In this document: positions 1 to 52,529 of the stretch, in pieces
Position numbering within the stretch: position 1 is the first letter of the stretch
Layout: every line of letters starts with the position of its first letter
Virus record (IMG/VR): IMGVR_UViG_3300035074_000056
Location: 1-52,529 of that record
DNA: 52,529 nt
From: a virus
Taxonomy: Duplodnaviria; Caudoviricetes
Reading direction: 5' to 3' (one strand)
Made by a program: the position numbers and the translations under genes
The notes under the pieces: generated by a model
What the model saw: only the letters and a program-made list of their open reading frames with translations
Database searches by the model: none
Told to the model about the DNA's origin: nothing

Positions 1-117
1 CGGGCACCATCGAGGTTGGCTCCTACGAGGTTGGCTCTTACGAGGTTGGCTCTTACGAGGTTGGCTCTTACGAGGCTGGCACCAACGAGGCTGGCACCAA
101 CGAGGCTGGCACCAACG
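1..117. repeat. Terminal overlap identical to 52413-52529 (circular contig join)
   Basis: Base-by-base identity of the first and last 117 nt; lies inside a coding tandem repeat, so most likely an assembler overlap. Confidence 0.9.
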
Positions 118-332
118 AGGCTGGCACCATCGAGGCGGGCACCATCGAGGCGGGCACCATCGAGGCGGGCACCATCGAGGCGGGCACCATCGAGGCGGGC
201 ACCATCGAGGCGCAAATCGGATAGGTCTGCGCCATTCCAGTGCTTATCCCGTAGATCCATATTTTGGAGTGTTTCAGCGTCGACAACCTCGATCACCTCT
301 CCCGTCCAACGGTTTTTAATTTCAATGCTCAT
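1..332 (-). CDS. Pentapeptide-repeat protein, 5' part (continues at 52412 down to 51944 across the join; about 266 aa in total)
   Basis: ATG at 332 reads MSIEIKNRWTGEVIEVVDAETLQNMDLRDKHWNGADLSDLRLDGARLDGARL..., with 15-nt repeats encoding A(R/S/N)L(D/V)(G/R); frame is continuous with the 51944..52255 ORF. Confidence 0.85.
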   Translation of the reverse strand, partial: MSIEIKNRWTGEVIEVVDAETLQNMDLRDKHWNGADLSDLRLDGARLDGARLDGARLDGARLDGARLDGASLVGASLVGASLVGASLVRANLVRANLVRANLVGANLDGA

Positions 333-397
333 TCCGTGTATCCTCATCAACTCAAACAATATGGTCTGCCGGTATATAGCCACCGGCAGGGTTTGGG

Positions 398-808
398 TTA
401 GGCTGTCGCTTTTGGCACCTGTGGGTAATGGTTTGAAACCATCATTTTTCGATCTTCAGGAATGGTTTTACTGGCTTCCGTGTAGCCGACTTTGTAGAAT
501 CGGCTTGCAACGCTTTTTGCCGCACCCCATTGGGCACCACTAAGCCCGAGTTTATCCAACCGAGCGGAAGCCTTTTCAATCGTTGGGTCTAGCTTTTCCC
601 AGATGAAATCCTCATCAGCTCTGGAGGGTTTATCGTTCAACAGATCCCGCAGCATTTCAAAGACTGTAATATGGATGCACTGCTCATACCCAGGCCCCAA
701 GCCGCCCATTTCTACGGTGTGGATAATCTCGCCTTCATCCCATCGCCTCAGTAGAGTTTCTAGTTCTTTATTGATTTCTTCATCGGTCAGTTTCACTGCT
801 TCGCTCAC
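398..808 (-). CDS. Hypothetical phage protein
   Basis: 136-aa ORF, GAGG RBS, co-oriented with the early operon. Confidence 0.7.
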   Translation of the reverse strand: MSEAVKLTDEEINKELETLLRRWDEGEIIHTVEMGGLGPGYEQCIHITVFEMLRDLLNDKPSRADEDFIWEKLDPTIEKASARLDKLGLSGAQWGAAKSVASRFYKVGYTEASKTIPEDRKMMVSNHYPQVPKATA

Positions 809-990
809 TTGCTTTACCTCTCATTAACTAAATATTGACCGGAGGTTTATCCTCTCTCCGGTAGGAGGATAGCTGCTGGCCTGATGTGGTCTTTCTGGCT
901 TTCACTGCCAAGGTTCCGATACAGGCCCCGTCGTCCATGCGGCTCGGAACGCACACCGCAGACTTGTTAGGGTTCAGCAGCTACCTTGGG

Positions 991-1617
991 TTAGAAGGCA
1001 ATATCTTCGTCTGGCATATCAGCAGGGAACATGCCGTCCGGAGGAAGCTGGCTTTCTTCGTTGATATACCCTTGCCCAACCAATGCCTTGTATTCAGCCG
1101 ATTCCTTGATGGTGTTTTTCAGGAAGTCCGGAAAGCTGGCAAACACCTCCGTATTGAACTCGTCCATATCAAAGACGATCGGCTTATTCACGGGCGAATA
1201 CCCGGAAGTGCCTTTGGGTAATGCCTGAATACTGCTAACGCGGGCCTTTTTATATTCGCCTGCTTCTTTATGGATAATCCCGATGGAGCAGCTTTTGCCC
1301 ATGATGTTTTTCAGCTCAAACCCGGCCAATTCCTCATCAGTGAAAGCACGACCGCGCCAAGCCTCAAGGTCTTTCCGAAGATTGGCTTTTTTGCCAAGGC
1401 TGGCAGTGTAGTATTTGCCAGTAGTGAAGGGCTTGCCCTGGGTGTCGGTATCGTTCAACTCCCACCCGACATAAACCTGTTGCTTTACGCCTGTATTGCC
1501 CATGTACTCATATTCGTGAGTGCCGAGATCAATCAACATGTAGCTAGTGGCGATATATGTAGCCTCTGGGATCAGCTCATATTCGCCGCCGCCATTGTCT
1601 TTAACTACCAATGCCAT
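991..1617 (-). CDS. Phage SSB-like/replication-associated protein (NGO0469-like family)
   Basis: IDLGT..., YTASLGKKANLRKDLEAWRGR, GKSC motifs and acidic C-terminal tail (DEDIAF) typical of this family; AGGAG RBS. Confidence 0.65.
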   Translation of the reverse strand: MALVVKDNGGGEYELIPEATYIATSYMLIDLGTHEYEYMGNTGVKQQVYVGWELNDTDTQGKPFTTGKYYTASLGKKANLRKDLEAWRGRAFTDEELAGFELKNIMGKSCSIGIIHKEAGEYKKARVSSIQALPKGTSGYSPVNKPIVFDMDEFNTEVFASFPDFLKNTIKESAEYKALVGQGYINEESQLPPDGMFPADMPDEDIAF

Positions 1618-1795
1618 TGTTTTCTCCTTTCAATTCACTTTTCAACTGTCTAATATTCTCTAAAGCTGCATTCACCCAAGACAGCGGGGTTGTTTGCTCT
1701 CCGTACCGCACCCGGTTTTCTATGTAGGCTTTCAGCTTTTGAAGGCTGATTTCTGCGTTTTCGGCGCGGCGGAGAGCGGTTTCAGTGGGGGTCAT
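1601..1795 (-). CDS. Hypothetical protein
   Basis: Short ORF overlapping the next gene in the early operon. Confidence 0.5.
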   Translation of the reverse strand: MTPTETALRRAENAEISLQKLKAYIENRVRYGEQTTPLSWVNAALENIRQLKSELKGENNGIGS

Positions 1796-1928
1796 GGCTT
1801 CTTCCACATCCAACCAAAGCAAAAGCCCATAATGGCCCCGCTTACATGAAAGAACGCCACTTTCGGCTCAATGGGGCTTAGGATTAAAATAAAAGCCATC
1901 CCAAGAAGCATCGGGATCATACTAACGA

Positions 1929-2201
1929 TCACGCCGCTTCCCCTCTCCGCCGGATCTCATCCACCAGACAGCGTGTATGGCTGATCTCATCCGGTGTCGC
2001 AAAACCCTTTTCGTCCAGGCGGGCCACATATTCAGCCAACCGCTGGAGCATGGACTTATCAGGTAATTGCTTCTCAGGCATATCGGCCTCCATCATCAAC
2101 TCAAAGCTTGTGGGGAGATTCAGGCAGTATTCCAGGTGTTGAATGCACTGGACGTATACCAACGGGCTCATTACTGGTTGGTCTTCTTCGATATAGCTCA
2201 T
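1929..2201 (-). CDS. Hypothetical protein
   Basis: 90-aa ORF with GGAGG RBS. Confidence 0.6.
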   Translation of the reverse strand: MSYIEEDQPVMSPLVYVQCIQHLEYCLNLPTSFELMMEADMPEKQLPDKSMLQRLAEYVARLDEKGFATPDEISHTRCLVDEIRRRGEAA

Positions 2202-2811
2202 GCGCGGGCCCTCCCAAAATACTGATCAACCGCCCAACCCGGAATCAGGGACCGGGCAACATCCTCTTGATAACGCTGGCACTCCGGGCAATCATCGCCT
2301 TTGTCAAACCAGACATTGCACATCTCGCAGTAATCCATCAGGCCACCACCCCGCCCAGCGCATTACACGCTTCACAAGGGGCGTAGTAGCCTTCATCTCC
2401 ATAGCTATAGAAGATCTCCTCAGCACCCCGGCACACCGGGCAAACCATCACGCCATGCAACTGCTGTGTCGCATTGATGATCAGGTCTAACATCAGTTCT
2501 CTTGGTAAAGCCATCTTTCAAAATCTCCGTCTAAAAATAAAGCCCGGCCCATCAAGTCGCCCATCCGGGCCGGGTGTCGTACTCAACTGTTTGGTAGGGA
2601 GTTAGTGTGGAATAAGGAAACGCGGCGGAGCGGGGAATTAAGAAGAGAGAAGAGCAGTTTGCCCCGCCGGAAATCTAGTTAAGCCATCCGCTAGCCAGCA
2701 GCACCGCCACCAACACCAGCAGCACTACCCACCCAGAAACAGGATGATATCCACAGTATTGAGCTTGGACGGCTTGATAACGATTCATGCGGCTGTTAAT
2801 CTTTCTGGCAG

Positions 2812-3027
2812 TCATGAGGCTACCTCTTGGCTGTGTGTACCAGAAGATTCCTCCACGAACGGAGGCAACCCCAAGCGCTCCTCCCATTGAGCGACAGCCA
2901 GCATGGCTTGACGCACCATGAAGTTGCTTGCAGAGCGGATCTCATGCGCTTCCATAAACCGTTTAAGACGGTGGTAGTTGGCGCGGGCCATCCGTGGATG
3001 GACATTGATAATGTCTTTAGCGGCCAT
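2812..3027 (-). CDS. Hypothetical protein
   Basis: 71-aa ORF with AAGGAG RBS directly downstream of the Cro-like gene. Confidence 0.55.
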   Translation of the reverse strand: MAAKDIINVHPRMARANYHRLKRFMEAHEIRSASNFMVRQAMLAVAQWEERLGLPPFVEESSGTHSQEVAS

Positions 3028-3029
3028 GA

Positions 3030-3218
3030 CTAAGCTCCTTCCGCTTGCTTGAAAGGCTGAGACTTGAGCGCTTCGATGTCGGCAAGAGGAATGCGCCGCA
3101 TCCAGTTCTTCAAGCGGTACTGATTAGGGAAAGCCCCCTGTTTGTCTAAGTTGTAGAAAGTTTGTCTTGAAATGCTCAACATCGCGCAAACTTCTTTTAT
3201 TGTTAGGTCGGGCATCAT
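3030..3218 (-). CDS. AlpA/excisionase-like HTH DNA-binding protein (Cro-like position)
   Basis: LTIKEVCAMLSISRQTFYNL..QGAFP motif; divergent from the putative repressor. Confidence 0.75.
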   Translation of the reverse strand: MMPDLTIKEVCAMLSISRQTFYNLDKQGAFPNQYRLKNWMRRIPLADIEALKSQPFKQAEGA

Positions 3219-3226
3219 TGACTTCC

Positions 3227-3343
3227 TTTGTCATTGTCAATGCTTGTCTATGCCATTATCTTATCAGGACTTTTGACATTGTCAACACTTGTCTATTCCA
3301 ATCTTTGTCAAAGCCGGGTAAAGTCCTTATCTATGAGGACTTT
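3227..3343. promoter_or_regulatory. Divergent promoter/operator region of the lysis-lysogeny switch
   Basis: Imperfect direct repeat at 3227-3251 and 3272-3296 containing palindrome TTGACA-T-TGTCAA (3273-3285); inverted repeat AAAGTCCT/AGGACTTT (3320-3343) over the repressor start. Confidence 0.6.
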
Positions 3344-3689
3344 CGGCACAAAGTTTGAGCTTTATATGAAAGCTGCTGGGTTTAACCCAAATAGCTTGGC
3401 AAAGAGGCTGGGGGAGGATGCCCCACTTATAAATAAGATTGTCAACAACAAGCGGGACATGTCTGAGCGTCTTATGGAGCTTATTGCCAGTCTGCCAGAG
3501 TTTAAATTGGTAGGCCTTACTGAAGAAATGATGCGTGAATGGAAGGGGAGCGATAAGTCAGACGAAATTATTGCAGAAGCAATGACACTTCCTGAAGACA
3601 GGGTTGCTCAGTATGTGGAAAAACGATTAGGGATACCCGCAGATGATATCCTTGAGCTTGCAAAGCAAGTTAAGAGGAAAAACAAATGA
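3333..3689 (+). CDS. Putative XRE/CI-like HTH repressor
   Basis: MRTFGTKFELYMKAAGFNPNSLAKRLG...INKIVNNKR is an XRE-type HTH; divergent from the Cro-like gene; no S24 peptidase domain visible. Confidence 0.7.
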   Translation: MRTFGTKFELYMKAAGFNPNSLAKRLGEDAPLINKIVNNKRDMSERLMELIASLPEFKLVGLTEEMMREWKGSDKSDEIIAEAMTLPEDRVAQYVEKRLGIPADDILELAKQVKRKNK

Positions 3690-4189
3690 AACGTGCCATT
3701 TTTTTGGTTTTGTTGCTGAGTCTTTTTTTATCCCAGCTTGTGTTCGCGGAGCGTTGGCAGCCAACGACGCCGTCAGGCTGGCCAGAAATTACCATCAACG
3801 CCCCTGAAAATGTTGTTGTTTCGAAATTCCAAAACTCTTTAGCCAACAAGGGTTTAATGCTTAGAAGTCGCCAACCTGGGATTGCCATCTTTGAGGGCAG
3901 ACGGGCTATGGCAAACTGGGCTGAGCGTATCCAGATCGGGATTGTGGCCGCCCCCATCAATTCCAACTACGACGGCATAACTAGAATCACGCTGAACTTG
4001 ATAGAGGTAGAGAGGCAAACCCGAATAATACTAATGACTGAGCGGGTTTTGAACCCTGGAACAAACGGAGAAATAGTTAATTCTACTGGGCAACTGCGAA
4101 AGCATTATGAGATCGGGATGGCCTACCTTCAGGAGGCTAAGCAAAAAATCGAGGCCGATCAAATCTCGGCGGTGAAAGAACAGAAATGA
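3686..4189 (+). CDS. Secreted/periplasmic protein of unknown function
   Basis: Signal peptide MKRAIFLVLLLSLFLSQLVFA; ATGA overlap with the repressor stop. Confidence 0.7.
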   Translation: MKRAIFLVLLLSLFLSQLVFAERWQPTTPSGWPEITINAPENVVVSKFQNSLANKGLMLRSRQPGIAIFEGRRAMANWAERIQIGIVAAPINSNYDGITRITLNLIEVERQTRIILMTERVLNPGTNGEIVNSTGQLRKHYEIGMAYLQEAKQKIEADQISAVKEQK

Positions 4190-4674
4190 CAGAAGAGAAT
4201 TTAACAGTCAGCAGGTCGGATCGTCCGGGCTTCAAAACGATTGCTAGCGAGCTTGGGGCTTTAAGCTATAAAGCTAGTGGGCTGGCATCATTCTTGAGTA
4301 AGCCTAAGGATCTACTGGCTCCAGACCCGCTTCAAGCGATGAGGGATCGTATCAGTGCCCAGGATAAAGACATATACGATCTGTCTCAAGCTTTAAAAAG
4401 CCAACACAACGCGCTTTTAACGCTTTCTACAATAATGAACGCAACGATTGCCCAAAATAGTAAAGGAAGCACAGCGTTAAACACCACTAGTGGTAAATCA
4501 AAGAATACAGAAGAGGCCCAGGAAATCCCATCAATTAACAACTCTTGGCAACTCATATGGAAATTGGCCCATCCTCATTTCGGCAAACTGGTTCCATTCA
4601 TAGGAACAGGAATCATCTTATCCTTCATTATTTATATCGCTTTGCATTCACTGCGTGACCTTGGGCTTATCTGA
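4186..4674 (+). CDS. Hypothetical protein with C-terminal transmembrane helix
   Basis: LVPFIGTGIILSFIIYIAL hydrophobic segment; ATGA overlap with the previous gene. Confidence 0.6.
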   Translation: MTEENLTVSRSDRPGFKTIASELGALSYKASGLASFLSKPKDLLAPDPLQAMRDRISAQDKDIYDLSQALKSQHNALLTLSTIMNATIAQNSKGSTALNTTSGKSKNTEEAQEIPSINNSWQLIWKLAHPHFGKLVPFIGTGIILSFIIYIALHSLRDLGLI

Positions 4675-5133
4675 TCATCATACCCCCTCAACCACTCGCC
4701 AACAAGCGCAAACTGTCCATCACTCAGCCCGCGCAACCAATCCTTGATTACCGTAGGGTTATATACCTGGACTTTAGGCGCATCCAGCCCCTGCTTTCTC
4801 TAGCTTTTCAATAAGCCAATCCAATTCTTCGCCCGTCAGTCCTTCCAGCCACGCCAAAACCGCCGCCTCTGCGCTCATCCTCTGCCCTTTCATTTCCAAC
4901 GCTTCAATACTAACCGAACTAGAAAGAATTTTCTATAATTTGTTTTAGTAATGATATGAGATCATAACCCTACCAATCAGACAATCACTCAGCAGGGTTA
5001 ATACTTTTAGTTATCATGCTTAGGTATTATGAGTGGTAACTTTTTTGTAAAATAATTCTGCGATTCTCTCAAAAAACGGATCCACTCTAGAGCCCGCTTG
5101 TAGCCTCAATCCTAGCCAAGTGGCTTTCTTATT

Positions 5134-5174
5134 TGGGGTGGAAGGGGTCGCAGGTTCAAATCCTGTCGGTCCGA
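5134..5174 (+). other. Putative attP core: 3' half of a tRNA-Pro(GGG)-like sequence
   Basis: TGGGGTGGAAGGGGTCGCAGGTTCAAATCCTGTCGGTCCGA contains anticodon-arm 3' side, T-arm (GGTTCAAATCC) and acceptor 3' strand but no 5' half; 84 nt upstream of the integrase. Confidence 0.8.
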
Positions 5175-5257
5175 TAAGTCTTCAAAAAATAAAGTAAGGG
5201 ATCCCAATCGCAAGTATCGCACTTGAAACTAAATTGGGATCCCTTTATGATCCACCC

Positions 5258-6403
5258 ATGGATAGTGAATGGCTTGAACTTAAAGACGCCGCTCCCTTGA
5301 TGGAACTTGCGGAATCAACCCTGCGCCGGATGTGCAACATGGGTGAGGTACAGGGTGCTCGTTTGGCACCTTGGGGAAAGCGGCACAAGTGGCAGGTTCA
5401 CAGGAGCGTTGTTCAGCAACAGAAATCCTCTGGTACCTATGCCCAGCTTTTAGAACAATGGAAGCAAGAACAGATAAAGCTCCGCAAGGTCAAGCAGACC
5501 ACCATTGATAGATTGCATTTTGGGCACCGGGCCTATTGGCGATATCTTGCTGGGGACCCTAAAGACTGGGAATATCCAGGCGATGAGAGGATGCCTTTGG
5601 AACAGGTGACCATCCCCAACCTTCGCACCGCACTGATGAACATTAGCGGGAAGCCAGGGGCGGCTGACAACGTGTTTCGGTCCATGACCGCTTTTTATGA
5701 TTATCTGGTCAGGGAAGGGATTCGGCCCAAGGTAGACCCGGATATTTTAAAAGGAATGAAGCCGCCTAAAAACAAGCGGATTCGCAGAACGTTCATAAAG
5801 AATGACGAGATATTCCAGCAGTTGATCGAGGAAAACGAGAAGTGGGCACGGGGCAGGGCCTTCTATGATCGATTCCTGACCGGTGCGCTTTTGAAATTCG
5901 CCCGTTATACCGGCATGCGGAACTCGGAGATTTGCAATCTTGAGGTTCCCCATGTTGACTTTAAGGATCTGGTGATCAACGTCTACCGAGGGAAGGGGGA
6001 CAAGGATCGGCGGGTTGGCATCAAGCCGGAGCTGGTTGGTGTGCTTCAGGAAGCCATAAGTCGCCGCCCGGAGTCTAAATACTCTCACCTCTTTTTACAG
6101 CGCAACGGCAAGCCTTTGAACCGCCGCTGCATTAGTGAGCGGATCGGAGACTTGGCGGATCGGATCGGTTTAGATTTGACCCCCCATGGATGCCGACGGA
6201 CATTTATCACGGACTTGCTTTTAGAAGGACATCCAGTGGTAAAGATCCAAAAACTGGTAGGCCATAACGATTTGGCAACCACTCAGCTTTATGATGTCTC
6301 CTCAGATGAGGATGCTCTAGATATCCTTCGAGGCAAGCAAGAAAAAGCCCCAGCGCAGAAACCACTCGCCGCCAATCCGGAAGGGCCAACACTAGCTTAT
6401 TAA
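5258..6403 (+). CDS. int: Tyrosine integrase with N-terminal excisionase-like HTH
   Basis: Catalytic motifs TGMRNSE (R), GKGDKDR (K), HGCRR (HxxR), LVGH, TQLYD (Y). Confidence 0.92.
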   Translation: MDSEWLELKDAAPLMELAESTLRRMCNMGEVQGARLAPWGKRHKWQVHRSVVQQQKSSGTYAQLLEQWKQEQIKLRKVKQTTIDRLHFGHRAYWRYLAGDPKDWEYPGDERMPLEQVTIPNLRTALMNISGKPGAADNVFRSMTAFYDYLVREGIRPKVDPDILKGMKPPKNKRIRRTFIKNDEIFQQLIEENEKWARGRAFYDRFLTGALLKFARYTGMRNSEICNLEVPHVDFKDLVINVYRGKGDKDRRVGIKPELVGVLQEAISRRPESKYSHLFLQRNGKPLNRRCISERIGDLADRIGLDLTPHGCRRTFITDLLLEGHPVVKIQKLVGHNDLATTQLYDVSSDEDALDILRGKQEKAPAQKPLAANPEGPTLAY

Positions 6404-6415
6404 CCCTCATTCACA

Positions 6416-6447
6416 CAAAAACCCCCTGATTATCTCAGAGGGTTTTG
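6416..6447. terminator. Probable bidirectional intrinsic terminator
   Basis: CAAAAACCCCCTGA-TTATC-TCAGAGGGTTTTG hairpin with A/T tracts on both sides, 13 nt after the int stop. Confidence 0.7.
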
Positions 6448-6667
6448 CAAAAGTCCGAAGAGCGGTCGGGTTCTCACCGCCTACCTTACCCTACTACTCT
6501 AGAATTCAGGAAAGGCCCTGTTGTGCGTTTGGCGCTCCTCATAAATCGACCCGGAACAACGGCGGGCCTTCCGGGTGCCCCTGTGCGAGTTCCGGACCTG
6601 CCGGATTATCAACACACCCTCTCTTTGAGCAATCCTGCACGTCTGCTGGTTAAGCTTGAGGGGCCAT
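6416..6667 (-). ncRNA. Candidate structured small RNA of about 250 nt
   Basis: Extended -10 TGCTATAAT on the minus strand (6682-6674); several hairpins; ends at the terminator; the ATG at the predicted start closes after 5 codons. Confidence 0.4.
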
Positions 6668-6737
6668 GGAATTATTATAGCAAAACAAAAAGCCCACCTT
6701 ATACAGGCAGGCAGAAGAGAGACGGGTGAGGTAAAAA

Positions 6738-7232
6738 CTATTTCATAGAGGTTTGGAGTTCATTCAAGTTGCCCAGGTCGTTCATGCGCCTTCCGGCTGG
6801 CTCCAGGTCCACACCTCGTGAGCTGGCGACCATCGTTCCATAGGCGCTGTAGATGGCCGGATTAAGGCCGTGGTCATCCATATATTGATGCTCCACGATC
6901 TGCACGGTTTGGCAGAGGCGAGGGTTAAAATGGAGCCCTGTTCCACACACGTCTTGCCGGTCGCGCATGATCTGAGCAAGCCCGGAGTCCTTGACCCAGC
7001 CCATAGTATCCTGAAACACAATATCTAAGGGGTTAATGTGACCAAACCAGCAAGCACTGCCCAGCGCCATAACCGATCCGACAATAACAAGGCCGACCTG
7101 ATAGCAGATTTTCTTAACAAAAAGCGGCAACATACTTCCATTTCCTTTCTCACTCACTTTCTTACGCGGTTTCTTATCGTCTAAAAAGCCTTCCATTGGC
7201 TGAGGCTCAAACCATTCCAGGGCGTCACTCAT
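6738..7232 (-). CDS. Hypothetical membrane protein
   Basis: One hydrophobic segment (VGLVIVGSVMALGSACWF); GGAGG RBS. Confidence 0.6.
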   Translation of the reverse strand: MSDALEWFEPQPMEGFLDDKKPRKKVSEKGNGSMLPLFVKKICYQVGLVIVGSVMALGSACWFGHINPLDIVFQDTMGWVKDSGLAQIMRDRQDVCGTGLHFNPRLCQTVQIVEHQYMDDHGLNPAIYSAYGTMVASSRGVDLEPAGRRMNDLGNLNELQTSMK

Positions 7233-7395
7233 TCCATTGCGCCTCCCATCTAGCATCCTCTTCTAGTGTGTCTTCCGCTTCCTCCTGGCGGGCGTACCGC
7301 TCAGCCATGCAGAAACCAAGGCCCAGCAGGGCCAGTATCAGGCCGTCCATTCACTTTCTCCGATTTATAGTAAAGTTACTATGGTTTACCCTTGG

Positions 7396-7587
7396 TTATT
7401 GTGGGGGATCGGGCAGCCCGTCGTTAATAGCGCCCATCATTTGCCCGCAGGCTTGCCGGTGTCCAGATTTCCGCCCAAGATTAAAGCCATCTTCGTAAAT
7501 CTTCGCAGCGTTCGGCCCATAAACAGCCAGGAGGTGAGCGCCTTGGACCTTCGCCATCTCGATGAATTCATCGGTGTATTCACTCAT
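7396..7587 (-). CDS. Hypothetical protein
   Basis: Short ORF in a leftward accessory cluster. Confidence 0.5.
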   Translation of the reverse strand: MSEYTDEFIEMAKVQGAHLLAVYGPNAAKIYEDGFNLGRKSGHRQACGQMMGAINDGLPDPPQ

Positions 7588-7602
7588 AATTCATCTACTC
7601 CT

Positions 7603-7860
7603 CTATTTGTTTACGGGCTGAAAGGGCTTAACGGCGTTCAGGATTTCTGCCTTGGCCCGCCTAATACTATCCAACAAGAGCGTATTTTCTGCGTTGATAT
7701 CGGCAAGGTCTTTCACAATACGGCGGGGGAGGCTGCCAATAGTCCACTCACCGCTCGTCTTGTCATCTTCATGGACAATGCGCAGGGTGCCGTCATGCGT
7801 GAGATAAATCTTAATCTCAGCCAGCAGGATGGGCTCTTTTTCTCTTGCTTCCATAATCAA
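7603..7860 (-). CDS. Hypothetical protein
   Basis: ORF with AAGGAG RBS. Confidence 0.55.
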   Translation of the reverse strand: MIMEAREKEPILLAEIKIYLTHDGTLRIVHEDDKTSGEWTIGSLPRRIVKDLADINAENTLLLDSIRRAKAEILNAVKPFQPVNK

Positions 7861-7898
7861 ACTCCTTCTAAAAAAATTCTATTAAGTCTTATATAGGG

Positions 7899-8102
7899 TT
7901 AAGGCTCGATCGTCCAGACTTCAATATCATCAATATCTTCACCGTCTGGACCTTTATCCAGCAAGATATCGGCGGCTCGCTCTATGGCTAAACTTGGAAT
8001 CATAGACTCCGAAAACCCTTCGGGTAGCTTGCCCTGAACATACACAGTGAAAGTCACGGTTGCAGAATATTTATGGGTGTAATTCAGTTTTACTGCTTCC
8101 AT
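7899..8102 (-). CDS. Hypothetical acidic protein
   Basis: ORF with AAGGA RBS. Confidence 0.55.
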   Translation of the reverse strand: MEAVKLNYTHKYSATVTFTVYVQGKLPEGFSESMIPSLAIERAADILLDKGPDGEDIDDIEVWTIEP

Positions 8103-8149
8103 CCTAAGATTCCTTTCATACTCTTATACAGTAAATAGGGGGAGGGGCT

Positions 8150-8392
8150 TTAAGCCCGGTCCTTAATCCTGACAGCCTTACTAATGACACGATCCCCATG
8201 CCGAAGAAGCGCCGATCTCGCCGGGGCAAGCTTGGAAAGACGGCCAACGAACTCAACGGAGGCCAACGCCATGAGCGCATCTGCCAAGAACTTAATGCCT
8301 TGAGCCTGCTCGAACGGCAACACAGCGTAATGCACTTCGTTGATCGCCCATTTTACACCGTCTAACAAGCCTTGTGCTTCTGATTTTTTCAT
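8150..8392 (-). CDS. Hypothetical protein
   Basis: AAGGAG RBS before ATG at 8392. Confidence 0.55.
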   Translation of the reverse strand: MKKSEAQGLLDGVKWAINEVHYAVLPFEQAQGIKFLADALMALASVEFVGRLSKLAPARSALLRHGDRVISKAVRIKDRA

Positions 8393-8428
8393 CTCTAAAA
8401 TCTCCTTTTGTTTAACCTTATGAATATA

Positions 8429-8472
8429 GATTACCACGTGGTAATCATTAATGCAACTACCACAGCGTAATC
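8429..8472. promoter_or_regulatory. Putative operator pair between divergent genes
   Basis: Perfect 18-bp palindrome GATTACCACGTGGTAATC (8429-8446) and a degenerate copy ACTACCACAGCGTAATC (8456-8472). Confidence 0.55.
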
Positions 8473-8536
8473 TTTTTGATTGAATTGTTTACTCTGTCGA
8501 TATATCATGTAGGAGTATTGGCATCAGGAAACCACA

Positions 8537-8722
8537 ATGAAAATAGTGTCACTTTGCAAGCTGGCAAAGCGTGAGGATGTGCATCAAGTCTATCTACGCA
8601 AGGTAGTAGGCAAATTCAAGCGCGGAGAGATTACAGACTGGCGCGGCTGGAAGTTTTTTGGCTGGTCGGCTTGCTGGCTGGCTTATAAGGATGAACCCGC
8701 AGACCTGGAGATTGATGTATGA
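8537..8722 (+). CDS. Small hypothetical protein, possibly DNA-binding
   Basis: 61-aa basic ORF with AGGA RBS, divergent from the 8392 gene. Confidence 0.5.
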   Translation: MKIVSLCKLAKREDVHQVYLRKVVGKFKRGEITDWRGWKFFGWSACWLAYKDEPADLEIDV

Positions 8723-9258
8723 ACCAAACTCATTACCTTACTCAAAATTTTCCTGTTCGGGATGGCTTTAAGTATATCTATCTTCTGAGAGAGCCTGGCA
8801 CTGATAATGTGCGGTACATTGGCTGTACCAAAAAGCCTGCAATCCGCGCTTCTCAACATGCCAAGACTGGGGATTGGGAGATGAAGATTCTTGATCTTGT
8901 TCCAGAGGATAAGGCTGCTGATTTCGAGGCTGCTTACATTCACATCTATTTGCGGGCAGGTCATCAACTGCGGAACAAGGCGAGTGTAGAGAAAGCCAAG
9001 CGTCGCCCTGAAATATTGAAGCCATGCGCCCTAAAGTACAATGTTAAAGAATGGGGACTTCCAGAGGCTTGGGTGATCCGTCGTTGTGCCAACAAAAGCG
9101 TCACGGCGAAGGTTGTTTTAGAAGAGATTGCACCCCGAGCCGCAAACGTTGGGCCGGTCTACTCTTCAGATCGTTTCAGCGATGACCAACCACCCCCAAC
9201 CGGCAAGTATGCGAACCGATGGGCTTATGAAGAAGCAACAGGCCGCAGCTTTTATTAG
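8719..9258 (+). CDS. GIY-YIG nuclease-domain protein
   Basis: YIYLL...VRYIGCT...R..QH, later E and LRN residues match the GIY-YIG pattern. Confidence 0.75.
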   Translation: MNQTHYLTQNFPVRDGFKYIYLLREPGTDNVRYIGCTKKPAIRASQHAKTGDWEMKILDLVPEDKAADFEAAYIHIYLRAGHQLRNKASVEKAKRRPEILKPCALKYNVKEWGLPEAWVIRRCANKSVTAKVVLEEIAPRAANVGPVYSSDRFSDDQPPPTGKYANRWAYEEATGRSFY

Positions 9259-9662
9259 GCATGGGTGAAATCATAGACCAAGCCATAGAAGATACTAAGT
9301 CTACTGTTGACAAAGCGTCAACGGTTGAACCGGCCACCCTAAAACCCAATACTGATAAGGATTTACAGAAAAAAACACCCTCCGAACCGGCACCCCCTGA
9401 AACAGTCTATGAGCGCGTTCCTGTTGACGACTAACTAATAAAGAGGGATGAAATATGAGCCCAGAAAAATTGATAAAAAAATATGAGCGTCTTGCTGGAC
9501 GAGAGGCCACGGAAACGGAGAAAACAGGGATCATAGAATGTTGCCGAGTCAGCGATATTTTGCTTCGGTATGCCTTTGAGGCTTACTATAAACCGAAGGT
9601 CACTTGGCTGTCAGGCGGCCCCCCTAACAAATAATACCCTTTGATAATGGATGGAATAGAGA

Positions 9663-9902
9663 ATGAGTGAAGACTATACCGCACGATATCTAAAAACCCG
9701 TTCAGAGTTTGTGGAAAAGAATCTGCGGTCATATTTCGGCATCACCGATGAAATATTGGAGCGATGGAAAGCCGACCCTTACCGCACCATGCAGGAGCAG
9801 GCCATCACGCGGGAGGAACTTGGGAAAATAGCCGAGGACTTTGGGGCCTTATTTGATGAGCATCGCCATCCCCTCAGAACTAACAAAGGAGAATCTTTAT
9901 AG
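9663..9902 (+). CDS. Hypothetical protein
   Basis: 79-aa ORF co-oriented with its neighbours. Confidence 0.5.
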   Translation: MSEDYTARYLKTRSEFVEKNLRSYFGITDEILERWKADPYRTMQEQAITREELGKIAEDFGALFDEHRHPLRTNKGESL

Positions 9903-10028
9903 ATGGAAGAGAAGTACAGGCTTTTATACTTTCTAATGAGTATATTTTGTGGTGGTGCCGGCATCATGCTTATCACAATAAGCATCATCATGACTGTCCG
10001 CTTTTACAGACCATAACCCAAACAATAA

Positions 10029-10301
10029 ATGGAGGATAGAATGAGCGAGCAGCGCCGCTATTTCTGCATAAAATGCCAAGACCTAAAACCAGAAAACGAA
10101 TTCCTACCCTCCGTTTGTGCTGGGATGTTAAGCCCCTACTGTGTAGATTGCGAAAATGAGGAGATAGGGCGCGGCTTTCCATGGCCTTATCATGTAAACG
10201 AAGAAGCTCTAAAAGCCAATTACTTGGAGTTTAGAATAAAAGTTGAAGTTAGAGGCAACGCCAGCTTCATAATTGGCCCAAACAGAAAGAATAAATCATG
10301 A
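10029..10301 (+). CDS. Hypothetical zinc-finger-like protein
   Basis: CIKC...YCVDC; GGAGG suggests the true start may be 10041. Confidence 0.5.
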   Translation: MEDRMSEQRRYFCIKCQDLKPENEFLPSVCAGMLSPYCVDCENEEIGRGFPWPYHVNEEALKANYLEFRIKVEVRGNASFIIGPNRKNKS

Positions 10302-10558
10302 CAGATTGGAAACCAATAGAGAACATACCTGAATTTTTGAAACAGGACGAGCGCCGCGTTCAGCTTTGGACAAAGGGGCCTTTTTACCCAGATGGTGAAC
10401 CCATAACAGCCTATTGGGATGGCGACTGTTGGGAATTAGGCGGTAACGAATTTTATGAAAGCTATGATCGTGGCGGCTTTGAACAAGGAGTAACCTTTAC
10501 CCACTACGCAGAAATTACCCCACCAAACACATTGACAACGCCAAATACTACAGCTTAG
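10298..10558 (+). CDS. DUF551-like small phage protein
   Basis: WKPIE...P at the N-terminus and FTHY..I..P at the C-terminus. Confidence 0.55.
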   Translation: MTDWKPIENIPEFLKQDERRVQLWTKGPFYPDGEPITAYWDGDCWELGGNEFYESYDRGGFEQGVTFTHYAEITPPNTLTTPNTTA

Positions 10559-10640
10559 AATTGTTATATTAACTTTCGCACCCCATTTTTGTTAGAGAGT
10601 CACACAATCGATTAACGGCTGCATCCGCCTCCGGGGCATT

Positions 10641-11039
10641 ATGCAGGCCGAGAGGGCGGCGGCGGCGTTGGCATATTTAGAGTGTTGCGGTTTAAAACAA
10701 AAGGCTAAGTCTTATCGCTTGGCGTCCCTGACCAACCCGGATTACAAGTTCCAACGGGCGTACGTCCTTCCCAAGTGCAAGGTTTGCAAGATTAAACTGA
10801 TGCAATGGCGAGGCGAATTACCGGATGGTTCTCTGGATCGGTGGAATGATATCGATTACAGCAACTATAAGCTTTGGCAGAAACGCATCGATAACGGTGA
10901 GGCCAAACCAGAAGCCCAACTTATGAGCGAGTACAGCGAACGCATAGCAGGCCCTATTGACGGGCAGATCCAGTATCAAACCAAGCTATGCGAAGCCCAT
11001 AAGTGGTACAAGGGAAACCGTGTGGTGGTGTCTACATGA
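10641..11039 (+). CDS. Hypothetical Cys-containing protein
   Basis: 132-aa ORF with CC, CKVC and CEAH. Confidence 0.55.
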   Translation: MQAERAAAALAYLECCGLKQKAKSYRLASLTNPDYKFQRAYVLPKCKVCKIKLMQWRGELPDGSLDRWNDIDYSNYKLWQKRIDNGEAKPEAQLMSEYSERIAGPIDGQIQYQTKLCEAHKWYKGNRVVVST

Positions 11040-11228
11040 GTACTGACTTTGCATTAGGCATGCTCGCTGGGTTGGTCATAGGTCAACTACTAATCCAGAT
11101 CTTTCGATGATTCGGTGGTTCTTGAGCTTCTTCGGTGTGCATTGCAACCGTTGTAATAAACGATTCACTCAGCGATTCAAGGGCGAACGCTACTGCTTTA
11201 AGTGTGTACAGCTCAGTAGGATGTAGCC

Positions 11229-11462
11229 ATGCACCTGACCTCTACCTTAAATGATGTAGCTTGGGCATTAGAGCAATGCAGTTATGCAGTATCCCCACAG
11301 GTTAAAGAAGTTTTAGAGCATGAGCGCAAGCGCCTACTTGAAGCATCAAAGATAATCGCCGTAACAGGTAAAGACATAGAGCTATCCAGACTGTATGCCC
11401 AAGTACAGCAGGGCATCCCAAGACCAGACCCAAGACCTGATTCAGGGGATTATCGATTTTAA
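11229..11462 (+). CDS. Hypothetical protein
   Basis: 77-aa ORF immediately upstream of the HNH gene. Confidence 0.5.
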   Translation: MHLTSTLNDVAWALEQCSYAVSPQVKEVLEHERKRLLEASKIIAVTGKDIELSRLYAQVQQGIPRPDPRPDSGDYRF

Positions 11463-11465
11463 CCC

Positions 11466-11816
11466 ATGCCCAAACAGCCCCCCTCCTTCAAGCCCCTACA
11501 TCACAAAACAGATAAACAAAGACAGAAGGACAACGACCAATGGCGTGGTAGTGCTAGTAGCAGGGGCTACAACCATCACTGGCGAGAGGCAAGGGAAGCT
11601 TGGTTGATGGTACACCCTTTGTGTGTACACTGCCTCAAGCAGGGCAGGACAGAGGCCGCTACTGTGGTTGACCACATCATCCCTCACTGTGGGGATATGG
11701 TTCTATTCTGGGATAGCGCAAACAACTGGCAGTCTTTGTGTAAGACACACCACGATGTCAAGACGGCAAGTGAAGACGGTGGGTTTGGGAATAAATTCAA
11801 ATCTAAATCAAAATAA
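11466..11816 (+). CDS. HNH endonuclease (HK97 gp74-like packaging cofactor)
   Basis: RGY...W...HPLCVHC...VDHIIPH...NWQSLC..HH..KT; directly upstream of the terminase genes. Confidence 0.9.
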   Translation: MPKQPPSFKPLHHKTDKQRQKDNDQWRGSASSRGYNHHWREAREAWLMVHPLCVHCLKQGRTEAATVVDHIIPHCGDMVLFWDSANNWQSLCKTHHDVKTASEDGGFGNKFKSKSK

Positions 11817-11854
11817 TAAATTATTAAAACAGAATTCAAATCTTGATTCAAATA

Positions 11855-11940
11855 TGAAGGGGTAGGGGTCAATATCTCTGGTATATACGAATGACAGACC
11901 GCGCCGTCCACAAACTTTTTTCTCCACAAAATTCAAAGTT
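11855..11940. other. Candidate cos (cohesive-end) region
   Basis: GC-rich island (GGGGTAGGGG...GACCGCGCCGTCC) in an AT-rich spacer between HNH and TerS, the usual position in HK97-like cos phages. Confidence 0.45.
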
Positions 11941-12145
11941 TTAAATAGAAGCTAAAAAGCATATACAAAATGGCTAATTTATCGCCTTTCCATATCTAAA
12001 ATTGTTTAGAAGTGTTTCTGAAATTGTTTTTAAAAAATAATAGCAACACCCCCTGAGTGGGTTTCCAGCTCTAAAAAAAGTGAGTGTTGCCGCAAACAAA
12101 GGTTTGGCGCAGGTTTCGCGCTCATGCATCATAAAGGAAATCAGA

Positions 12146-12565
12146 ATGACCAGAGGCAGACCGCCAAAGGCCACGAAAGTGCTTGAGCTGTCGGGGGCCT
12201 ACAAAAAGAACCCCCAACGCAAGAAGGCCCGCGCAAGCGAGATTCAGCCAAGCGCAGGGCCTATGCCTGAATGGCGCTGCATGGAAGGCAAGACGGACAA
12301 GGACGCCTTCGACATACTGATTGCATCCATTAACCCGGCGGTCTTGACGCCTGACGACTACGTTGTTCTTCATATCATGGCGCATTTGCTGTTTTTGAGC
12401 TGGCACGATGCCGCGACGGCTTCACAGCAGACTTTGCTGGTCAATACCCTTTGCGGAAAATTTGGCATGTCCCCATCGGATCGGGCGCGGATGCAAGGCC
12501 CGGCGAAGGAAAAGCCAAAGAACCGGTGGAGTGATGTGGGATCAGATCGCACAGAAGTACGCTGA
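12146..12565 (+). CDS. terS: Terminase small subunit (P27-like)
   Basis: GRPPKAT..L.G N-terminus and FGMSPSDRAR C-terminal motif. Confidence 0.85.
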   Translation: MTRGRPPKATKVLELSGAYKKNPQRKKARASEIQPSAGPMPEWRCMEGKTDKDAFDILIASINPAVLTPDDYVVLHIMAHLLFLSWHDAATASQQTLLVNTLCGKFGMSPSDRARMQGPAKEKPKNRWSDVGSDRTEVR

Positions 12566-14186
12566 AGATGTAGTTAAGGGGCGTATTGCTGCGGGGGAAT
12601 TCGTCAAGCTGTCTTGCAGGCGGCATTTAAACGACCTCAAGAAACAGCAGAAAAGGACGTTTCCCTACAGGCTCAACCCGAAAAAGGTCGAGAAGGTTTG
12701 TAAATTCATTTCCCAGTTGAAACATATCAAAGGGAAATGGGCCGGGACTGAAATCAAATTAGAACCCTGGCAGGTGTTTTTCCTGGCCAACGTGTTCGGC
12801 TGGGAACGGAAATCGGACGGGCTGCGGCGCTTTCGGGAAGCTTACCTTGAAGTCCCCCGGAAGAATGCCAAGTCTACCCTTGCCGCCGGAATCGGGCTGT
12901 ATATGCTCACCGCAGATGGAGAGCCCGGTGCGGAAGTGTACGCAGGGGCCACCACCGAGAAACAAGCTTGGGAGGTGTTCAATCCTGCAAGGCTGATGTC
13001 CAAGCGGGATGCTGAGTTTTTAGAACATTTTGATCTGACGGTAGCAGCTCGATCAATCTTCAGTGAGGCCAATGCGGCCAAGTTCGAGCCGATTGTAGGC
13101 GATCCTGGGGATGGCTCCAGCCCGCATTGTTCTATTACGGATGAGTACCACGAACACCCTACCGACAGACAGTACGACACAATGGCCACCGGGATGGGGG
13201 CACGGGAACAGCCGTTACGGTTGATTACCACGACTGCCGGGGTGGATATTTCTTCTCCCTGCTATTTGAAGAGGGACGAGGTGATCAAGGTTCTCAGGGA
13301 AATCATCGAAGACCCGGAGATATTCGGACTCATCTACACCTTAGATGATGAGGATGAGTGGACGGAGTACGAGAACTGGAAGAAGGCCAACCCGAATTAC
13401 GGGGTTTCCGTCTTTAATGACTACCTGATAGGCCGTCTACGAACAGCAATCAACAACCCGGCCAAGCGAAACATCATCCGCTGTAAACATTTGAACCAGT
13501 GGATGAACAGCGCGGCGCTGTGGATGGATATCCTGAAGTGGAAACGCTGCGCAGATACCACGCTGTCGATTGATGATTTTGCTGGCGAGAAATGCGAAAT
13601 CGCGCTTGACCTGGCAACCAAGATCGACCTGGCAGCGAAAGCTTATATTTTCCACAAGAACGGGAAACGCTACCTTTTCCTGAAGTTTTACGCGCCGGAA
13701 GAAGCGGTACAAAACAACTCTCGTTATCAGCAATGGGTGGCCCAAGGGTGGATTAAGGAAACCATGGGCGACGTGATCGACTTTGAGCAGATCAAGGACG
13801 ATTTACGGGAAGATTGCAAACGCTTCGACATTCAGCACATCGCCTATGACCCTTGGCAGGCCACGCAATTAGCGACAGAAATGCTAGCCGAGGGTGCCCC
13901 GATGATGGAATACCGAAACACGGTCGGCACCATGTCGGAGCCCATGAAGCAGCTCCAGTCCGACGCCTACGCGGGGAAGATCGTTTACAACGGCGATCCA
14001 GTCCTCGATTGGATGATGAGCAACGTTACCGCCAAATTAGATTTTAAAGACAACATTTTCCCGCGTAAGGAAATTGATGCAAACAAGATCGACGGCGTGG
14101 TGGCATCAATCATGGCCATGGGCTTGTCGATTCTGTATCAGGACCAGTATCTAACGGGATACGAGCATGGGATTGAATTCATATAA
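12534..14186 (+). CDS. terL: Terminase large subunit
   Basis: LEPWQ, Walker A VPRKNAKST, Walker B ITDEYH, ITTTAG, KANPN, ALDLA, YDPW, KIDGVVA. Confidence 0.95.
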   Translation: MWDQIAQKYAEDVVKGRIAAGEFVKLSCRRHLNDLKKQQKRTFPYRLNPKKVEKVCKFISQLKHIKGKWAGTEIKLEPWQVFFLANVFGWERKSDGLRRFREAYLEVPRKNAKSTLAAGIGLYMLTADGEPGAEVYAGATTEKQAWEVFNPARLMSKRDAEFLEHFDLTVAARSIFSEANAAKFEPIVGDPGDGSSPHCSITDEYHEHPTDRQYDTMATGMGAREQPLRLITTTAGVDISSPCYLKRDEVIKVLREIIEDPEIFGLIYTLDDEDEWTEYENWKKANPNYGVSVFNDYLIGRLRTAINNPAKRNIIRCKHLNQWMNSAALWMDILKWKRCADTTLSIDDFAGEKCEIALDLATKIDLAAKAYIFHKNGKRYLFLKFYAPEEAVQNNSRYQQWVAQGWIKETMGDVIDFEQIKDDLREDCKRFDIQHIAYDPWQATQLATEMLAEGAPMMEYRNTVGTMSEPMKQLQSDAYAGKIVYNGDPVLDWMMSNVTAKLDFKDNIFPRKEIDANKIDGVVASIMAMGLSILYQDQYLTGYEHGIEFI

Positions 14187-15457
14187 TGGGTCTAATCGAG
14201 CGAATTTCAAACCTATGGACGCCCAAAGCCTCCACCCCTGGTCCATTGGACGATTTTTGGTACAACCAAAGCCCGTACATGAGCAGCGCCGGGGTCAAGA
14301 TCAACCCGGACACAGCCATGCAGATTACGGCTGTATACGCCTGCGTCCGCGTGATATCGGAGACCATTGGCTCCCTGCCGCTGATTCTGTACAAAAACAC
14401 TGGGGATTCAGCCAAAGAACGGGCGATTGAGCATCCTCTTTATAAGATTCTGCAATTCCGGCCCAATCATTACCAAACCGCGTTTGAGTTCTGGGAACAG
14501 GTCGGGATCTCCTGCTGCATGCGGGGCGTGTTTTACGCCAAGATTGTGCTGAGCCGCTCGGGACAGGTGGAAGCCTTGCTTCCTTTGCATCCGGATCGCA
14601 TGTGGATTGAGTCTCTTGCCCCGTACAAGTGGCGTTATCGCTATCATGACGAGTTCGGCAATGAAAAATATTTTATGCCGGATGAGCTGTTCAGGGTGCT
14701 TTTGTACTCGGAACCGGACGGGATTACCCCGATTTCACCGATTAGGGCCAATGCGGACAGTGTAGGCATTACTGAAGCCGCTGAGCGATACGCAGCAAAC
14801 TATTTTGGTAATTCTGCCACCCCTGGCGGATCATTGGAAGCCGATGGTAGGCTGACCGATGAGGCTAAAAAAGCAGTCGGTGAAAGCTGGAACCGCATGT
14901 TCCGAGGCCCAGACAAGGCCGGTAAGATCGCGGTGCTGGATCAAGGTTTGAAATTCAAGCAGATCACCATTAATAACGACGATTCCCAGCTTTTAGAAAC
15001 CCGGCAATTCCAATTAACGGACATTGCCCGGATCTTCCGGGTGCCACCGCACCTCATTCAAGACCTCACCCGCTCCACCTTCAGCAACATTGAGCATCAA
15101 TCGCTGGATTTCGTGACCCACACCGCCCGCCCCTGGCTGCGGCGCATTGGGCAGTGTGTTCAGCGGGATTTGCTGCTGGATAACGAGCTGGATCAGTATT
15201 TTGCGGAATTCTGGACGAAGGATCTCATGGCGGCCGATGCCAAGGCGCGGGCGGAATACAACGCCAGCGGCATTCAAAACGGCTGGATGACGCCCAATGA
15301 GGCGCGGGTTTCCGAAGGCTTGAACCCTCTGGATGACCTGGATGAGCCCATGATTCCGAATAACCTGCGAAAACTCAGCGACCCACCGCCTACAGCGGCA
15401 CCCCCTGGCAAAGAACCGGGGCAGCAGTCCACAAGCAAGGGAAATAGCGATAAATGA
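14186..15457 (+). CDS. HK97-family portal protein
   Basis: AVYACVRVISETIGSLP, PN.YQT, IARIFRVPP.L, TFSNIEHQ, GWMTPNEAR. Confidence 0.95.
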   Translation: MGLIERISNLWTPKASTPGPLDDFWYNQSPYMSSAGVKINPDTAMQITAVYACVRVISETIGSLPLILYKNTGDSAKERAIEHPLYKILQFRPNHYQTAFEFWEQVGISCCMRGVFYAKIVLSRSGQVEALLPLHPDRMWIESLAPYKWRYRYHDEFGNEKYFMPDELFRVLLYSEPDGITPISPIRANADSVGITEAAERYAANYFGNSATPGGSLEADGRLTDEAKKAVGESWNRMFRGPDKAGKIAVLDQGLKFKQITINNDDSQLLETRQFQLTDIARIFRVPPHLIQDLTRSTFSNIEHQSLDFVTHTARPWLRRIGQCVQRDLLLDNELDQYFAEFWTKDLMAADAKARAEYNASGIQNGWMTPNEARVSEGLNPLDDLDEPMIPNNLRKLSDPPPTAAPPGKEPGQQSTSKGNSDK

Positions 15458-16389
15458 AGCTTGCAAGCTTATTCAATAGCACCATTTGGGCGATTCGGGC
15501 GGAAGAATTCGAACTTTTAAACCAATATGTCTCGCTTCAGATTCGAGGCATTCAAAACCCGGAAGTAGAAGCCCAGATTCAGGCGTTAAAGCGTGGCCGT
15601 CCGGCTAAAATCTCCGGCGGCGTGGCTGTTTTGCCGGTTCGTGGCGTAATTTCCCACCGTTCTTCCTTTTTCTCCGAGCTTTTCGGCGGGGCCAGCGTGG
15701 AAAGAATGTCCGAAGACCTCGATATGATGGTGAAAAACCCGAATATCGGGGCGATTGTGCTAGATGTAGACTCCCCCGGCGGCTCTGTCTCCGGCGTTAT
15801 GGAATTTGCCGAGCAGATTCAGGAAGCTCGCAAGGAAAAGAAAATCGTGGCCGTTGCGAACCCTCAATCGGCCTCTGCGGCGTATCATATCGCCAGCGCA
15901 GCGGAAGAATTGATAGTGGCTCCCTCCGGGTCCGTGGGTTCCATCGGTGTGTTTATGATGCACCAGGACTTTTCCGAGGCTATGAAGGCTGAAGGCATCA
16001 ATACAACCTTCATCAAGGCTGGGAAGTATAAAACTGAGGGCAATCCCTATGAACCCCTCACAGACGAGGCCAAAGAGGCCCTGCAAGAGCGCGTAGACGC
16101 TTATTATGATTATTTCGTCAAAGGCGTGGCCAAAGGCCGGGGCGTGAATGCTTCGGATGTCCGGAATGGATTCGGGCAGGGGCGCATGGTGATGGCGAAA
16201 GACGCCGTGAAGCAAGGCATGGCGGATCGAGTGGGGACGTTGGCGGATACGCTGCAAAGACTCGGTGTAAAAGCCGAAAGTGAACGAAAGTTTCTCTCCG
16301 GTGAGGCGGAAACGCCGGACATAGAAGCGACAAGCGATGACAAAGCCCTGGAAGCAGAGCGGCGGCAGCGCGAGATCGACATGTTTTAA
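15454..16389 (+). CDS. S49/SppA-like prohead protease
   Basis: LDVDSPGGSV, SASAAYHIAS, GSIGV, AGKYK. Confidence 0.9.
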   Translation: MKLASLFNSTIWAIRAEEFELLNQYVSLQIRGIQNPEVEAQIQALKRGRPAKISGGVAVLPVRGVISHRSSFFSELFGGASVERMSEDLDMMVKNPNIGAIVLDVDSPGGSVSGVMEFAEQIQEARKEKKIVAVANPQSASAAYHIASAAEELIVAPSGSVGSIGVFMMHQDFSEAMKAEGINTTFIKAGKYKTEGNPYEPLTDEAKEALQERVDAYYDYFVKGVAKGRGVNASDVRNGFGQGRMVMAKDAVKQGMADRVGTLADTLQRLGVKAESERKFLSGEAETPDIEATSDDKALEAERRQREIDMF

Positions 16390-16410
16390 CACAATAAGGA
16401 GAGAACATTA

Positions 16411-17733
16411 ATGAACGACGCGATCGTTTCGCGCCAGCGCGAGCTTGCCGCAATCAAAAAAGATATGGAAACGCTGCATAAAGACAGTGGCAATAACAAA
16501 CTGTCCAGCGATCAGGAGATCACATGGGGCCAATTGCTGGAAAAAAAGAACGCAGTTGAAGCCGCATTGCAACGGGAAGTTGAGATCCACCAAGCGGATA
16601 AAACCCTGACTGCGCTTTCTGGTTCCGAAAAAGAACAACACGAAGAAGCTGAGCGCCAAGAATCTCTTGCAAACCCGAAATTGTTTGCCTCTTTGGGCGA
16701 TCAAATGCAGGCCATTCACCGTGCGATCTCCTCGCATGGCCGCGAAGTGGATGATCGGTTGCTGAAAATCAACGCTGCCGCTAGCGGGGCCGCAACCAGC
16801 CCGCAAGAGGATGGCGGTTATTTCATTCAAAAGCAATTCATGCAGGATATCTGGCAGAACCCGGTTTCTGTTGGCCAACTGGCTGCACGTTGCTCAAAAT
16901 ACACGATTGGCAACGGGTTCAACGGGATTAAAATCCCCATGCTGCGCGACACCAACCGGACAGATGGCAACCGTTTCGGCGGTGTGGCCGTGTATCGTGC
17001 GGGTGAGGCCACTAGCGTGGATTTCACCAAGATCAAGTTCGACATTTCGGAAATGTATGCCAACAAGATGCAAGGCTACTTTGCATTGACTCACGAAGTC
17101 ATGCGCGACGCTTCCGCAGTGGAATCCTTGACTAAAATGGCCATCGGTCAGGAATTTGCCGTGGTTTTGGATGAAGAAATCTATGACGGCGACGGCGGGC
17201 AAGGTCGTTGCAAGGGCTTCATGAACAGCGGGGCTAAAATCTCCGTGTCCAAGGAAACCAACCAGGCGGCGGCAACACTGGTACCGCAGAACATCGTGAA
17301 GATGTATGCCCGCATGAATCCCCGTTTCCTGTCCAATGCAGTTTGGCTAGCCAATAACGACATTATGCCGCAGTTGGCCTTGATGACTCTGCCGATTGGT
17401 ACTGCTGGTGTGCCGGTGTTCTTACCTCCGAATGGGTTAGCCAGCGCCCCTGGCGGCATGCTGTATGGCCGTCCCATTGTTTTTGTGGAAACCGCAGAAA
17501 CGCTGGGCACCGAAGGCGACTTGGTACTGGCCGATCTGAGCCAATACGCTTTGGTCCAGAAAGAAGGCATGCGGGTTGCTCAATCCGAGCATGTCCTGTT
17601 TGCCAGCGATCAGGTTGTCTTCCGCTTCACGATGGAAGTGGGCGGTCAATCCAAGTACAACGAGCCGATCACGCCTAAAAAAGGCACCAGTAACACGCTG
17701 TCGCCTTACGTCACCCTCGCGACTCGTTCATAA
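16411..17733 (+). CDS. Major capsid protein (HK97 fold with N-terminal delta domain)
   Basis: Coiled-coil N-terminus, DGGYFI, LYGRPIV, ADLSQY; position after the protease; strong AAGGAG RBS. Confidence 0.92.
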   Translation: MNDAIVSRQRELAAIKKDMETLHKDSGNNKLSSDQEITWGQLLEKKNAVEAALQREVEIHQADKTLTALSGSEKEQHEEAERQESLANPKLFASLGDQMQAIHRAISSHGREVDDRLLKINAAASGAATSPQEDGGYFIQKQFMQDIWQNPVSVGQLAARCSKYTIGNGFNGIKIPMLRDTNRTDGNRFGGVAVYRAGEATSVDFTKIKFDISEMYANKMQGYFALTHEVMRDASAVESLTKMAIGQEFAVVLDEEIYDGDGGQGRCKGFMNSGAKISVSKETNQAAATLVPQNIVKMYARMNPRFLSNAVWLANNDIMPQLALMTLPIGTAGVPVFLPPNGLASAPGGMLYGRPIVFVETAETLGTEGDLVLADLSQYALVQKEGMRVAQSEHVLFASDQVVFRFTMEVGGQSKYNEPITPKKGTSNTLSPYVTLATRS

Positions 17734-17742
17734 CATTCATTT

Positions 17743-17774
17743 TTCCACGGGAGAAGGCGGAACCTCCCGTGGAA
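17743..17774 (+). promoter_or_regulatory. Perfect 11-bp hairpin after the capsid gene with AGGCGGAA in the loop
   Basis: TTCCACGGGAG-AAGGCGGAAC-CTCCCGTGGAA. Confidence 0.55.
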
Positions 17775-17809
17775 CCCTCTATTTTCAGTAAATTTTAGGA
17801 GTTTCCGCC

Positions 17810-18319
17810 ATGCAAAACCAAGGCTATCCCTTTGTTGGCAACTTGCACGTTGTCAACTCGTTGCCCCCTTCGACCAACGCCACGGGCAGTTCGAACCTCA
17901 CCAGCGACGTGATGGCGCTCAAAAACTACAACCGAGCAGCCAACATCATCACATTTTCCACCCACGCGGATGCGGGCATTCTGACGGTTTACAAGTCCAG
18001 TGACTTGACCGCCAACAGCACCCGGACCATCGCGTTCACCTATTACTACAGCACTCAGGCAAGCGTAGACACGTTGAGCACCGCGCAATCTGCTACCAGC
18101 ACCGGGATTTCCCTGGGCACGGTCGATAACGGCATTGTGGTGTTTGAAGTGTCGATGGACGACCTCACTTCTACCAGCGGCATTAGCGCCACTACAGACG
18201 TGACGTTCTCGAACTTCTACTACACCCTGACCGAATCAACCGGCCAATCGGTGTCTGGTGTGACGATCCTTTCCGGCGCTCGCTACGTTCGTAGCCCGAT
18301 GCCCACTGCAATCGCGTAG
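17810..18319 (+). CDS. Ser/Thr-rich putative capsid decoration/virion protein
   Basis: Follows the capsid gene; AGGAG RBS; 51 of 169 residues are S/T by hand count. Confidence 0.7.
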   Translation: MQNQGYPFVGNLHVVNSLPPSTNATGSSNLTSDVMALKNYNRAANIITFSTHADAGILTVYKSSDLTANSTRTIAFTYYYSTQASVDTLSTAQSATSTGISLGTVDNGIVVFEVSMDDLTSTSGISATTDVTFSNFYYTLTESTGQSVSGVTILSGARYVRSPMPTAIA

Positions 18320-18329
18320 GGGGTGACTG

Positions 18330-18770
18330 ATGGGACTGAAAAGTGTTTATAACTCGACCTACGGGGCAACGGAAGGCGGGTTGCGTTGGGAGTCAAACTC
18401 GACTCAAAACGCGGCGATTATCCACTCCACGCAGGTCGTGCGGCATATCCCGATCTTTACCGGGTCAACGAGTGCCACAAACCCGCAATTCGGGTTCATC
18501 ACCGTAACTTCAACAAACGGAGCGCTGGTGTATGACATCGGCGCACCGATTGCCCCTTACGGTCATGAGTTGTCGATTTTCTGTGTGGCCCATACCTCGG
18601 TCAACACCGTGAAAGTCCGGTTCAGCACCGATGCTTCGATCACCCTCGACGGCACTAATGGGGCGGTCAGTTTCACCACTGGCGGCAACATTATTGACCT
18701 GATCGCGGCCTCTTCGCAGCGCTGGTACCTGAAGAACTACTCAACACAAGTCGCATTTTCAACCAACTAG
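18330..18770 (+). CDS. Ser/Thr-rich putative virion protein
   Basis: Beta-rich composition, 8 ST dipeptides, late-operon position. Confidence 0.65.
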   Translation: MGLKSVYNSTYGATEGGLRWESNSTQNAAIIHSTQVVRHIPIFTGSTSATNPQFGFITVTSTNGALVYDIGAPIAPYGHELSIFCVAHTSVNTVKVRFSTDASITLDGTNGAVSFTTGGNIIDLIAASSQRWYLKNYSTQVAFSTN

Positions 18771-18792
18771 TCAGCATAGAAAGGCGGAATCT

Positions 18793-19671
18793 ATGGAACC
18801 TAAAAAAACTGAAGGTCTTGTTGCTGAAGCAATCAAGGCTCAAGTAAACCCTTTTGCCAAAGGGGTTAAAAAACGCACGGACAAGGTAGCCATCGTCGGC
18901 TTTGCGCCTTCGAGCATGAACCTTGCCCCCTGGCTGGACGAGTCTTGGGAAATCTGGACGCTGAATAACATTTATTCAGCGTTCCAGCCCGGACAGCCGT
19001 TCCGCTGGGATCGCTGGTTTGAAATGCACCCGAATTTCCGGCAATATGCGCCGTTTCAAGACATCCGCATGGACGCCGGGAGCATCGTGCGCGGGGATAA
19101 CCGCCCCAGCAATGTGGTGAAAATCGAGCATATCGACTGGCTGAAAGCACAAGGCCCGGAGAAGCCGATCTATACACTGAAGGATGAGCCGGACATTCCG
19201 GGCGCGGTGCCTTATCCGATTGAAGAAGTCAAAGCGTGGTGTGAAAAAGAGGGTTTGGCCCCCTACTTCAGTAATTCGATCAGTTACATGATCGTTAAGG
19301 TGCTGATGGAAAGCAAAGTCGCAACCGGCAACCCTGACGGCTATGAAGAACTAGGGGTGTGGGGTGTGGATATGGCCGCCGGGGGCGAGTACCAAATGGA
19401 ACGGCCTTCGGTGGAATACTGGCTTGGAGTGGCTAAGAAGTATGTCAAAGTCGTGCTACCGAAAGAATGCGAGCTGTTGAAAGCGCGCCTGTATGGCTAC
19501 GAGTCCGATAGTGACTTTGTGGCCAAGATCAAAACGCGTCACGGCGAACTCGCAGGCAACATGAACCGCGCCATGATGCAACAGCGGGAAGCGGAAAATG
19601 CCGCCAATTACTTCCGGGGCGCGGCGGATGACTGTTCATATATTTTGACCAACTGGGGAAACGGAGCGTAA
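18793..19671 (+). CDS. Candidate nonulosonic-acid transferase (Maf/sialyltransferase-like fold)
   Basis: KVAIVGFAPS...W.LN, SNSISYM and EELGVWGVDM resemble the IVGxGPS...N and IxxxGxD motifs of GT29/GT42/Maf-type CMP-sugar transferases; family assignment is by eye only. Confidence 0.5.
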   Translation: MEPKKTEGLVAEAIKAQVNPFAKGVKKRTDKVAIVGFAPSSMNLAPWLDESWEIWTLNNIYSAFQPGQPFRWDRWFEMHPNFRQYAPFQDIRMDAGSIVRGDNRPSNVVKIEHIDWLKAQGPEKPIYTLKDEPDIPGAVPYPIEEVKAWCEKEGLAPYFSNSISYMIVKVLMESKVATGNPDGYEELGVWGVDMAAGGEYQMERPSVEYWLGVAKKYVKVVLPKECELLKARLYGYESDSDFVAKIKTRHGELAGNMNRAMMQQREAENAANYFRGAADDCSYILTNWGNGA

Positions 19672-19674
19672 AAA

Positions 19675-20034
19675 ATGGGCTTAGGCACATTCAGTGTTTT
19701 GAATTTTGAGGCGGTTACTACTGTTGCAAGCAGCAGTTCACACACCGACGCTATCAATTTAAACGGTAATGTGCCTGTTGGGCTGATCGTATCCACGAAT
19801 ACGCTTGTTTCCACCTCAATCACGTTTGAAACCGCCAAAGGCAGCACGCACACGTTTTACGCCCTGGTCAGCAGTTCTGGCGGGGCAGTTACGGTGAACA
19901 CCTCTACCCAAGCCGCACAGCAATACAAGATCGATCCGACTTGGTTCTACGGCGCGGATTTTATCAAATGCGTGATGTCCTCCACTTCGGACGTAAACAA
20001 GACGTTGACGTGGGTTACGCGCCCAATCGCTTAA
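19675..20034 (+). CDS. Ser/Thr-rich putative virion protein
   Basis: 35 of 119 residues are S/T by hand count; late-operon position. Confidence 0.65.
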   Translation: MGLGTFSVLNFEAVTTVASSSSHTDAINLNGNVPVGLIVSTNTLVSTSITFETAKGSTHTFYALVSSSGGAVTVNTSTQAAQQYKIDPTWFYGADFIKCVMSSTSDVNKTLTWVTRPIA

Positions 20035-20046
20035 GGAGAGTTTTTA

Positions 20047-20625
20047 ATGGATCACAATGTGCAAACAGATGTCGGATTTGGCGGATCTGTAGCAGGCAGC
20101 GGCGGTTTGGGCCTGCATGGCCGCGCGCCTCGTTCTTTGTACCATGTGGAATGCGTGGCCCCGGACGGCACCGTGCGCTGGACGGCTGATTGTGGCAACG
20201 TCGTTACGCTCGACGGGCGGATCATGTTGCTGGATCGATTCTTTAAGGGATCCACCTACACGGCGGCTTTTTACGTGGGGCTGATTAAATCCACGCAGTC
20301 TCCGAACTCTACGGACTACATGGCCTCGACCACTCGGGATTGGAGCGAATCCACCTGCTATTCAGATGGCGCTCGCCGGACATTGACTTTGGGCACTGTT
20401 TCTACAGCTTCGGTGGATAACTCAGCCAGCAAGGCCAGCTATACTATCAACCAGACCACGGAAGTCTTCGGCGCGTTCGTCACCAATAGTTCGCAGATTT
20501 CCACCGGCAGCACCTATGTGCTGTACGGTGCGGCGGTGTTTGATACCCCGTCATCCTCCGGGCGCTCGGTGGTGTCTGGGGATACGCTGAATATCACAGT
20601 AACGCTGACCGCATCCACAAGCTAG
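20047..20625 (+). CDS. Putative fibre-associated virion protein
   Basis: NVVTLDG...YVGLI...SGDTLNITVTL pattern seen in phage fibre-base proteins; AAGGAG RBS; 9 ST dipeptides. Confidence 0.65.
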   Translation: MDHNVQTDVGFGGSVAGSGGLGLHGRAPRSLYHVECVAPDGTVRWTADCGNVVTLDGRIMLLDRFFKGSTYTAAFYVGLIKSTQSPNSTDYMASTTRDWSESTCYSDGARRTLTLGTVSTASVDNSASKASYTINQTTEVFGAFVTNSSQISTGSTYVLYGAAVFDTPSSSGRSVVSGDTLNITVTLTASTS

Positions 20626-20664
20626 GTGCGGCATAACGACCCTATCCTAACAAAGGTGATTTAA

Positions 20665-22755
20665 ATGTCCAGCGTCGGCCCTCAGTATGCTGGCTCAGGC
20701 GCAGAGGTCAACCACGCTTCAGGGACAGTCGCTTGGACTAGCGAAACAAACATAACTTCAGACGATAATAATACGGCTGATTGTGCGTTTGGGTCCGGTT
20801 CCGGCGCTTCCTCCGAATGGCTAGTCAGCAGCAGTCATGATTTTTCGGCGATCGGCAACAGTGACACCATTGATGGGATTGTCGTTGAAATTGGGATTAA
20901 GGCGTCCACCGCCAACCGCTGTTCCGATACCGATGTTTTCCTGACCAAAGATGGCACCAACACGGTCGGGACTGATCAGGCCACCGGCACCAACGTGACG
21001 GGCACCGAAGTCAACCGAACTTATGGCGCATCAAACAGTCTTTGGGGCACCACTTGGACAGCAGCCGAAATCAAAGCATCTACCTTTGGTTGCATGTTCC
21101 GCCTCCTGCAAGGGCTTGGGGCAACGACAGCCAACGTCGATTATATCCGGATCACGGTTTACTATACCGCTGGTTCAACCACTCACGAAGTTACTTCAAC
21201 ACTAGGTATGCGTGCGGGGGCCAAAACTTCCGCCGTCGCGGTCCTCGCTGCCGCATCCGTTCCGCTGGTGTCGCGGCAGGGGCTTGCCCTTGCCGCGTCC
21301 AGGGGCGCGGAAGTCAATATTGCCTTAGGTAGTCGGCAAGGGCTCACCAACGCAGCCGCTTGGAGTTTGGGCAGCTCGATTACCCTGGGGTCTCGCCACG
21401 GACTTTCTGAAGCCGTGTCGCTTACCCTGGATCCTGATTTAAGTTTAATCAGCCGGTTGGGGTTAAATAATACCCCCATTGCAAGCCTGGGCAATTCTTT
21501 GTCCTTTGGCTCCCGGCTGGGGTCTGCCTTCTCTGGACTCCTCACTATTCCCACCGCCATGACGTTCGGCACCCGGCAAGGGGCGTCGATGGTTGGCAGT
21601 ATCGCCTACCCGCTCGCGATCGCCTTGGGCACCCGGCAAGGCTTAAGCCTGGCAGAAACCCGAAGTGTCTACACAGCGATTGCTTTGGGCGAACGTTCCG
21701 GCTTGTCGGATTCGGTGCTACTGACTCACGGTCCGGCGCTGTCCCTAGGCTCCCGCTTGGGGCTCTCAGAATCGGTATTGCTGACCCTGGCAGCGGCCAA
21801 CACTTTCGGCACCCGACAAGGCGCGGGATTTGTCGGGGTTCTGTCGATTCCGCTGGCTCAGAGTTTCGGTGTTCGTTCCGGGCTCTCTATTATCGGCGGG
21901 CTGGCATACGAAAACGCTGTGAGCCTGGGCGCTCGAACCGGCTTGAGCCATGCCGGAAGCCTGACATACAACTATTCAATCAGCCTGGGCAATCGCTTAG
22001 GGCTGAGTTACTCACCAAATCTCATCTCTACACCTACGGTCCTTTTGGGGGCAAGAGTCGGGGAGGCCGTTTCGACGGTTTTGACTCAGGCCCCCGCCCT
22101 TTCTTTTACGGCAAGGATGGGGCAGGGTGAAGGCGGTTTGCTGACCATTTCAGCCAGCTTGCCGATGGTGGTCCTGCAAGGATTACATTTCCCCGGTAAT
22201 TTCACCCTGGAAAACTCGGTTGGCTTCGGGGCGCGGCTGGGTTACTCGGATATCGGCGGGAAAGTCGTTTCCTCTGCCATCACCCTAGGCAACCGGGTAG
22301 GCGTTGGCTTATCGGCTAACCTCACCATCAACACCGCAATCCCACTGGCAACCCGGACGGGATACGAAGCAGACGTTACTCTGAATCTCGGGCCTGCGGT
22401 TTCCCTGGGCGCTCGCGCGGGGCTGAGCGAATCCGTCACCATGACCGGGGCGCCTACAATCACCTTCGGGGCTTCCCTGGGCGCGGCGCTTGTCAATGCC
22501 CTCACGATGGGACAGAGCGTTTCCATCCCGGTGCGGGTGGGCCTGGAAAATGATTCCGCCGAATATCCCGGAACACTCACGCTCAATGTTTCAGATGTCA
22601 GCACCCTGGCTGAAGCTCTGAGCGACAGCAGCAGCGTGACACTGGCACTCACTGAATTCGGCACCTTGACAGGAGCCTTTACCTCATTTAGCACCCTGAC
22701 CGGGACCATTGTGGCAGTCAGCACCTTGACCAGTACGGAGACAACGCTTCCATGA
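20665..22755 (+). CDS. Repetitive head/neck fibre-like protein
   Basis: N-terminal globular domain, about 23 repeats of 20 aa (xxLGxRxGL...), then about six 10-aa repeats. Confidence 0.7.
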   Translation: MSSVGPQYAGSGAEVNHASGTVAWTSETNITSDDNNTADCAFGSGSGASSEWLVSSSHDFSAIGNSDTIDGIVVEIGIKASTANRCSDTDVFLTKDGTNTVGTDQATGTNVTGTEVNRTYGASNSLWGTTWTAAEIKASTFGCMFRLLQGLGATTANVDYIRITVYYTAGSTTHEVTSTLGMRAGAKTSAVAVLAAASVPLVSRQGLALAASRGAEVNIALGSRQGLTNAAAWSLGSSITLGSRHGLSEAVSLTLDPDLSLISRLGLNNTPIASLGNSLSFGSRLGSAFSGLLTIPTAMTFGTRQGASMVGSIAYPLAIALGTRQGLSLAETRSVYTAIALGERSGLSDSVLLTHGPALSLGSRLGLSESVLLTLAAANTFGTRQGAGFVGVLSIPLAQSFGVRSGLSIIGGLAYENAVSLGARTGLSHAGSLTYNYSISLGNRLGLSYSPNLISTPTVLLGARVGEAVSTVLTQAPALSFTARMGQGEGGLLTISASLPMVVLQGLHFPGNFTLENSVGFGARLGYSDIGGKVVSSAITLGNRVGVGLSANLTINTAIPLATRTGYEADVTLNLGPAVSLGARAGLSESVTMTGAPTITFGASLGAALVNALTMGQSVSIPVRVGLENDSAEYPGTLTLNVSDVSTLAEALSDSSSVTLALTEFGTLTGAFTSFSTLTGTIVAVSTLTSTETTLP

Positions 22756-23039
22756 CAATCTCAGCCGCTCCCAAGGGTCAGGTCTACCGGGTGCAAACGA
22801 CCATCACCACCAACAGCACAGCGGTAACACCTACAGGGATCACGTTGTATCTCATCAGCCCAGCGGGGGTTGCCACCACCTACACCTCTTCACAGATGAC
22901 GAACTCCAGCACAGGTGTCTACTACTACGATTACACCATCGCGGCTGAAGGGATGCACTATTACAAATGGGTCACGACCGGAACCGGCGCGGGGGCGAAC
23001 TCCGGGCAGTTCCGAGGGCTCGATACACCATTCGATTAA
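22752..23039 (+). CDS. Small Thr-rich Ig-like virion protein
   Basis: P.G..TTY...STGVYYYDY....GMHYYKW pattern; 27 of 95 residues are S/T. Confidence 0.65.
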   Translation: MTISAAPKGQVYRVQTTITTNSTAVTPTGITLYLISPAGVATTYTSSQMTNSSTGVYYYDYTIAAEGMHYYKWVTTGTGAGANSGQFRGLDTPFD

Positions 23040-23059
23040 GTCAATTGGAGGCGGAAACC

Positions 23060-23803
23060 ATGAGACTAGCCATCATTCCCGCGCGGGGCGGGAGCAAGCG
23101 CATACCGCGCAAGAACATCAAAGAGTTTCAGGGCAAGCCGATTATTGCGTATGCGATAGAGGCGGCGCTGGCGTCTAAATGTTTTGATATGGTTTTAGTC
23201 TCGACCGATGACGAGGAAATCAAGAATTTTGCGCGGGCGAACGGGGCATACACACATCCACGAAGCGAACTGAATGCCAGTGACACCGCCGGAACCGTGC
23301 CTGTATTGCTGGAAGCGCTAGATTGGCAGCATAAAACATTCAGCATTCAGACAGACGAAATCTGTTGCATTTACCCTTGCAATCCATTTCTGACGGCTTG
23401 GGGGCTTTGGTACGCATATACGCGCCACAAGAAAACCAATGCAGACAGCACTTTCCCTGTCGTGAAGTACAGCTATCCCCCACAACGGGCGCTAAAAATC
23501 ACCAAATGCAAAGCCGAAATGCTCCACCCTGAGCATTACCCAACCCGCTCACAGGATTTAGAGCCTATCTACCACGACGCTGGGCAATTCTATTGGCTGA
23601 ATACAAAAGCCCTGCTTGAGCAGCAAAAACTCTTCATGAAGCGTTCAACCCCCTTGATCTACAACGAACTTGAAGCACAAGACATAGACACGTTAGAAGA
23701 CTGGGCACTGGCGGAGGTGAAATACCAGTTATGGCGGAATACTCAGTTCTCATCATTGGCGCAGGAACCAAAGGGGCTTTCTACGACACCCCAGACAGCT
23801 TAG
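23060..23803 (+). CDS. pseF: Pseudaminic acid cytidylyltransferase (acylneuraminate CMP-transferase)
   Basis: AIIPARGGSKRIPRKNIKEF.GKPIIAYAI, VSTDD, RSQDLE..YHDAGQFYW, QDIDT.EDW..AE.KY. Confidence 0.9.
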   Translation: MRLAIIPARGGSKRIPRKNIKEFQGKPIIAYAIEAALASKCFDMVLVSTDDEEIKNFARANGAYTHPRSELNASDTAGTVPVLLEALDWQHKTFSIQTDEICCIYPCNPFLTAWGLWYAYTRHKKTNADSTFPVVKYSYPPQRALKITKCKAEMLHPEHYPTRSQDLEPIYHDAGQFYWLNTKALLEQQKLFMKRSTPLIYNELEAQDIDTLEDWALAEVKYQLWRNTQFSSLAQEPKGLSTTPQTA

Positions 23804-24678
23804 AGGTTTTGAGTCATGCGAAGGCGTTCTCAAAGCCCCCCTTTAATCTCGTGGGTTTTGTGGATCCCGACACCAGCAAAGCCGAAAAAGCGGCCTCGAG
23901 TTGGGGTGGTGAGGCTTTTCCTGATGTTGCCACTGCTTTTGATCGCCTTGGCAGCGTGGATGTTGTCACAGTGGCTGCGCCGGACGCCACGCACTCCGAA
24001 GTCTTGCGACAGCTCGTCGGCAAACCCTGCAAGCTGATTTTTGCCGAAAAGCCGTTTACCCGCAGCGCCGAAACCGCCAAGCAATTGCTGGCAGATTTTG
24101 AGGCTCATGGGCAGACGGTGGCAGTGAATTATACCCGCCGGTTTGCTTCCGGCTTTCAAAAGCTGGCCTCGCAAATCCTAACCGGAAAGCTAGGCAAATT
24201 TCTGGGTGGGTCTGGCTTTTATGGAAACGGACTCTTCCACAATGGCTCGCATATGTTTGACATGTTGCTGATGTTGGCAGGGGGTGTCCGGGTTAAATAT
24301 TTCGACCCATTTATTGATGCCAAACAGGATGACCCTAGTGTGTTTGCCTTGCTGACGGTCGGGCAGGCTCCGTTTTATCTGGGGGTTATCCCACGCTTTC
24401 ACGTCAATGCTTTTGAAGCAACGCTTTATTTCAGCAAAGCGGCGATCCGGATTACTGATGTTGGCAGACAGATTGAAATTCTACCTGCCGAACCCAGACC
24501 AGGCTATGAGGTCGAGTTCATTTATACAGAAGCAGACGGATCTTACTTCGCTGCTGATGACGACCCAATGACCGTTGCCGTCCAAAACATCGCCGACCAC
24601 CTAACCCACGGCACCCCACTCCTCAGCCCCGCAGAAAACGCCGTGCGCGTTCTGGAAATCTGCGAGGCCCTGTCATGA
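23731..24678 (+). CDS. Gfo/Idh/MocA family oxidoreductase
   Basis: LIIGAG Rossmann motif, AEKP, VNYTRRF, HNGSHMFD. Confidence 0.88.
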   Translation: MAEYSVLIIGAGTKGAFYDTPDSLEVLSHAKAFSKPPFNLVGFVDPDTSKAEKAASSWGGEAFPDVATAFDRLGSVDVVTVAAPDATHSEVLRQLVGKPCKLIFAEKPFTRSAETAKQLLADFEAHGQTVAVNYTRRFASGFQKLASQILTGKLGKFLGGSGFYGNGLFHNGSHMFDMLLMLAGGVRVKYFDPFIDAKQDDPSVFALLTVGQAPFYLGVIPRFHVNAFEATLYFSKAAIRITDVGRQIEILPAEPRPGYEVEFIYTEADGSYFAADDDPMTVAVQNIADHLTHGTPLLSPAENAVRVLEICEALS

Positions 24679-25589
24679 CGGCCATCGGTGCGGAAGAAAA
24701 AGCCGCAGTCATGAGAGTGCTGGATTCCGGGGTTCTCTCTGGCTTTCTGGCTGGCCAGCTTTACGGTGGGCCGGAAGTCAACGCCCTGGAAGAAGAATGG
24801 GCGGCTCACTTCGGTTTTAAACACGCCGTTGCCATGAATAGCGCTACCAGTTGCTTGATTGCAGCATGTGGGGCGGTAGGGGTAGGCACTTATAGCCAGG
24901 TGGTCGTTCCCTCTTTGACCATGAGCGCCACCGCTGCGGCTCCGAAGTTCTGGGGGGGCGATGTCATCTTCTGCGATATCGAACCGGACTACTTTTGTCT
25001 AGACCCTAAAAAAGTCCGCGATATTCCGGTGGTTAATGCCATCATTACGGTAGATTTGTTTGGGCAGTCTTCAAATCCCAATCTGAATAGTTGGAGCCTC
25101 TTTTACGACGATACACCCATCATCCAAGACGCTTCCCAGCGCCCAATTCCTGGCGGCTTTGGGGATATCGTTGTTCATTCCCTCAACTACCACAAGCATA
25201 TTCATTGCGGCGAAGGCGGGATGGCTTGCACGAATGATGATGAGCTGGCTAAAAAGCTTCGGTTAATCAGGAACCACGCTGAAAACGCCGGGGTTGATTA
25301 CTTCGGCTTCAACTTCCGCATGACCGAGATCGAAGCGGCCATTGCCCGCGTTCAGCTCACCAAGCTACCGGCTGAGATTCAACGGCGGCAAGAAAATGCA
25401 AGATTTATCAGGGATTTGGCTCCGGTGCGCCCCGGCTTTGATCATGCTTGGTATTTATACCCGCACACCACCCGGATTCCTGAAGGTTTCCGATATGCCA
25501 AACCGCTCTACAACCTGCCCGTGTTTAGTGCTGAGTCCTTACCTGTCACTGAACAAGTCTGGAAATCCATCTGGATGACGCGGCCATGA
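24675..25589 (+). CDS. DegT/DnrJ/EryC1/StrS PLP sugar aminotransferase (PseC-like)
   Basis: NSATSCL, FCDIEP, QDASQ, SLNYHKHIHCGEGG (PLP lysine), GFNFRMTEIEAA. Confidence 0.9.
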   Translation: MTAIGAEEKAAVMRVLDSGVLSGFLAGQLYGGPEVNALEEEWAAHFGFKHAVAMNSATSCLIAACGAVGVGTYSQVVVPSLTMSATAAAPKFWGGDVIFCDIEPDYFCLDPKKVRDIPVVNAIITVDLFGQSSNPNLNSWSLFYDDTPIIQDASQRPIPGGFGDIVVHSLNYHKHIHCGEGGMACTNDDELAKKLRLIRNHAENAGVDYFGFNFRMTEIEAAIARVQLTKLPAEIQRRQENARFIRDLAPVRPGFDHAWYLYPHTTRIPEGFRYAKPLYNLPVFSAESLPVTEQVWKSIWMTRP

Positions 25590-26173
25590 TTTTTATTAAA
25601 GGCGAACGGGTCATTCTAGAACCGCTGGACGAAAACCATTTAGGGACAGAGTATAAGCAATGGCTGAACGACCCAGAGATTAACCGTTTCACTTCTCGCT
25701 CTTCATATCCACTCAATTTGGCTGCCTGCAAGGACTATGTTCAAAGCTGTCAATCAGCCGAGCGCATAGTTCTTGCTATTTCTATAGAATTTCCAGGGCA
25801 GCCGCATTTCAAAATACACATTGGCAATATTTCTCTGCAAAAAATCAACCTTATTAATCGCACTGCCGAATTAGCCATCCTGATTGGAGAGCGTCAAGGT
25901 GAAGGCTACGGTCTGGAAGCCGCCAAGCTCGTTTGCGCCCACGGTTTCAACCAACTCGGCCTAAACCGCATCTACTGCGGCACCCATGCAGAAAACATCG
26001 GCATGCAGAAGCTGGCGCTCAAGCTGGGCATGCAGGAGGAAGGCCGCTCCCGCAAGGCTTTATTCAAAAACGGCGAATTTGCCGACGTGATTCACTACGG
26101 CATGCTTCAAGAGGATTTCATTAATGCCGATCTCGGTATCCACCAAAGCCAGCCATTATCCGATCACCCTTGA
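25586..26173 (+). CDS. GNAT N-acetyltransferase (RimJ/PseH-like)
   Basis: WLNDPEI, HIGNISL, AELAILIG...GEGYG, LNRIY, N.GM.KL..KLG..EG. Confidence 0.88.
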   Translation: MIFIKGERVILEPLDENHLGTEYKQWLNDPEINRFTSRSSYPLNLAACKDYVQSCQSAERIVLAISIEFPGQPHFKIHIGNISLQKINLINRTAELAILIGERQGEGYGLEAAKLVCAHGFNQLGLNRIYCGTHAENIGMQKLALKLGMQEEGRSRKALFKNGEFADVIHYGMLQEDFINADLGIHQSQPLSDHP

Positions 26174-26717
26174 AGAAGCCAAGGAACACCTTCGGGTTAC
26201 TGATACCAACAGCGATTCTTATATTCAAGGCTTAATTGCAATGGTGGCGGAACAGGTAGAAGCTCAAACCGGCAGAACACTCATTACCACGCAATACACC
26301 TGGAAGCTGGACGGGTTCCCTTGTGAATACATGATGTATGTTCCCAAGCCGCCGCTACAAAGCATTTCATCTATCACCTATATCGATACCGACGGCTCAA
26401 CGGACACCTGGGGATCAACCTACTACAGCGTTGACAACACCAGCATCCCGGCCCGGCTGTATCCGGCTTATCAGGAAACATGGCCAATTACTTTGAACGT
26501 CCCCAACGCCGTGACGATCACTTATGTAGCCGGGAGTAGCTACCTGGGCGGGGTCCCGGAAGGGTTGAAACACGCCATGAAATTCCTGATTGCTCACTAC
26601 TGGTCTAATCGTCAGGAGAGTGTGACCGCCGCCGCGCTGGTGACTTCGGTTAATACCCCCAAAGCTTCTGATTGGCTTCTAGCCAAGTATCAGGTGCCGT
26701 TCTTTGAGGGGTACTAA
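26124..26717 (+). CDS. Head-tail connector (gp6-like)
   Basis: PITLEEAKEHLRV, TGRTLITTQ, VTITYVAG, VP..LKHA....AH.W.NR. Confidence 0.85.
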   Translation: MPISVSTKASHYPITLEEAKEHLRVTDTNSDSYIQGLIAMVAEQVEAQTGRTLITTQYTWKLDGFPCEYMMYVPKPPLQSISSITYIDTDGSTDTWGSTYYSVDNTSIPARLYPAYQETWPITLNVPNAVTITYVAGSSYLGGVPEGLKHAMKFLIAHYWSNRQESVTAAALVTSVNTPKASDWLLAKYQVPFFEGY

Positions 26718-27043
26718 TGGACATCGGCAGAATGGATCGGCTGATTACGATCCAAACCCCAACCATCACCTATAACACCGAAGGCAGCCCTTCTAAAAGC
26801 TGGTCAACTGGGTATCAGGTTTGGGGCGAGGTGATTCAAAAGGGCGGGCGGGAAATCTTTCGGCATGAGCAAGTCAGCGCCGAAGCCGACACCATTTTCA
26901 GAATTTACTACAACACCACCGTGATCCCTGATCGCACCCAGCGCGTTGTCTACAACTCCACCAATTACAACATTATGGACGTGCGCGAGCTGGGATATGG
27001 CGAGCGTTGGGAAATTATGGCGAAGGCGACCCCTGCTGTATGA
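26717..27043 (+). CDS. Head closure protein (SPP1 gp16-like)
   Basis: IGRMDRLITIQ...W...VW......GRE, YNI. Confidence 0.85.
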   Translation: MDIGRMDRLITIQTPTITYNTEGSPSKSWSTGYQVWGEVIQKGGREIFRHEQVSAEADTIFRIYYNTTVIPDRTQRVVYNSTNYNIMDVRELGYGERWEIMAKATPAV

Positions 27044-27438
27044 CGATAGAAGCCGATCTCTATTCTCTGCTGACCACCAGCACCAGCCTCGCCGCGCTCT
27101 CATCCAACCGAGTGTATCAAGACCAGCTCCCGCAGAATGTTACCTACCCGGCCATCAGCTACTTTCTGGTTAGTGCGCCGCGTATCCCCTTGATGGGTAA
27201 CGACGCGGTGAACATCCCAGCCCGGTTCCAGATTGATTGCTGGGCAGCCACACCCACCGCAGCCAACACCCTGACGAACACAGTGATCGGTGCGATTGAG
27301 CGGTACGGCTCTACCAGCGGGTCTGTGGTGATTGAAACCATCTTTATAGATGACGTGCAAGCCATCCCGGAACACGATCCGGACGAGGAAGTTTTTAGGC
27401 GGGCCATTGACACAATCGTGCAGTATCGGAGTTCTTAA
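27040..27438 (+). CDS. Tail terminator (DUF3168-like)
   Basis: RVY....PQ..TYPAISY, RFQIDCWA. Confidence 0.8.
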   Translation: MTIEADLYSLLTTSTSLAALSSNRVYQDQLPQNVTYPAISYFLVSAPRIPLMGNDAVNIPARFQIDCWAATPTAANTLTNTVIGAIERYGSTSGSVVIETIFIDDVQAIPEHDPDEEVFRRAIDTIVQYRSS

Positions 27439-28190
27439 TGGCTAACTTTGTTTTACAAGATCAAAAAATATTAATCGGCCCGATCCACATCACCAGCATC
27501 ATGAACGCCGCCGAACTCAAGCAGGCGGTGTCCGCCCTGGATGACACCACTTTCGGGCAAGATACCATGAGCAACCTGCCGGGACTGCGGTCGATTGCTT
27601 GCAGTGTTTCCGGCTTGTATGACCCTGAACCCACTTACGACGGTGCGCTTTCCAGTCAGCTAACCTTGACCGGCAACGCTTTTACCCTGGCAGACAGCAC
27701 CACGGTCACTTCCTTGGCCTACTTTTTCAACGCGATGTTGAGTGAATACACCCCGTTTCAAAACAGCGTGGGCGAATTGGCCGGGTTCAACTGCGGCGCG
27801 GCGGCGACTAGGACCGCCACGGGCAAAGCCGATCTTGTGCGTGGGCAGGTGGGTTACTGGACGGAGAACTTTACCACCAGCGCCAACGGCACTTCGGTGA
27901 ACCTGGGTGCGGCAACCACCAGCCAGAAGGTTGGCGGGGCTTTGCATTTGTTTGGCATCCCCAGCAGCACGTTTACTTTTGCGGCCACCATTGAATCAGC
28001 CGCCAGCAGCGCGGCGAGTTCCAGCCAGTGGACCACTCGCTTTACGTTCAGCACATTTTCAACCAAGGGTTCAACATTCCAAACCAGCACGGGCAATGTG
28101 ACTGATACCTGGTGGCGCTTCACTCATGCGACTGTATCCAGCTCACAATCTACCGGCTTAAGTGCGGTCGGCGTTTTCGGAATTTATTAG
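27438..28190 (+). CDS. Tail tube-like protein with S/T-rich C-terminal domain
   Basis: Shares DDTxxGQDTMSNLPxL with the next gene; position after the tail terminator. Confidence 0.7.
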   Translation: MANFVLQDQKILIGPIHITSIMNAAELKQAVSALDDTTFGQDTMSNLPGLRSIACSVSGLYDPEPTYDGALSSQLTLTGNAFTLADSTTVTSLAYFFNAMLSEYTPFQNSVGELAGFNCGAAATRTATGKADLVRGQVGYWTENFTTSANGTSVNLGAATTSQKVGGALHLFGIPSSTFTFAATIESAASSAASSSQWTTRFTFSTFSTKGSTFQTSTGNVTDTWWRFTHATVSSSQSTGLSAVGVFGIY

Positions 28191-28221
28191 GGCGGAAAGA
28201 TTTCACAAGGAGAAATAAACA

Positions 28222-28659
28222 ATGGCAAACCTCGTGTTCGACGATTGCTATGTACTCATGAACTCAACCGCCATTTCGGGCGTTAAGTCAGTCACCATTA
28301 ACCACAAAGTCAACGCTGTAGACGACACCGTGATGGGACAGGACACCATGTCCAACCTGCCCGCCCTGAAAAACTGGGATGCTTCCATCACGTTCGCGCA
28401 GGATTTCGCAGCATCAGCGATTGATTCCCAGCTTAACGGCTTGCTGCAATCGCGGTTCCTGCTTCAGGTGCGCGTGACCAGCTCAGCCCGCAGCACCCAA
28501 AACCCCGAATACCAAGGCTATTGCATGATCACCGATTACGGCATTTTCAGCGGTTCCGTGGGTGACTTTGCAGAGGCTCCTATTTCCCTGGTCCCAGCGA
28601 AAAGCTCGACCGGTGGCACCAGCACAGCAGATCTCACAAGGACAACTTCTTCAACGTAA
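28222..28659 (+). CDS. Major tail tube protein
   Basis: DDTVMGQDTMSNLPALKNW...NPEYQG...GSVGD; strong AAGGAG RBS. Confidence 0.75.
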   Translation: MANLVFDDCYVLMNSTAISGVKSVTINHKVNAVDDTVMGQDTMSNLPALKNWDASITFAQDFAASAIDSQLNGLLQSRFLLQVRVTSSARSTQNPEYQGYCMITDYGIFSGSVGDFAEAPISLVPAKSSTGGTSTADLTRTTSST

Positions 28660-28686
28660 TCCAACTTAGGCGGAAAGGCGGAACAA

Positions 28687-29826
28687 ATGATAGAGGGTTT
28701 GCAATACTGCACCCGGTGCATTATGCCGGAAACGCAGGAAGGCATTGCTTTTGATGAAATGGGCATCTGCACAGCTTGCCAGTCATCTGAGCAGAAGATG
28801 CACATCAACTGGCAACAGCGCCGGGAACAGCTCGGGGCGTTGCTGGATGAAGCCAAGGCTAAGGCCGGGGATAACTACGATTGCATTATCCCCATCAGCG
28901 GCGGGAAGGATAGCTTCTTTCAGCTTCACGTGCTGGTGAAAGAGTTCGGTTTAAAGCCTCTTGCCGTGACCTTCTCCCATAACTGGTTTTCCAAAACCGG
29001 CCAATACAATCTGAATCTGGCTTTGGAAACCTTCAACGTTGATCACATCCAGTTCACACCGAATCGGGCTTTGGTCAACAAGCTGGCGAAAAAATCAATA
29101 TACAAAATTGGGGATGCCTGCTGGCATTGTCACTCCGGCGTGGGCGCGTTCCCTCTTCAGGTGGCAGTGGAGAAGGGCATCCCTCTTTTAGTTTGGGGTG
29201 AAAGCATCGCCGAAGCCTCCGGGCGGGCCAGCTACGATGTCCCGGTCAGGCACTTCGACCGTGAGTACTTCGAGAAAGTCTCGGCCAAAGTCCCCCCGGC
29301 AGCCATGCTGGGCGAGGGCATTACCGAGCAGGATCTGAACCCGTTTAAGCTGCCAACCGCTGAACAATGCGAGGCTATTGGACTGCGCGGGATTCATCTT
29401 GGCGACTATATGTTCTGGGATGACGAAAAGCAAATGGAGTTTGTTCGCGACCATTACGGGTGGCGAGAAACGGAGATTGAAGGCACGTATAAGTGCTACA
29501 AATCCGCCGAATGCATCATGCCCGGTGTCCATGACTTCGCTTGCTACCTCAAACGCGGGTACGGGCGAGGGAGTTATCAGGCCAGCGTAGACATCCGCAA
29601 TGGCTTATTCACCCGGAAGGAAGGGCAAGCGGTAGCAGGGATGCACGACCCCGAGCGCCCGCATGCCCTGGATTACTTCCTGGATATTACCGGGATGAGC
29701 GAAGAAGAGTTTTATCAGGCGGTGGATGCCCACCGGCATGAAAAGCTGACCGAGCGCCCCCTAGTGCATCCCAAGCTCAGACCTCACCCGGAAAAACTGG
29801 TGCCTTATGTCCAACAGCTTGATTGA
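28687..29826 (+). CDS. N-acetyl sugar amidotransferase (PseA/WbuX/WbpG-like)
   Basis: YCTRCIMP, G.C.AC, YDCIIPISGGKDS PP-loop, GDACWHCH, GYGR....AS.DIR.G...R. Confidence 0.9.
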   Translation: MIEGLQYCTRCIMPETQEGIAFDEMGICTACQSSEQKMHINWQQRREQLGALLDEAKAKAGDNYDCIIPISGGKDSFFQLHVLVKEFGLKPLAVTFSHNWFSKTGQYNLNLALETFNVDHIQFTPNRALVNKLAKKSIYKIGDACWHCHSGVGAFPLQVAVEKGIPLLVWGESIAEASGRASYDVPVRHFDREYFEKVSAKVPPAAMLGEGITEQDLNPFKLPTAEQCEAIGLRGIHLGDYMFWDDEKQMEFVRDHYGWRETEIEGTYKCYKSAECIMPGVHDFACYLKRGYGRGSYQASVDIRNGLFTRKEGQAVAGMHDPERPHALDYFLDITGMSEEEFYQAVDAHRHEKLTERPLVHPKLRPHPEKLVPYVQQLD

Positions 29827-30988
29827 TGCCTATACCCGCTGGGAACCTCAGGTTCAAGCTTGGGAATGCTACCACCCGGAACGGATCTCGAACGGCTTGA
29901 TGGTGGGCGTGAAAGACGTGATCAACACCGCCCAATGCTCTACGGAAATGGGAAGCCCGATCTGGAAAGACTTCACTCCCGGCAATGATGCCCGTGTGGT
30001 CAGCAAGCTGAAAGAAGCCGGTTGCGCGATTGCTGGCAAAACCGTTAGCGCCGAATTCGCGGTACACCACCCCGGCAAGACCAAGAACCCTCATAACCTA
30101 AACCGCACCCCTGGGACATCTTCCAGCGGGTCGGCGGTGGCGGTAGCTTGCGGCATGGCTCACGCGGCGCTAGGAACGCAGACGGCAGGCTCCATCATCC
30201 GCCCAGCGAGCTATTGCGGGGTGTATGCCATGAAGCCCAGCTTTGGCCTGATTCCCAGAACCGGGATCCTGAAAACTGCTGACACGCTGGACACTGTGGG
30301 ATTTTTCGCGCAGACGCCGGAACTCCTGCGAACCATGCTCGATATCTGCCGGGTGGATGGGCCGGATTACCCACAAACCGCGCACTTGAAAAAGCCGCGC
30401 CGGGTGAAAAAGATCGGCGTCCTTCGCCCGCCTTGTCAAGCCGAATGGCCGATTTACGCGCTGGAAGCGTTGGATCACTGGCTGTTAAGGCTTGGGGAAT
30501 TCTGGAACGTTCAAGATGCCCCATGGCACTTTGACAGCGCCTATGACACCCATCGGATCATTTATCACAAGTCTCTTTCCTACTACTTCCAACAGGAAGT
30601 CAACACCGGGGAAGTGTCGGATATCTTCCGGCAGCAGGTGCAAGAGGGGCGCGGCATTACCGTGGGCAAGTATCAGCAGGCGTTGAAGCAGCAAGAAAGC
30701 CTTGCGGCAATTGCTGACAAGATGCTGAAAGAATTCGATATCCTCATCACCCTCAGCAGCGGTAGAGAAGCGCCGGAGGACGAGCGACAAGCGCCGAAAG
30801 ACACTTGCCTAGTCTGGACCATGTGCGGGGTGCCGGTCATCAACATTCCTGCATTTACGTCCCCGGATGGTTTACCGTTCGGTATTTCCATCATTGCCAG
30901 ACGCTACCACGATTATAAGCTACTCGATTTTCTCAACATGTTACAGCGACAAGGTTTAGCCCCAGCCGGGCCGAACCCATTACTTTAA
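29807..30988 (+). CDS. Amidase-signature (GatA-like) enzyme
   Basis: VKD, PGTSSSGSAVAVA, GTQTAGSIIRPASYCG; the Lys-Ser-Ser triad appears intact. Confidence 0.9.
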   Translation: MSNSLIDAYTRWEPQVQAWECYHPERISNGLMVGVKDVINTAQCSTEMGSPIWKDFTPGNDARVVSKLKEAGCAIAGKTVSAEFAVHHPGKTKNPHNLNRTPGTSSSGSAVAVACGMAHAALGTQTAGSIIRPASYCGVYAMKPSFGLIPRTGILKTADTLDTVGFFAQTPELLRTMLDICRVDGPDYPQTAHLKKPRRVKKIGVLRPPCQAEWPIYALEALDHWLLRLGEFWNVQDAPWHFDSAYDTHRIIYHKSLSYYFQQEVNTGEVSDIFRQQVQEGRGITVGKYQQALKQQESLAAIADKMLKEFDILITLSSGREAPEDERQAPKDTCLVWTMCGVPVINIPAFTSPDGLPFGISIIARRYHDYKLLDFLNMLQRQGLAPAGPNPLL

Positions 30989-30999
30989 GGAGACGGATT

Positions 31000-31311
31000 A
31001 TGCTCAGCAAAGAAGAAATCCTTTCAATCACCGACAAGGCCACGAAAGAAATTGAAATCCCGGAATGGAACGGTAGCGTTTACGTCAAGGGCATGACCTT
31101 TGAAGATCAAGACTACATCAGCTCTTTGGGCGAGGATAACAACCAAAACCAAAAGCTGTTGATTAAGTTCGTCTGTGATGCTGACGGAAACCCTCTGTTT
31201 ACAGAGGAAGACATCCCGGCGCTGAAAAAGAAATCCGTCCAGGCGTTCAAGCGGATTATCAAAGAAGTGACCAGCTTTAACAGTATGGATGAAGCGGAAA
31301 AAAACTCTTAG
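31000..31311 (+). CDS. Tail assembly chaperone (gpG-like)
   Basis: EIPEWNGSVYVK, DADGNPLFTEEDI..L, ends EAEKNS at a slippery site. Confidence 0.85.
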   Translation: MLSKEEILSITDKATKEIEIPEWNGSVYVKGMTFEDQDYISSLGEDNNQNQKLLIKFVCDADGNPLFTEEDIPALKKKSVQAFKRIIKEVTSFNSMDEAEKNS

Positions 31312-31520
31312 CGCATCCGGCTCTACTCTTCTCTTTTTCACTGGCAAAGGAATTAGGGAAGACAGTCGGGTGCCTACTCACCGGGGAGACTGGCGGGATC
31401 TCACTCCGAGAACTCTTGCACTGGATGGCGTTTAGCAAGATTGAACACGACAGAAACGATCGGGATGCTTTAAAACGCCAAGCTCAAGCCAATTTACCCC
31501 ATTATCAAAGGAAGCTGTGA
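31299..31520 (+). CDS. -1 frameshift extension of the tail chaperone (gpGT-like)
   Basis: Slippery heptamer A AAA AAC (31299-31305); the -1 frame reads LLAHPALLFSFSLAKELGKTVGCLL...ELLHWMAF... to TGA at 31520. Confidence 0.8.
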   Translation, partial: KKLLAHPALLFSFSLAKELGKTVGCLLTGETGGISLRELLHWMAFSKIEHDRNDRDALKRQAQANLPHYQRKL

Positions 31521-31968
31521 TGGAACTGAAAGTTTCATTTGAAGGATTAGACAATCTAAAAAAAGCCTTTGATCTCCTGCCGCAACGGGTAGGGGTGAAA
31601 GCAGCTTCCAAGGCAGTGCGCGAAGGGGCCAAGGTGATCCAGAAAGCCGCCCGCGCCAAGGTGCCGGTAGATACCGGAAACCTAAAACGCAGCATCAGCA
31701 TCAAGGTACTGCATAAAAAACGAGATGCCTTACAGGTGGCCGCGATTATCGGCCCTGGAACCGGCTATTTCTCTAAGCGGGGGAAGAGCGCGGGCAAGCG
31801 GGTAAACGATGGCTTCTATGGCTTTTTTGTGGAGTACGGCACCAAAAGATCCAAAGCAACACCTTTCATGCGTCCTGCCTATGACGAAAACGTACAGGCC
31901 GCACAGCAGGCCATTGTGGACGTAATCGGCGAAGCCATTGAGAAAGAAGCGAGGGCTTTTTACCGCTA

Positions 31969-31969
<1 letters not shown>
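31517..31969 (+). CDS. HK97 gp10-like tail/neck protein
   Basis: PVDTGNLKRSI, FVEYGT, PFMRPA. Confidence 0.85.
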
Positions 31970-35475
<3,506 letters not shown>

Positions 35476-35479
<4 letters not shown>

Positions 35480-36087
35480 GCGGGACCTTCGACACATCCA
35501 TCGTGCGCAGCGAAGAACTGCAAAGCGTTTGGCTGACCTATCCCCAGCGCTCGCTTTCCCAGCAGCGCTACGCCGTCCGGCAGACCGGCCACCGTTGGGA
35601 GATTACCATCGGCACCAAGCCTATGGAACGCGCCGACTGGCAAAAGCTTATGGCCTTCCACGGTCAGCAACGCGGGCAATACAACACCTTCAGCTATACC
35701 AGCGTGGCAATGGCGACGCCTCTGGGGGGATTGGCTGGAAGTACCTATGCCGTTACGGTTTCCGGCACTTCTCACGCTGCCGGGGGTACGACTGTTGCAT
35801 TTACCGGGCTTCCCACTTCAGCCGTGGTGCTAAAGGCCGGGGATCTGCTGAAATTTGCCAACCATGCCAAGGTCTATGCCGTGGAATCCACCAGTGTGAC
35901 CAGTAGTACAGCAGGCGCGGCGACGGTAACGCTACACCCTGAACTCGTATCTTCCGTAGCCAGTGGGGAGGCCCTCACCTATCAGAATGTGCCTTTCACC
36001 ATGTCTTTTACCGAAGACGCGCCCAAGTGGCCGGTTGACGTGGCGGGCTTGCTTGAAACGCAATTGACGCTAGCGGAGGTGTTCTAA
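35476..36087 (+). CDS. Distal tail-like protein
   Basis: Position in the tail-tip module; GQYNTF, LKAGDLLKFANH.KVY, L.P.L motifs. Confidence 0.7.
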
Positions 36088-36648
36088 ATGACACAGCGCG
36101 GGATGTCTTCCCAGTTTTCCACGCAACTGACACAAGACAGCATAACGATATATCACTTGTATCAGGCCCAGTTTCCGGATGGCACGATTTATTTTACCGA
36201 TCTGCCGTATGACACCACCTACGGCGGGAATACTTATACCGGGGCTGGCAGTGCGCTGGGCTACGACTCCATAGAAGAGGTTTCCGGCCTCCAATCCAAC
36301 GGCATTCGTATTTATTTCAACGCCGCAAACGTTTCTCTACTATCTGTATTACTGGATCAAAACCTAATTGATCGCCCGGTGTACGTCTATCGAGGCTTGT
36401 TGGATTCCAGCAACCAGCCGATCACTGATCCCTTGTTGATTTTTGAAGGGCGCAGCGATTCCGTAAGGCTTTCGGAAGATCCCGACAAGGGATCGCTCCA
36501 GCTTATCTTCGAATGTTTTGACGAAAACGTAGACTTTGAGCGGGTGAACGGTAGACGTTCAAATCATGAGGAGCAACAAGCCTTGTTCCCTGGGGATAAC
36601 GGTTTTGCCTTCATTGCAGACGGGATGGATAAAGTCACCAAATGGTAA
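36088..36648 (+). CDS. Tail tip/hub protein
   Basis: YTGAG, V.VYRG, FEGR.D, QQ.LFPGD.GF.F motifs typical of minor tail proteins. Confidence 0.75.
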   Translation: MTQRGMSSQFSTQLTQDSITIYHLYQAQFPDGTIYFTDLPYDTTYGGNTYTGAGSALGYDSIEEVSGLQSNGIRIYFNAANVSLLSVLLDQNLIDRPVYVYRGLLDSSNQPITDPLLIFEGRSDSVRLSEDPDKGSLQLIFECFDENVDFERVNGRRSNHEEQQALFPGDNGFAFIADGMDKVTKW

Positions 36649-37067
36649 TGAAAACTCAAAATTACCACAGGGCGCTGACCGATTATATCAACGCCTCTCT
36701 TAAGCTGCCCTTTGAGTGGGGCAAACGAGATTGCGTGACTTATGCCATTGGGGCCATCGAGGCCATGATCGGCAAAGAGGTCGAGAAGCCTGAATTTGCT
36801 TATACCACCGAAGAAGAAGCGCTTGAATTTTCCAAGTCCTGGAGCCTACAGGAAGGCATGATTGCGCAACTGAGCGCGTATGAAGTACCCCATAAGTTCC
36901 ACCAGCCTGGGGATATTGCGATTGTCCGAAGGGATGGGTTCGAATGCTGTCATGTGGTGTTTGATCGCCGGGCTTATGCACCGCTTTTGGATGATGTGGT
37001 GCGGGCATTCAGCGTTCACAAACTCTATGAAGAATGCCCGGACGCTAAAATTCTGAGGTTCGATTAA
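36648..37067 (+). CDS. NlpC/P60-like tail-tip assembly protein
   Basis: PFEWGKRDC...A....AM.G and PGDI motifs. Confidence 0.75.
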   Translation: MKTQNYHRALTDYINASLKLPFEWGKRDCVTYAIGAIEAMIGKEVEKPEFAYTTEEEALEFSKSWSLQEGMIAQLSAYEVPHKFHQPGDIAIVRRDGFECCHVVFDRRAYAPLLDDVVRAFSVHKLYEECPDAKILRFD

Positions 37068-39820
37068 TGCCGCCAGTCGTGGCAATCATTAGTGCCGTTA
37101 ATGCTTACCTGGCAGCACACGCCATCATTGCGGCAGTCGTGGGGGCGGTACTCTCAGCCGGGGTTAGCTTGGCGGCCAATGCCCTTTTTACCAGCAAGCC
37201 TAAAAAAGCCGCTTTTGGCAGTGTCTCTAACCTGTCTCGTGAAATCATTGAAAATAAGAAATCCACCGTTGAGTTTATTCCTATAGTCTACGGCCAACAC
37301 AGAGTTGGTGGGATTCAGGTCTATGAAGAGGTTTCCAGTAGTTATCTTTATCTGGTAGTGGTTTTCTGCGAAGGCACTATTAGCGCGGTTGATACCATTT
37401 ATATTGATGGTGTAGCGGCTACGGACAGCCGGTTTTCAGGACTGGTAGACGCCTATACTTTTCTAGGGGCGGACGACCAGAGTGTCACTGGCTGGACGCA
37501 TGCCATTGGTTCTGGGCCTGCGGATTTCATTTCAGCCGGTGCGCCGGGGTGGACTGCCAACCATAGGCTTTTGGGTTGTGCGGGCGTGGCTTTACGGCTC
37601 AATAAAAACACAGATGTCTTCCCACGGATTCCGCAGGTTACTGGCATTGTTAATGGCCGGAAAGTTTACGACCCGCGCGATCTCACGACCAAGTACACCA
37701 CCAACCCGGCTTTGTGCATTCGGGATTATTACACTAATACCCGTTTCGGCGCGAAGATTGCCAGCTCCCGGCTGGATGATGATAGTTGGACAGACGCTGC
37801 CAACTTCTTCGAGACTACCACGGACTACGGCAACGGCACCCAATCCCGGTTCAAAATGAACGGCATCGTGGACACCAGCCAGCGCGTTTGGGACAACATC
37901 GAGGACTTGATGCGGTCCTGCAACAGTCTACCCAAGCGGGTTAATGGCAAGCATGGCATCCTGCCCCTGAAGTCGGAAACGGTCGGCTTTAACTTCACAG
38001 ATGACAACGTGGTGGGCGGGATTTCCGTTGAGCGCCTCGGGAAGCGTTTCAAGAAGAATAAGATCAATGCCCAGTTTATCAACCCGGATAATAACTGGCA
38101 AGCAGACCTTTATGTGGTTTCAGATGCCACGTACAAGGCGCAAGACAACAACATCGATCTAACCAATGAGCTGGAATTGCGCCATGTGACTGATTGGTAT
38201 CAGACTTCACACATTGCCCGCATTGCCTTGAGGCAATCCCGACTGGAAGAGAAATACAATTTCACAGCTTCCCACGAGGCTCTGAAATGTGAAATCGGCG
38301 ATGTCGTAGACCTTACCCATAGCGTGTATGGCTTCTCTGGTAAACAAATGCGCGTCACCAGCATTACCATTGAGCCCAATGGCACCATTGGCATCGGCGC
38401 TGAGGAATACGACAGCAGCGTTTACACCGTCAGCACTGCCAATGCGCCCAATGCTGGAAGCACGACCAGCTTCGGAAGCCCGTTTGATATCGACGCCCCC
38501 GGTACGCCGTCGGTCTCGGAAACCTTCACCACCAACAGCGCGGGCTTTGTAGTCAACGTCGCCACCCTTTCATGGGCTGCCCCCGCCAGCGCTCAGGTTT
38601 CAAAATACATCGTGGAGTACAAACTCTCCAGTTCTTCCGACTGGATCAAGGCTGGGGAGCCGCAGACCACCACGTTTTCCATCAGTGATATCGTGGCGGG
38701 CACCTATGACTTTGCCGTGTCTGCCGTCAACACCATAGGCCGGATCAGCGACCGGGCTAGCCGTACCAGTGTCAGCATCGTCAACAACACCGACACCCCC
38801 GCCGATGTGACCGGCTTTTCCCACGAGTTCACCAGCGATAACCAGATTGTTTTGCGCTGGGATGAGAATTCAGACGTGACCGTGGGCGGCGGCTACCGGA
38901 TCAAGGTCAGTAACAAGACCAGCGGCGCGGCGTGGTCCGACTTCCCACAAATGAACGTGCTGATTGATGGACGAGAAACCACAGCCACTCTGGGCCTGCT
39001 GGAAGGCACGTACATGATGAAGGCTGAGAACCTGGCCGGGGTTCAAAGCGAAAACGCGGTTACTATCCCGGTGAACCTCCCGGATCATGATGAATGGGTC
39101 AACGTGGCATCCGTGACGGAATCCACGGCCTTTGCAGGAACGCACACGCAAACCGAGCTTTCCACCGGCACGCTGACCCTCACCGCTACCACCAGCGGCG
39201 GCTATTACACCTCTGGCAATTATGTTTACGCGAACCAGATGGATTTCGGCGGGAAGTTCGCCTTCCGGTTGACGCGGGTTTCGTCTGGAACCTTGTCCAA
39301 CACTGCCGCCAACTGGGATTCATTCACTGGCAATATCGACGACTACACCACTGTTTTGATCGATGATATGGCCGGACGGTCCACGGTAGACGTTAAACAC
39401 TGGTTTGCTACCAGTACCCAAAGCAGCACCGGGCCGTTTGGAGATCACCAACGGTTGCAGATGGCGGAAGGGGTGGCGCGTTATCTGAAATTTAAGACCA
39501 CCATCGACACCGAATCAAATACGGAAAACACCAATATCAGTGAGTTGGCGGTCTATGCCTGGATGAAACGACGGGCAGAGAGCAACTGGAACGTTTCCGC
39601 GTCTTCCACAGGCGCAACAGTGACATTTGCCGCGCCATTTTATACCACGCCCGCTATTTCGGTGTTTCCATTTAACGGCACCGCTGGGCAATACGTCACC
39701 GCCGCCACCAGCCAAGCCAGCCGGACAGGCTTTGAAGTGAGTTACTTCACGTCTTCCGGCGGACAGACGAGTGGAAAGTTCAGCTACGCCGCAATTGGAT
39801 ATGGCAAGGAGATTGTCTGA
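37067..39820 (+). CDS. Central tail tip/host-specificity protein (J-like) with FN3-like domains
   Basis: IPIVYG..RVGG, GRKVYDPR, NPALCIRDY, GDVV, AEEYD.SVY, LSW..P...Y.VEYK...YDFAVSAVN. Confidence 0.88.
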   Translation: MPPVVAIISAVNAYLAAHAIIAAVVGAVLSAGVSLAANALFTSKPKKAAFGSVSNLSREIIENKKSTVEFIPIVYGQHRVGGIQVYEEVSSSYLYLVVVFCEGTISAVDTIYIDGVAATDSRFSGLVDAYTFLGADDQSVTGWTHAIGSGPADFISAGAPGWTANHRLLGCAGVALRLNKNTDVFPRIPQVTGIVNGRKVYDPRDLTTKYTTNPALCIRDYYTNTRFGAKIASSRLDDDSWTDAANFFETTTDYGNGTQSRFKMNGIVDTSQRVWDNIEDLMRSCNSLPKRVNGKHGILPLKSETVGFNFTDDNVVGGISVERLGKRFKKNKINAQFINPDNNWQADLYVVSDATYKAQDNNIDLTNELELRHVTDWYQTSHIARIALRQSRLEEKYNFTASHEALKCEIGDVVDLTHSVYGFSGKQMRVTSITIEPNGTIGIGAEEYDSSVYTVSTANAPNAGSTTSFGSPFDIDAPGTPSVSETFTTNSAGFVVNVATLSWAAPASAQVSKYIVEYKLSSSSDWIKAGEPQTTTFSISDIVAGTYDFAVSAVNTIGRISDRASRTSVSIVNNTDTPADVTGFSHEFTSDNQIVLRWDENSDVTVGGGYRIKVSNKTSGAAWSDFPQMNVLIDGRETTATLGLLEGTYMMKAENLAGVQSENAVTIPVNLPDHDEWVNVASVTESTAFAGTHTQTELSTGTLTLTATTSGGYYTSGNYVYANQMDFGGKFAFRLTRVSSGTLSNTAANWDSFTGNIDDYTTVLIDDMAGRSTVDVKHWFATSTQSSTGPFGDHQRLQMAEGVARYLKFKTTIDTESNTENTNISELAVYAWMKRRAESNWNVSASSTGATVTFAAPFYTTPAISVFPFNGTAGQYVTAATSQASRTGFEVSYFTSSGGQTSGKFSYAAIGYGKEIV

Positions 39821-40164
39821 TGTCTGTTAACCCTGGCGAATTGCACCACACCACTCGTGGAATCGCTGAAATTAAGGACTTCTATACCGAGAACGGCATT
39901 CAAAAGGTGCGGTTCTGGCTGCATGTCGTAGAGCCTGAAGACGGCGTTACTCCCACCGGAGACGCTTTGCTGATGTCCACCACGCCGGACAAATTGCAAG
40001 CCTGGATCGATCGGTTCCCACGGGATATTTCAGAGCGTAAGCGGTCCGTGTCGGCCATGAAGGACATGTATCCGGCAGAGCGGGAGCGGGTGGATGGAAT
40101 CCTAGCAAGAATCAAAGAGGCGGAGGCCAAAGGGCCAAGCGTTAAGACCAAAAGGAAGCAATAG
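39820..40164 (+). CDS. Hypothetical protein
   Basis: 114-aa ORF translationally coupled between tail genes; AAGGAG RBS. Confidence 0.6.
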   Translation: MSVNPGELHHTTRGIAEIKDFYTENGIQKVRFWLHVVEPEDGVTPTGDALLMSTTPDKLQAWIDRFPRDISERKRSVSAMKDMYPAERERVDGILARIKEAEAKGPSVKTKRKQ

Positions 40165-40166
40165 CA

Positions 40167-41327
40167 ATGCCCTTGCATGACTACAACGCCGCCAACCAGA
40201 CCCCGGCGTCTTTTAGGACTGATTTAAACAATTTGTTTCTGGCTATAGCTGGGTGTAATGCCAGTTCCAGCGGCATTACAACCACATTCGGCCACATGCT
40301 TTATGCGGATGTCTCCTCCTCTGGCTGGATGCGGATGCGGAACGCGGCAGACAGCACTTTCAACTATATCTTCCCCTTGGGTGTTCCGGGTGGCATCTTC
40401 ACTTACTCCGGCAACCCCAGCACTAACCACGCTTGCAAATACCAAGGACAGCCGCTTTTTGACACCGCCAACAGCGCCTATTACATTGGGACGGCGGTAG
40501 GCACGTCTTCTTCTGCCACCTGGGCGCAAGTGCAATTCACCAGCAGTTTGACGCAGGGCTTCCCCGATGGTTATATCGCCGGACCGCCTCCCCAATATGC
40601 CAGCGCAGCCACCATTACCCTCCCGGCTGGGCTGAAATGTCGGAACAGCGCAGACACGGCAGATATTGAGTTCAGTACCGCCTACACGGTGGATATCACG
40701 GTATCTGGTTCCGGTGGGCTTTCCACGGACCTGACCGAAGCAGCTGGCACTTGGTACTATTTGTTTGCTATTCGTAAATCAGGGGATGGCACGATTAATG
40801 GTATTCTAACGACTGCTACCAGCGCTCCAACCATGCCCAGTGGATATAATCAATATCGAATGTTGCCGATTGCCCTACGTAACAACGCCAGCGGGGATCT
40901 TGTCCCGTTTTATATCGGCGTCGGCTGGCCGTATCGTCCGAAAATACTATGGCGCGATTATGAAGATATCCAGACCGGGAACCCCGGCACCGTGATTGCC
41001 GCTTATAACGTGTTGAACTCAGGGGTCTCGACTGCTTTTGCCGCCGTCTCGCTGGTGAGCCTAGTCCCGCCGATTTCCAAAAATGTCGACCTCGGCGTAC
41101 TGTACATCCCTGGCGGCAACCAATTGGGGAAAGCGTATACACGCCCGACAGGTTCAGGGTTGAGTAACGGACGAATGCTCGCAGCAGGCTATAACTCGGA
41201 ATTTAACGCCAGCATCGTCCCTGACGTGTTGACGGACGCTAGTCAATCCATTGATTATCTGACCGACAACGCAAGCGCACCTATCAGCCTGTGGGTGCGG
41301 GGCTTTGCCGTCACGGAGGTGAACTAA
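40167..41327 (+). CDS. Tail fibre/receptor-binding-like protein
   Basis: HDY..ANQ....FR.DLN..F.AI N-terminus and TWYYLF...PTMPSGY..YR motif of phage tail fibres. Confidence 0.75.
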   Translation: MPLHDYNAANQTPASFRTDLNNLFLAIAGCNASSSGITTTFGHMLYADVSSSGWMRMRNAADSTFNYIFPLGVPGGIFTYSGNPSTNHACKYQGQPLFDTANSAYYIGTAVGTSSSATWAQVQFTSSLTQGFPDGYIAGPPPQYASAATITLPAGLKCRNSADTADIEFSTAYTVDITVSGSGGLSTDLTEAAGTWYYLFAIRKSGDGTINGILTTATSAPTMPSGYNQYRMLPIALRNNASGDLVPFYIGVGWPYRPKILWRDYEDIQTGNPGTVIAAYNVLNSGVSTAFAAVSLVSLVPPISKNVDLGVLYIPGGNQLGKAYTRPTGSGLSNGRMLAAGYNSEFNASIVPDVLTDASQSIDYLTDNASAPISLWVRGFAVTEVN

Positions 41328-41409
41328 TGAAACTCTGTCGCAGACATATCGGCAGCGGCGCGTTTGACAACGCCGCCGATTATCCAAACACAAAAATTTA
41401 GGGGATTAT

Positions 41410-42216
41410 ATGAGGCGGATTTTAGTCTTAGGCGCAACAGGAATGTTGGGCCAAGCCCTGATGCAAGAGGGCGAGCGGCGCGGCTTTGAAATGATTGGAG
41501 GCCGGGTAGAGCTTCGGGATACCGAGGCCCTGATGGCCCATGTGGATTATCACCAGCCTGATTTGATCATTAACGCGGCGGCGGTTACGGATATTGCCGC
41601 TTGCGAAGAGAGCCCCGGCCTGGCGTATGAGATCAACACCCTGCCGGTTCTGGCAATAATCCAAGGAAACACACGGTTGGTTCAGATCTCCACGGATCGT
41701 TATTCGGATAATGTCTACGCAAAAACCAAGCAGGCCGCTGAAGATATCGCCTTGCTGAAGCCTGATAACCTCGTGGTCAGAACCAACATTGTCGGCTTTC
41801 GAGGCCACGGCAAGCCTACCTTTGCCGAATGGGCCATAGATGTCATTGAGACCGGGAAGCCGGTTACTCTCTTTGATGATTTCTATGCCCGCAGCATTGA
41901 TGTCTGGAGCTTTTCCGAGATTCTGTTTGATCTGCTAGAACTGGATATCAGCGGCAGGATTGATATTGCCAGCCGGGAAGAAGTGAGCAAAAAGCAATTT
42001 GTGGAAGCCCTGGCAGCGAAAATAGGAAAGCCCCTCAACGCCACGGTGGGCAGTATAAAAGGCTTGACACCCGCCAGATTGCCGCATTGTACACTGGATG
42101 TTAGCGGTGTTGAGCGTTTGCTTAGGCGACCCATGCCGGATCTGGATGATGTTGTTAATTCATTGGTTGAAAGGCGGAAACCATGTACCAACCCATTACT
42201 ATTAACGGACGGGTAA
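41410..42216 (+). CDS. RmlD-like NAD(P)-dependent sugar-nucleotide oxidoreductase (SDR)
   Basis: LVLGATGMLG, INAAAVTD...CE..P, QISTD, YAKTK (YxxxK), VRTN. Confidence 0.88.
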   Translation: MRRILVLGATGMLGQALMQEGERRGFEMIGGRVELRDTEALMAHVDYHQPDLIINAAAVTDIAACEESPGLAYEINTLPVLAIIQGNTRLVQISTDRYSDNVYAKTKQAAEDIALLKPDNLVVRTNIVGFRGHGKPTFAEWAIDVIETGKPVTLFDDFYARSIDVWSFSEILFDLLELDISGRIDIASREEVSKKQFVEALAAKIGKPLNATVGSIKGLTPARLPHCTLDVSGVERLLRRPMPDLDDVVNSLVERRKPCTNPLLLTDG

Positions 42217-43127
42217 TCAACGACAACAGCCCTGCTTTTTTCATCGCAGACATTGCCAGCAATCACGACAGCGACAAGCAGCGGGCGATCGATCTCATTC
42301 ATTTGGCAGCCGAGGCCGGGGCAGACGCCGTTAAATTTCAACACTTTCTGGCAGATGAAATTGTTTCAGACGAAGGCTTTCAGAAAGTGGGCAAGCAGTC
42401 GCATCAATCCGATTGGCCGCTCTCGGTTTACGAGACTTATAAAAAGTATGAGCTAAACCGGGAATGGACGGCCACGCTTGCCGAGGAAGCTAAAAAGGCC
42501 GGGGTGGCTTTTATGTCCACGCCTTACGATTTGGAAGCGGTGGGGCATTTGGATCCGTTTGTTCCGGCTTGGAAAGTGGGCAGCGGGGATTTTGATTATT
42601 TTCCATTGTTGCATGCCCTGCTCGAAACTGGCAAACCTATTATCTTTGCCACTGGCGCAACGGCCCAATGGGAAATTGAGGCAAGAATGCAAGGAATCCG
42701 TATTCAAGAAGCTCGCCAGCCCATTGCCCTCATGCAATGCAACACCAGCTACACCGGCAGCCTTGAGAACTTCAAATACATCAACCTGCGAGTGATCAAC
42801 TGGATGCGGGCCACTTTCCCCGGCATGACCATCGGGCTGTCCGACCACACCCCCGGCCATGCTACAGTGCTGGGCGCGGTGACGCTGGGCGCAAGGCTGA
42901 TTGAAAAGCATTTCACCGATGACAACAGCCGCATCGGCCCGGATCATGCGTTTTCCATGAATCCCACAACTTGGCGTGACATGATAGACCGCACCCGCGA
43001 ACTGCAAGCCGCGCTAGGGGGTGGCGTCAAACGGGTGGAAGAGAACGAGAAAGAGACTCGCATCCTGCAACGGCGTGGGAAATGGGTTGTCAACGGTCAA
43101 GAGAAATGGCTGAGGCCAGCACTATGA
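42183..43127 (+). CDS. Nonulosonic acid synthase (NeuB/PseI family)
   Basis: IADIASNH, AGADAVKFQ, FMSTPYD, KVGSGD, GLSDHT, IEKHFT, GPDH.FSM. Confidence 0.92.
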   Translation: MYQPITINGRVINDNSPAFFIADIASNHDSDKQRAIDLIHLAAEAGADAVKFQHFLADEIVSDEGFQKVGKQSHQSDWPLSVYETYKKYELNREWTATLAEEAKKAGVAFMSTPYDLEAVGHLDPFVPAWKVGSGDFDYFPLLHALLETGKPIIFATGATAQWEIEARMQGIRIQEARQPIALMQCNTSYTGSLENFKYINLRVINWMRATFPGMTIGLSDHTPGHATVLGAVTLGARLIEKHFTDDNSRIGPDHAFSMNPTTWRDMIDRTRELQAALGGGVKRVEENEKETRILQRRGKWVVNGQEKWLRPAL

Positions 43128-43642
43128 TCAAAGGCGAAAAGATCGGCCTGCGGGCGGTTGAGTTCAGAGACCTGAACCAACTTCAAGAATGGCGCAACAA
43201 GCCGGAGTTTCGGCAGTTCTTTCGCGAAAACCGGGAATTGAACTTTGAACAGCAAAAAAACTGGTTTCATGAAAAATGCCTCAAAGACCCAAAAACACGC
43301 ATGTTTTCAATTGTTTCACTAGGGGAAGAACACCTGATCGGCGCATGCGGGCTCTGTTATATCGACTGGGTTAATGGCAGCGCCGATCTTTCTATTTATA
43401 TCGGCCATAACGGCCTGTATATCGATGACGTTTACGCCCCTGATGCCGTGGAAACCCTCGTACAATACGCTTTTGAAGAAATGCGTCTTCATCGCCTCTG
43501 GACGGAAGTCTACAGCTTTGATGAAAAGAAACAGGCGCTTTTCCGCTCTCTGGGCTTTCAAGTAGACGGGATTCACCGGGAGACCTACTGGAAAGACGGA
43601 AAGTGGAATGATTCTGTCTTTTTCTCGTTACTGAACAACTGA
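43124..43642 (+). CDS. GNAT N-acetyltransferase (PseH-like)
   Basis: LRAVE..DL..L.EWRN, IGACGL..IDW.N..A, YAF.EM.LHRLW.EV, LGF..DG..R. Confidence 0.88.
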   Translation: MIKGEKIGLRAVEFRDLNQLQEWRNKPEFRQFFRENRELNFEQQKNWFHEKCLKDPKTRMFSIVSLGEEHLIGACGLCYIDWVNGSADLSIYIGHNGLYIDDVYAPDAVETLVQYAFEEMRLHRLWTEVYSFDEKKQALFRSLGFQVDGIHRETYWKDGKWNDSVFFSLLNN

Positions 43643-43655
43643 GAAGGCTGGGAGA

Positions 43656-43952
43656 ATGTCTGATGACCTCGACCTCAAGACAGCGGCAAAGATTGGGGTT
43701 CCGATAATGCTGGCTTGCTTTGGCTACATTGGGTTTTCATTGTCGAAAGACGATCCAGATCTAACCACCAAGCGGTTTGTGGGCGGCGTCATTACAGCGG
43801 GCTTTGTGGCCTGGGGGGTCAACACCCTGCTTTTATCTTTAGGCACCGGCCCGGATTTTGCCAGCGTGTGCGGGGCCGTGATTGGTAGCCAAGGCCCTGC
43901 TGGGGCTTATCTGTTGGTCAATAAAGTGAAGAGGCTTTTTGAGGTCAAATGA
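43656..43952 (+). CDS. Putative holin
   Basis: 98 aa, 2-3 hydrophobic segments, basic C-terminus, directly before a candidate lysin. Confidence 0.65.
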   Translation: MSDDLDLKTAAKIGVPIMLACFGYIGFSLSKDDPDLTTKRFVGGVITAGFVAWGVNTLLLSLGTGPDFASVCGAVIGSQGPAGAYLLVNKVKRLFEVK

Positions 43953-44413
43953 TCTACCGCGCATTTTTCGATCGCCAACCCGGCACCATAGAGGGATTCT
44001 TTACCATCCAGGACGAACACGGCAAGCCTGTCTTCAAGCGCCTACAGGCCCGGAGTGGGCAAAATGGGCACACTAACACGGACTGGGTGCGTGGCAAAAG
44101 CCCAATCCCTTACGGCAATCATTATCTTTGGATAGGCTATCCGGTGGGCGTCGGCACCCGAGCGGGGAAGACAGGCATCGGTGAATTTTATCCAATCAGC
44201 AACATGGCCGGGGACCGCGATTTAATCCAAGGCCCCGCCCCGCAGATTCTCCGGCGCTCCATTGGGTTGCATGCTGAGAACGCATACAGAGGATCAGCAG
44301 GTTGTATTGTCCTGGTAGATGTAGAACAAGCTTATGCAGAAGTGTTTCCTTGGCTCAGAAAGATCGCAGGAGGGCAGCGGTATATGGATATCGTTGTATG
44401 TGGGAAGGTATGA
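43949..44413 (+). CDS. Candidate endolysin with L,D-transpeptidase-like (YkuD/Tlde1-type) motif
   Basis: IGLH-x6-GSAGCIV motif and PIP.G..Y; follows the holin. Confidence 0.55.
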   Translation: MIYRAFFDRQPGTIEGFFTIQDEHGKPVFKRLQARSGQNGHTNTDWVRGKSPIPYGNHYLWIGYPVGVGTRAGKTGIGEFYPISNMAGDRDLIQGPAPQILRRSIGLHAENAYRGSAGCIVLVDVEQAYAEVFPWLRKIAGGQRYMDIVVCGKV

Positions 44414-44871
44414 CCGTTTATTCCACTCCTGAAGATTTTCAACAGCCCATCGTTCAATTCCACAACGCGTCCCGCCTATACAGACTGATTGAGGATTACA
44501 CCCAAGAATGGGGGGCTGTAGACTTCAGGAAGCGGTTTTTTATGGCGGGCGGGTATGAATACGACGGGGCCAGCGTCCCTTGGTTTGTTCCCCCTGCTAT
44601 CGCGCCACAAGAAAAAGTCTGGCTCGCTGGCTCGTTATGGCACGACCGAGGGACACAAGAAAAAGGGGAATGGCCGCACCCTGATCTATTCCGGTTTGAA
44701 ACCAAAATTAACGGCATCTGGCGTCCTGATCTTGGTCCTGGCTGGCACCGGCAGGACTGGGATAATTTCCTTGGTCAATGCGGGCGCATGGCGGGTGCAC
44801 CAGAATGGCAATGTAGAATGTATGTTGCTGCCGTGAAGGTTTACCCGGTCAATTGGTTTAAAAACTTTTAA
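44410..44871 (+). CDS. DUF1353-family protein
   Basis: G.EYDGASVP...W..HD motif; common in lysis modules. Confidence 0.7.
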   Translation: MTVYSTPEDFQQPIVQFHNASRLYRLIEDYTQEWGAVDFRKRFFMAGGYEYDGASVPWFVPPAIAPQEKVWLAGSLWHDRGTQEKGEWPHPDLFRFETKINGIWRPDLGPGWHRQDWDNFLGQCGRMAGAPEWQCRMYVAAVKVYPVNWFKNF

Positions 44872-44898
44872 CCCTCATCTCTTTAACAATATTCACTT

Positions 44899-44932
44899 TT
44901 AACCCCCGGTCTATTTGGCCGGGGGTTTTTTT
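44899..44932. terminator. Intrinsic terminator ending the late operon
   Basis: AACCCCCGGTC-TATTT-GGCCGGGGGTTTTTTT at the convergence of late and early transcription. Confidence 0.85.
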
Positions 44933-45022
44933 ATTGCCTTGGACGCAAGATAGACCACCAAACCAGAAGCCACCATACAGCCCAGAAGCCTATGGAAACA
45001 TAATCCTCAAATTCTTTAACGT

Positions 45023-45349
45023 TCATTCCTTCTCCTTCCAATTAAGAAAAGCTTTTACTATTGCTTCTGAGGGGGTGGCACCCAGGCCATTTCCCCATTT
45101 TGAAATATAACAATGGAAGGCTTGCTCTGGAATATAATCAGGCTGGCTCTTTAGTTGCCAGCGTAACCCTTCTAATAGCTCTATGGCTTGGTTGAGGTTT
45201 GTTGCTGGGGTGAAACGGCGACCTGCTACTTCGCAAATAGGGTCATCAGGTTCACACTTTACCCAGCAATCCCCGAGTAAATCATTTGCGTCTTGATATA
45301 TCTCTAATCCCAAAGCCTTAGCTACTCTCTCATTTATTGATTGGGTCAT
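45023..45349 (-). CDS. NinX-like phage protein
   Basis: VAKALG, F.PATN..QA..L.E and G.TP..AI..A.L pattern. Confidence 0.55.
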   Translation of the reverse strand: MTQSINERVAKALGLEIYQDANDLLGDCWVKCEPDDPICEVAGRRFTPATNLNQAIELLEGLRWQLKSQPDYIPEQAFHCYISKWGNGLGATPSEAIVKAFLNWKEKE

Positions 45350-45603
45350 GGGGTTTCTCCTGTCTGCAATGCGGCAATCTCCATACAAAAATCGGTAGTA
45401 TCCTCAAGGCTTTTACGGTCCCTCAGCTTTACAAGGGCTCGGCACATTAGCTCAAACCATCCATTAGAGCGGTTATATCCTTCAAGCATTACCTCGTGAC
45501 TTTCCCAGCCGCCCTTTTGGTCGGGGAGAGTTAAACAGCAACAGTAATTCCCCCGTTCAAAAGTGCCGGTACCAAGGTTTCTAACTTCCAGGCTGATCAT
45601 CAC
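45346..45603 (-). CDS. Hypothetical protein
   Basis: Overlapping ORF in the early operon. Confidence 0.5.
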   Translation of the reverse strand: MMISLEVRNLGTGTFERGNYCCCLTLPDQKGGWESHEVMLEGYNRSNGWFELMCRALVKLRDRKSLEDTTDFCMEIAALQTGETP

Positions 45604-45890
45604 CCTACCTCCTTCATCTCTTGCAGGACGGCGCGGGCTCTACAACTGGAGCAAGGCCCGTATTTAGTGCAGACCTCAGGCGGCAACTGACATTTGATTT
45701 GGGCGGTAAACTCCAACGCCTCCACCATCCGATCCCGCTCGGCTTGGAGGGCTTTGATCTCTGTGAGGAGGGCGCGAGTCTCTGCATTTGCAGCTTTCAC
45801 ATCACAAGTGGCAAATCGAAAGCCTAAATGAGTATCCTTCTCCACTCTTTCCTCAATAGCTTCTATGTCTGCTTGGGTTAGTCTGGGCAT
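45600..45890 (-). CDS. Hypothetical protein
   Basis: Overlapping ORF in the early operon. Confidence 0.55.
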   Translation of the reverse strand: MPRLTQADIEAIEERVEKDTHLGFRFATCDVKAANAETRALLTEIKALQAERDRMVEALEFTAQIKCQLPPEVCTKYGPCSSCRARAVLQEMKEVG

Positions 45891-46180
45891 TTTGTACCTT
45901 CTTTCTGGAATCGGCGTTTGTACGCTCCAACAACACGGTCATAATAAGCAGAACGGTATCCGTGCTGCTTTTCCCACTCCTGCTCTTGCAGAACAGCTTC
46001 CCACAATTCCGGCTCGTTCCACTTTTCCCAGAATGGGCGAGGATCATACGGTGGTGCGGTTTTTTGCAATTCCACCCTTGCTTCACGTATTCGCTGATTG
46101 CGATCGGCGGAGTAGTGTTTTGGGCAAAGCCCTTTGATTTTCGCGTCATCTAGACACTCATCCCGGCGGCAGAAAGTCAT
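45878..46180 (-). CDS. Hypothetical protein with N-terminal C-C-C-H zinc-binding-like motif
   Basis: C....C......GLCPKHY. Confidence 0.55.
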   Translation of the reverse strand: MTFCRRDECLDDAKIKGLCPKHYSADRNQRIREARVELQKTAPPYDPRPFWEKWNEPELWEAVLQEQEWEKQHGYRSAYYDRVVGAYKRRFQKEGTKCPD

Positions 46181-46632
46181 ACCCCCTCCCCCTCGTTATG
46201 GGTGGGCGCTTGCTTTAACATCCGGTCATACAGCACCACATTGGCCGTTGCCGCCAAGTTCATGCAATGCGTGGTTGGGACATAAACCCGGTGCTTACAA
46301 TTGCCCAGCACCTCTTCAGGCAGGCTGCCATCTTCCGGCCCAAAAATGTAAAGCGCCCTCTCTGGATGTTTGAACTCTGGCAAAGGGGTAGCGCCTTCAG
46401 TGATTTCAACCGCCACCTTGACGCAATCAACCGGCGGGTTTTTGAAGTTGTCAACTTCCATCAGGGGGATCTGTCGCGCTGCTTTCGCGGTATCGGTCGG
46501 GGTTTTTCGGTATCTCGCACCGCTTACCAGGATCAGGCTTGCATCATAGCAATGCGCCGCCCGGAGAATCCCGCCGATATTCTTTTCATCTTTCGGCATG
46601 TAAAGCCCGATCGCCGCGTATCCTCTACTCAT
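46177..46632 (-). CDS. SpoU/TrmH-family (SPOUT) RNA methyltransferase
   Basis: PK...NIGGILRAA, VAVE, YIFGPEDGSL, CMNLAATANVVLYDR. Confidence 0.88.
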   Translation of the reverse strand: MSRGYAAIGLYMPKDEKNIGGILRAAHCYDASLILVSGARYRKTPTDTAKAARQIPLMEVDNFKNPPVDCVKVAVEITEGATPLPEFKHPERALYIFGPEDGSLPEEVLGNCKHRVYVPTTHCMNLAATANVVLYDRMLKQAPTHNEGEGV

Positions 46633-46795
46633 GGCTGTTCTCCTCTGGCTTCTTATTGCACCACGCCCAAATAGATTCAAACTCTTCCCCGGTAATCATT
46701 AGCGGGTGGATCTTAGGCGCATCAAGCTCTATTTTTGAGCCTGCCGGACTCACAAAGTACAAGCGCCCGTACATTTTGATTTTGTCATCACTCAT
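46625..46795 (-). CDS. Small hypothetical protein flanked by 18-bp direct repeats
   Basis: AGGAGAACAGCCATGAGT occurs at both 46790-46807 and 46627-46644 on the minus strand. Confidence 0.55.
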   Translation of the reverse strand: MSDDKIKMYGRLYFVSPAGSKIELDAPKIHPLMITGEEFESIWAWCNKKPEENSHE

Positions 46796-47453
46796 GGCTG
46801 TTCTCCTTATTGGTGAGGGATTCTGAAACAAGTTTTCTGGCATGAATAAAGCCGTTCACGAAGTCATCCCGGTAGCCGGTTGGGATTTGGCTATCAAGCA
46901 CAGACAGCGCCCTCTCTACAGCCTCCCTCGCCCCCTCAGCCCTCAGCGCGGCGTCGTGAGCGCGGGCGGGAGACCGGAGGTCGTATATTGCTTGTTTCGC
47001 ATCCCAATAACCAAGCCAATGCTCAGGGATTGGATGTTTTGCATTGTCGTCAAACATATGCAGCAACACACTAAGCCGCCGTTGGGCCATACTTACCTGC
47101 CCCTTAAGCGCTTTGTTTTCTACTTCCAGCCGGCTCACCCATGCGATATAAGCATCTCGATCCTTGGAGATATGCCGCCCGTGTTCGTGGGGGTTGTCGA
47201 TGTCAAACCCGGCAGTCTTGCAGGCATCTAGCCTTGCCTTAAGCGCTTTAATTTCTGCCTCTGCTTCCTGGGTGGCGGCTTGGACGCCGATATTGAAAGC
47301 CTCGCAGTATTCCTCGCTCTGTCGCCCAGGGCAACCGGTCACGCAATCATAGCCTTGATCAAAGCCCATATAGTTTAGGCTTCGATTCCGGCATATGGGG
47401 CAGATTAGCTTTTCTTGGAGTTTCTCCTCTGTCACAGATATATGCTCTTTCAT
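46788..47453 (-). CDS. Hypothetical protein
   Basis: 221-aa ORF with CPIC motif and coiled coil; AAGGA RBS. Confidence 0.65.
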   Translation of the reverse strand: MKEHISVTEEKLQEKLICPICRNRSLNYMGFDQGYDCVTGCPGRQSEEYCEAFNIGVQAATQEAEAEIKALKARLDACKTAGFDIDNPHEHGRHISKDRDAYIAWVSRLEVENKALKGQVSMAQRRLSVLLHMFDDNAKHPIPEHWLGYWDAKQAIYDLRSPARAHDAALRAEGAREAVERALSVLDSQIPTGYRDDFVNGFIHARKLVSESLTNKENSHE

Positions 47454-47474
47454 GGTTGTTTGGGTTCCTTTCTT

Positions 47475-47666
47475 TTATCCACGGGGTACGCAGTGATAAC
47501 TGTAATCGCCGCCGCCCGCTTCAAGCTTCACGGCAGACTGAGCGGCGGCCCATGTGTCATATACACCAAGGGGCTGCGCGATGGTGACGGGCTGGAATTT
47601 CACAGTCTCAATTTCCACGCGAAACTTCCCGTCATGCTGCTCAACAATATTGAAAGTCTGCATCAC
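47475..47666 (-). CDS. Hypothetical protein
   Basis: Short ORF in the early operon. Confidence 0.5.
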   Translation of the reverse strand: MMQTFNIVEQHDGKFRVEIETVKFQPVTIAQPLGVYDTWAAAQSAVKLEAGGGDYSYHCVPRG

Positions 47667-48167
47667 CTACACCCCCAAGCCTTGCTTCATAACTTCGACG
47701 GCTTCCACGAGTTGCAACATTTCAGAACGCGGGTACTCGCCCTGATGCGCTCGCCAACCTATCTGCACAGCTTCCGCCCGCCTCAACACATCCAGAATAG
47801 GCGAGGTGTTGGAATTGGAGAGGGCTTGGAACAGGGCAACTCCAGCATCCTGAAATTCCGACATATCAGGAAACCAGCCTTCAACTTTTCCGCCTTCCGT
47901 GGCATTCAAGAATCGTCTTGCAGCCACTTCCAACTCCACCACACGCGCATGGAGTTCGGCGTTTTGCTGGTGGAGTTGCCTGATCAGGCTGTCAGCGTCT
48001 TTATACCGCGTGTAATACAATTCAAATTGTGCCGGTTTCGGGATAATTTGACCGGGATTTGACTGCCCCGGATTTTCCGGCAGCAACTTCCCGCTACCAT
48101 CCGCATCCAGTAAGCTCGGATCGGGTTTGACTGGGATTTGATTCTCTGGGCTTAGTTTACTTTGCAT
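47667..48167 (-). CDS. Hypothetical protein
   Basis: AGGAG RBS before ATG at 48167. Confidence 0.55.
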   Translation of the reverse strand: MQSKLSPENQIPVKPDPSLLDADGSGKLLPENPGQSNPGQIIPKPAQFELYYTRYKDADSLIRQLHQQNAELHARVVELEVAARRFLNATEGGKVEGWFPDMSEFQDAGVALFQALSNSNTSPILDVLRRAEAVQIGWRAHQGEYPRSEMLQLVEAVEVMKQGLGV

Positions 48168-48354
48168 TGGGGGTCTCCTCTTTTTCATGACGTTCAAGGC
48201 ATTTGATATAGGCGTCTGTTGCTTTTTCACAAATAGGCATCCCCTCCGAATGCTCACATCGGCTAAAGGCCAAATTGGAATAATCTACACAGGGCTCCGC
48301 ACACCCTGCCAGCATAACCAGTAGTAATAGGGGGAGGAGTTTAGGCATGGTCAT
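48157..48354 (-). CDS. Small putative lipoprotein
   Basis: Signal peptide with lipobox LLVMLAG-C and four further Cys. Confidence 0.6.
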   Translation of the reverse strand: MTMPKLLPLLLLVMLAGCAEPCVDYSNLAFSRCEHSEGMPICEKATDAYIKCLERHEKEETPNAK

Positions 48355-48758
48355 TGATCGGCTCCCGTCAGTTCTACAAAATCCTGTAGGGTATAGTTAT
48401 TCCGTCTTAGAGCGTCCTGAAGCTCGTCCCAAGCGTTTTCAACCTCATCCGGAATAGGGTAAACCAACAGCCAAGGAGTATCGTGCGGGCAATCAATGAC
48501 TAGCATTGGGTCGTTTTCAGGATCATCAGGAACAAGATCCATGTGATAAGGGAATCCGCCACCTATATGCCCAGTAACTCTTATTTGCCAAGGGCTTTCG
48601 TTATCAGGCGGGTTGTCTTCCCAACGGACAGTGACAATAAGGTTTTGTTTTTTAGTCCCTACCCGGATCTTATACTCCCCTGATCCATAGCCGATCTCAT
48701 CCCGGTTTTTGCAATCGTCGATTTCAATCAGGTCATCACTAGCGCCATATATTTTCAT
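48351..48758 (-). CDS. Hypothetical phage protein
   Basis: IYGASDDLIEI motif recurrent in phage hypothetical proteins; GGAGGAG RBS. Confidence 0.65.
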   Translation of the reverse strand: MKIYGASDDLIEIDDCKNRDEIGYGSGEYKIRVGTKKQNLIVTVRWEDNPPDNESPWQIRVTGHIGGGFPYHMDLVPDDPENDPMLVIDCPHDTPWLLVYPIPDEVENAWDELQDALRRNNYTLQDFVELTGADQ

Positions 48759-49009
48759 CTCTTCTCCTCCCGCTCTCTGCGGATCTTCTTCTGGCATGCT
48801 TCACAAAGTGCTTGTTTCTCTTCTTTTTGGTAAAACTTCCCGGTGCAATCTGGGTGCCTGTCTGCTTCCTCCATCTTGCAATCCTTAATCTTGGCTTCCA
48901 TTGCTTTATCTAGCCTTGATCTGTTTGCTTTAGAATGGGGTGTTTCGCACAGGTAGGCGTTTTCTTTGATAGGTTTTTTGAAGGTCATGTAAAATCCCTC
49001 ATAAAGCAC
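48755..49009 (-). CDS. Hypothetical protein
   Basis: Overlapping ORF; the start may be 48988. Confidence 0.5.
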   Translation of the reverse strand: MLYEGFYMTFKKPIKENAYLCETPHSKANRSRLDKAMEAKIKDCKMEEADRHPDCTGKFYQKEEKQALCEACQKKIRREREEKR

Positions 49010-49335
49010 TTCCCCGCTTTTACTGGCTGTACCAACCTCGCTCTAAGCTCCGGCTTATCACTCAAAACGTAGCTGGGTAACTTGATGGCTGTTGAGAGCA
49101 AAAGTTTTACCCATCCAAACCGATACTTAGACCGGTCCTGAATGTCTAAATACGCTTTAGACTGACGGAAAAGCCCAACACCTTTACTCGCAACCCGGCC
49201 CTGCTCTAGCTTTTTCTGGGACAATTCCCAGTTGGCTAGATAATCTTCAGCGGACTGCCGACTCATGCCGGTGTTCAACAGCAATTGCAGACGCTTTGCA
49301 GGTTCGGTTTTCTTCAGAGTGTGATGAAGGCTCAT
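48985..49335 (-). CDS. Hypothetical protein downstream of the replication initiator
   Basis: ATGA overlap with the upstream gene. Confidence 0.6.
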   Translation of the reverse strand: MSLHHTLKKTEPAKRLQLLLNTGMSRQSAEDYLANWELSQKKLEQGRVASKGVGLFRQSKAYLDIQDRSKYRFGWVKLLLSTAIKLPSYVLSDKPELRARLVQPVKAGKCFMRDFT

Positions 49336-50273
49336 GGCTCCACAATCTCCATTTGGTCAAATCGTGCGGTTCGGCCTTTGACTAGGAAATAACCGCCGGT
49401 CTCACTCCATTTGAGTTCATTTCCAGCCACTTCGAAAACGTCACCATCTTCAAATCGCACCCGGACTAACTTGGCTTTCAAGTGGGGTTCCCATTTTTTG
49501 GGCTTCTGGGCTTGAGGCACCCCCCCACGGCTCGACCTGACCGCGCTGGGGCTCCAATCGGCAATGCTGTTTTCAAATGTCGTCATGTACCACTTGGCAG
49601 CAGACGCCGCCTTTGCACTGGCCTTGTCGCAAGACTCTTGCCAGACTTTGAGAATTGCCTCAGCCGGGATTTCCGGTCTGGACTTGCGAATCTCTTGGTA
49701 TTGACGGGTAAGATAGCCTTTTACCCAATGGAAATGGTGCATGTTGACGTTCCCGGATTGCATTGCGTAGGCTTCTCCGGTCTTTGAAAAATCGCTTGCG
49801 CATCTCTCTATATCTGTTTGTTTGTTTGTATTGTTCTTTGATACGGCCACGGGCGTTTCAAGGGGTTCTACAGGACTGTAGGATGTGGGTAGACTATCAG
49901 TAGACTGCGGGTAGACTGCGGGTAGACTATCGGTAGGAACGATGTGGAAGGTCAGTAGCCCGGCCTTAGAAAGTGCTTCAAGTCTCTTGACGGGTTTGAA
50001 AAAATTGGATTCCACCCCAAGAATTTCTTTCCAGTAGGATTTCAAACTAGGCAGACTGATAGAAACATCCCCATTGGCGTCAGCTTCACGCCAGAGGGCA
50101 ATAAAGCAGTCTGGGGCATCATCACAAAGCCTTCGGGCTTCCCTGACCTTTCGATCAAAGAAAAAGCCAGCATCCAAAGCGAACCACTCCCGCCGCCCCT
50201 CGGTGGGCCGCTGCCATTTCTTGAAATTGATGATGTGTATCTTCACTTCGCCGGTCACTTTCAATAACTCCAT
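49332..50273 (-). CDS. Putative replication initiator (lambda O-like organisation)
   Basis: N-terminal I.I.NF.KWQ...WF.L domain and an internal low-complexity linker encoded by 11-bp DNA repeats. Confidence 0.65.
   Translation of the reverse strand: MELLKVTGEVKIHIINFKKWQRPTEGRREWFALDAGFFFDRKVREARRLCDDAPDCFIALWREADANGDVSISLPSLKSYWKEILGVESNFFKPVKRLEALSKAGLLTFHIVPTDSLPAVYPQSTDSLPTSYSPVEPLETPVAVSKNNTNKQTDIERCASDFSKTGEAYAMQSGNVNMHHFHWVKGYLTRQYQEIRKSRPEIPAEAILKVWQESCDKASAKAASAAKWYMTTFENSIADWSPSAVRSSRGGVPQAQKPKKWEPHLKAKLVRVRFEDGDVFEVAGNELKWSETGGYFLVKGRTARFDQMEIVEP
49889..49938. repeat. Putative origin iterons
   Basis: GTAGACT at 49889, 49900, 49911 and 49922 (11-bp period) plus partial GTAGGA at 49933; A/T-rich tract nearby at about 49805-49842. 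Confidence 0.7.
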
Positions 50274-50300
50274 TTGCTCTCTATAGGGTCCAGGGCGGGG

Positions 50301-51134
50301 CTATAAAAGCCCCTGTTCCCTGTATTTCTTAACAGTAACCGCCCCAATCCCAGAGATTCCCACCAAAACAACATCATTGTCTTTAAATTGCGGGTGTTCC
50401 TGCATGGCTTTCTTGATCTGTTGAAGTTTTGCGCTTGTGCGCTCTTTTGCCGCCTCCTGCTGAACGCGGCGCAAGGTTTCAGCGCGAAACGCCTTCAGTT
50501 CTTCCGGGGTCATTTTAGGCTTCTGCTCTTTGATGGGCTCGGCTACCGCCGGGATTTCCAAAACCGCATCGTGCAACTTATGCAGCCCGCTTTTTACGTC
50601 TTCAACTTGGACCCCTAGCTTAATCAGGAACTCTTCAATACTCTGAAGCATAGAACCGTGGCGCTTCATAAGTTCCAGCACCTCATGAGCCTGCTGATTG
50701 CCTTCCAGTTTCTGCATGGTCGGTTGTGCTTTGGTCATATTCAGTTGATTCACTTTCGGTAGCTCCTTCTCTATCAATGTCCGTTCGTCATGGTAGTTCT
50801 TTGTATCTTCCCAACTTGGCTTTACCCTTATTTTTCCTTCGTTTAGCACCTCTTTTACTTCCTCCTCGTCGTAAAACCCTAGCTCTCTTAGTACATTGCG
50901 GACGTTTGTAAGCTCGTAGGCGAGCAATTCCTTACTGTGAACCCGGCCAATTGTTATCCTGTGGCCCTTGGGGTGTTTCCATGTCACATGAGAGCCGGAA
51001 CGATGGAAGCTGAAGCCTAAGACTTCCAGCATGCGATATACAGGCTTTGGGGAAACACCCTCACCGGCTATGATGGCTTCTATCGTCTTGCGAACCTGCC
51101 GGGTTAATACCGGCTCTTGCTTTAAAATAGACAT
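50301..51134 (-). CDS. HicA-like domain fused to a long coiled-coil/HTH-like extension
   Basis: LEVLGFSFHRSGSHVTWKHPKG..ITI...H..EL..Y matches the HicA G-S-H signature. Confidence 0.65.
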   Translation of the reverse strand: MSILKQEPVLTRQVRKTIEAIIAGEGVSPKPVYRMLEVLGFSFHRSGSHVTWKHPKGHRITIGRVHSKELLAYELTNVRNVLRELGFYDEEEVKEVLNEGKIRVKPSWEDTKNYHDERTLIEKELPKVNQLNMTKAQPTMQKLEGNQQAHEVLELMKRHGSMLQSIEEFLIKLGVQVEDVKSGLHKLHDAVLEIPAVAEPIKEQKPKMTPEELKAFRAETLRRVQQEAAKERTSAKLQQIKKAMQEHPQFKDNDVVLVGISGIGAVTVKKYREQGLL

Positions 51135-51541
51135 CAGTCCCACCACCCTTGCCCGTAGCGGGCGATCTTCCGCCAAGCCTCGCCCCAGTGCCATTGCTCC
51201 TGCGTGTCGATACTGTCCGCCTGAGAGCGCCAGAAGATAAAGCCGGGATTCGGAACGCGCTTGGTTTTGATAACGCGCCCTTCCTCCCAGAAATCCACTT
51301 CGTAAGCATCCATGCCGGGGACATGCTCATAGCGATCGAAATGGGCGCAAACTTCCCGCATCCGTCGTGCGTCACGCGGCCCGCTCATCGTGTGGCCGTT
51401 TTCCAGCACCTTCGCCATGCGCCGTAGCTTGAATTGAATCATTCGCACCATGTACGCTTGATCCCAGTCCTCATCTTTCCAGAGGATAGGCAGCCATGCA
51501 GCGATTCTTTGAAGTTTCTTAATCATCTCTAATACTTCCAA
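51134..51541 (-). CDS. Hypothetical phage protein
   Basis: W.PILWKD.DWD..Y....FKL..M and C-terminal WWD. Confidence 0.65.
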   Translation of the reverse strand: MEVLEMIKKLQRIAAWLPILWKDEDWDQAYMVRMIQFKLRRMAKVLENGHTMSGPRDARRMREVCAHFDRYEHVPGMDAYEVDFWEEGRVIKTKRVPNPGFIFWRSQADSIDTQEQWHWGEAWRKIARYGQGWWD

Positions 51542-51605
51542 GCCTCAGTAATAACAGCCAAAATAGTGGTATACACAGCACCTGTGGCGATGATAATGGC
51601 GCGGG

Positions 51606-51866
51606 TCATGATTGAGCCTTTTTTAAAGCCAATCGGCCATTTATTGTTATTTGATAAACAGTTAGCTGCTTAACGGCATAACTGACTTTTTTTGCCGTCC
51701 TTTCCTCACGCAGAAAGCCCGCTAGTGCTAATTTCTTTAGTGAATAACTGATATTAGCCACAGAAGGAACACGCATAAACCTAGCAATAAGAGCGCCATG
51801 CATAGCATCAGAAGACTTGTTCAAAACCTTCAAAATACTGATATCGATATCTGTTAATTTTGTCAT
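51606..51866 (-). CDS. Winged-helix DNA-binding protein
   Basis: D..IL..L...ISYSLKKL...GFL...YQITINGR..L. Confidence 0.7.
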   Translation of the reverse strand: MTKLTDIDISILKVLNKSSDAMHGALIARFMRVPSVANISYSLKKLALAGFLREERTAKKVSYAVKQLTVYQITINGRLALKKAQS

Positions 51867-51943
51867 TCGCTCAAATACTCTCTATATAGCTCACTCGTTA
51901 AAATGGGGGGGGTGCCGGGCATTAGGCCGCCCGGCGGGGCCTG

Positions 51944-52529
51944 CTATGTGCCAGAGGGAGCGCCACAAGCAACAGCAATCTTTGCTTCGAACTCCTCAGC
52001 CCATTCCAGGGCGAGTTTGGCAAACTGGCTGTTCTCTGGTGTGTCGCCCTCTTGGATTGCCAGAAAGAACCGCTCAATCGGACGAACTGCGTTGGCAATT
52101 CCAAGGTCGTGATAATCAACACCGCGAGTCTTTGCGATGGTCCCCACTAGGCAACAGCACTCTCCGGTGTATGTTGATCCACTAACCTGCCCGTTGATGA
52201 GGGCCTGCTTCAGTGCCGGGATCTCATGGACCGCATCCAGCAGCACGATCCACATGTCATGCTTGATGGGATCGAGGTTGGCTCCATCGAGGCGGGCACC
52301 ATCGAGGCGGGCTCCATCGAGGTTGGCTCCATCGAGGTTGGCTCCATCGAGGCGGGCTCCATCGAGGCGGGCACCATCGAGGCGGGCACCATCGAGGCGG
52401 GCACCATCGAGGCGGGCACCATCGAGGTTGGCTCCTACGAGGTTGGCTCTTACGAGGTTGGCTCTTACGAGGTTGGCTCTTACGAGGCTGGCACCAACGA
52501 GGCTGGCACCAACGAGGCTGGCACCAACG
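51944..52529 (-). CDS. Pentapeptide-repeat protein, 3' part
   Basis: ANLDG/ARLDG repeats followed by a C-terminal domain (GQVSGSTYTGECCCLVGTIA...IERFFLAI..GDTPE). Confidence 0.85.
   Translation of the reverse strand, partial: VGASLVGASLVGASLVRANLVRANLVRANLVGANLDGARLDGARLDGARLDGARLDGARLDGANLDGANLDGARLDGARLDGANLDPIKHDMWIVLLDAVHEIPALKQALINGQVSGSTYTGECCCLVGTIAKTRGVDYHDLGIANAVRPIERFFLAIQEGDTPENSQFAKLALEWAEEFEAKIAVACGAPSGT

Follow-up and report, generated by a model that had tools for sequence, protein, structure and literature searches.

An uncultured, temperate, siphovirus-like soil phage carries, within its structural operon, much of the gene set for making an activated nonulosonate-class (sialic-acid-like) sugar and, near the capsid gene, a gene for a sialyltransferase-like protein, and we give slightly better than even chances to the explanation that it glycosylates its own virion proteins with this sugar late in infection, in a phage-autonomous manner. 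The window, the whole stretch of 52,529 nt (52.5 kb) analysed here, has a 117-nt exact direct terminal repeat (left copy 1..117, right copy 52413-52529) and is therefore regarded as a complete viral genome. The temperate lifestyle is deduced from the encoded tyrosine integrase.

The structural operon is tightly packed on the + strand over 33 kb (12.1-44.9 kb). It encloses five sugar-gene blocks, at 18793-19671, 23060-26173, 28687-30988, 34461-35408 and 41410-43642, as an earlier note on this DNA had described, with structural genes in between (TerL, portal, S49 protease, HK97 capsid, and connector through Phage-tail_3). Intergenic gaps are at most 82 nt, save the one that follows the TAC gene (205 nt). 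Promoter-like and terminator-like sites within the operon are no more frequent than in shuffled sequences, and only one strong terminator was found for the operon (44901-44927). Two junctions singled out in the earlier note were reproduced with the longest ORFs: GNAT 1 and the connector ORF share 50 nt, and pseB starts 2 nt past the stop of the tape measure gene. A search of viral databases, which the note had proposed, found the same interleaving in relatives from four other metagenome records (L002, L064, L065 and L077) at 40-93% amino-acid identity. The features are as follows.

5234..6403, + strand: tyrosine integrase (Pfam Phage_integrase, E 1.1e-31)
12080-12565: possible small terminase
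12408..14186, + strand: large terminase, start of the late structural operon (TerL_ATPase and TerL_nuclease)
14186..15457, + strand: portal protein (Phage_portal, E 2.5e-101)
15454..16389, + strand: S49-family prohead protease (Peptidase_S49)
16411..17733, + strand: HK97-type major capsid protein (Phage_capsid, E 1.1e-37)
17810..18319, + strand: small Ser/Thr-rich protein, 169 aa, S+T 30% (composition; no family match)
18330..18770, + strand: small Ser/Thr-rich protein, 146 aa, S+T 25% (composition)
18793..19671, + strand: predicted sialyltransferase/Maf-like (GT42/DUF115-fold) protein with a long C-terminal helix (AF2 model, Foldseek, VIA)
19675..20034, + strand: small Ser/Thr-rich protein, 119 aa, S+T 29% (composition; conserved in L002 and L077)
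20047..23039, + strand: three-gene insert, absent from L002 and L077
22967..23803, + strand: PseF, CMP-pseudaminic acid synthetase (TIGR03584, 276.8 bits against a cut-off of 205.7; CTP_transf_3)
23731..24678, + strand: Gfo/Idh/MocA-family NAD(P) oxidoreductase (PF01408, E 1.9e-16)
24675..25589, + strand: short DegT/PseC-like PLP aminotransferase, 304 aa (PF01041, E 1.5e-47)
25586..26173, + strand: GNAT acetyltransferase 1, PseH-like candidate (Acetyltransf_3, E 4e-23)
26124..27438, + strand: gp6-like head-tail connector, head completion and tail completion proteins (PF05135, PF05521, PF11367)
27438..28659, + strand: two paralogous major tail proteins with Ser/Thr-rich C-termini (phrog_9522, phrog_4574)
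28687..29826, + strand: WbuX/PseA-type N-acetyl sugar amidotransferase (TIGR03573, 331.7 bits against a cut-off of 203.2)
29807..30988, + strand: GatA-like amidase-signature enzyme (PF01425, E 9.9e-56)
31000..34458, + strand: tail assembly chaperone, HK97-gp10-like protein and tape measure protein (PF16459, PF04883, PF20155)
34461..35408, + strand: PseB, inverting UDP-GlcNAc 4,6-dehydratase (TIGR03589, 513.1 bits against a cut-off of 407.75)
35476..41327, + strand: distal tail, hub, DUF6950, Phage-tail_3 host-specificity-like, 114-aa and 386-aa proteins, the last a probable fibre or receptor-binding protein (homologues in L064, L065 and L066)
41410..42216, + strand: RmlD-like SDR reductase (PF04321, E 6.5e-22)
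42183..43127, + strand: NeuB-family nonulosonate synthase, 314 aa (PF03102, E 9.1e-70)
43082..43642, + strand: GNAT acetyltransferase 2 (Acetyltransf_4 and Acetyltransf_3)
43656..44871, + strand: probable lysis genes, encoding a 98-aa hydrophobic protein, a YkuD-like protein and a 189-aa ORF
44901..44927, + strand: strong intrinsic terminator closing the operon (11-bp stem with 8 G-C pairs, then a T run)

In agreement with the gene identities suggested earlier, PseB, PseF and the WbuX/PseA-type amidotransferase cleared the curated cut-offs in profile searches. The aminotransferase, the NeuB-family synthase and the GNATs matched at the family level only, and the Gfo/Idh/MocA, RmlD-like and amidase proteins were also matched at that level. 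The true start of PseF is likely to be near 23060 rather than 22967. Scores against the equivalog models were below the cut-offs for the aminotransferase (PseC, 133 bits against 423.5), GNAT 1 (PseH, 27.8 against 93.1) and the synthase (NeuB, 242 against 399.65; PseI, 193.8 against 340.25). The aminotransferase covers positions 5-253 of the 360 in the PF01041 profile and has no C-terminal domain; its PDB alignments stop near residue 290 in chains of 359-443 residues, and the short length is also kept in L077. Of the 349 residues of the N. meningitidis enzyme, 9-286 are covered by the alignment with the synthase, which has no C-terminal SAF/antifreeze-like domain. Amidotransferases of the WbuX/PseA type make acetamidino groups. 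The amidase gene overlaps that of WbuX by 20 nt; the pair is kept in L064, and the contig of L077 ends with WbuX and the first part of the amidase. In L066, an RmlD-like homologue lies directly 3' of PseB. PseG was not found in a six-frame search of the genome, nor was another UDP-releasing enzyme found, so the PseB-C-H-G-I-F set on which the earlier interpretation was built is incomplete, although its gene identities and interleaving stand. Since PseG was not found and the PseC, PseH and PseI candidates fall below their equivalog cut-offs, we leave the exact sugar unassigned; with the gap at UDP release and the C-terminal domains absent from the synthase and aminotransferase, the pathway could make a different sugar.

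The product of 18793-19671, previously called transferase-like, has no Pfam, NCBIfam or PHROG match, and its AlphaFold model (pLDDT 84.8) points to a sialyltransferase/Maf-like fold. All six Foldseek matches in the PDB with E ≤ 0.001 were CstII or Cst-I (E 2e-4). A VIA search against 48,161 chains gave Cst-I (Z 9.8), MptE/DUF115 (8.8), Maf (8.2) and human ST8SiaIII (7.8), where Z values of 8-10 are in the range in which common folds show chance similarity. The predicted protein thus shares a fold likeness with the flagellin glycosyltransferase Maf. Among 46 family members, the sub-threshold Pfam matches are led by MptE-like (4/46) and CST-I (3/46), and the invariant G-x-D motif of the family aligns, as a weak match, with the nucleotide-sugar motif region of CstII (residues 123-161). 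We propose that this protein may be a CMP-nonulosonate transferase.

The family of this protein is large and without a name (5,510 representative clusters, 538 IMG/VR stretches), and occurs almost exclusively on viral contigs: a search in genomes from 185,579 species gave 26 matches, all on MAG contigs. In distant phages, the gene is preceded by those of the major capsid protein and small Ser/Thr-rich proteins, and lies just 5' of the head-tail connector. Specifically, of 78 distant loci, 40 have a connector homologue downstream and on the same strand (median gap 178 nt), and none has one upstream; the portal is 3.4-7.7 kb upstream in 25 of the 78 and downstream in none; and the large upstream ORF is an HK97 capsid protein in all five loci tested. 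NeuB was found in 25 of 45 viral records carrying the family, in 12 of the 14 with at least 30 kb and in all five with a completeness of 90% or more, against 0 of 45 portal-related control records without the family, which are shorter and imperfectly matched. CTP_transf_3 (CMP-transferase) was present in 26 of the 45 family-bearing records, PseB-type genes in 10 and NeuC-type genes in 9; many of these phages have NeuB and a CMP-transferase only. Matches to this NeuB were found in only 3 of 50,697 GenBank phage records.

Small Ser/Thr-rich proteins surround the putative transferase. The 17810..18319 product, conserved in L002 and L077, is a candidate head-surface or acceptor protein. Homologues of the 18330..18770 product adjoin the transferase upstream in five distant loci and two close relatives; the Atlas gave viral beta-sandwich leads only and the predicted model is poor (pLDDT 47.7), and the protein is a candidate acceptor or decoration protein. 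Of the three proteins encoded by the insert at 20047..23039, two are Ser/Thr-rich (192 aa, phrog_8123, and 95 aa), and the third, of 696 aa, contains 20-residue repeats. The ORF directly upstream of the family gene has a median S+T content of 23.3% (n=73) versus 12.6% for other + strand ORFs (n=884), a statistic based on crude ORF calls in related, not independent, loci. Of 12 loci inspected, 10 had one or more Ser/Thr-rich ORFs immediately 5' of the family gene. The two major tail proteins share 31% identity. The virion glycosylation put forward in the earlier note is strengthened by the fold, the head-module position, the co-occurrence with NeuB and CMP-transferase and the Ser/Thr-rich ORFs, and is weakened by the incomplete canonical pathway.

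In the mechanism that we favour, the sugar would be of the pseudaminic-acid type because the pathway is PseB-initiated, and it probably carries an acetamidino group. PseB (34461) would convert host UDP-GlcNAc to a 4-keto-6-deoxy sugar, the short aminotransferase (24675) would form the 4-amino sugar, and a GNAT (25586 or 43082) would N-acylate it. As no PseG is present, removal of UDP is assigned to a host or other enzyme. The synthase (42183) may then condense the product with PEP to a nine-carbon nonulosonic acid, and PseF (22967) may form the CMP-sugar. WbuX (28687) would convert acetamido to acetamidino, presumably with ammonia from the amidase (29807), and the Gfo/Idh/MocA protein (23731) and RmlD-like SDR (41410) may adjust stereochemistry or branch the pathway. 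If co-expressed late, the GT42/Maf-like protein (18793) would move the sugar onto Ser/Thr residues in head proteins, with the small Ser/Thr-rich proteins encoded next to its gene as prime candidates and the capsid and tail tube as further possible acceptors; the particle might gain charge, stability or shielding. Mycobacteriophages whose capsid and tail tube are glycosylated by their own glycosyltransferases have been described (PMC12363180, PMC12619734, citing Freeman 2023).

Less probably, the CMP-nonulosonate goes to host-surface glycans or proteins (LPS, capsule, S-layer, flagellin or pilin) rather than virions, an explanation to which we assign a clear minority share of belief. Late in infection it would mask receptors against progeny loss on debris or exclude superinfection, and in a prophage it would convert the serotype. 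The acceptor could be a host glycan because Cst-I and CstII, the best structural matches, sialylate lipooligosaccharide glycans and not proteins. The integrase also fits, late expression would suit surface modification before lysis equally well, and no other glycosyltransferase is available for building a protein-linked glycan. This explanation is kept alive by prophage-borne epaA and epaB, which convert Pse to 8-epi-Pse in the A. baumannii capsule according to PMC12053666; phage O-acetyltransferases are likewise described as modifying capsule nonulosonates (PMC12053666, PMC6586298). However, the sugar genes are scattered through the late structural operon with promoter- and terminator-like sites not above chance, rather than gathered in a moron cassette close to att or to the tail-fibre end. 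The family is nearly restricted to viral contigs, lies between capsid and connector wherever those neighbours were detected in distant loci, and is accompanied by small Ser/Thr-rich ORFs.

It is improbable that the nonulosonate, or a 6-deoxy-amino sugar, is destined for a non-structural phage protein, a small molecule or phage DNA, or that the genes partially boost a host pathway as auxiliary metabolic genes without a phage-specific acceptor. The missing PseG, which calls for a host contribution, and the many phages with just NeuB and a CMP-transferase are in its favour, as is phage DNA glycosylation, which is well known (PMC12619734). Against it stand the co-occurrence of the pathway with a dedicated sialyltransferase-like gene and the head-module position, which this reading does not readily explain. 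Nor was any hydroxymethyl-pyrimidine or DNA glycosyltransferase gene found among the ORFs scanned outside the operon, many of which have no family match.

Logan contigs from three soil-metagenome runs, which may be the source samples, carry 18000-37999 with 0 differences, in run X2 whole on a single 40.4-kb contig. Synonymous sites are saturated against the relatives (pS 0.69-0.83), and pN is alike in sugar (0.10-0.36) and structural genes (0.09-0.41) and far below pS in every sugar gene. Misassembled host DNA, raised in the earlier note, is excluded by these independently assembled contigs, and together with functionless decay, which the shortened aminotransferase and synthase might suggest, it is contradicted by the gene order in four relatives, even GC content over all sugar blocks, low pN and conserved short lengths, leaving a negligible probability.

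Virion glycosylation with a phage-made nonulosonate has no published description that we could find in the literature, in line with the earlier note. The core of the kit is common to many uncultured phages, which would thus probably coat their own particles with sugar. If true, this would be a virion sugar coat of the nonulosonate class, new to the literature.

The sugar genes of the window lie in five blocks inside an unbroken run of + strand genes between about 12.1 and 44.9 kb. When the 39 + strand operon ORFs were all scanned with Pfam, NCBIfam and PHROG, the results upheld the map proposed in the earlier note, which had placed these blocks between structural genes. The two close junctions reported there were also found: the ORF of the first GNAT (GNAT1) and that of the connector share 50 nt, and the start of pseB lies 2 nt beyond the stop codon of the tape measure protein (TMP) gene.

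Features of the window.
18793-19671, + strand: 292-aa ORF with no family match (the putative transferase)
22967-26173, + strand: PseF, Gfo/Idh/MocA, DegT, GNAT1
28687-30988, + strand: WbuX amidotransferase, amidase
from 34461, + strand: PseB
41410-43642, + strand: RmlD-like SDR, NeuB-family synthase, second GNAT (GNAT2)
+ strand operon, head side (Pfam/NCBIfam/PHROG): TerL, portal, S49 protease, HK97-type capsid, gp6-like connector, head completion, tail completion
+ strand operon, tail side (Pfam/NCBIfam/PHROG): two major tail proteins, tail assembly chaperone (TAC), HK97-gp10-like, TMP, distal tail, hub, DUF6950, Phage-tail_3
5234-6403: tyrosine integrase

Gaps in the operon are 82 nt or less throughout, the sole exception being 205 nt after the TAC gene. 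The region 31311-31969 holds this only long gap, which is possibly a frameshift extension, and here the HK97-gp10-like gene occupies an unusual position between TAC and TMP. Promoter-like and terminator-like sites inside the operon were no commoner than in shuffled sequences, consensus scans of this kind being weak evidence, and the only strong terminator (44901-44927) is located directly 3' of the last operon gene. The GC content is even over the sugar blocks. A lysogenic-conversion (moron) cassette is expected to be discrete, to have its own promoter and terminator and to lie beyond the late operon or at its border. The sugar genes do not fit this description because they form five separate blocks with gaps of at most 82 nt to structural genes, and the only strong terminator is that at 44901.

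The record is classed in IMG/VR as carrying direct terminal repeats and as 100% complete, and an exact 117-nt repeat is present at both ends (1-117 and 52413-52529). The repeat is composed of short tandem units with recurring ...TACGAGGTTGGCTC... and ...AACGAGGCTGGCACC... motifs, which could be iterons, a packaging site or an assembly-end feature. No tRNA genes were found in the window. A gene transfer agent was considered and rejected on the grounds of the terminal repeats, the integrase and the non-structural arms. The stretch is present in three soil-metagenome runs, and independently assembled Logan contigs from these runs carry 18000-37999 with 0 differences; in one run (X2), this region lies inside one 40.4-kb contig. 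The three runs may be the source samples, and the agreement therefore tests the assembly and not independent occurrence, evidence for which comes from relatives in other IMG/VR records. The occurrence of the sugar blocks on independent Logan contigs speaks against misassembled host DNA, an outcome that the earlier note had wanted checked.

Several other features of the genome were observed. The two major tail proteins are tandem paralogues (27438-28659) that are 31% identical to each other, and both have Ser/Thr-rich C-terminal tails. A three-gene insert at 20047-23039 is missing from two relatives from other metagenome records (L002 and L077). Among its products is a 696-aa protein in which a 20-residue repeat (G-x-R-x-G-L-S type) recurs at least 16 times, with small Ser/Thr-rich proteins on either side; the insert may encode a head fibre or decoration. 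A YkuD (L,D-transpeptidase fold)-like protein (43949-44413), encoded after a small hydrophobic protein at the operon end, may be an unusual endolysin. The minus-strand arm contains a SpoU-family RNA methylase gene (46177-46680) and a 297-aa ORF with a HicA-like domain (50301-51194).

The sugar genes were compared with curated profiles. PseB (inverting UDP-GlcNAc 4,6-dehydratase) scored 513.1 bits against the equivalog TIGR03589 (cut-off 407.75), PseF (cytidylyltransferase) 276.8 bits against the equivalog TIGR03584 (205.7), and the WbuX/PseA N-acetyl sugar amidotransferase 331.7 bits against TIGR03573 (203.2) over profile positions 2-343 of 344. All three scores exceed the cut-offs, which are NCBI curated equivalog or subfamily thresholds. 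The PLP aminotransferase, the PseC candidate, belongs to the DegT family (E 1.5e-47), and its best NCBIfam match is PseC at 133 bits, below the cut-off of 423.5. GNAT1 (25586-26173) reached 27.8 bits with the PseH profile (cut-off 93.1). The PEP-condensing synthase, the PseI candidate, is a NeuB-family protein (E 9.1e-70) that falls under both equivalog cut-offs (NeuB, 242 vs 399.65; PseI, 193.8 vs 340.25). A six-frame search of the complete genome gave 0 matches to PseG (TIGR03590) at E <= 1, and six-frame searches of the window detected neither an Epimerase_2 gene (NeuC/LegG type) nor a DUF115 gene. Of the Pse pathway that had been proposed from reading the DNA, PseB and PseF are thus borne out above their cut-offs and PseG is not; the PseC-, PseI- and PseH-like genes hold as DegT, NeuB and GNAT family members below the specific cut-offs. 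Since PseG was not found and PseC, PseH and PseI are matched at the family level only, "pseudaminic-acid-type" is used here as a working label.

Both the DegT aminotransferase (24675-25589, 304 aa) and the NeuB-family synthase (42183-43127, 314 aa) are devoid of the C-terminal domain of their solved homologues. The short lengths are kept in relatives, and short sialic acid synthases exist, including a solved 290-residue example (6ncs). The GatA-like amidase is paired with the WbuX-type amidotransferase (28687-30988) with a 20-nt overlap. The pair is kept in another relative, L064, and the contig of L077 ends after WbuX and the start of the amidase. As far as is known, characterised WbuX-type systems have HisH/HisF-like partners instead of an amidase, and the pair may be an alternative ammonia-donor arrangement.

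A search of viral databases for the same interleaved synteny had been suggested, and such synteny was found in four IMG/VR relatives: L002 (covering TerS to DegT), L077 (TerS to amidase), L064 (DegT to GNAT2, with all blocks in place) and L065 (amidase to tail genes, with PseB after TMP). In a fifth and more distant one, L066, the order is tail genes, PseB and RmlD-like gene; PseB follows a homologue of a 386-aa tail protein and directly precedes the RmlD-like gene (L066 4506-5755) instead of following TMP. This different placement indicates that sugar genes change position inside the structural module, and PseB may act in succession with the RmlD-like reductase. The five relatives show 40-93% amino-acid identity to the window. 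Synonymous sites are saturated in these comparisons (pS 0.69-0.83), and pN is in the same range for sugar genes (0.10-0.36) and structural genes (0.09-0.41), so that the sugar genes are under selection as strong as that on head and tail genes. The sugar genes of the window are real, conserved and under selection.

The 18793-19671 protein has no Pfam, NCBIfam or PHROG match. A word-indexed search found 602 relatives, and none of the 120 matches listed has a Pfam domain. With a profile built from 46 relatives, 5,510 cluster representatives among 1.84 billion were matched at E <= 1e-3, of which 2,278 were at E <= 1e-30. Seventeen longer relatives carry no informative Pfam domain; two of them carry PF14890. 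The AlphaFold model, based on an alignment of relatives, is confident (pLDDT 84.8, pTM 0.74) and shows an alpha/beta domain that leads into a single long helix at the C-terminus (residues 241-288). A Foldseek search of the PDB gave six matches at E <= 0.001, all Campylobacter CstII or Cst-I sialyltransferases (E 2e-4 to 1e-3, probability 1.0), followed by a Pasteurella sialyltransferase and human GT29 enzymes. In VIA, a fold search independent of Foldseek that covers 48,161 chains, the top match was also Cst-I (Z 9.8, 165 residues, rmsd 3.6), and the next were archaeal MptE (DUF115; Z 8.8), the flagellin glycosyltransferase Maf (5mu5; Z 8.2), and SteA and ST8SiaIII (Z 7.8). The nearest annotated viral models in BFVD are DUF115 and GT29 proteins of a mimivirid. 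Because VIA Z values of 7-8 are common for unmatched models, we regard the GT42/Maf-like fold as supported and not proven.

At the sequence level, the protein matches neither PF06002 (CST-I) nor PF01973 (DUF115) at the gathering threshold. Sub-threshold Pfam matches occur in 3 of 46 family members for CST-I (best E 0.0043) and in 4 of 46 for MptE-like (best E 0.03), and these two are the most frequent Pfam matches at E <= 1 among the 46. In a weak profile match (E 0.3-0.7), the invariant G191-x-D193 block of the family aligns with CstII residues 123-161. Taken together, the model and profile comparisons support a protein that shares the CST-I/DUF115 fold and is a member of neither family by sequence.

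The transferase family amounts to about 5,500 clusters (at 50% identity), occurs on at least 538 IMG/VR contigs and is almost absent from cultured phages. A pattern scan found relatives in 538 IMG/VR stretches, from which 80 loci were kept. The genomes of 185,579 species (one each) gave 26 matches, all on MAG contigs from many phyla that are probably binned viral contigs. A 1.74-Mb alphaproteobacterial MAG contig, from which the L176 sequence comes, carries a prophage of this family. Among 50,697 GenBank phage records, one match was obtained. This homologue (8962-9765 of PP496355.1, Microcystis phage Mvi-Yong1342-1; 31.6% identity over 73% of the query) lies immediately upstream of the terminase genes, and its annotation as "type 11 methyltransferase" is probably wrong. 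The GenBank phage relatives of the window capsid protein are all below 40% identity.

The position of the transferase gene was analysed in 78 distant loci (31-40% identity to the window transferase; the close relative L077 was left out). A gp6-like connector homologue is located downstream on the same strand in 40/78 loci (median gap 178 nt), portal is 3.4-7.7 kb upstream in 25/78, TerL is upstream in 16/78, and the reversed order was observed for none of the three among the 78 loci. In 12 loci inspected by eye, the large ORF upstream of the transferase was Phage_capsid in all five that were scanned with Pfam, and small ORFs rich in Ser/Thr lie between the capsid gene and the transferase; at least one ORF with S+T of 20% or more is directly upstream in 10 of the 12, and two or more in 8. 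The ORF directly upstream has a median S+T content of 23.3% (n=73) vs 12.6% for other + strand ORFs (n=884; Mann-Whitney p 5e-19, with related loci and crude ORF calls). In the window, the order is capsid, a 169-aa ORF (30% S+T), a 146-aa ORF (25%), the transferase and a 119-aa ORF (29%). The structure model of the 146-aa protein is poor (pLDDT 47.7, 8-sequence alignment), and the Atlas gave viral beta-sandwich leads only, such as Phage_cement_2 in 29% of one cluster. A compact one-strand arrangement is seen in many distant phages (L081-L155). The order is TerL, CMP-transferase, NeuB, portal, protease, transferase and connector in L155 (138-11587), and NeuB, CMP-transferase, portal, capsid, transferase and connector in L151 (331-14802); small Ser/Thr-rich ORFs precede the transferase in both.

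Nonulosonate genes accompany the family. NeuB (PF03102) is present in 25/45 records bearing the transferase family, in 12/14 of those of 30 kb or more and in 5/5 of those at least 90% complete, vs 0/45 portal-related records devoid of the family, these controls being shorter on average. The figures for CTP_transf_3 are 26/45, 12/14 and 5/5. The window NeuB matches only 3 GenBank phage records. NeuC-type epimerases (9/45) and PseB-type dehydratases (10/45) both occur in the family-bearing records, and different phages therefore probably make different nonulosonates. NeuB lies between TerL and portal in all five loci with matches to all three, which indicates that weaving of sugar genes into the morphogenesis operon is recurrent and not a quirk of this genome. 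We view the window as the most elaborate representative of a phage system that is widespread and undescribed, and in which NeuB and a CMP-transferase are linked to a head-module sialyltransferase-like gene.

In the established Pse-type route, PseB acts first, on UDP-GlcNAc. The diacetamido sugar is then produced by a DegT aminotransferase together with a GNAT and joined to PEP by a NeuB-family enzyme, after which PseF yields the CMP-sugar; acetamidino groups are formed by enzymes of the WbuX/PseA type. In the window phage, the amidase, whose gene overlaps that of WbuX by 20 nt and which is also its partner in L064, would supply ammonia. The Gfo/Idh/MocA and RmlD-like enzymes, the latter encoded directly after PseB in L066, may epimerise intermediates or branch the pathway. 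We ascribe UDP release to a host enzyme or an unrecognised one because neither PseG nor a NeuC-type epimerase was detectable in six frames. The sugar genes would be transcribed late with the structural genes, and the GT42/Maf-like protein would attach the sugar at Ser/Thr residues of proteins on the head surface; the tail tube proteins, with their Ser/Thr-rich C-termini, are perhaps further acceptors. We lean towards this reading, a late, phage-autonomous nonulosonate glycosylation of the phage's own virion proteins. The interpretation of the sugar genes in the earlier note is plausible, and evidence beyond the reading of the sequence has strengthened it.

The strongest rival to virion glycosylation is that the acceptor is a glycan or protein of the host surface, which we consider rather unlikely. 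The phage is temperate, Cst enzymes sialylate glycans, and prophage epaA/epaB convert Pse to 8-epi-Pse in the A. baumannii capsule (available part of PMC12053666). This reading is opposed by the invariant head-module position of the transferase, the virtual confinement of its family to viral contigs, its Ser/Thr-rich neighbours and the sugar genes' departure from a cassette-like organisation. Named TerL relatives at 50-55% identity are from Bacteroidales, Pseudodesulfovibrio and Desulfovibrio MAGs and are not decisive for the host. Other targets, or a mere metabolic boost, are improbable; for DNA hypermodification, the 20 non-operon ORFs scanned, most of which have no family match, include no supporting gene. 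Misassembly or decay is barely conceivable.

Virion glycosylation by the window phage would have its closest functional precedent in mycobacteriophages. Che8, Corndog and Myrna modify capsid and tail-tube subunits with their own glycosyltransferases, and the glycans, on exposed termini, shield the virion (Freeman et al., 2023, as described in the available parts of PMC12363180 and PMC12619734). In these sections, the mycobacteriophages encode glycosyltransferases only and virion modification is experimentally demonstrated, whereas the window phage, for which such modification is predicted from its genes, also encodes most of a multi-step CMP-nonulosonate pathway. The mycobacteriophage enzymes presumably draw on host nucleotide sugars. 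The window transferase has a sialyltransferase/Maf-like fold.

The closest mechanistic analogue of the proposed system is bacterial flagellin O-glycosylation by Maf with Pse or Leg. In the window, as in the flagellin system, UDP-GlcNAc would be turned into a CMP-nonulosonate donor, with PseB first and PseF last; the transferase has a GT42/DUF115-like fold (Maf 5mu5, Z 8.2) and is encoded beside Ser/Thr-rich polymerising structural proteins, and PseA/WbuX-type amidotransferases would yield acetamidino variants. Unlike Maf, the window transferase has no sequence-level membership in DUF115 or CST-I, and it is a 292-aa protein with a single long terminal helix in comparison with the 632-residue Maf chain. 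The window also differs from the flagellin PseBCHGIF system in having no PseG and a truncated aminotransferase and synthase, and its sugar genes are in a virus morphogenesis operon instead of a flagellar locus.

Conceptually, the autonomous glycosylation machinery of giant viruses is closest to the proposed system. PBCV-1 and Mimivirus encode nucleotide-sugar biosynthesis and transferases for their own capsid or fibrils, and a Kdo pathway (CMP-activated ulosonic acid) has been predicted in silico in CroV and Fadolivirus (available part of PMC9614988). As far as that part of the review extends, the words "sialic", "pseudaminic" and "legionaminic" are absent from its text. In the window phage, too, donor synthesis and the transferase would be virus-encoded; the giant viruses, as portrayed there, have eukaryotic hosts, genomes of hundreds of kilobases and clustered glycogenes, whereas the window is a 52-kb tailed phage whose sugar genes are interleaved one by one with those for head and tail. 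Prophage remodelling offers another comparison: A. baumannii epaA/epaB and phage O-acetyltransferases remodel host nonulosonic acids, and, as in the window, nonulosonate-pathway enzymes, including a CTP_transf_3 domain and oxidoreductases, are phage-borne (PMC12053666 and PMC6586298, in part). According to the same sections, these are two-gene accessory cassettes acting on the host's own Pse in the capsule during lysogeny and, unlike the window, they have no transferase, no synthase and no reported link to structural genes (PMC12053666, PMC6586298).

The window system would join two known kinds, virion glycosylation and nonulosonate protein glycosylation. Nonulosonic acids are surface sugars of animals and bacteria, where they occur in capsules, LPS, flagella and S-layers. 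Among phages, glycosylated virions have been demonstrated for a few mycobacteriophages only, which use glycosyltransferases of their own, as far as the available parts of PMC12363180 and PMC12619734 describe. A full-text literature search, with most subscription journals and supplements outside it, found no description of a phage-made nonulosonate donor for the phage's own particle. If the proposed glycosylation is true, a nearly self-sufficient donor pathway, together with the phage's own transferase, fits within the genome of a small tailed phage, an unannotated family of about 5,500 protein clusters gains a function, and the conserved head-module cassette is explained. New questions would also arise about virion charge, stability, matrix adhesion, shielding from enzymes or grazers, and host-surface mimicry in soil and water. 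In practical terms, the system would provide compact nonulosonate enzymes (the NeuB and DegT proteins devoid of the extra domain and the WbuX-amidase pair). It would further supply glyco-engineering with a candidate protein pseudaminyl- or sialyl-transferase, and metagenome surveys with a marker for such phages.

We also put forward, tentatively and as slightly less than an even prospect, that there is a large unnamed clade of tailed phages whose heads are coated with Pse-, Leg- or Neu-type nonulosonates of the phages' own making. The enzyme attaching the sugars would be a phage-specific protein O-glycosyltransferase of the GT42/Maf-like type, and its gene would be part of a conserved cassette that runs from the major capsid gene through small Ser/Thr-rich acceptor proteins and the transferase to the connector. 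The window phage, with about ten pathway genes among its head and tail genes, would be the most autonomous example of this clade. Virions that display nonulosonates would then be common in soils and waters.
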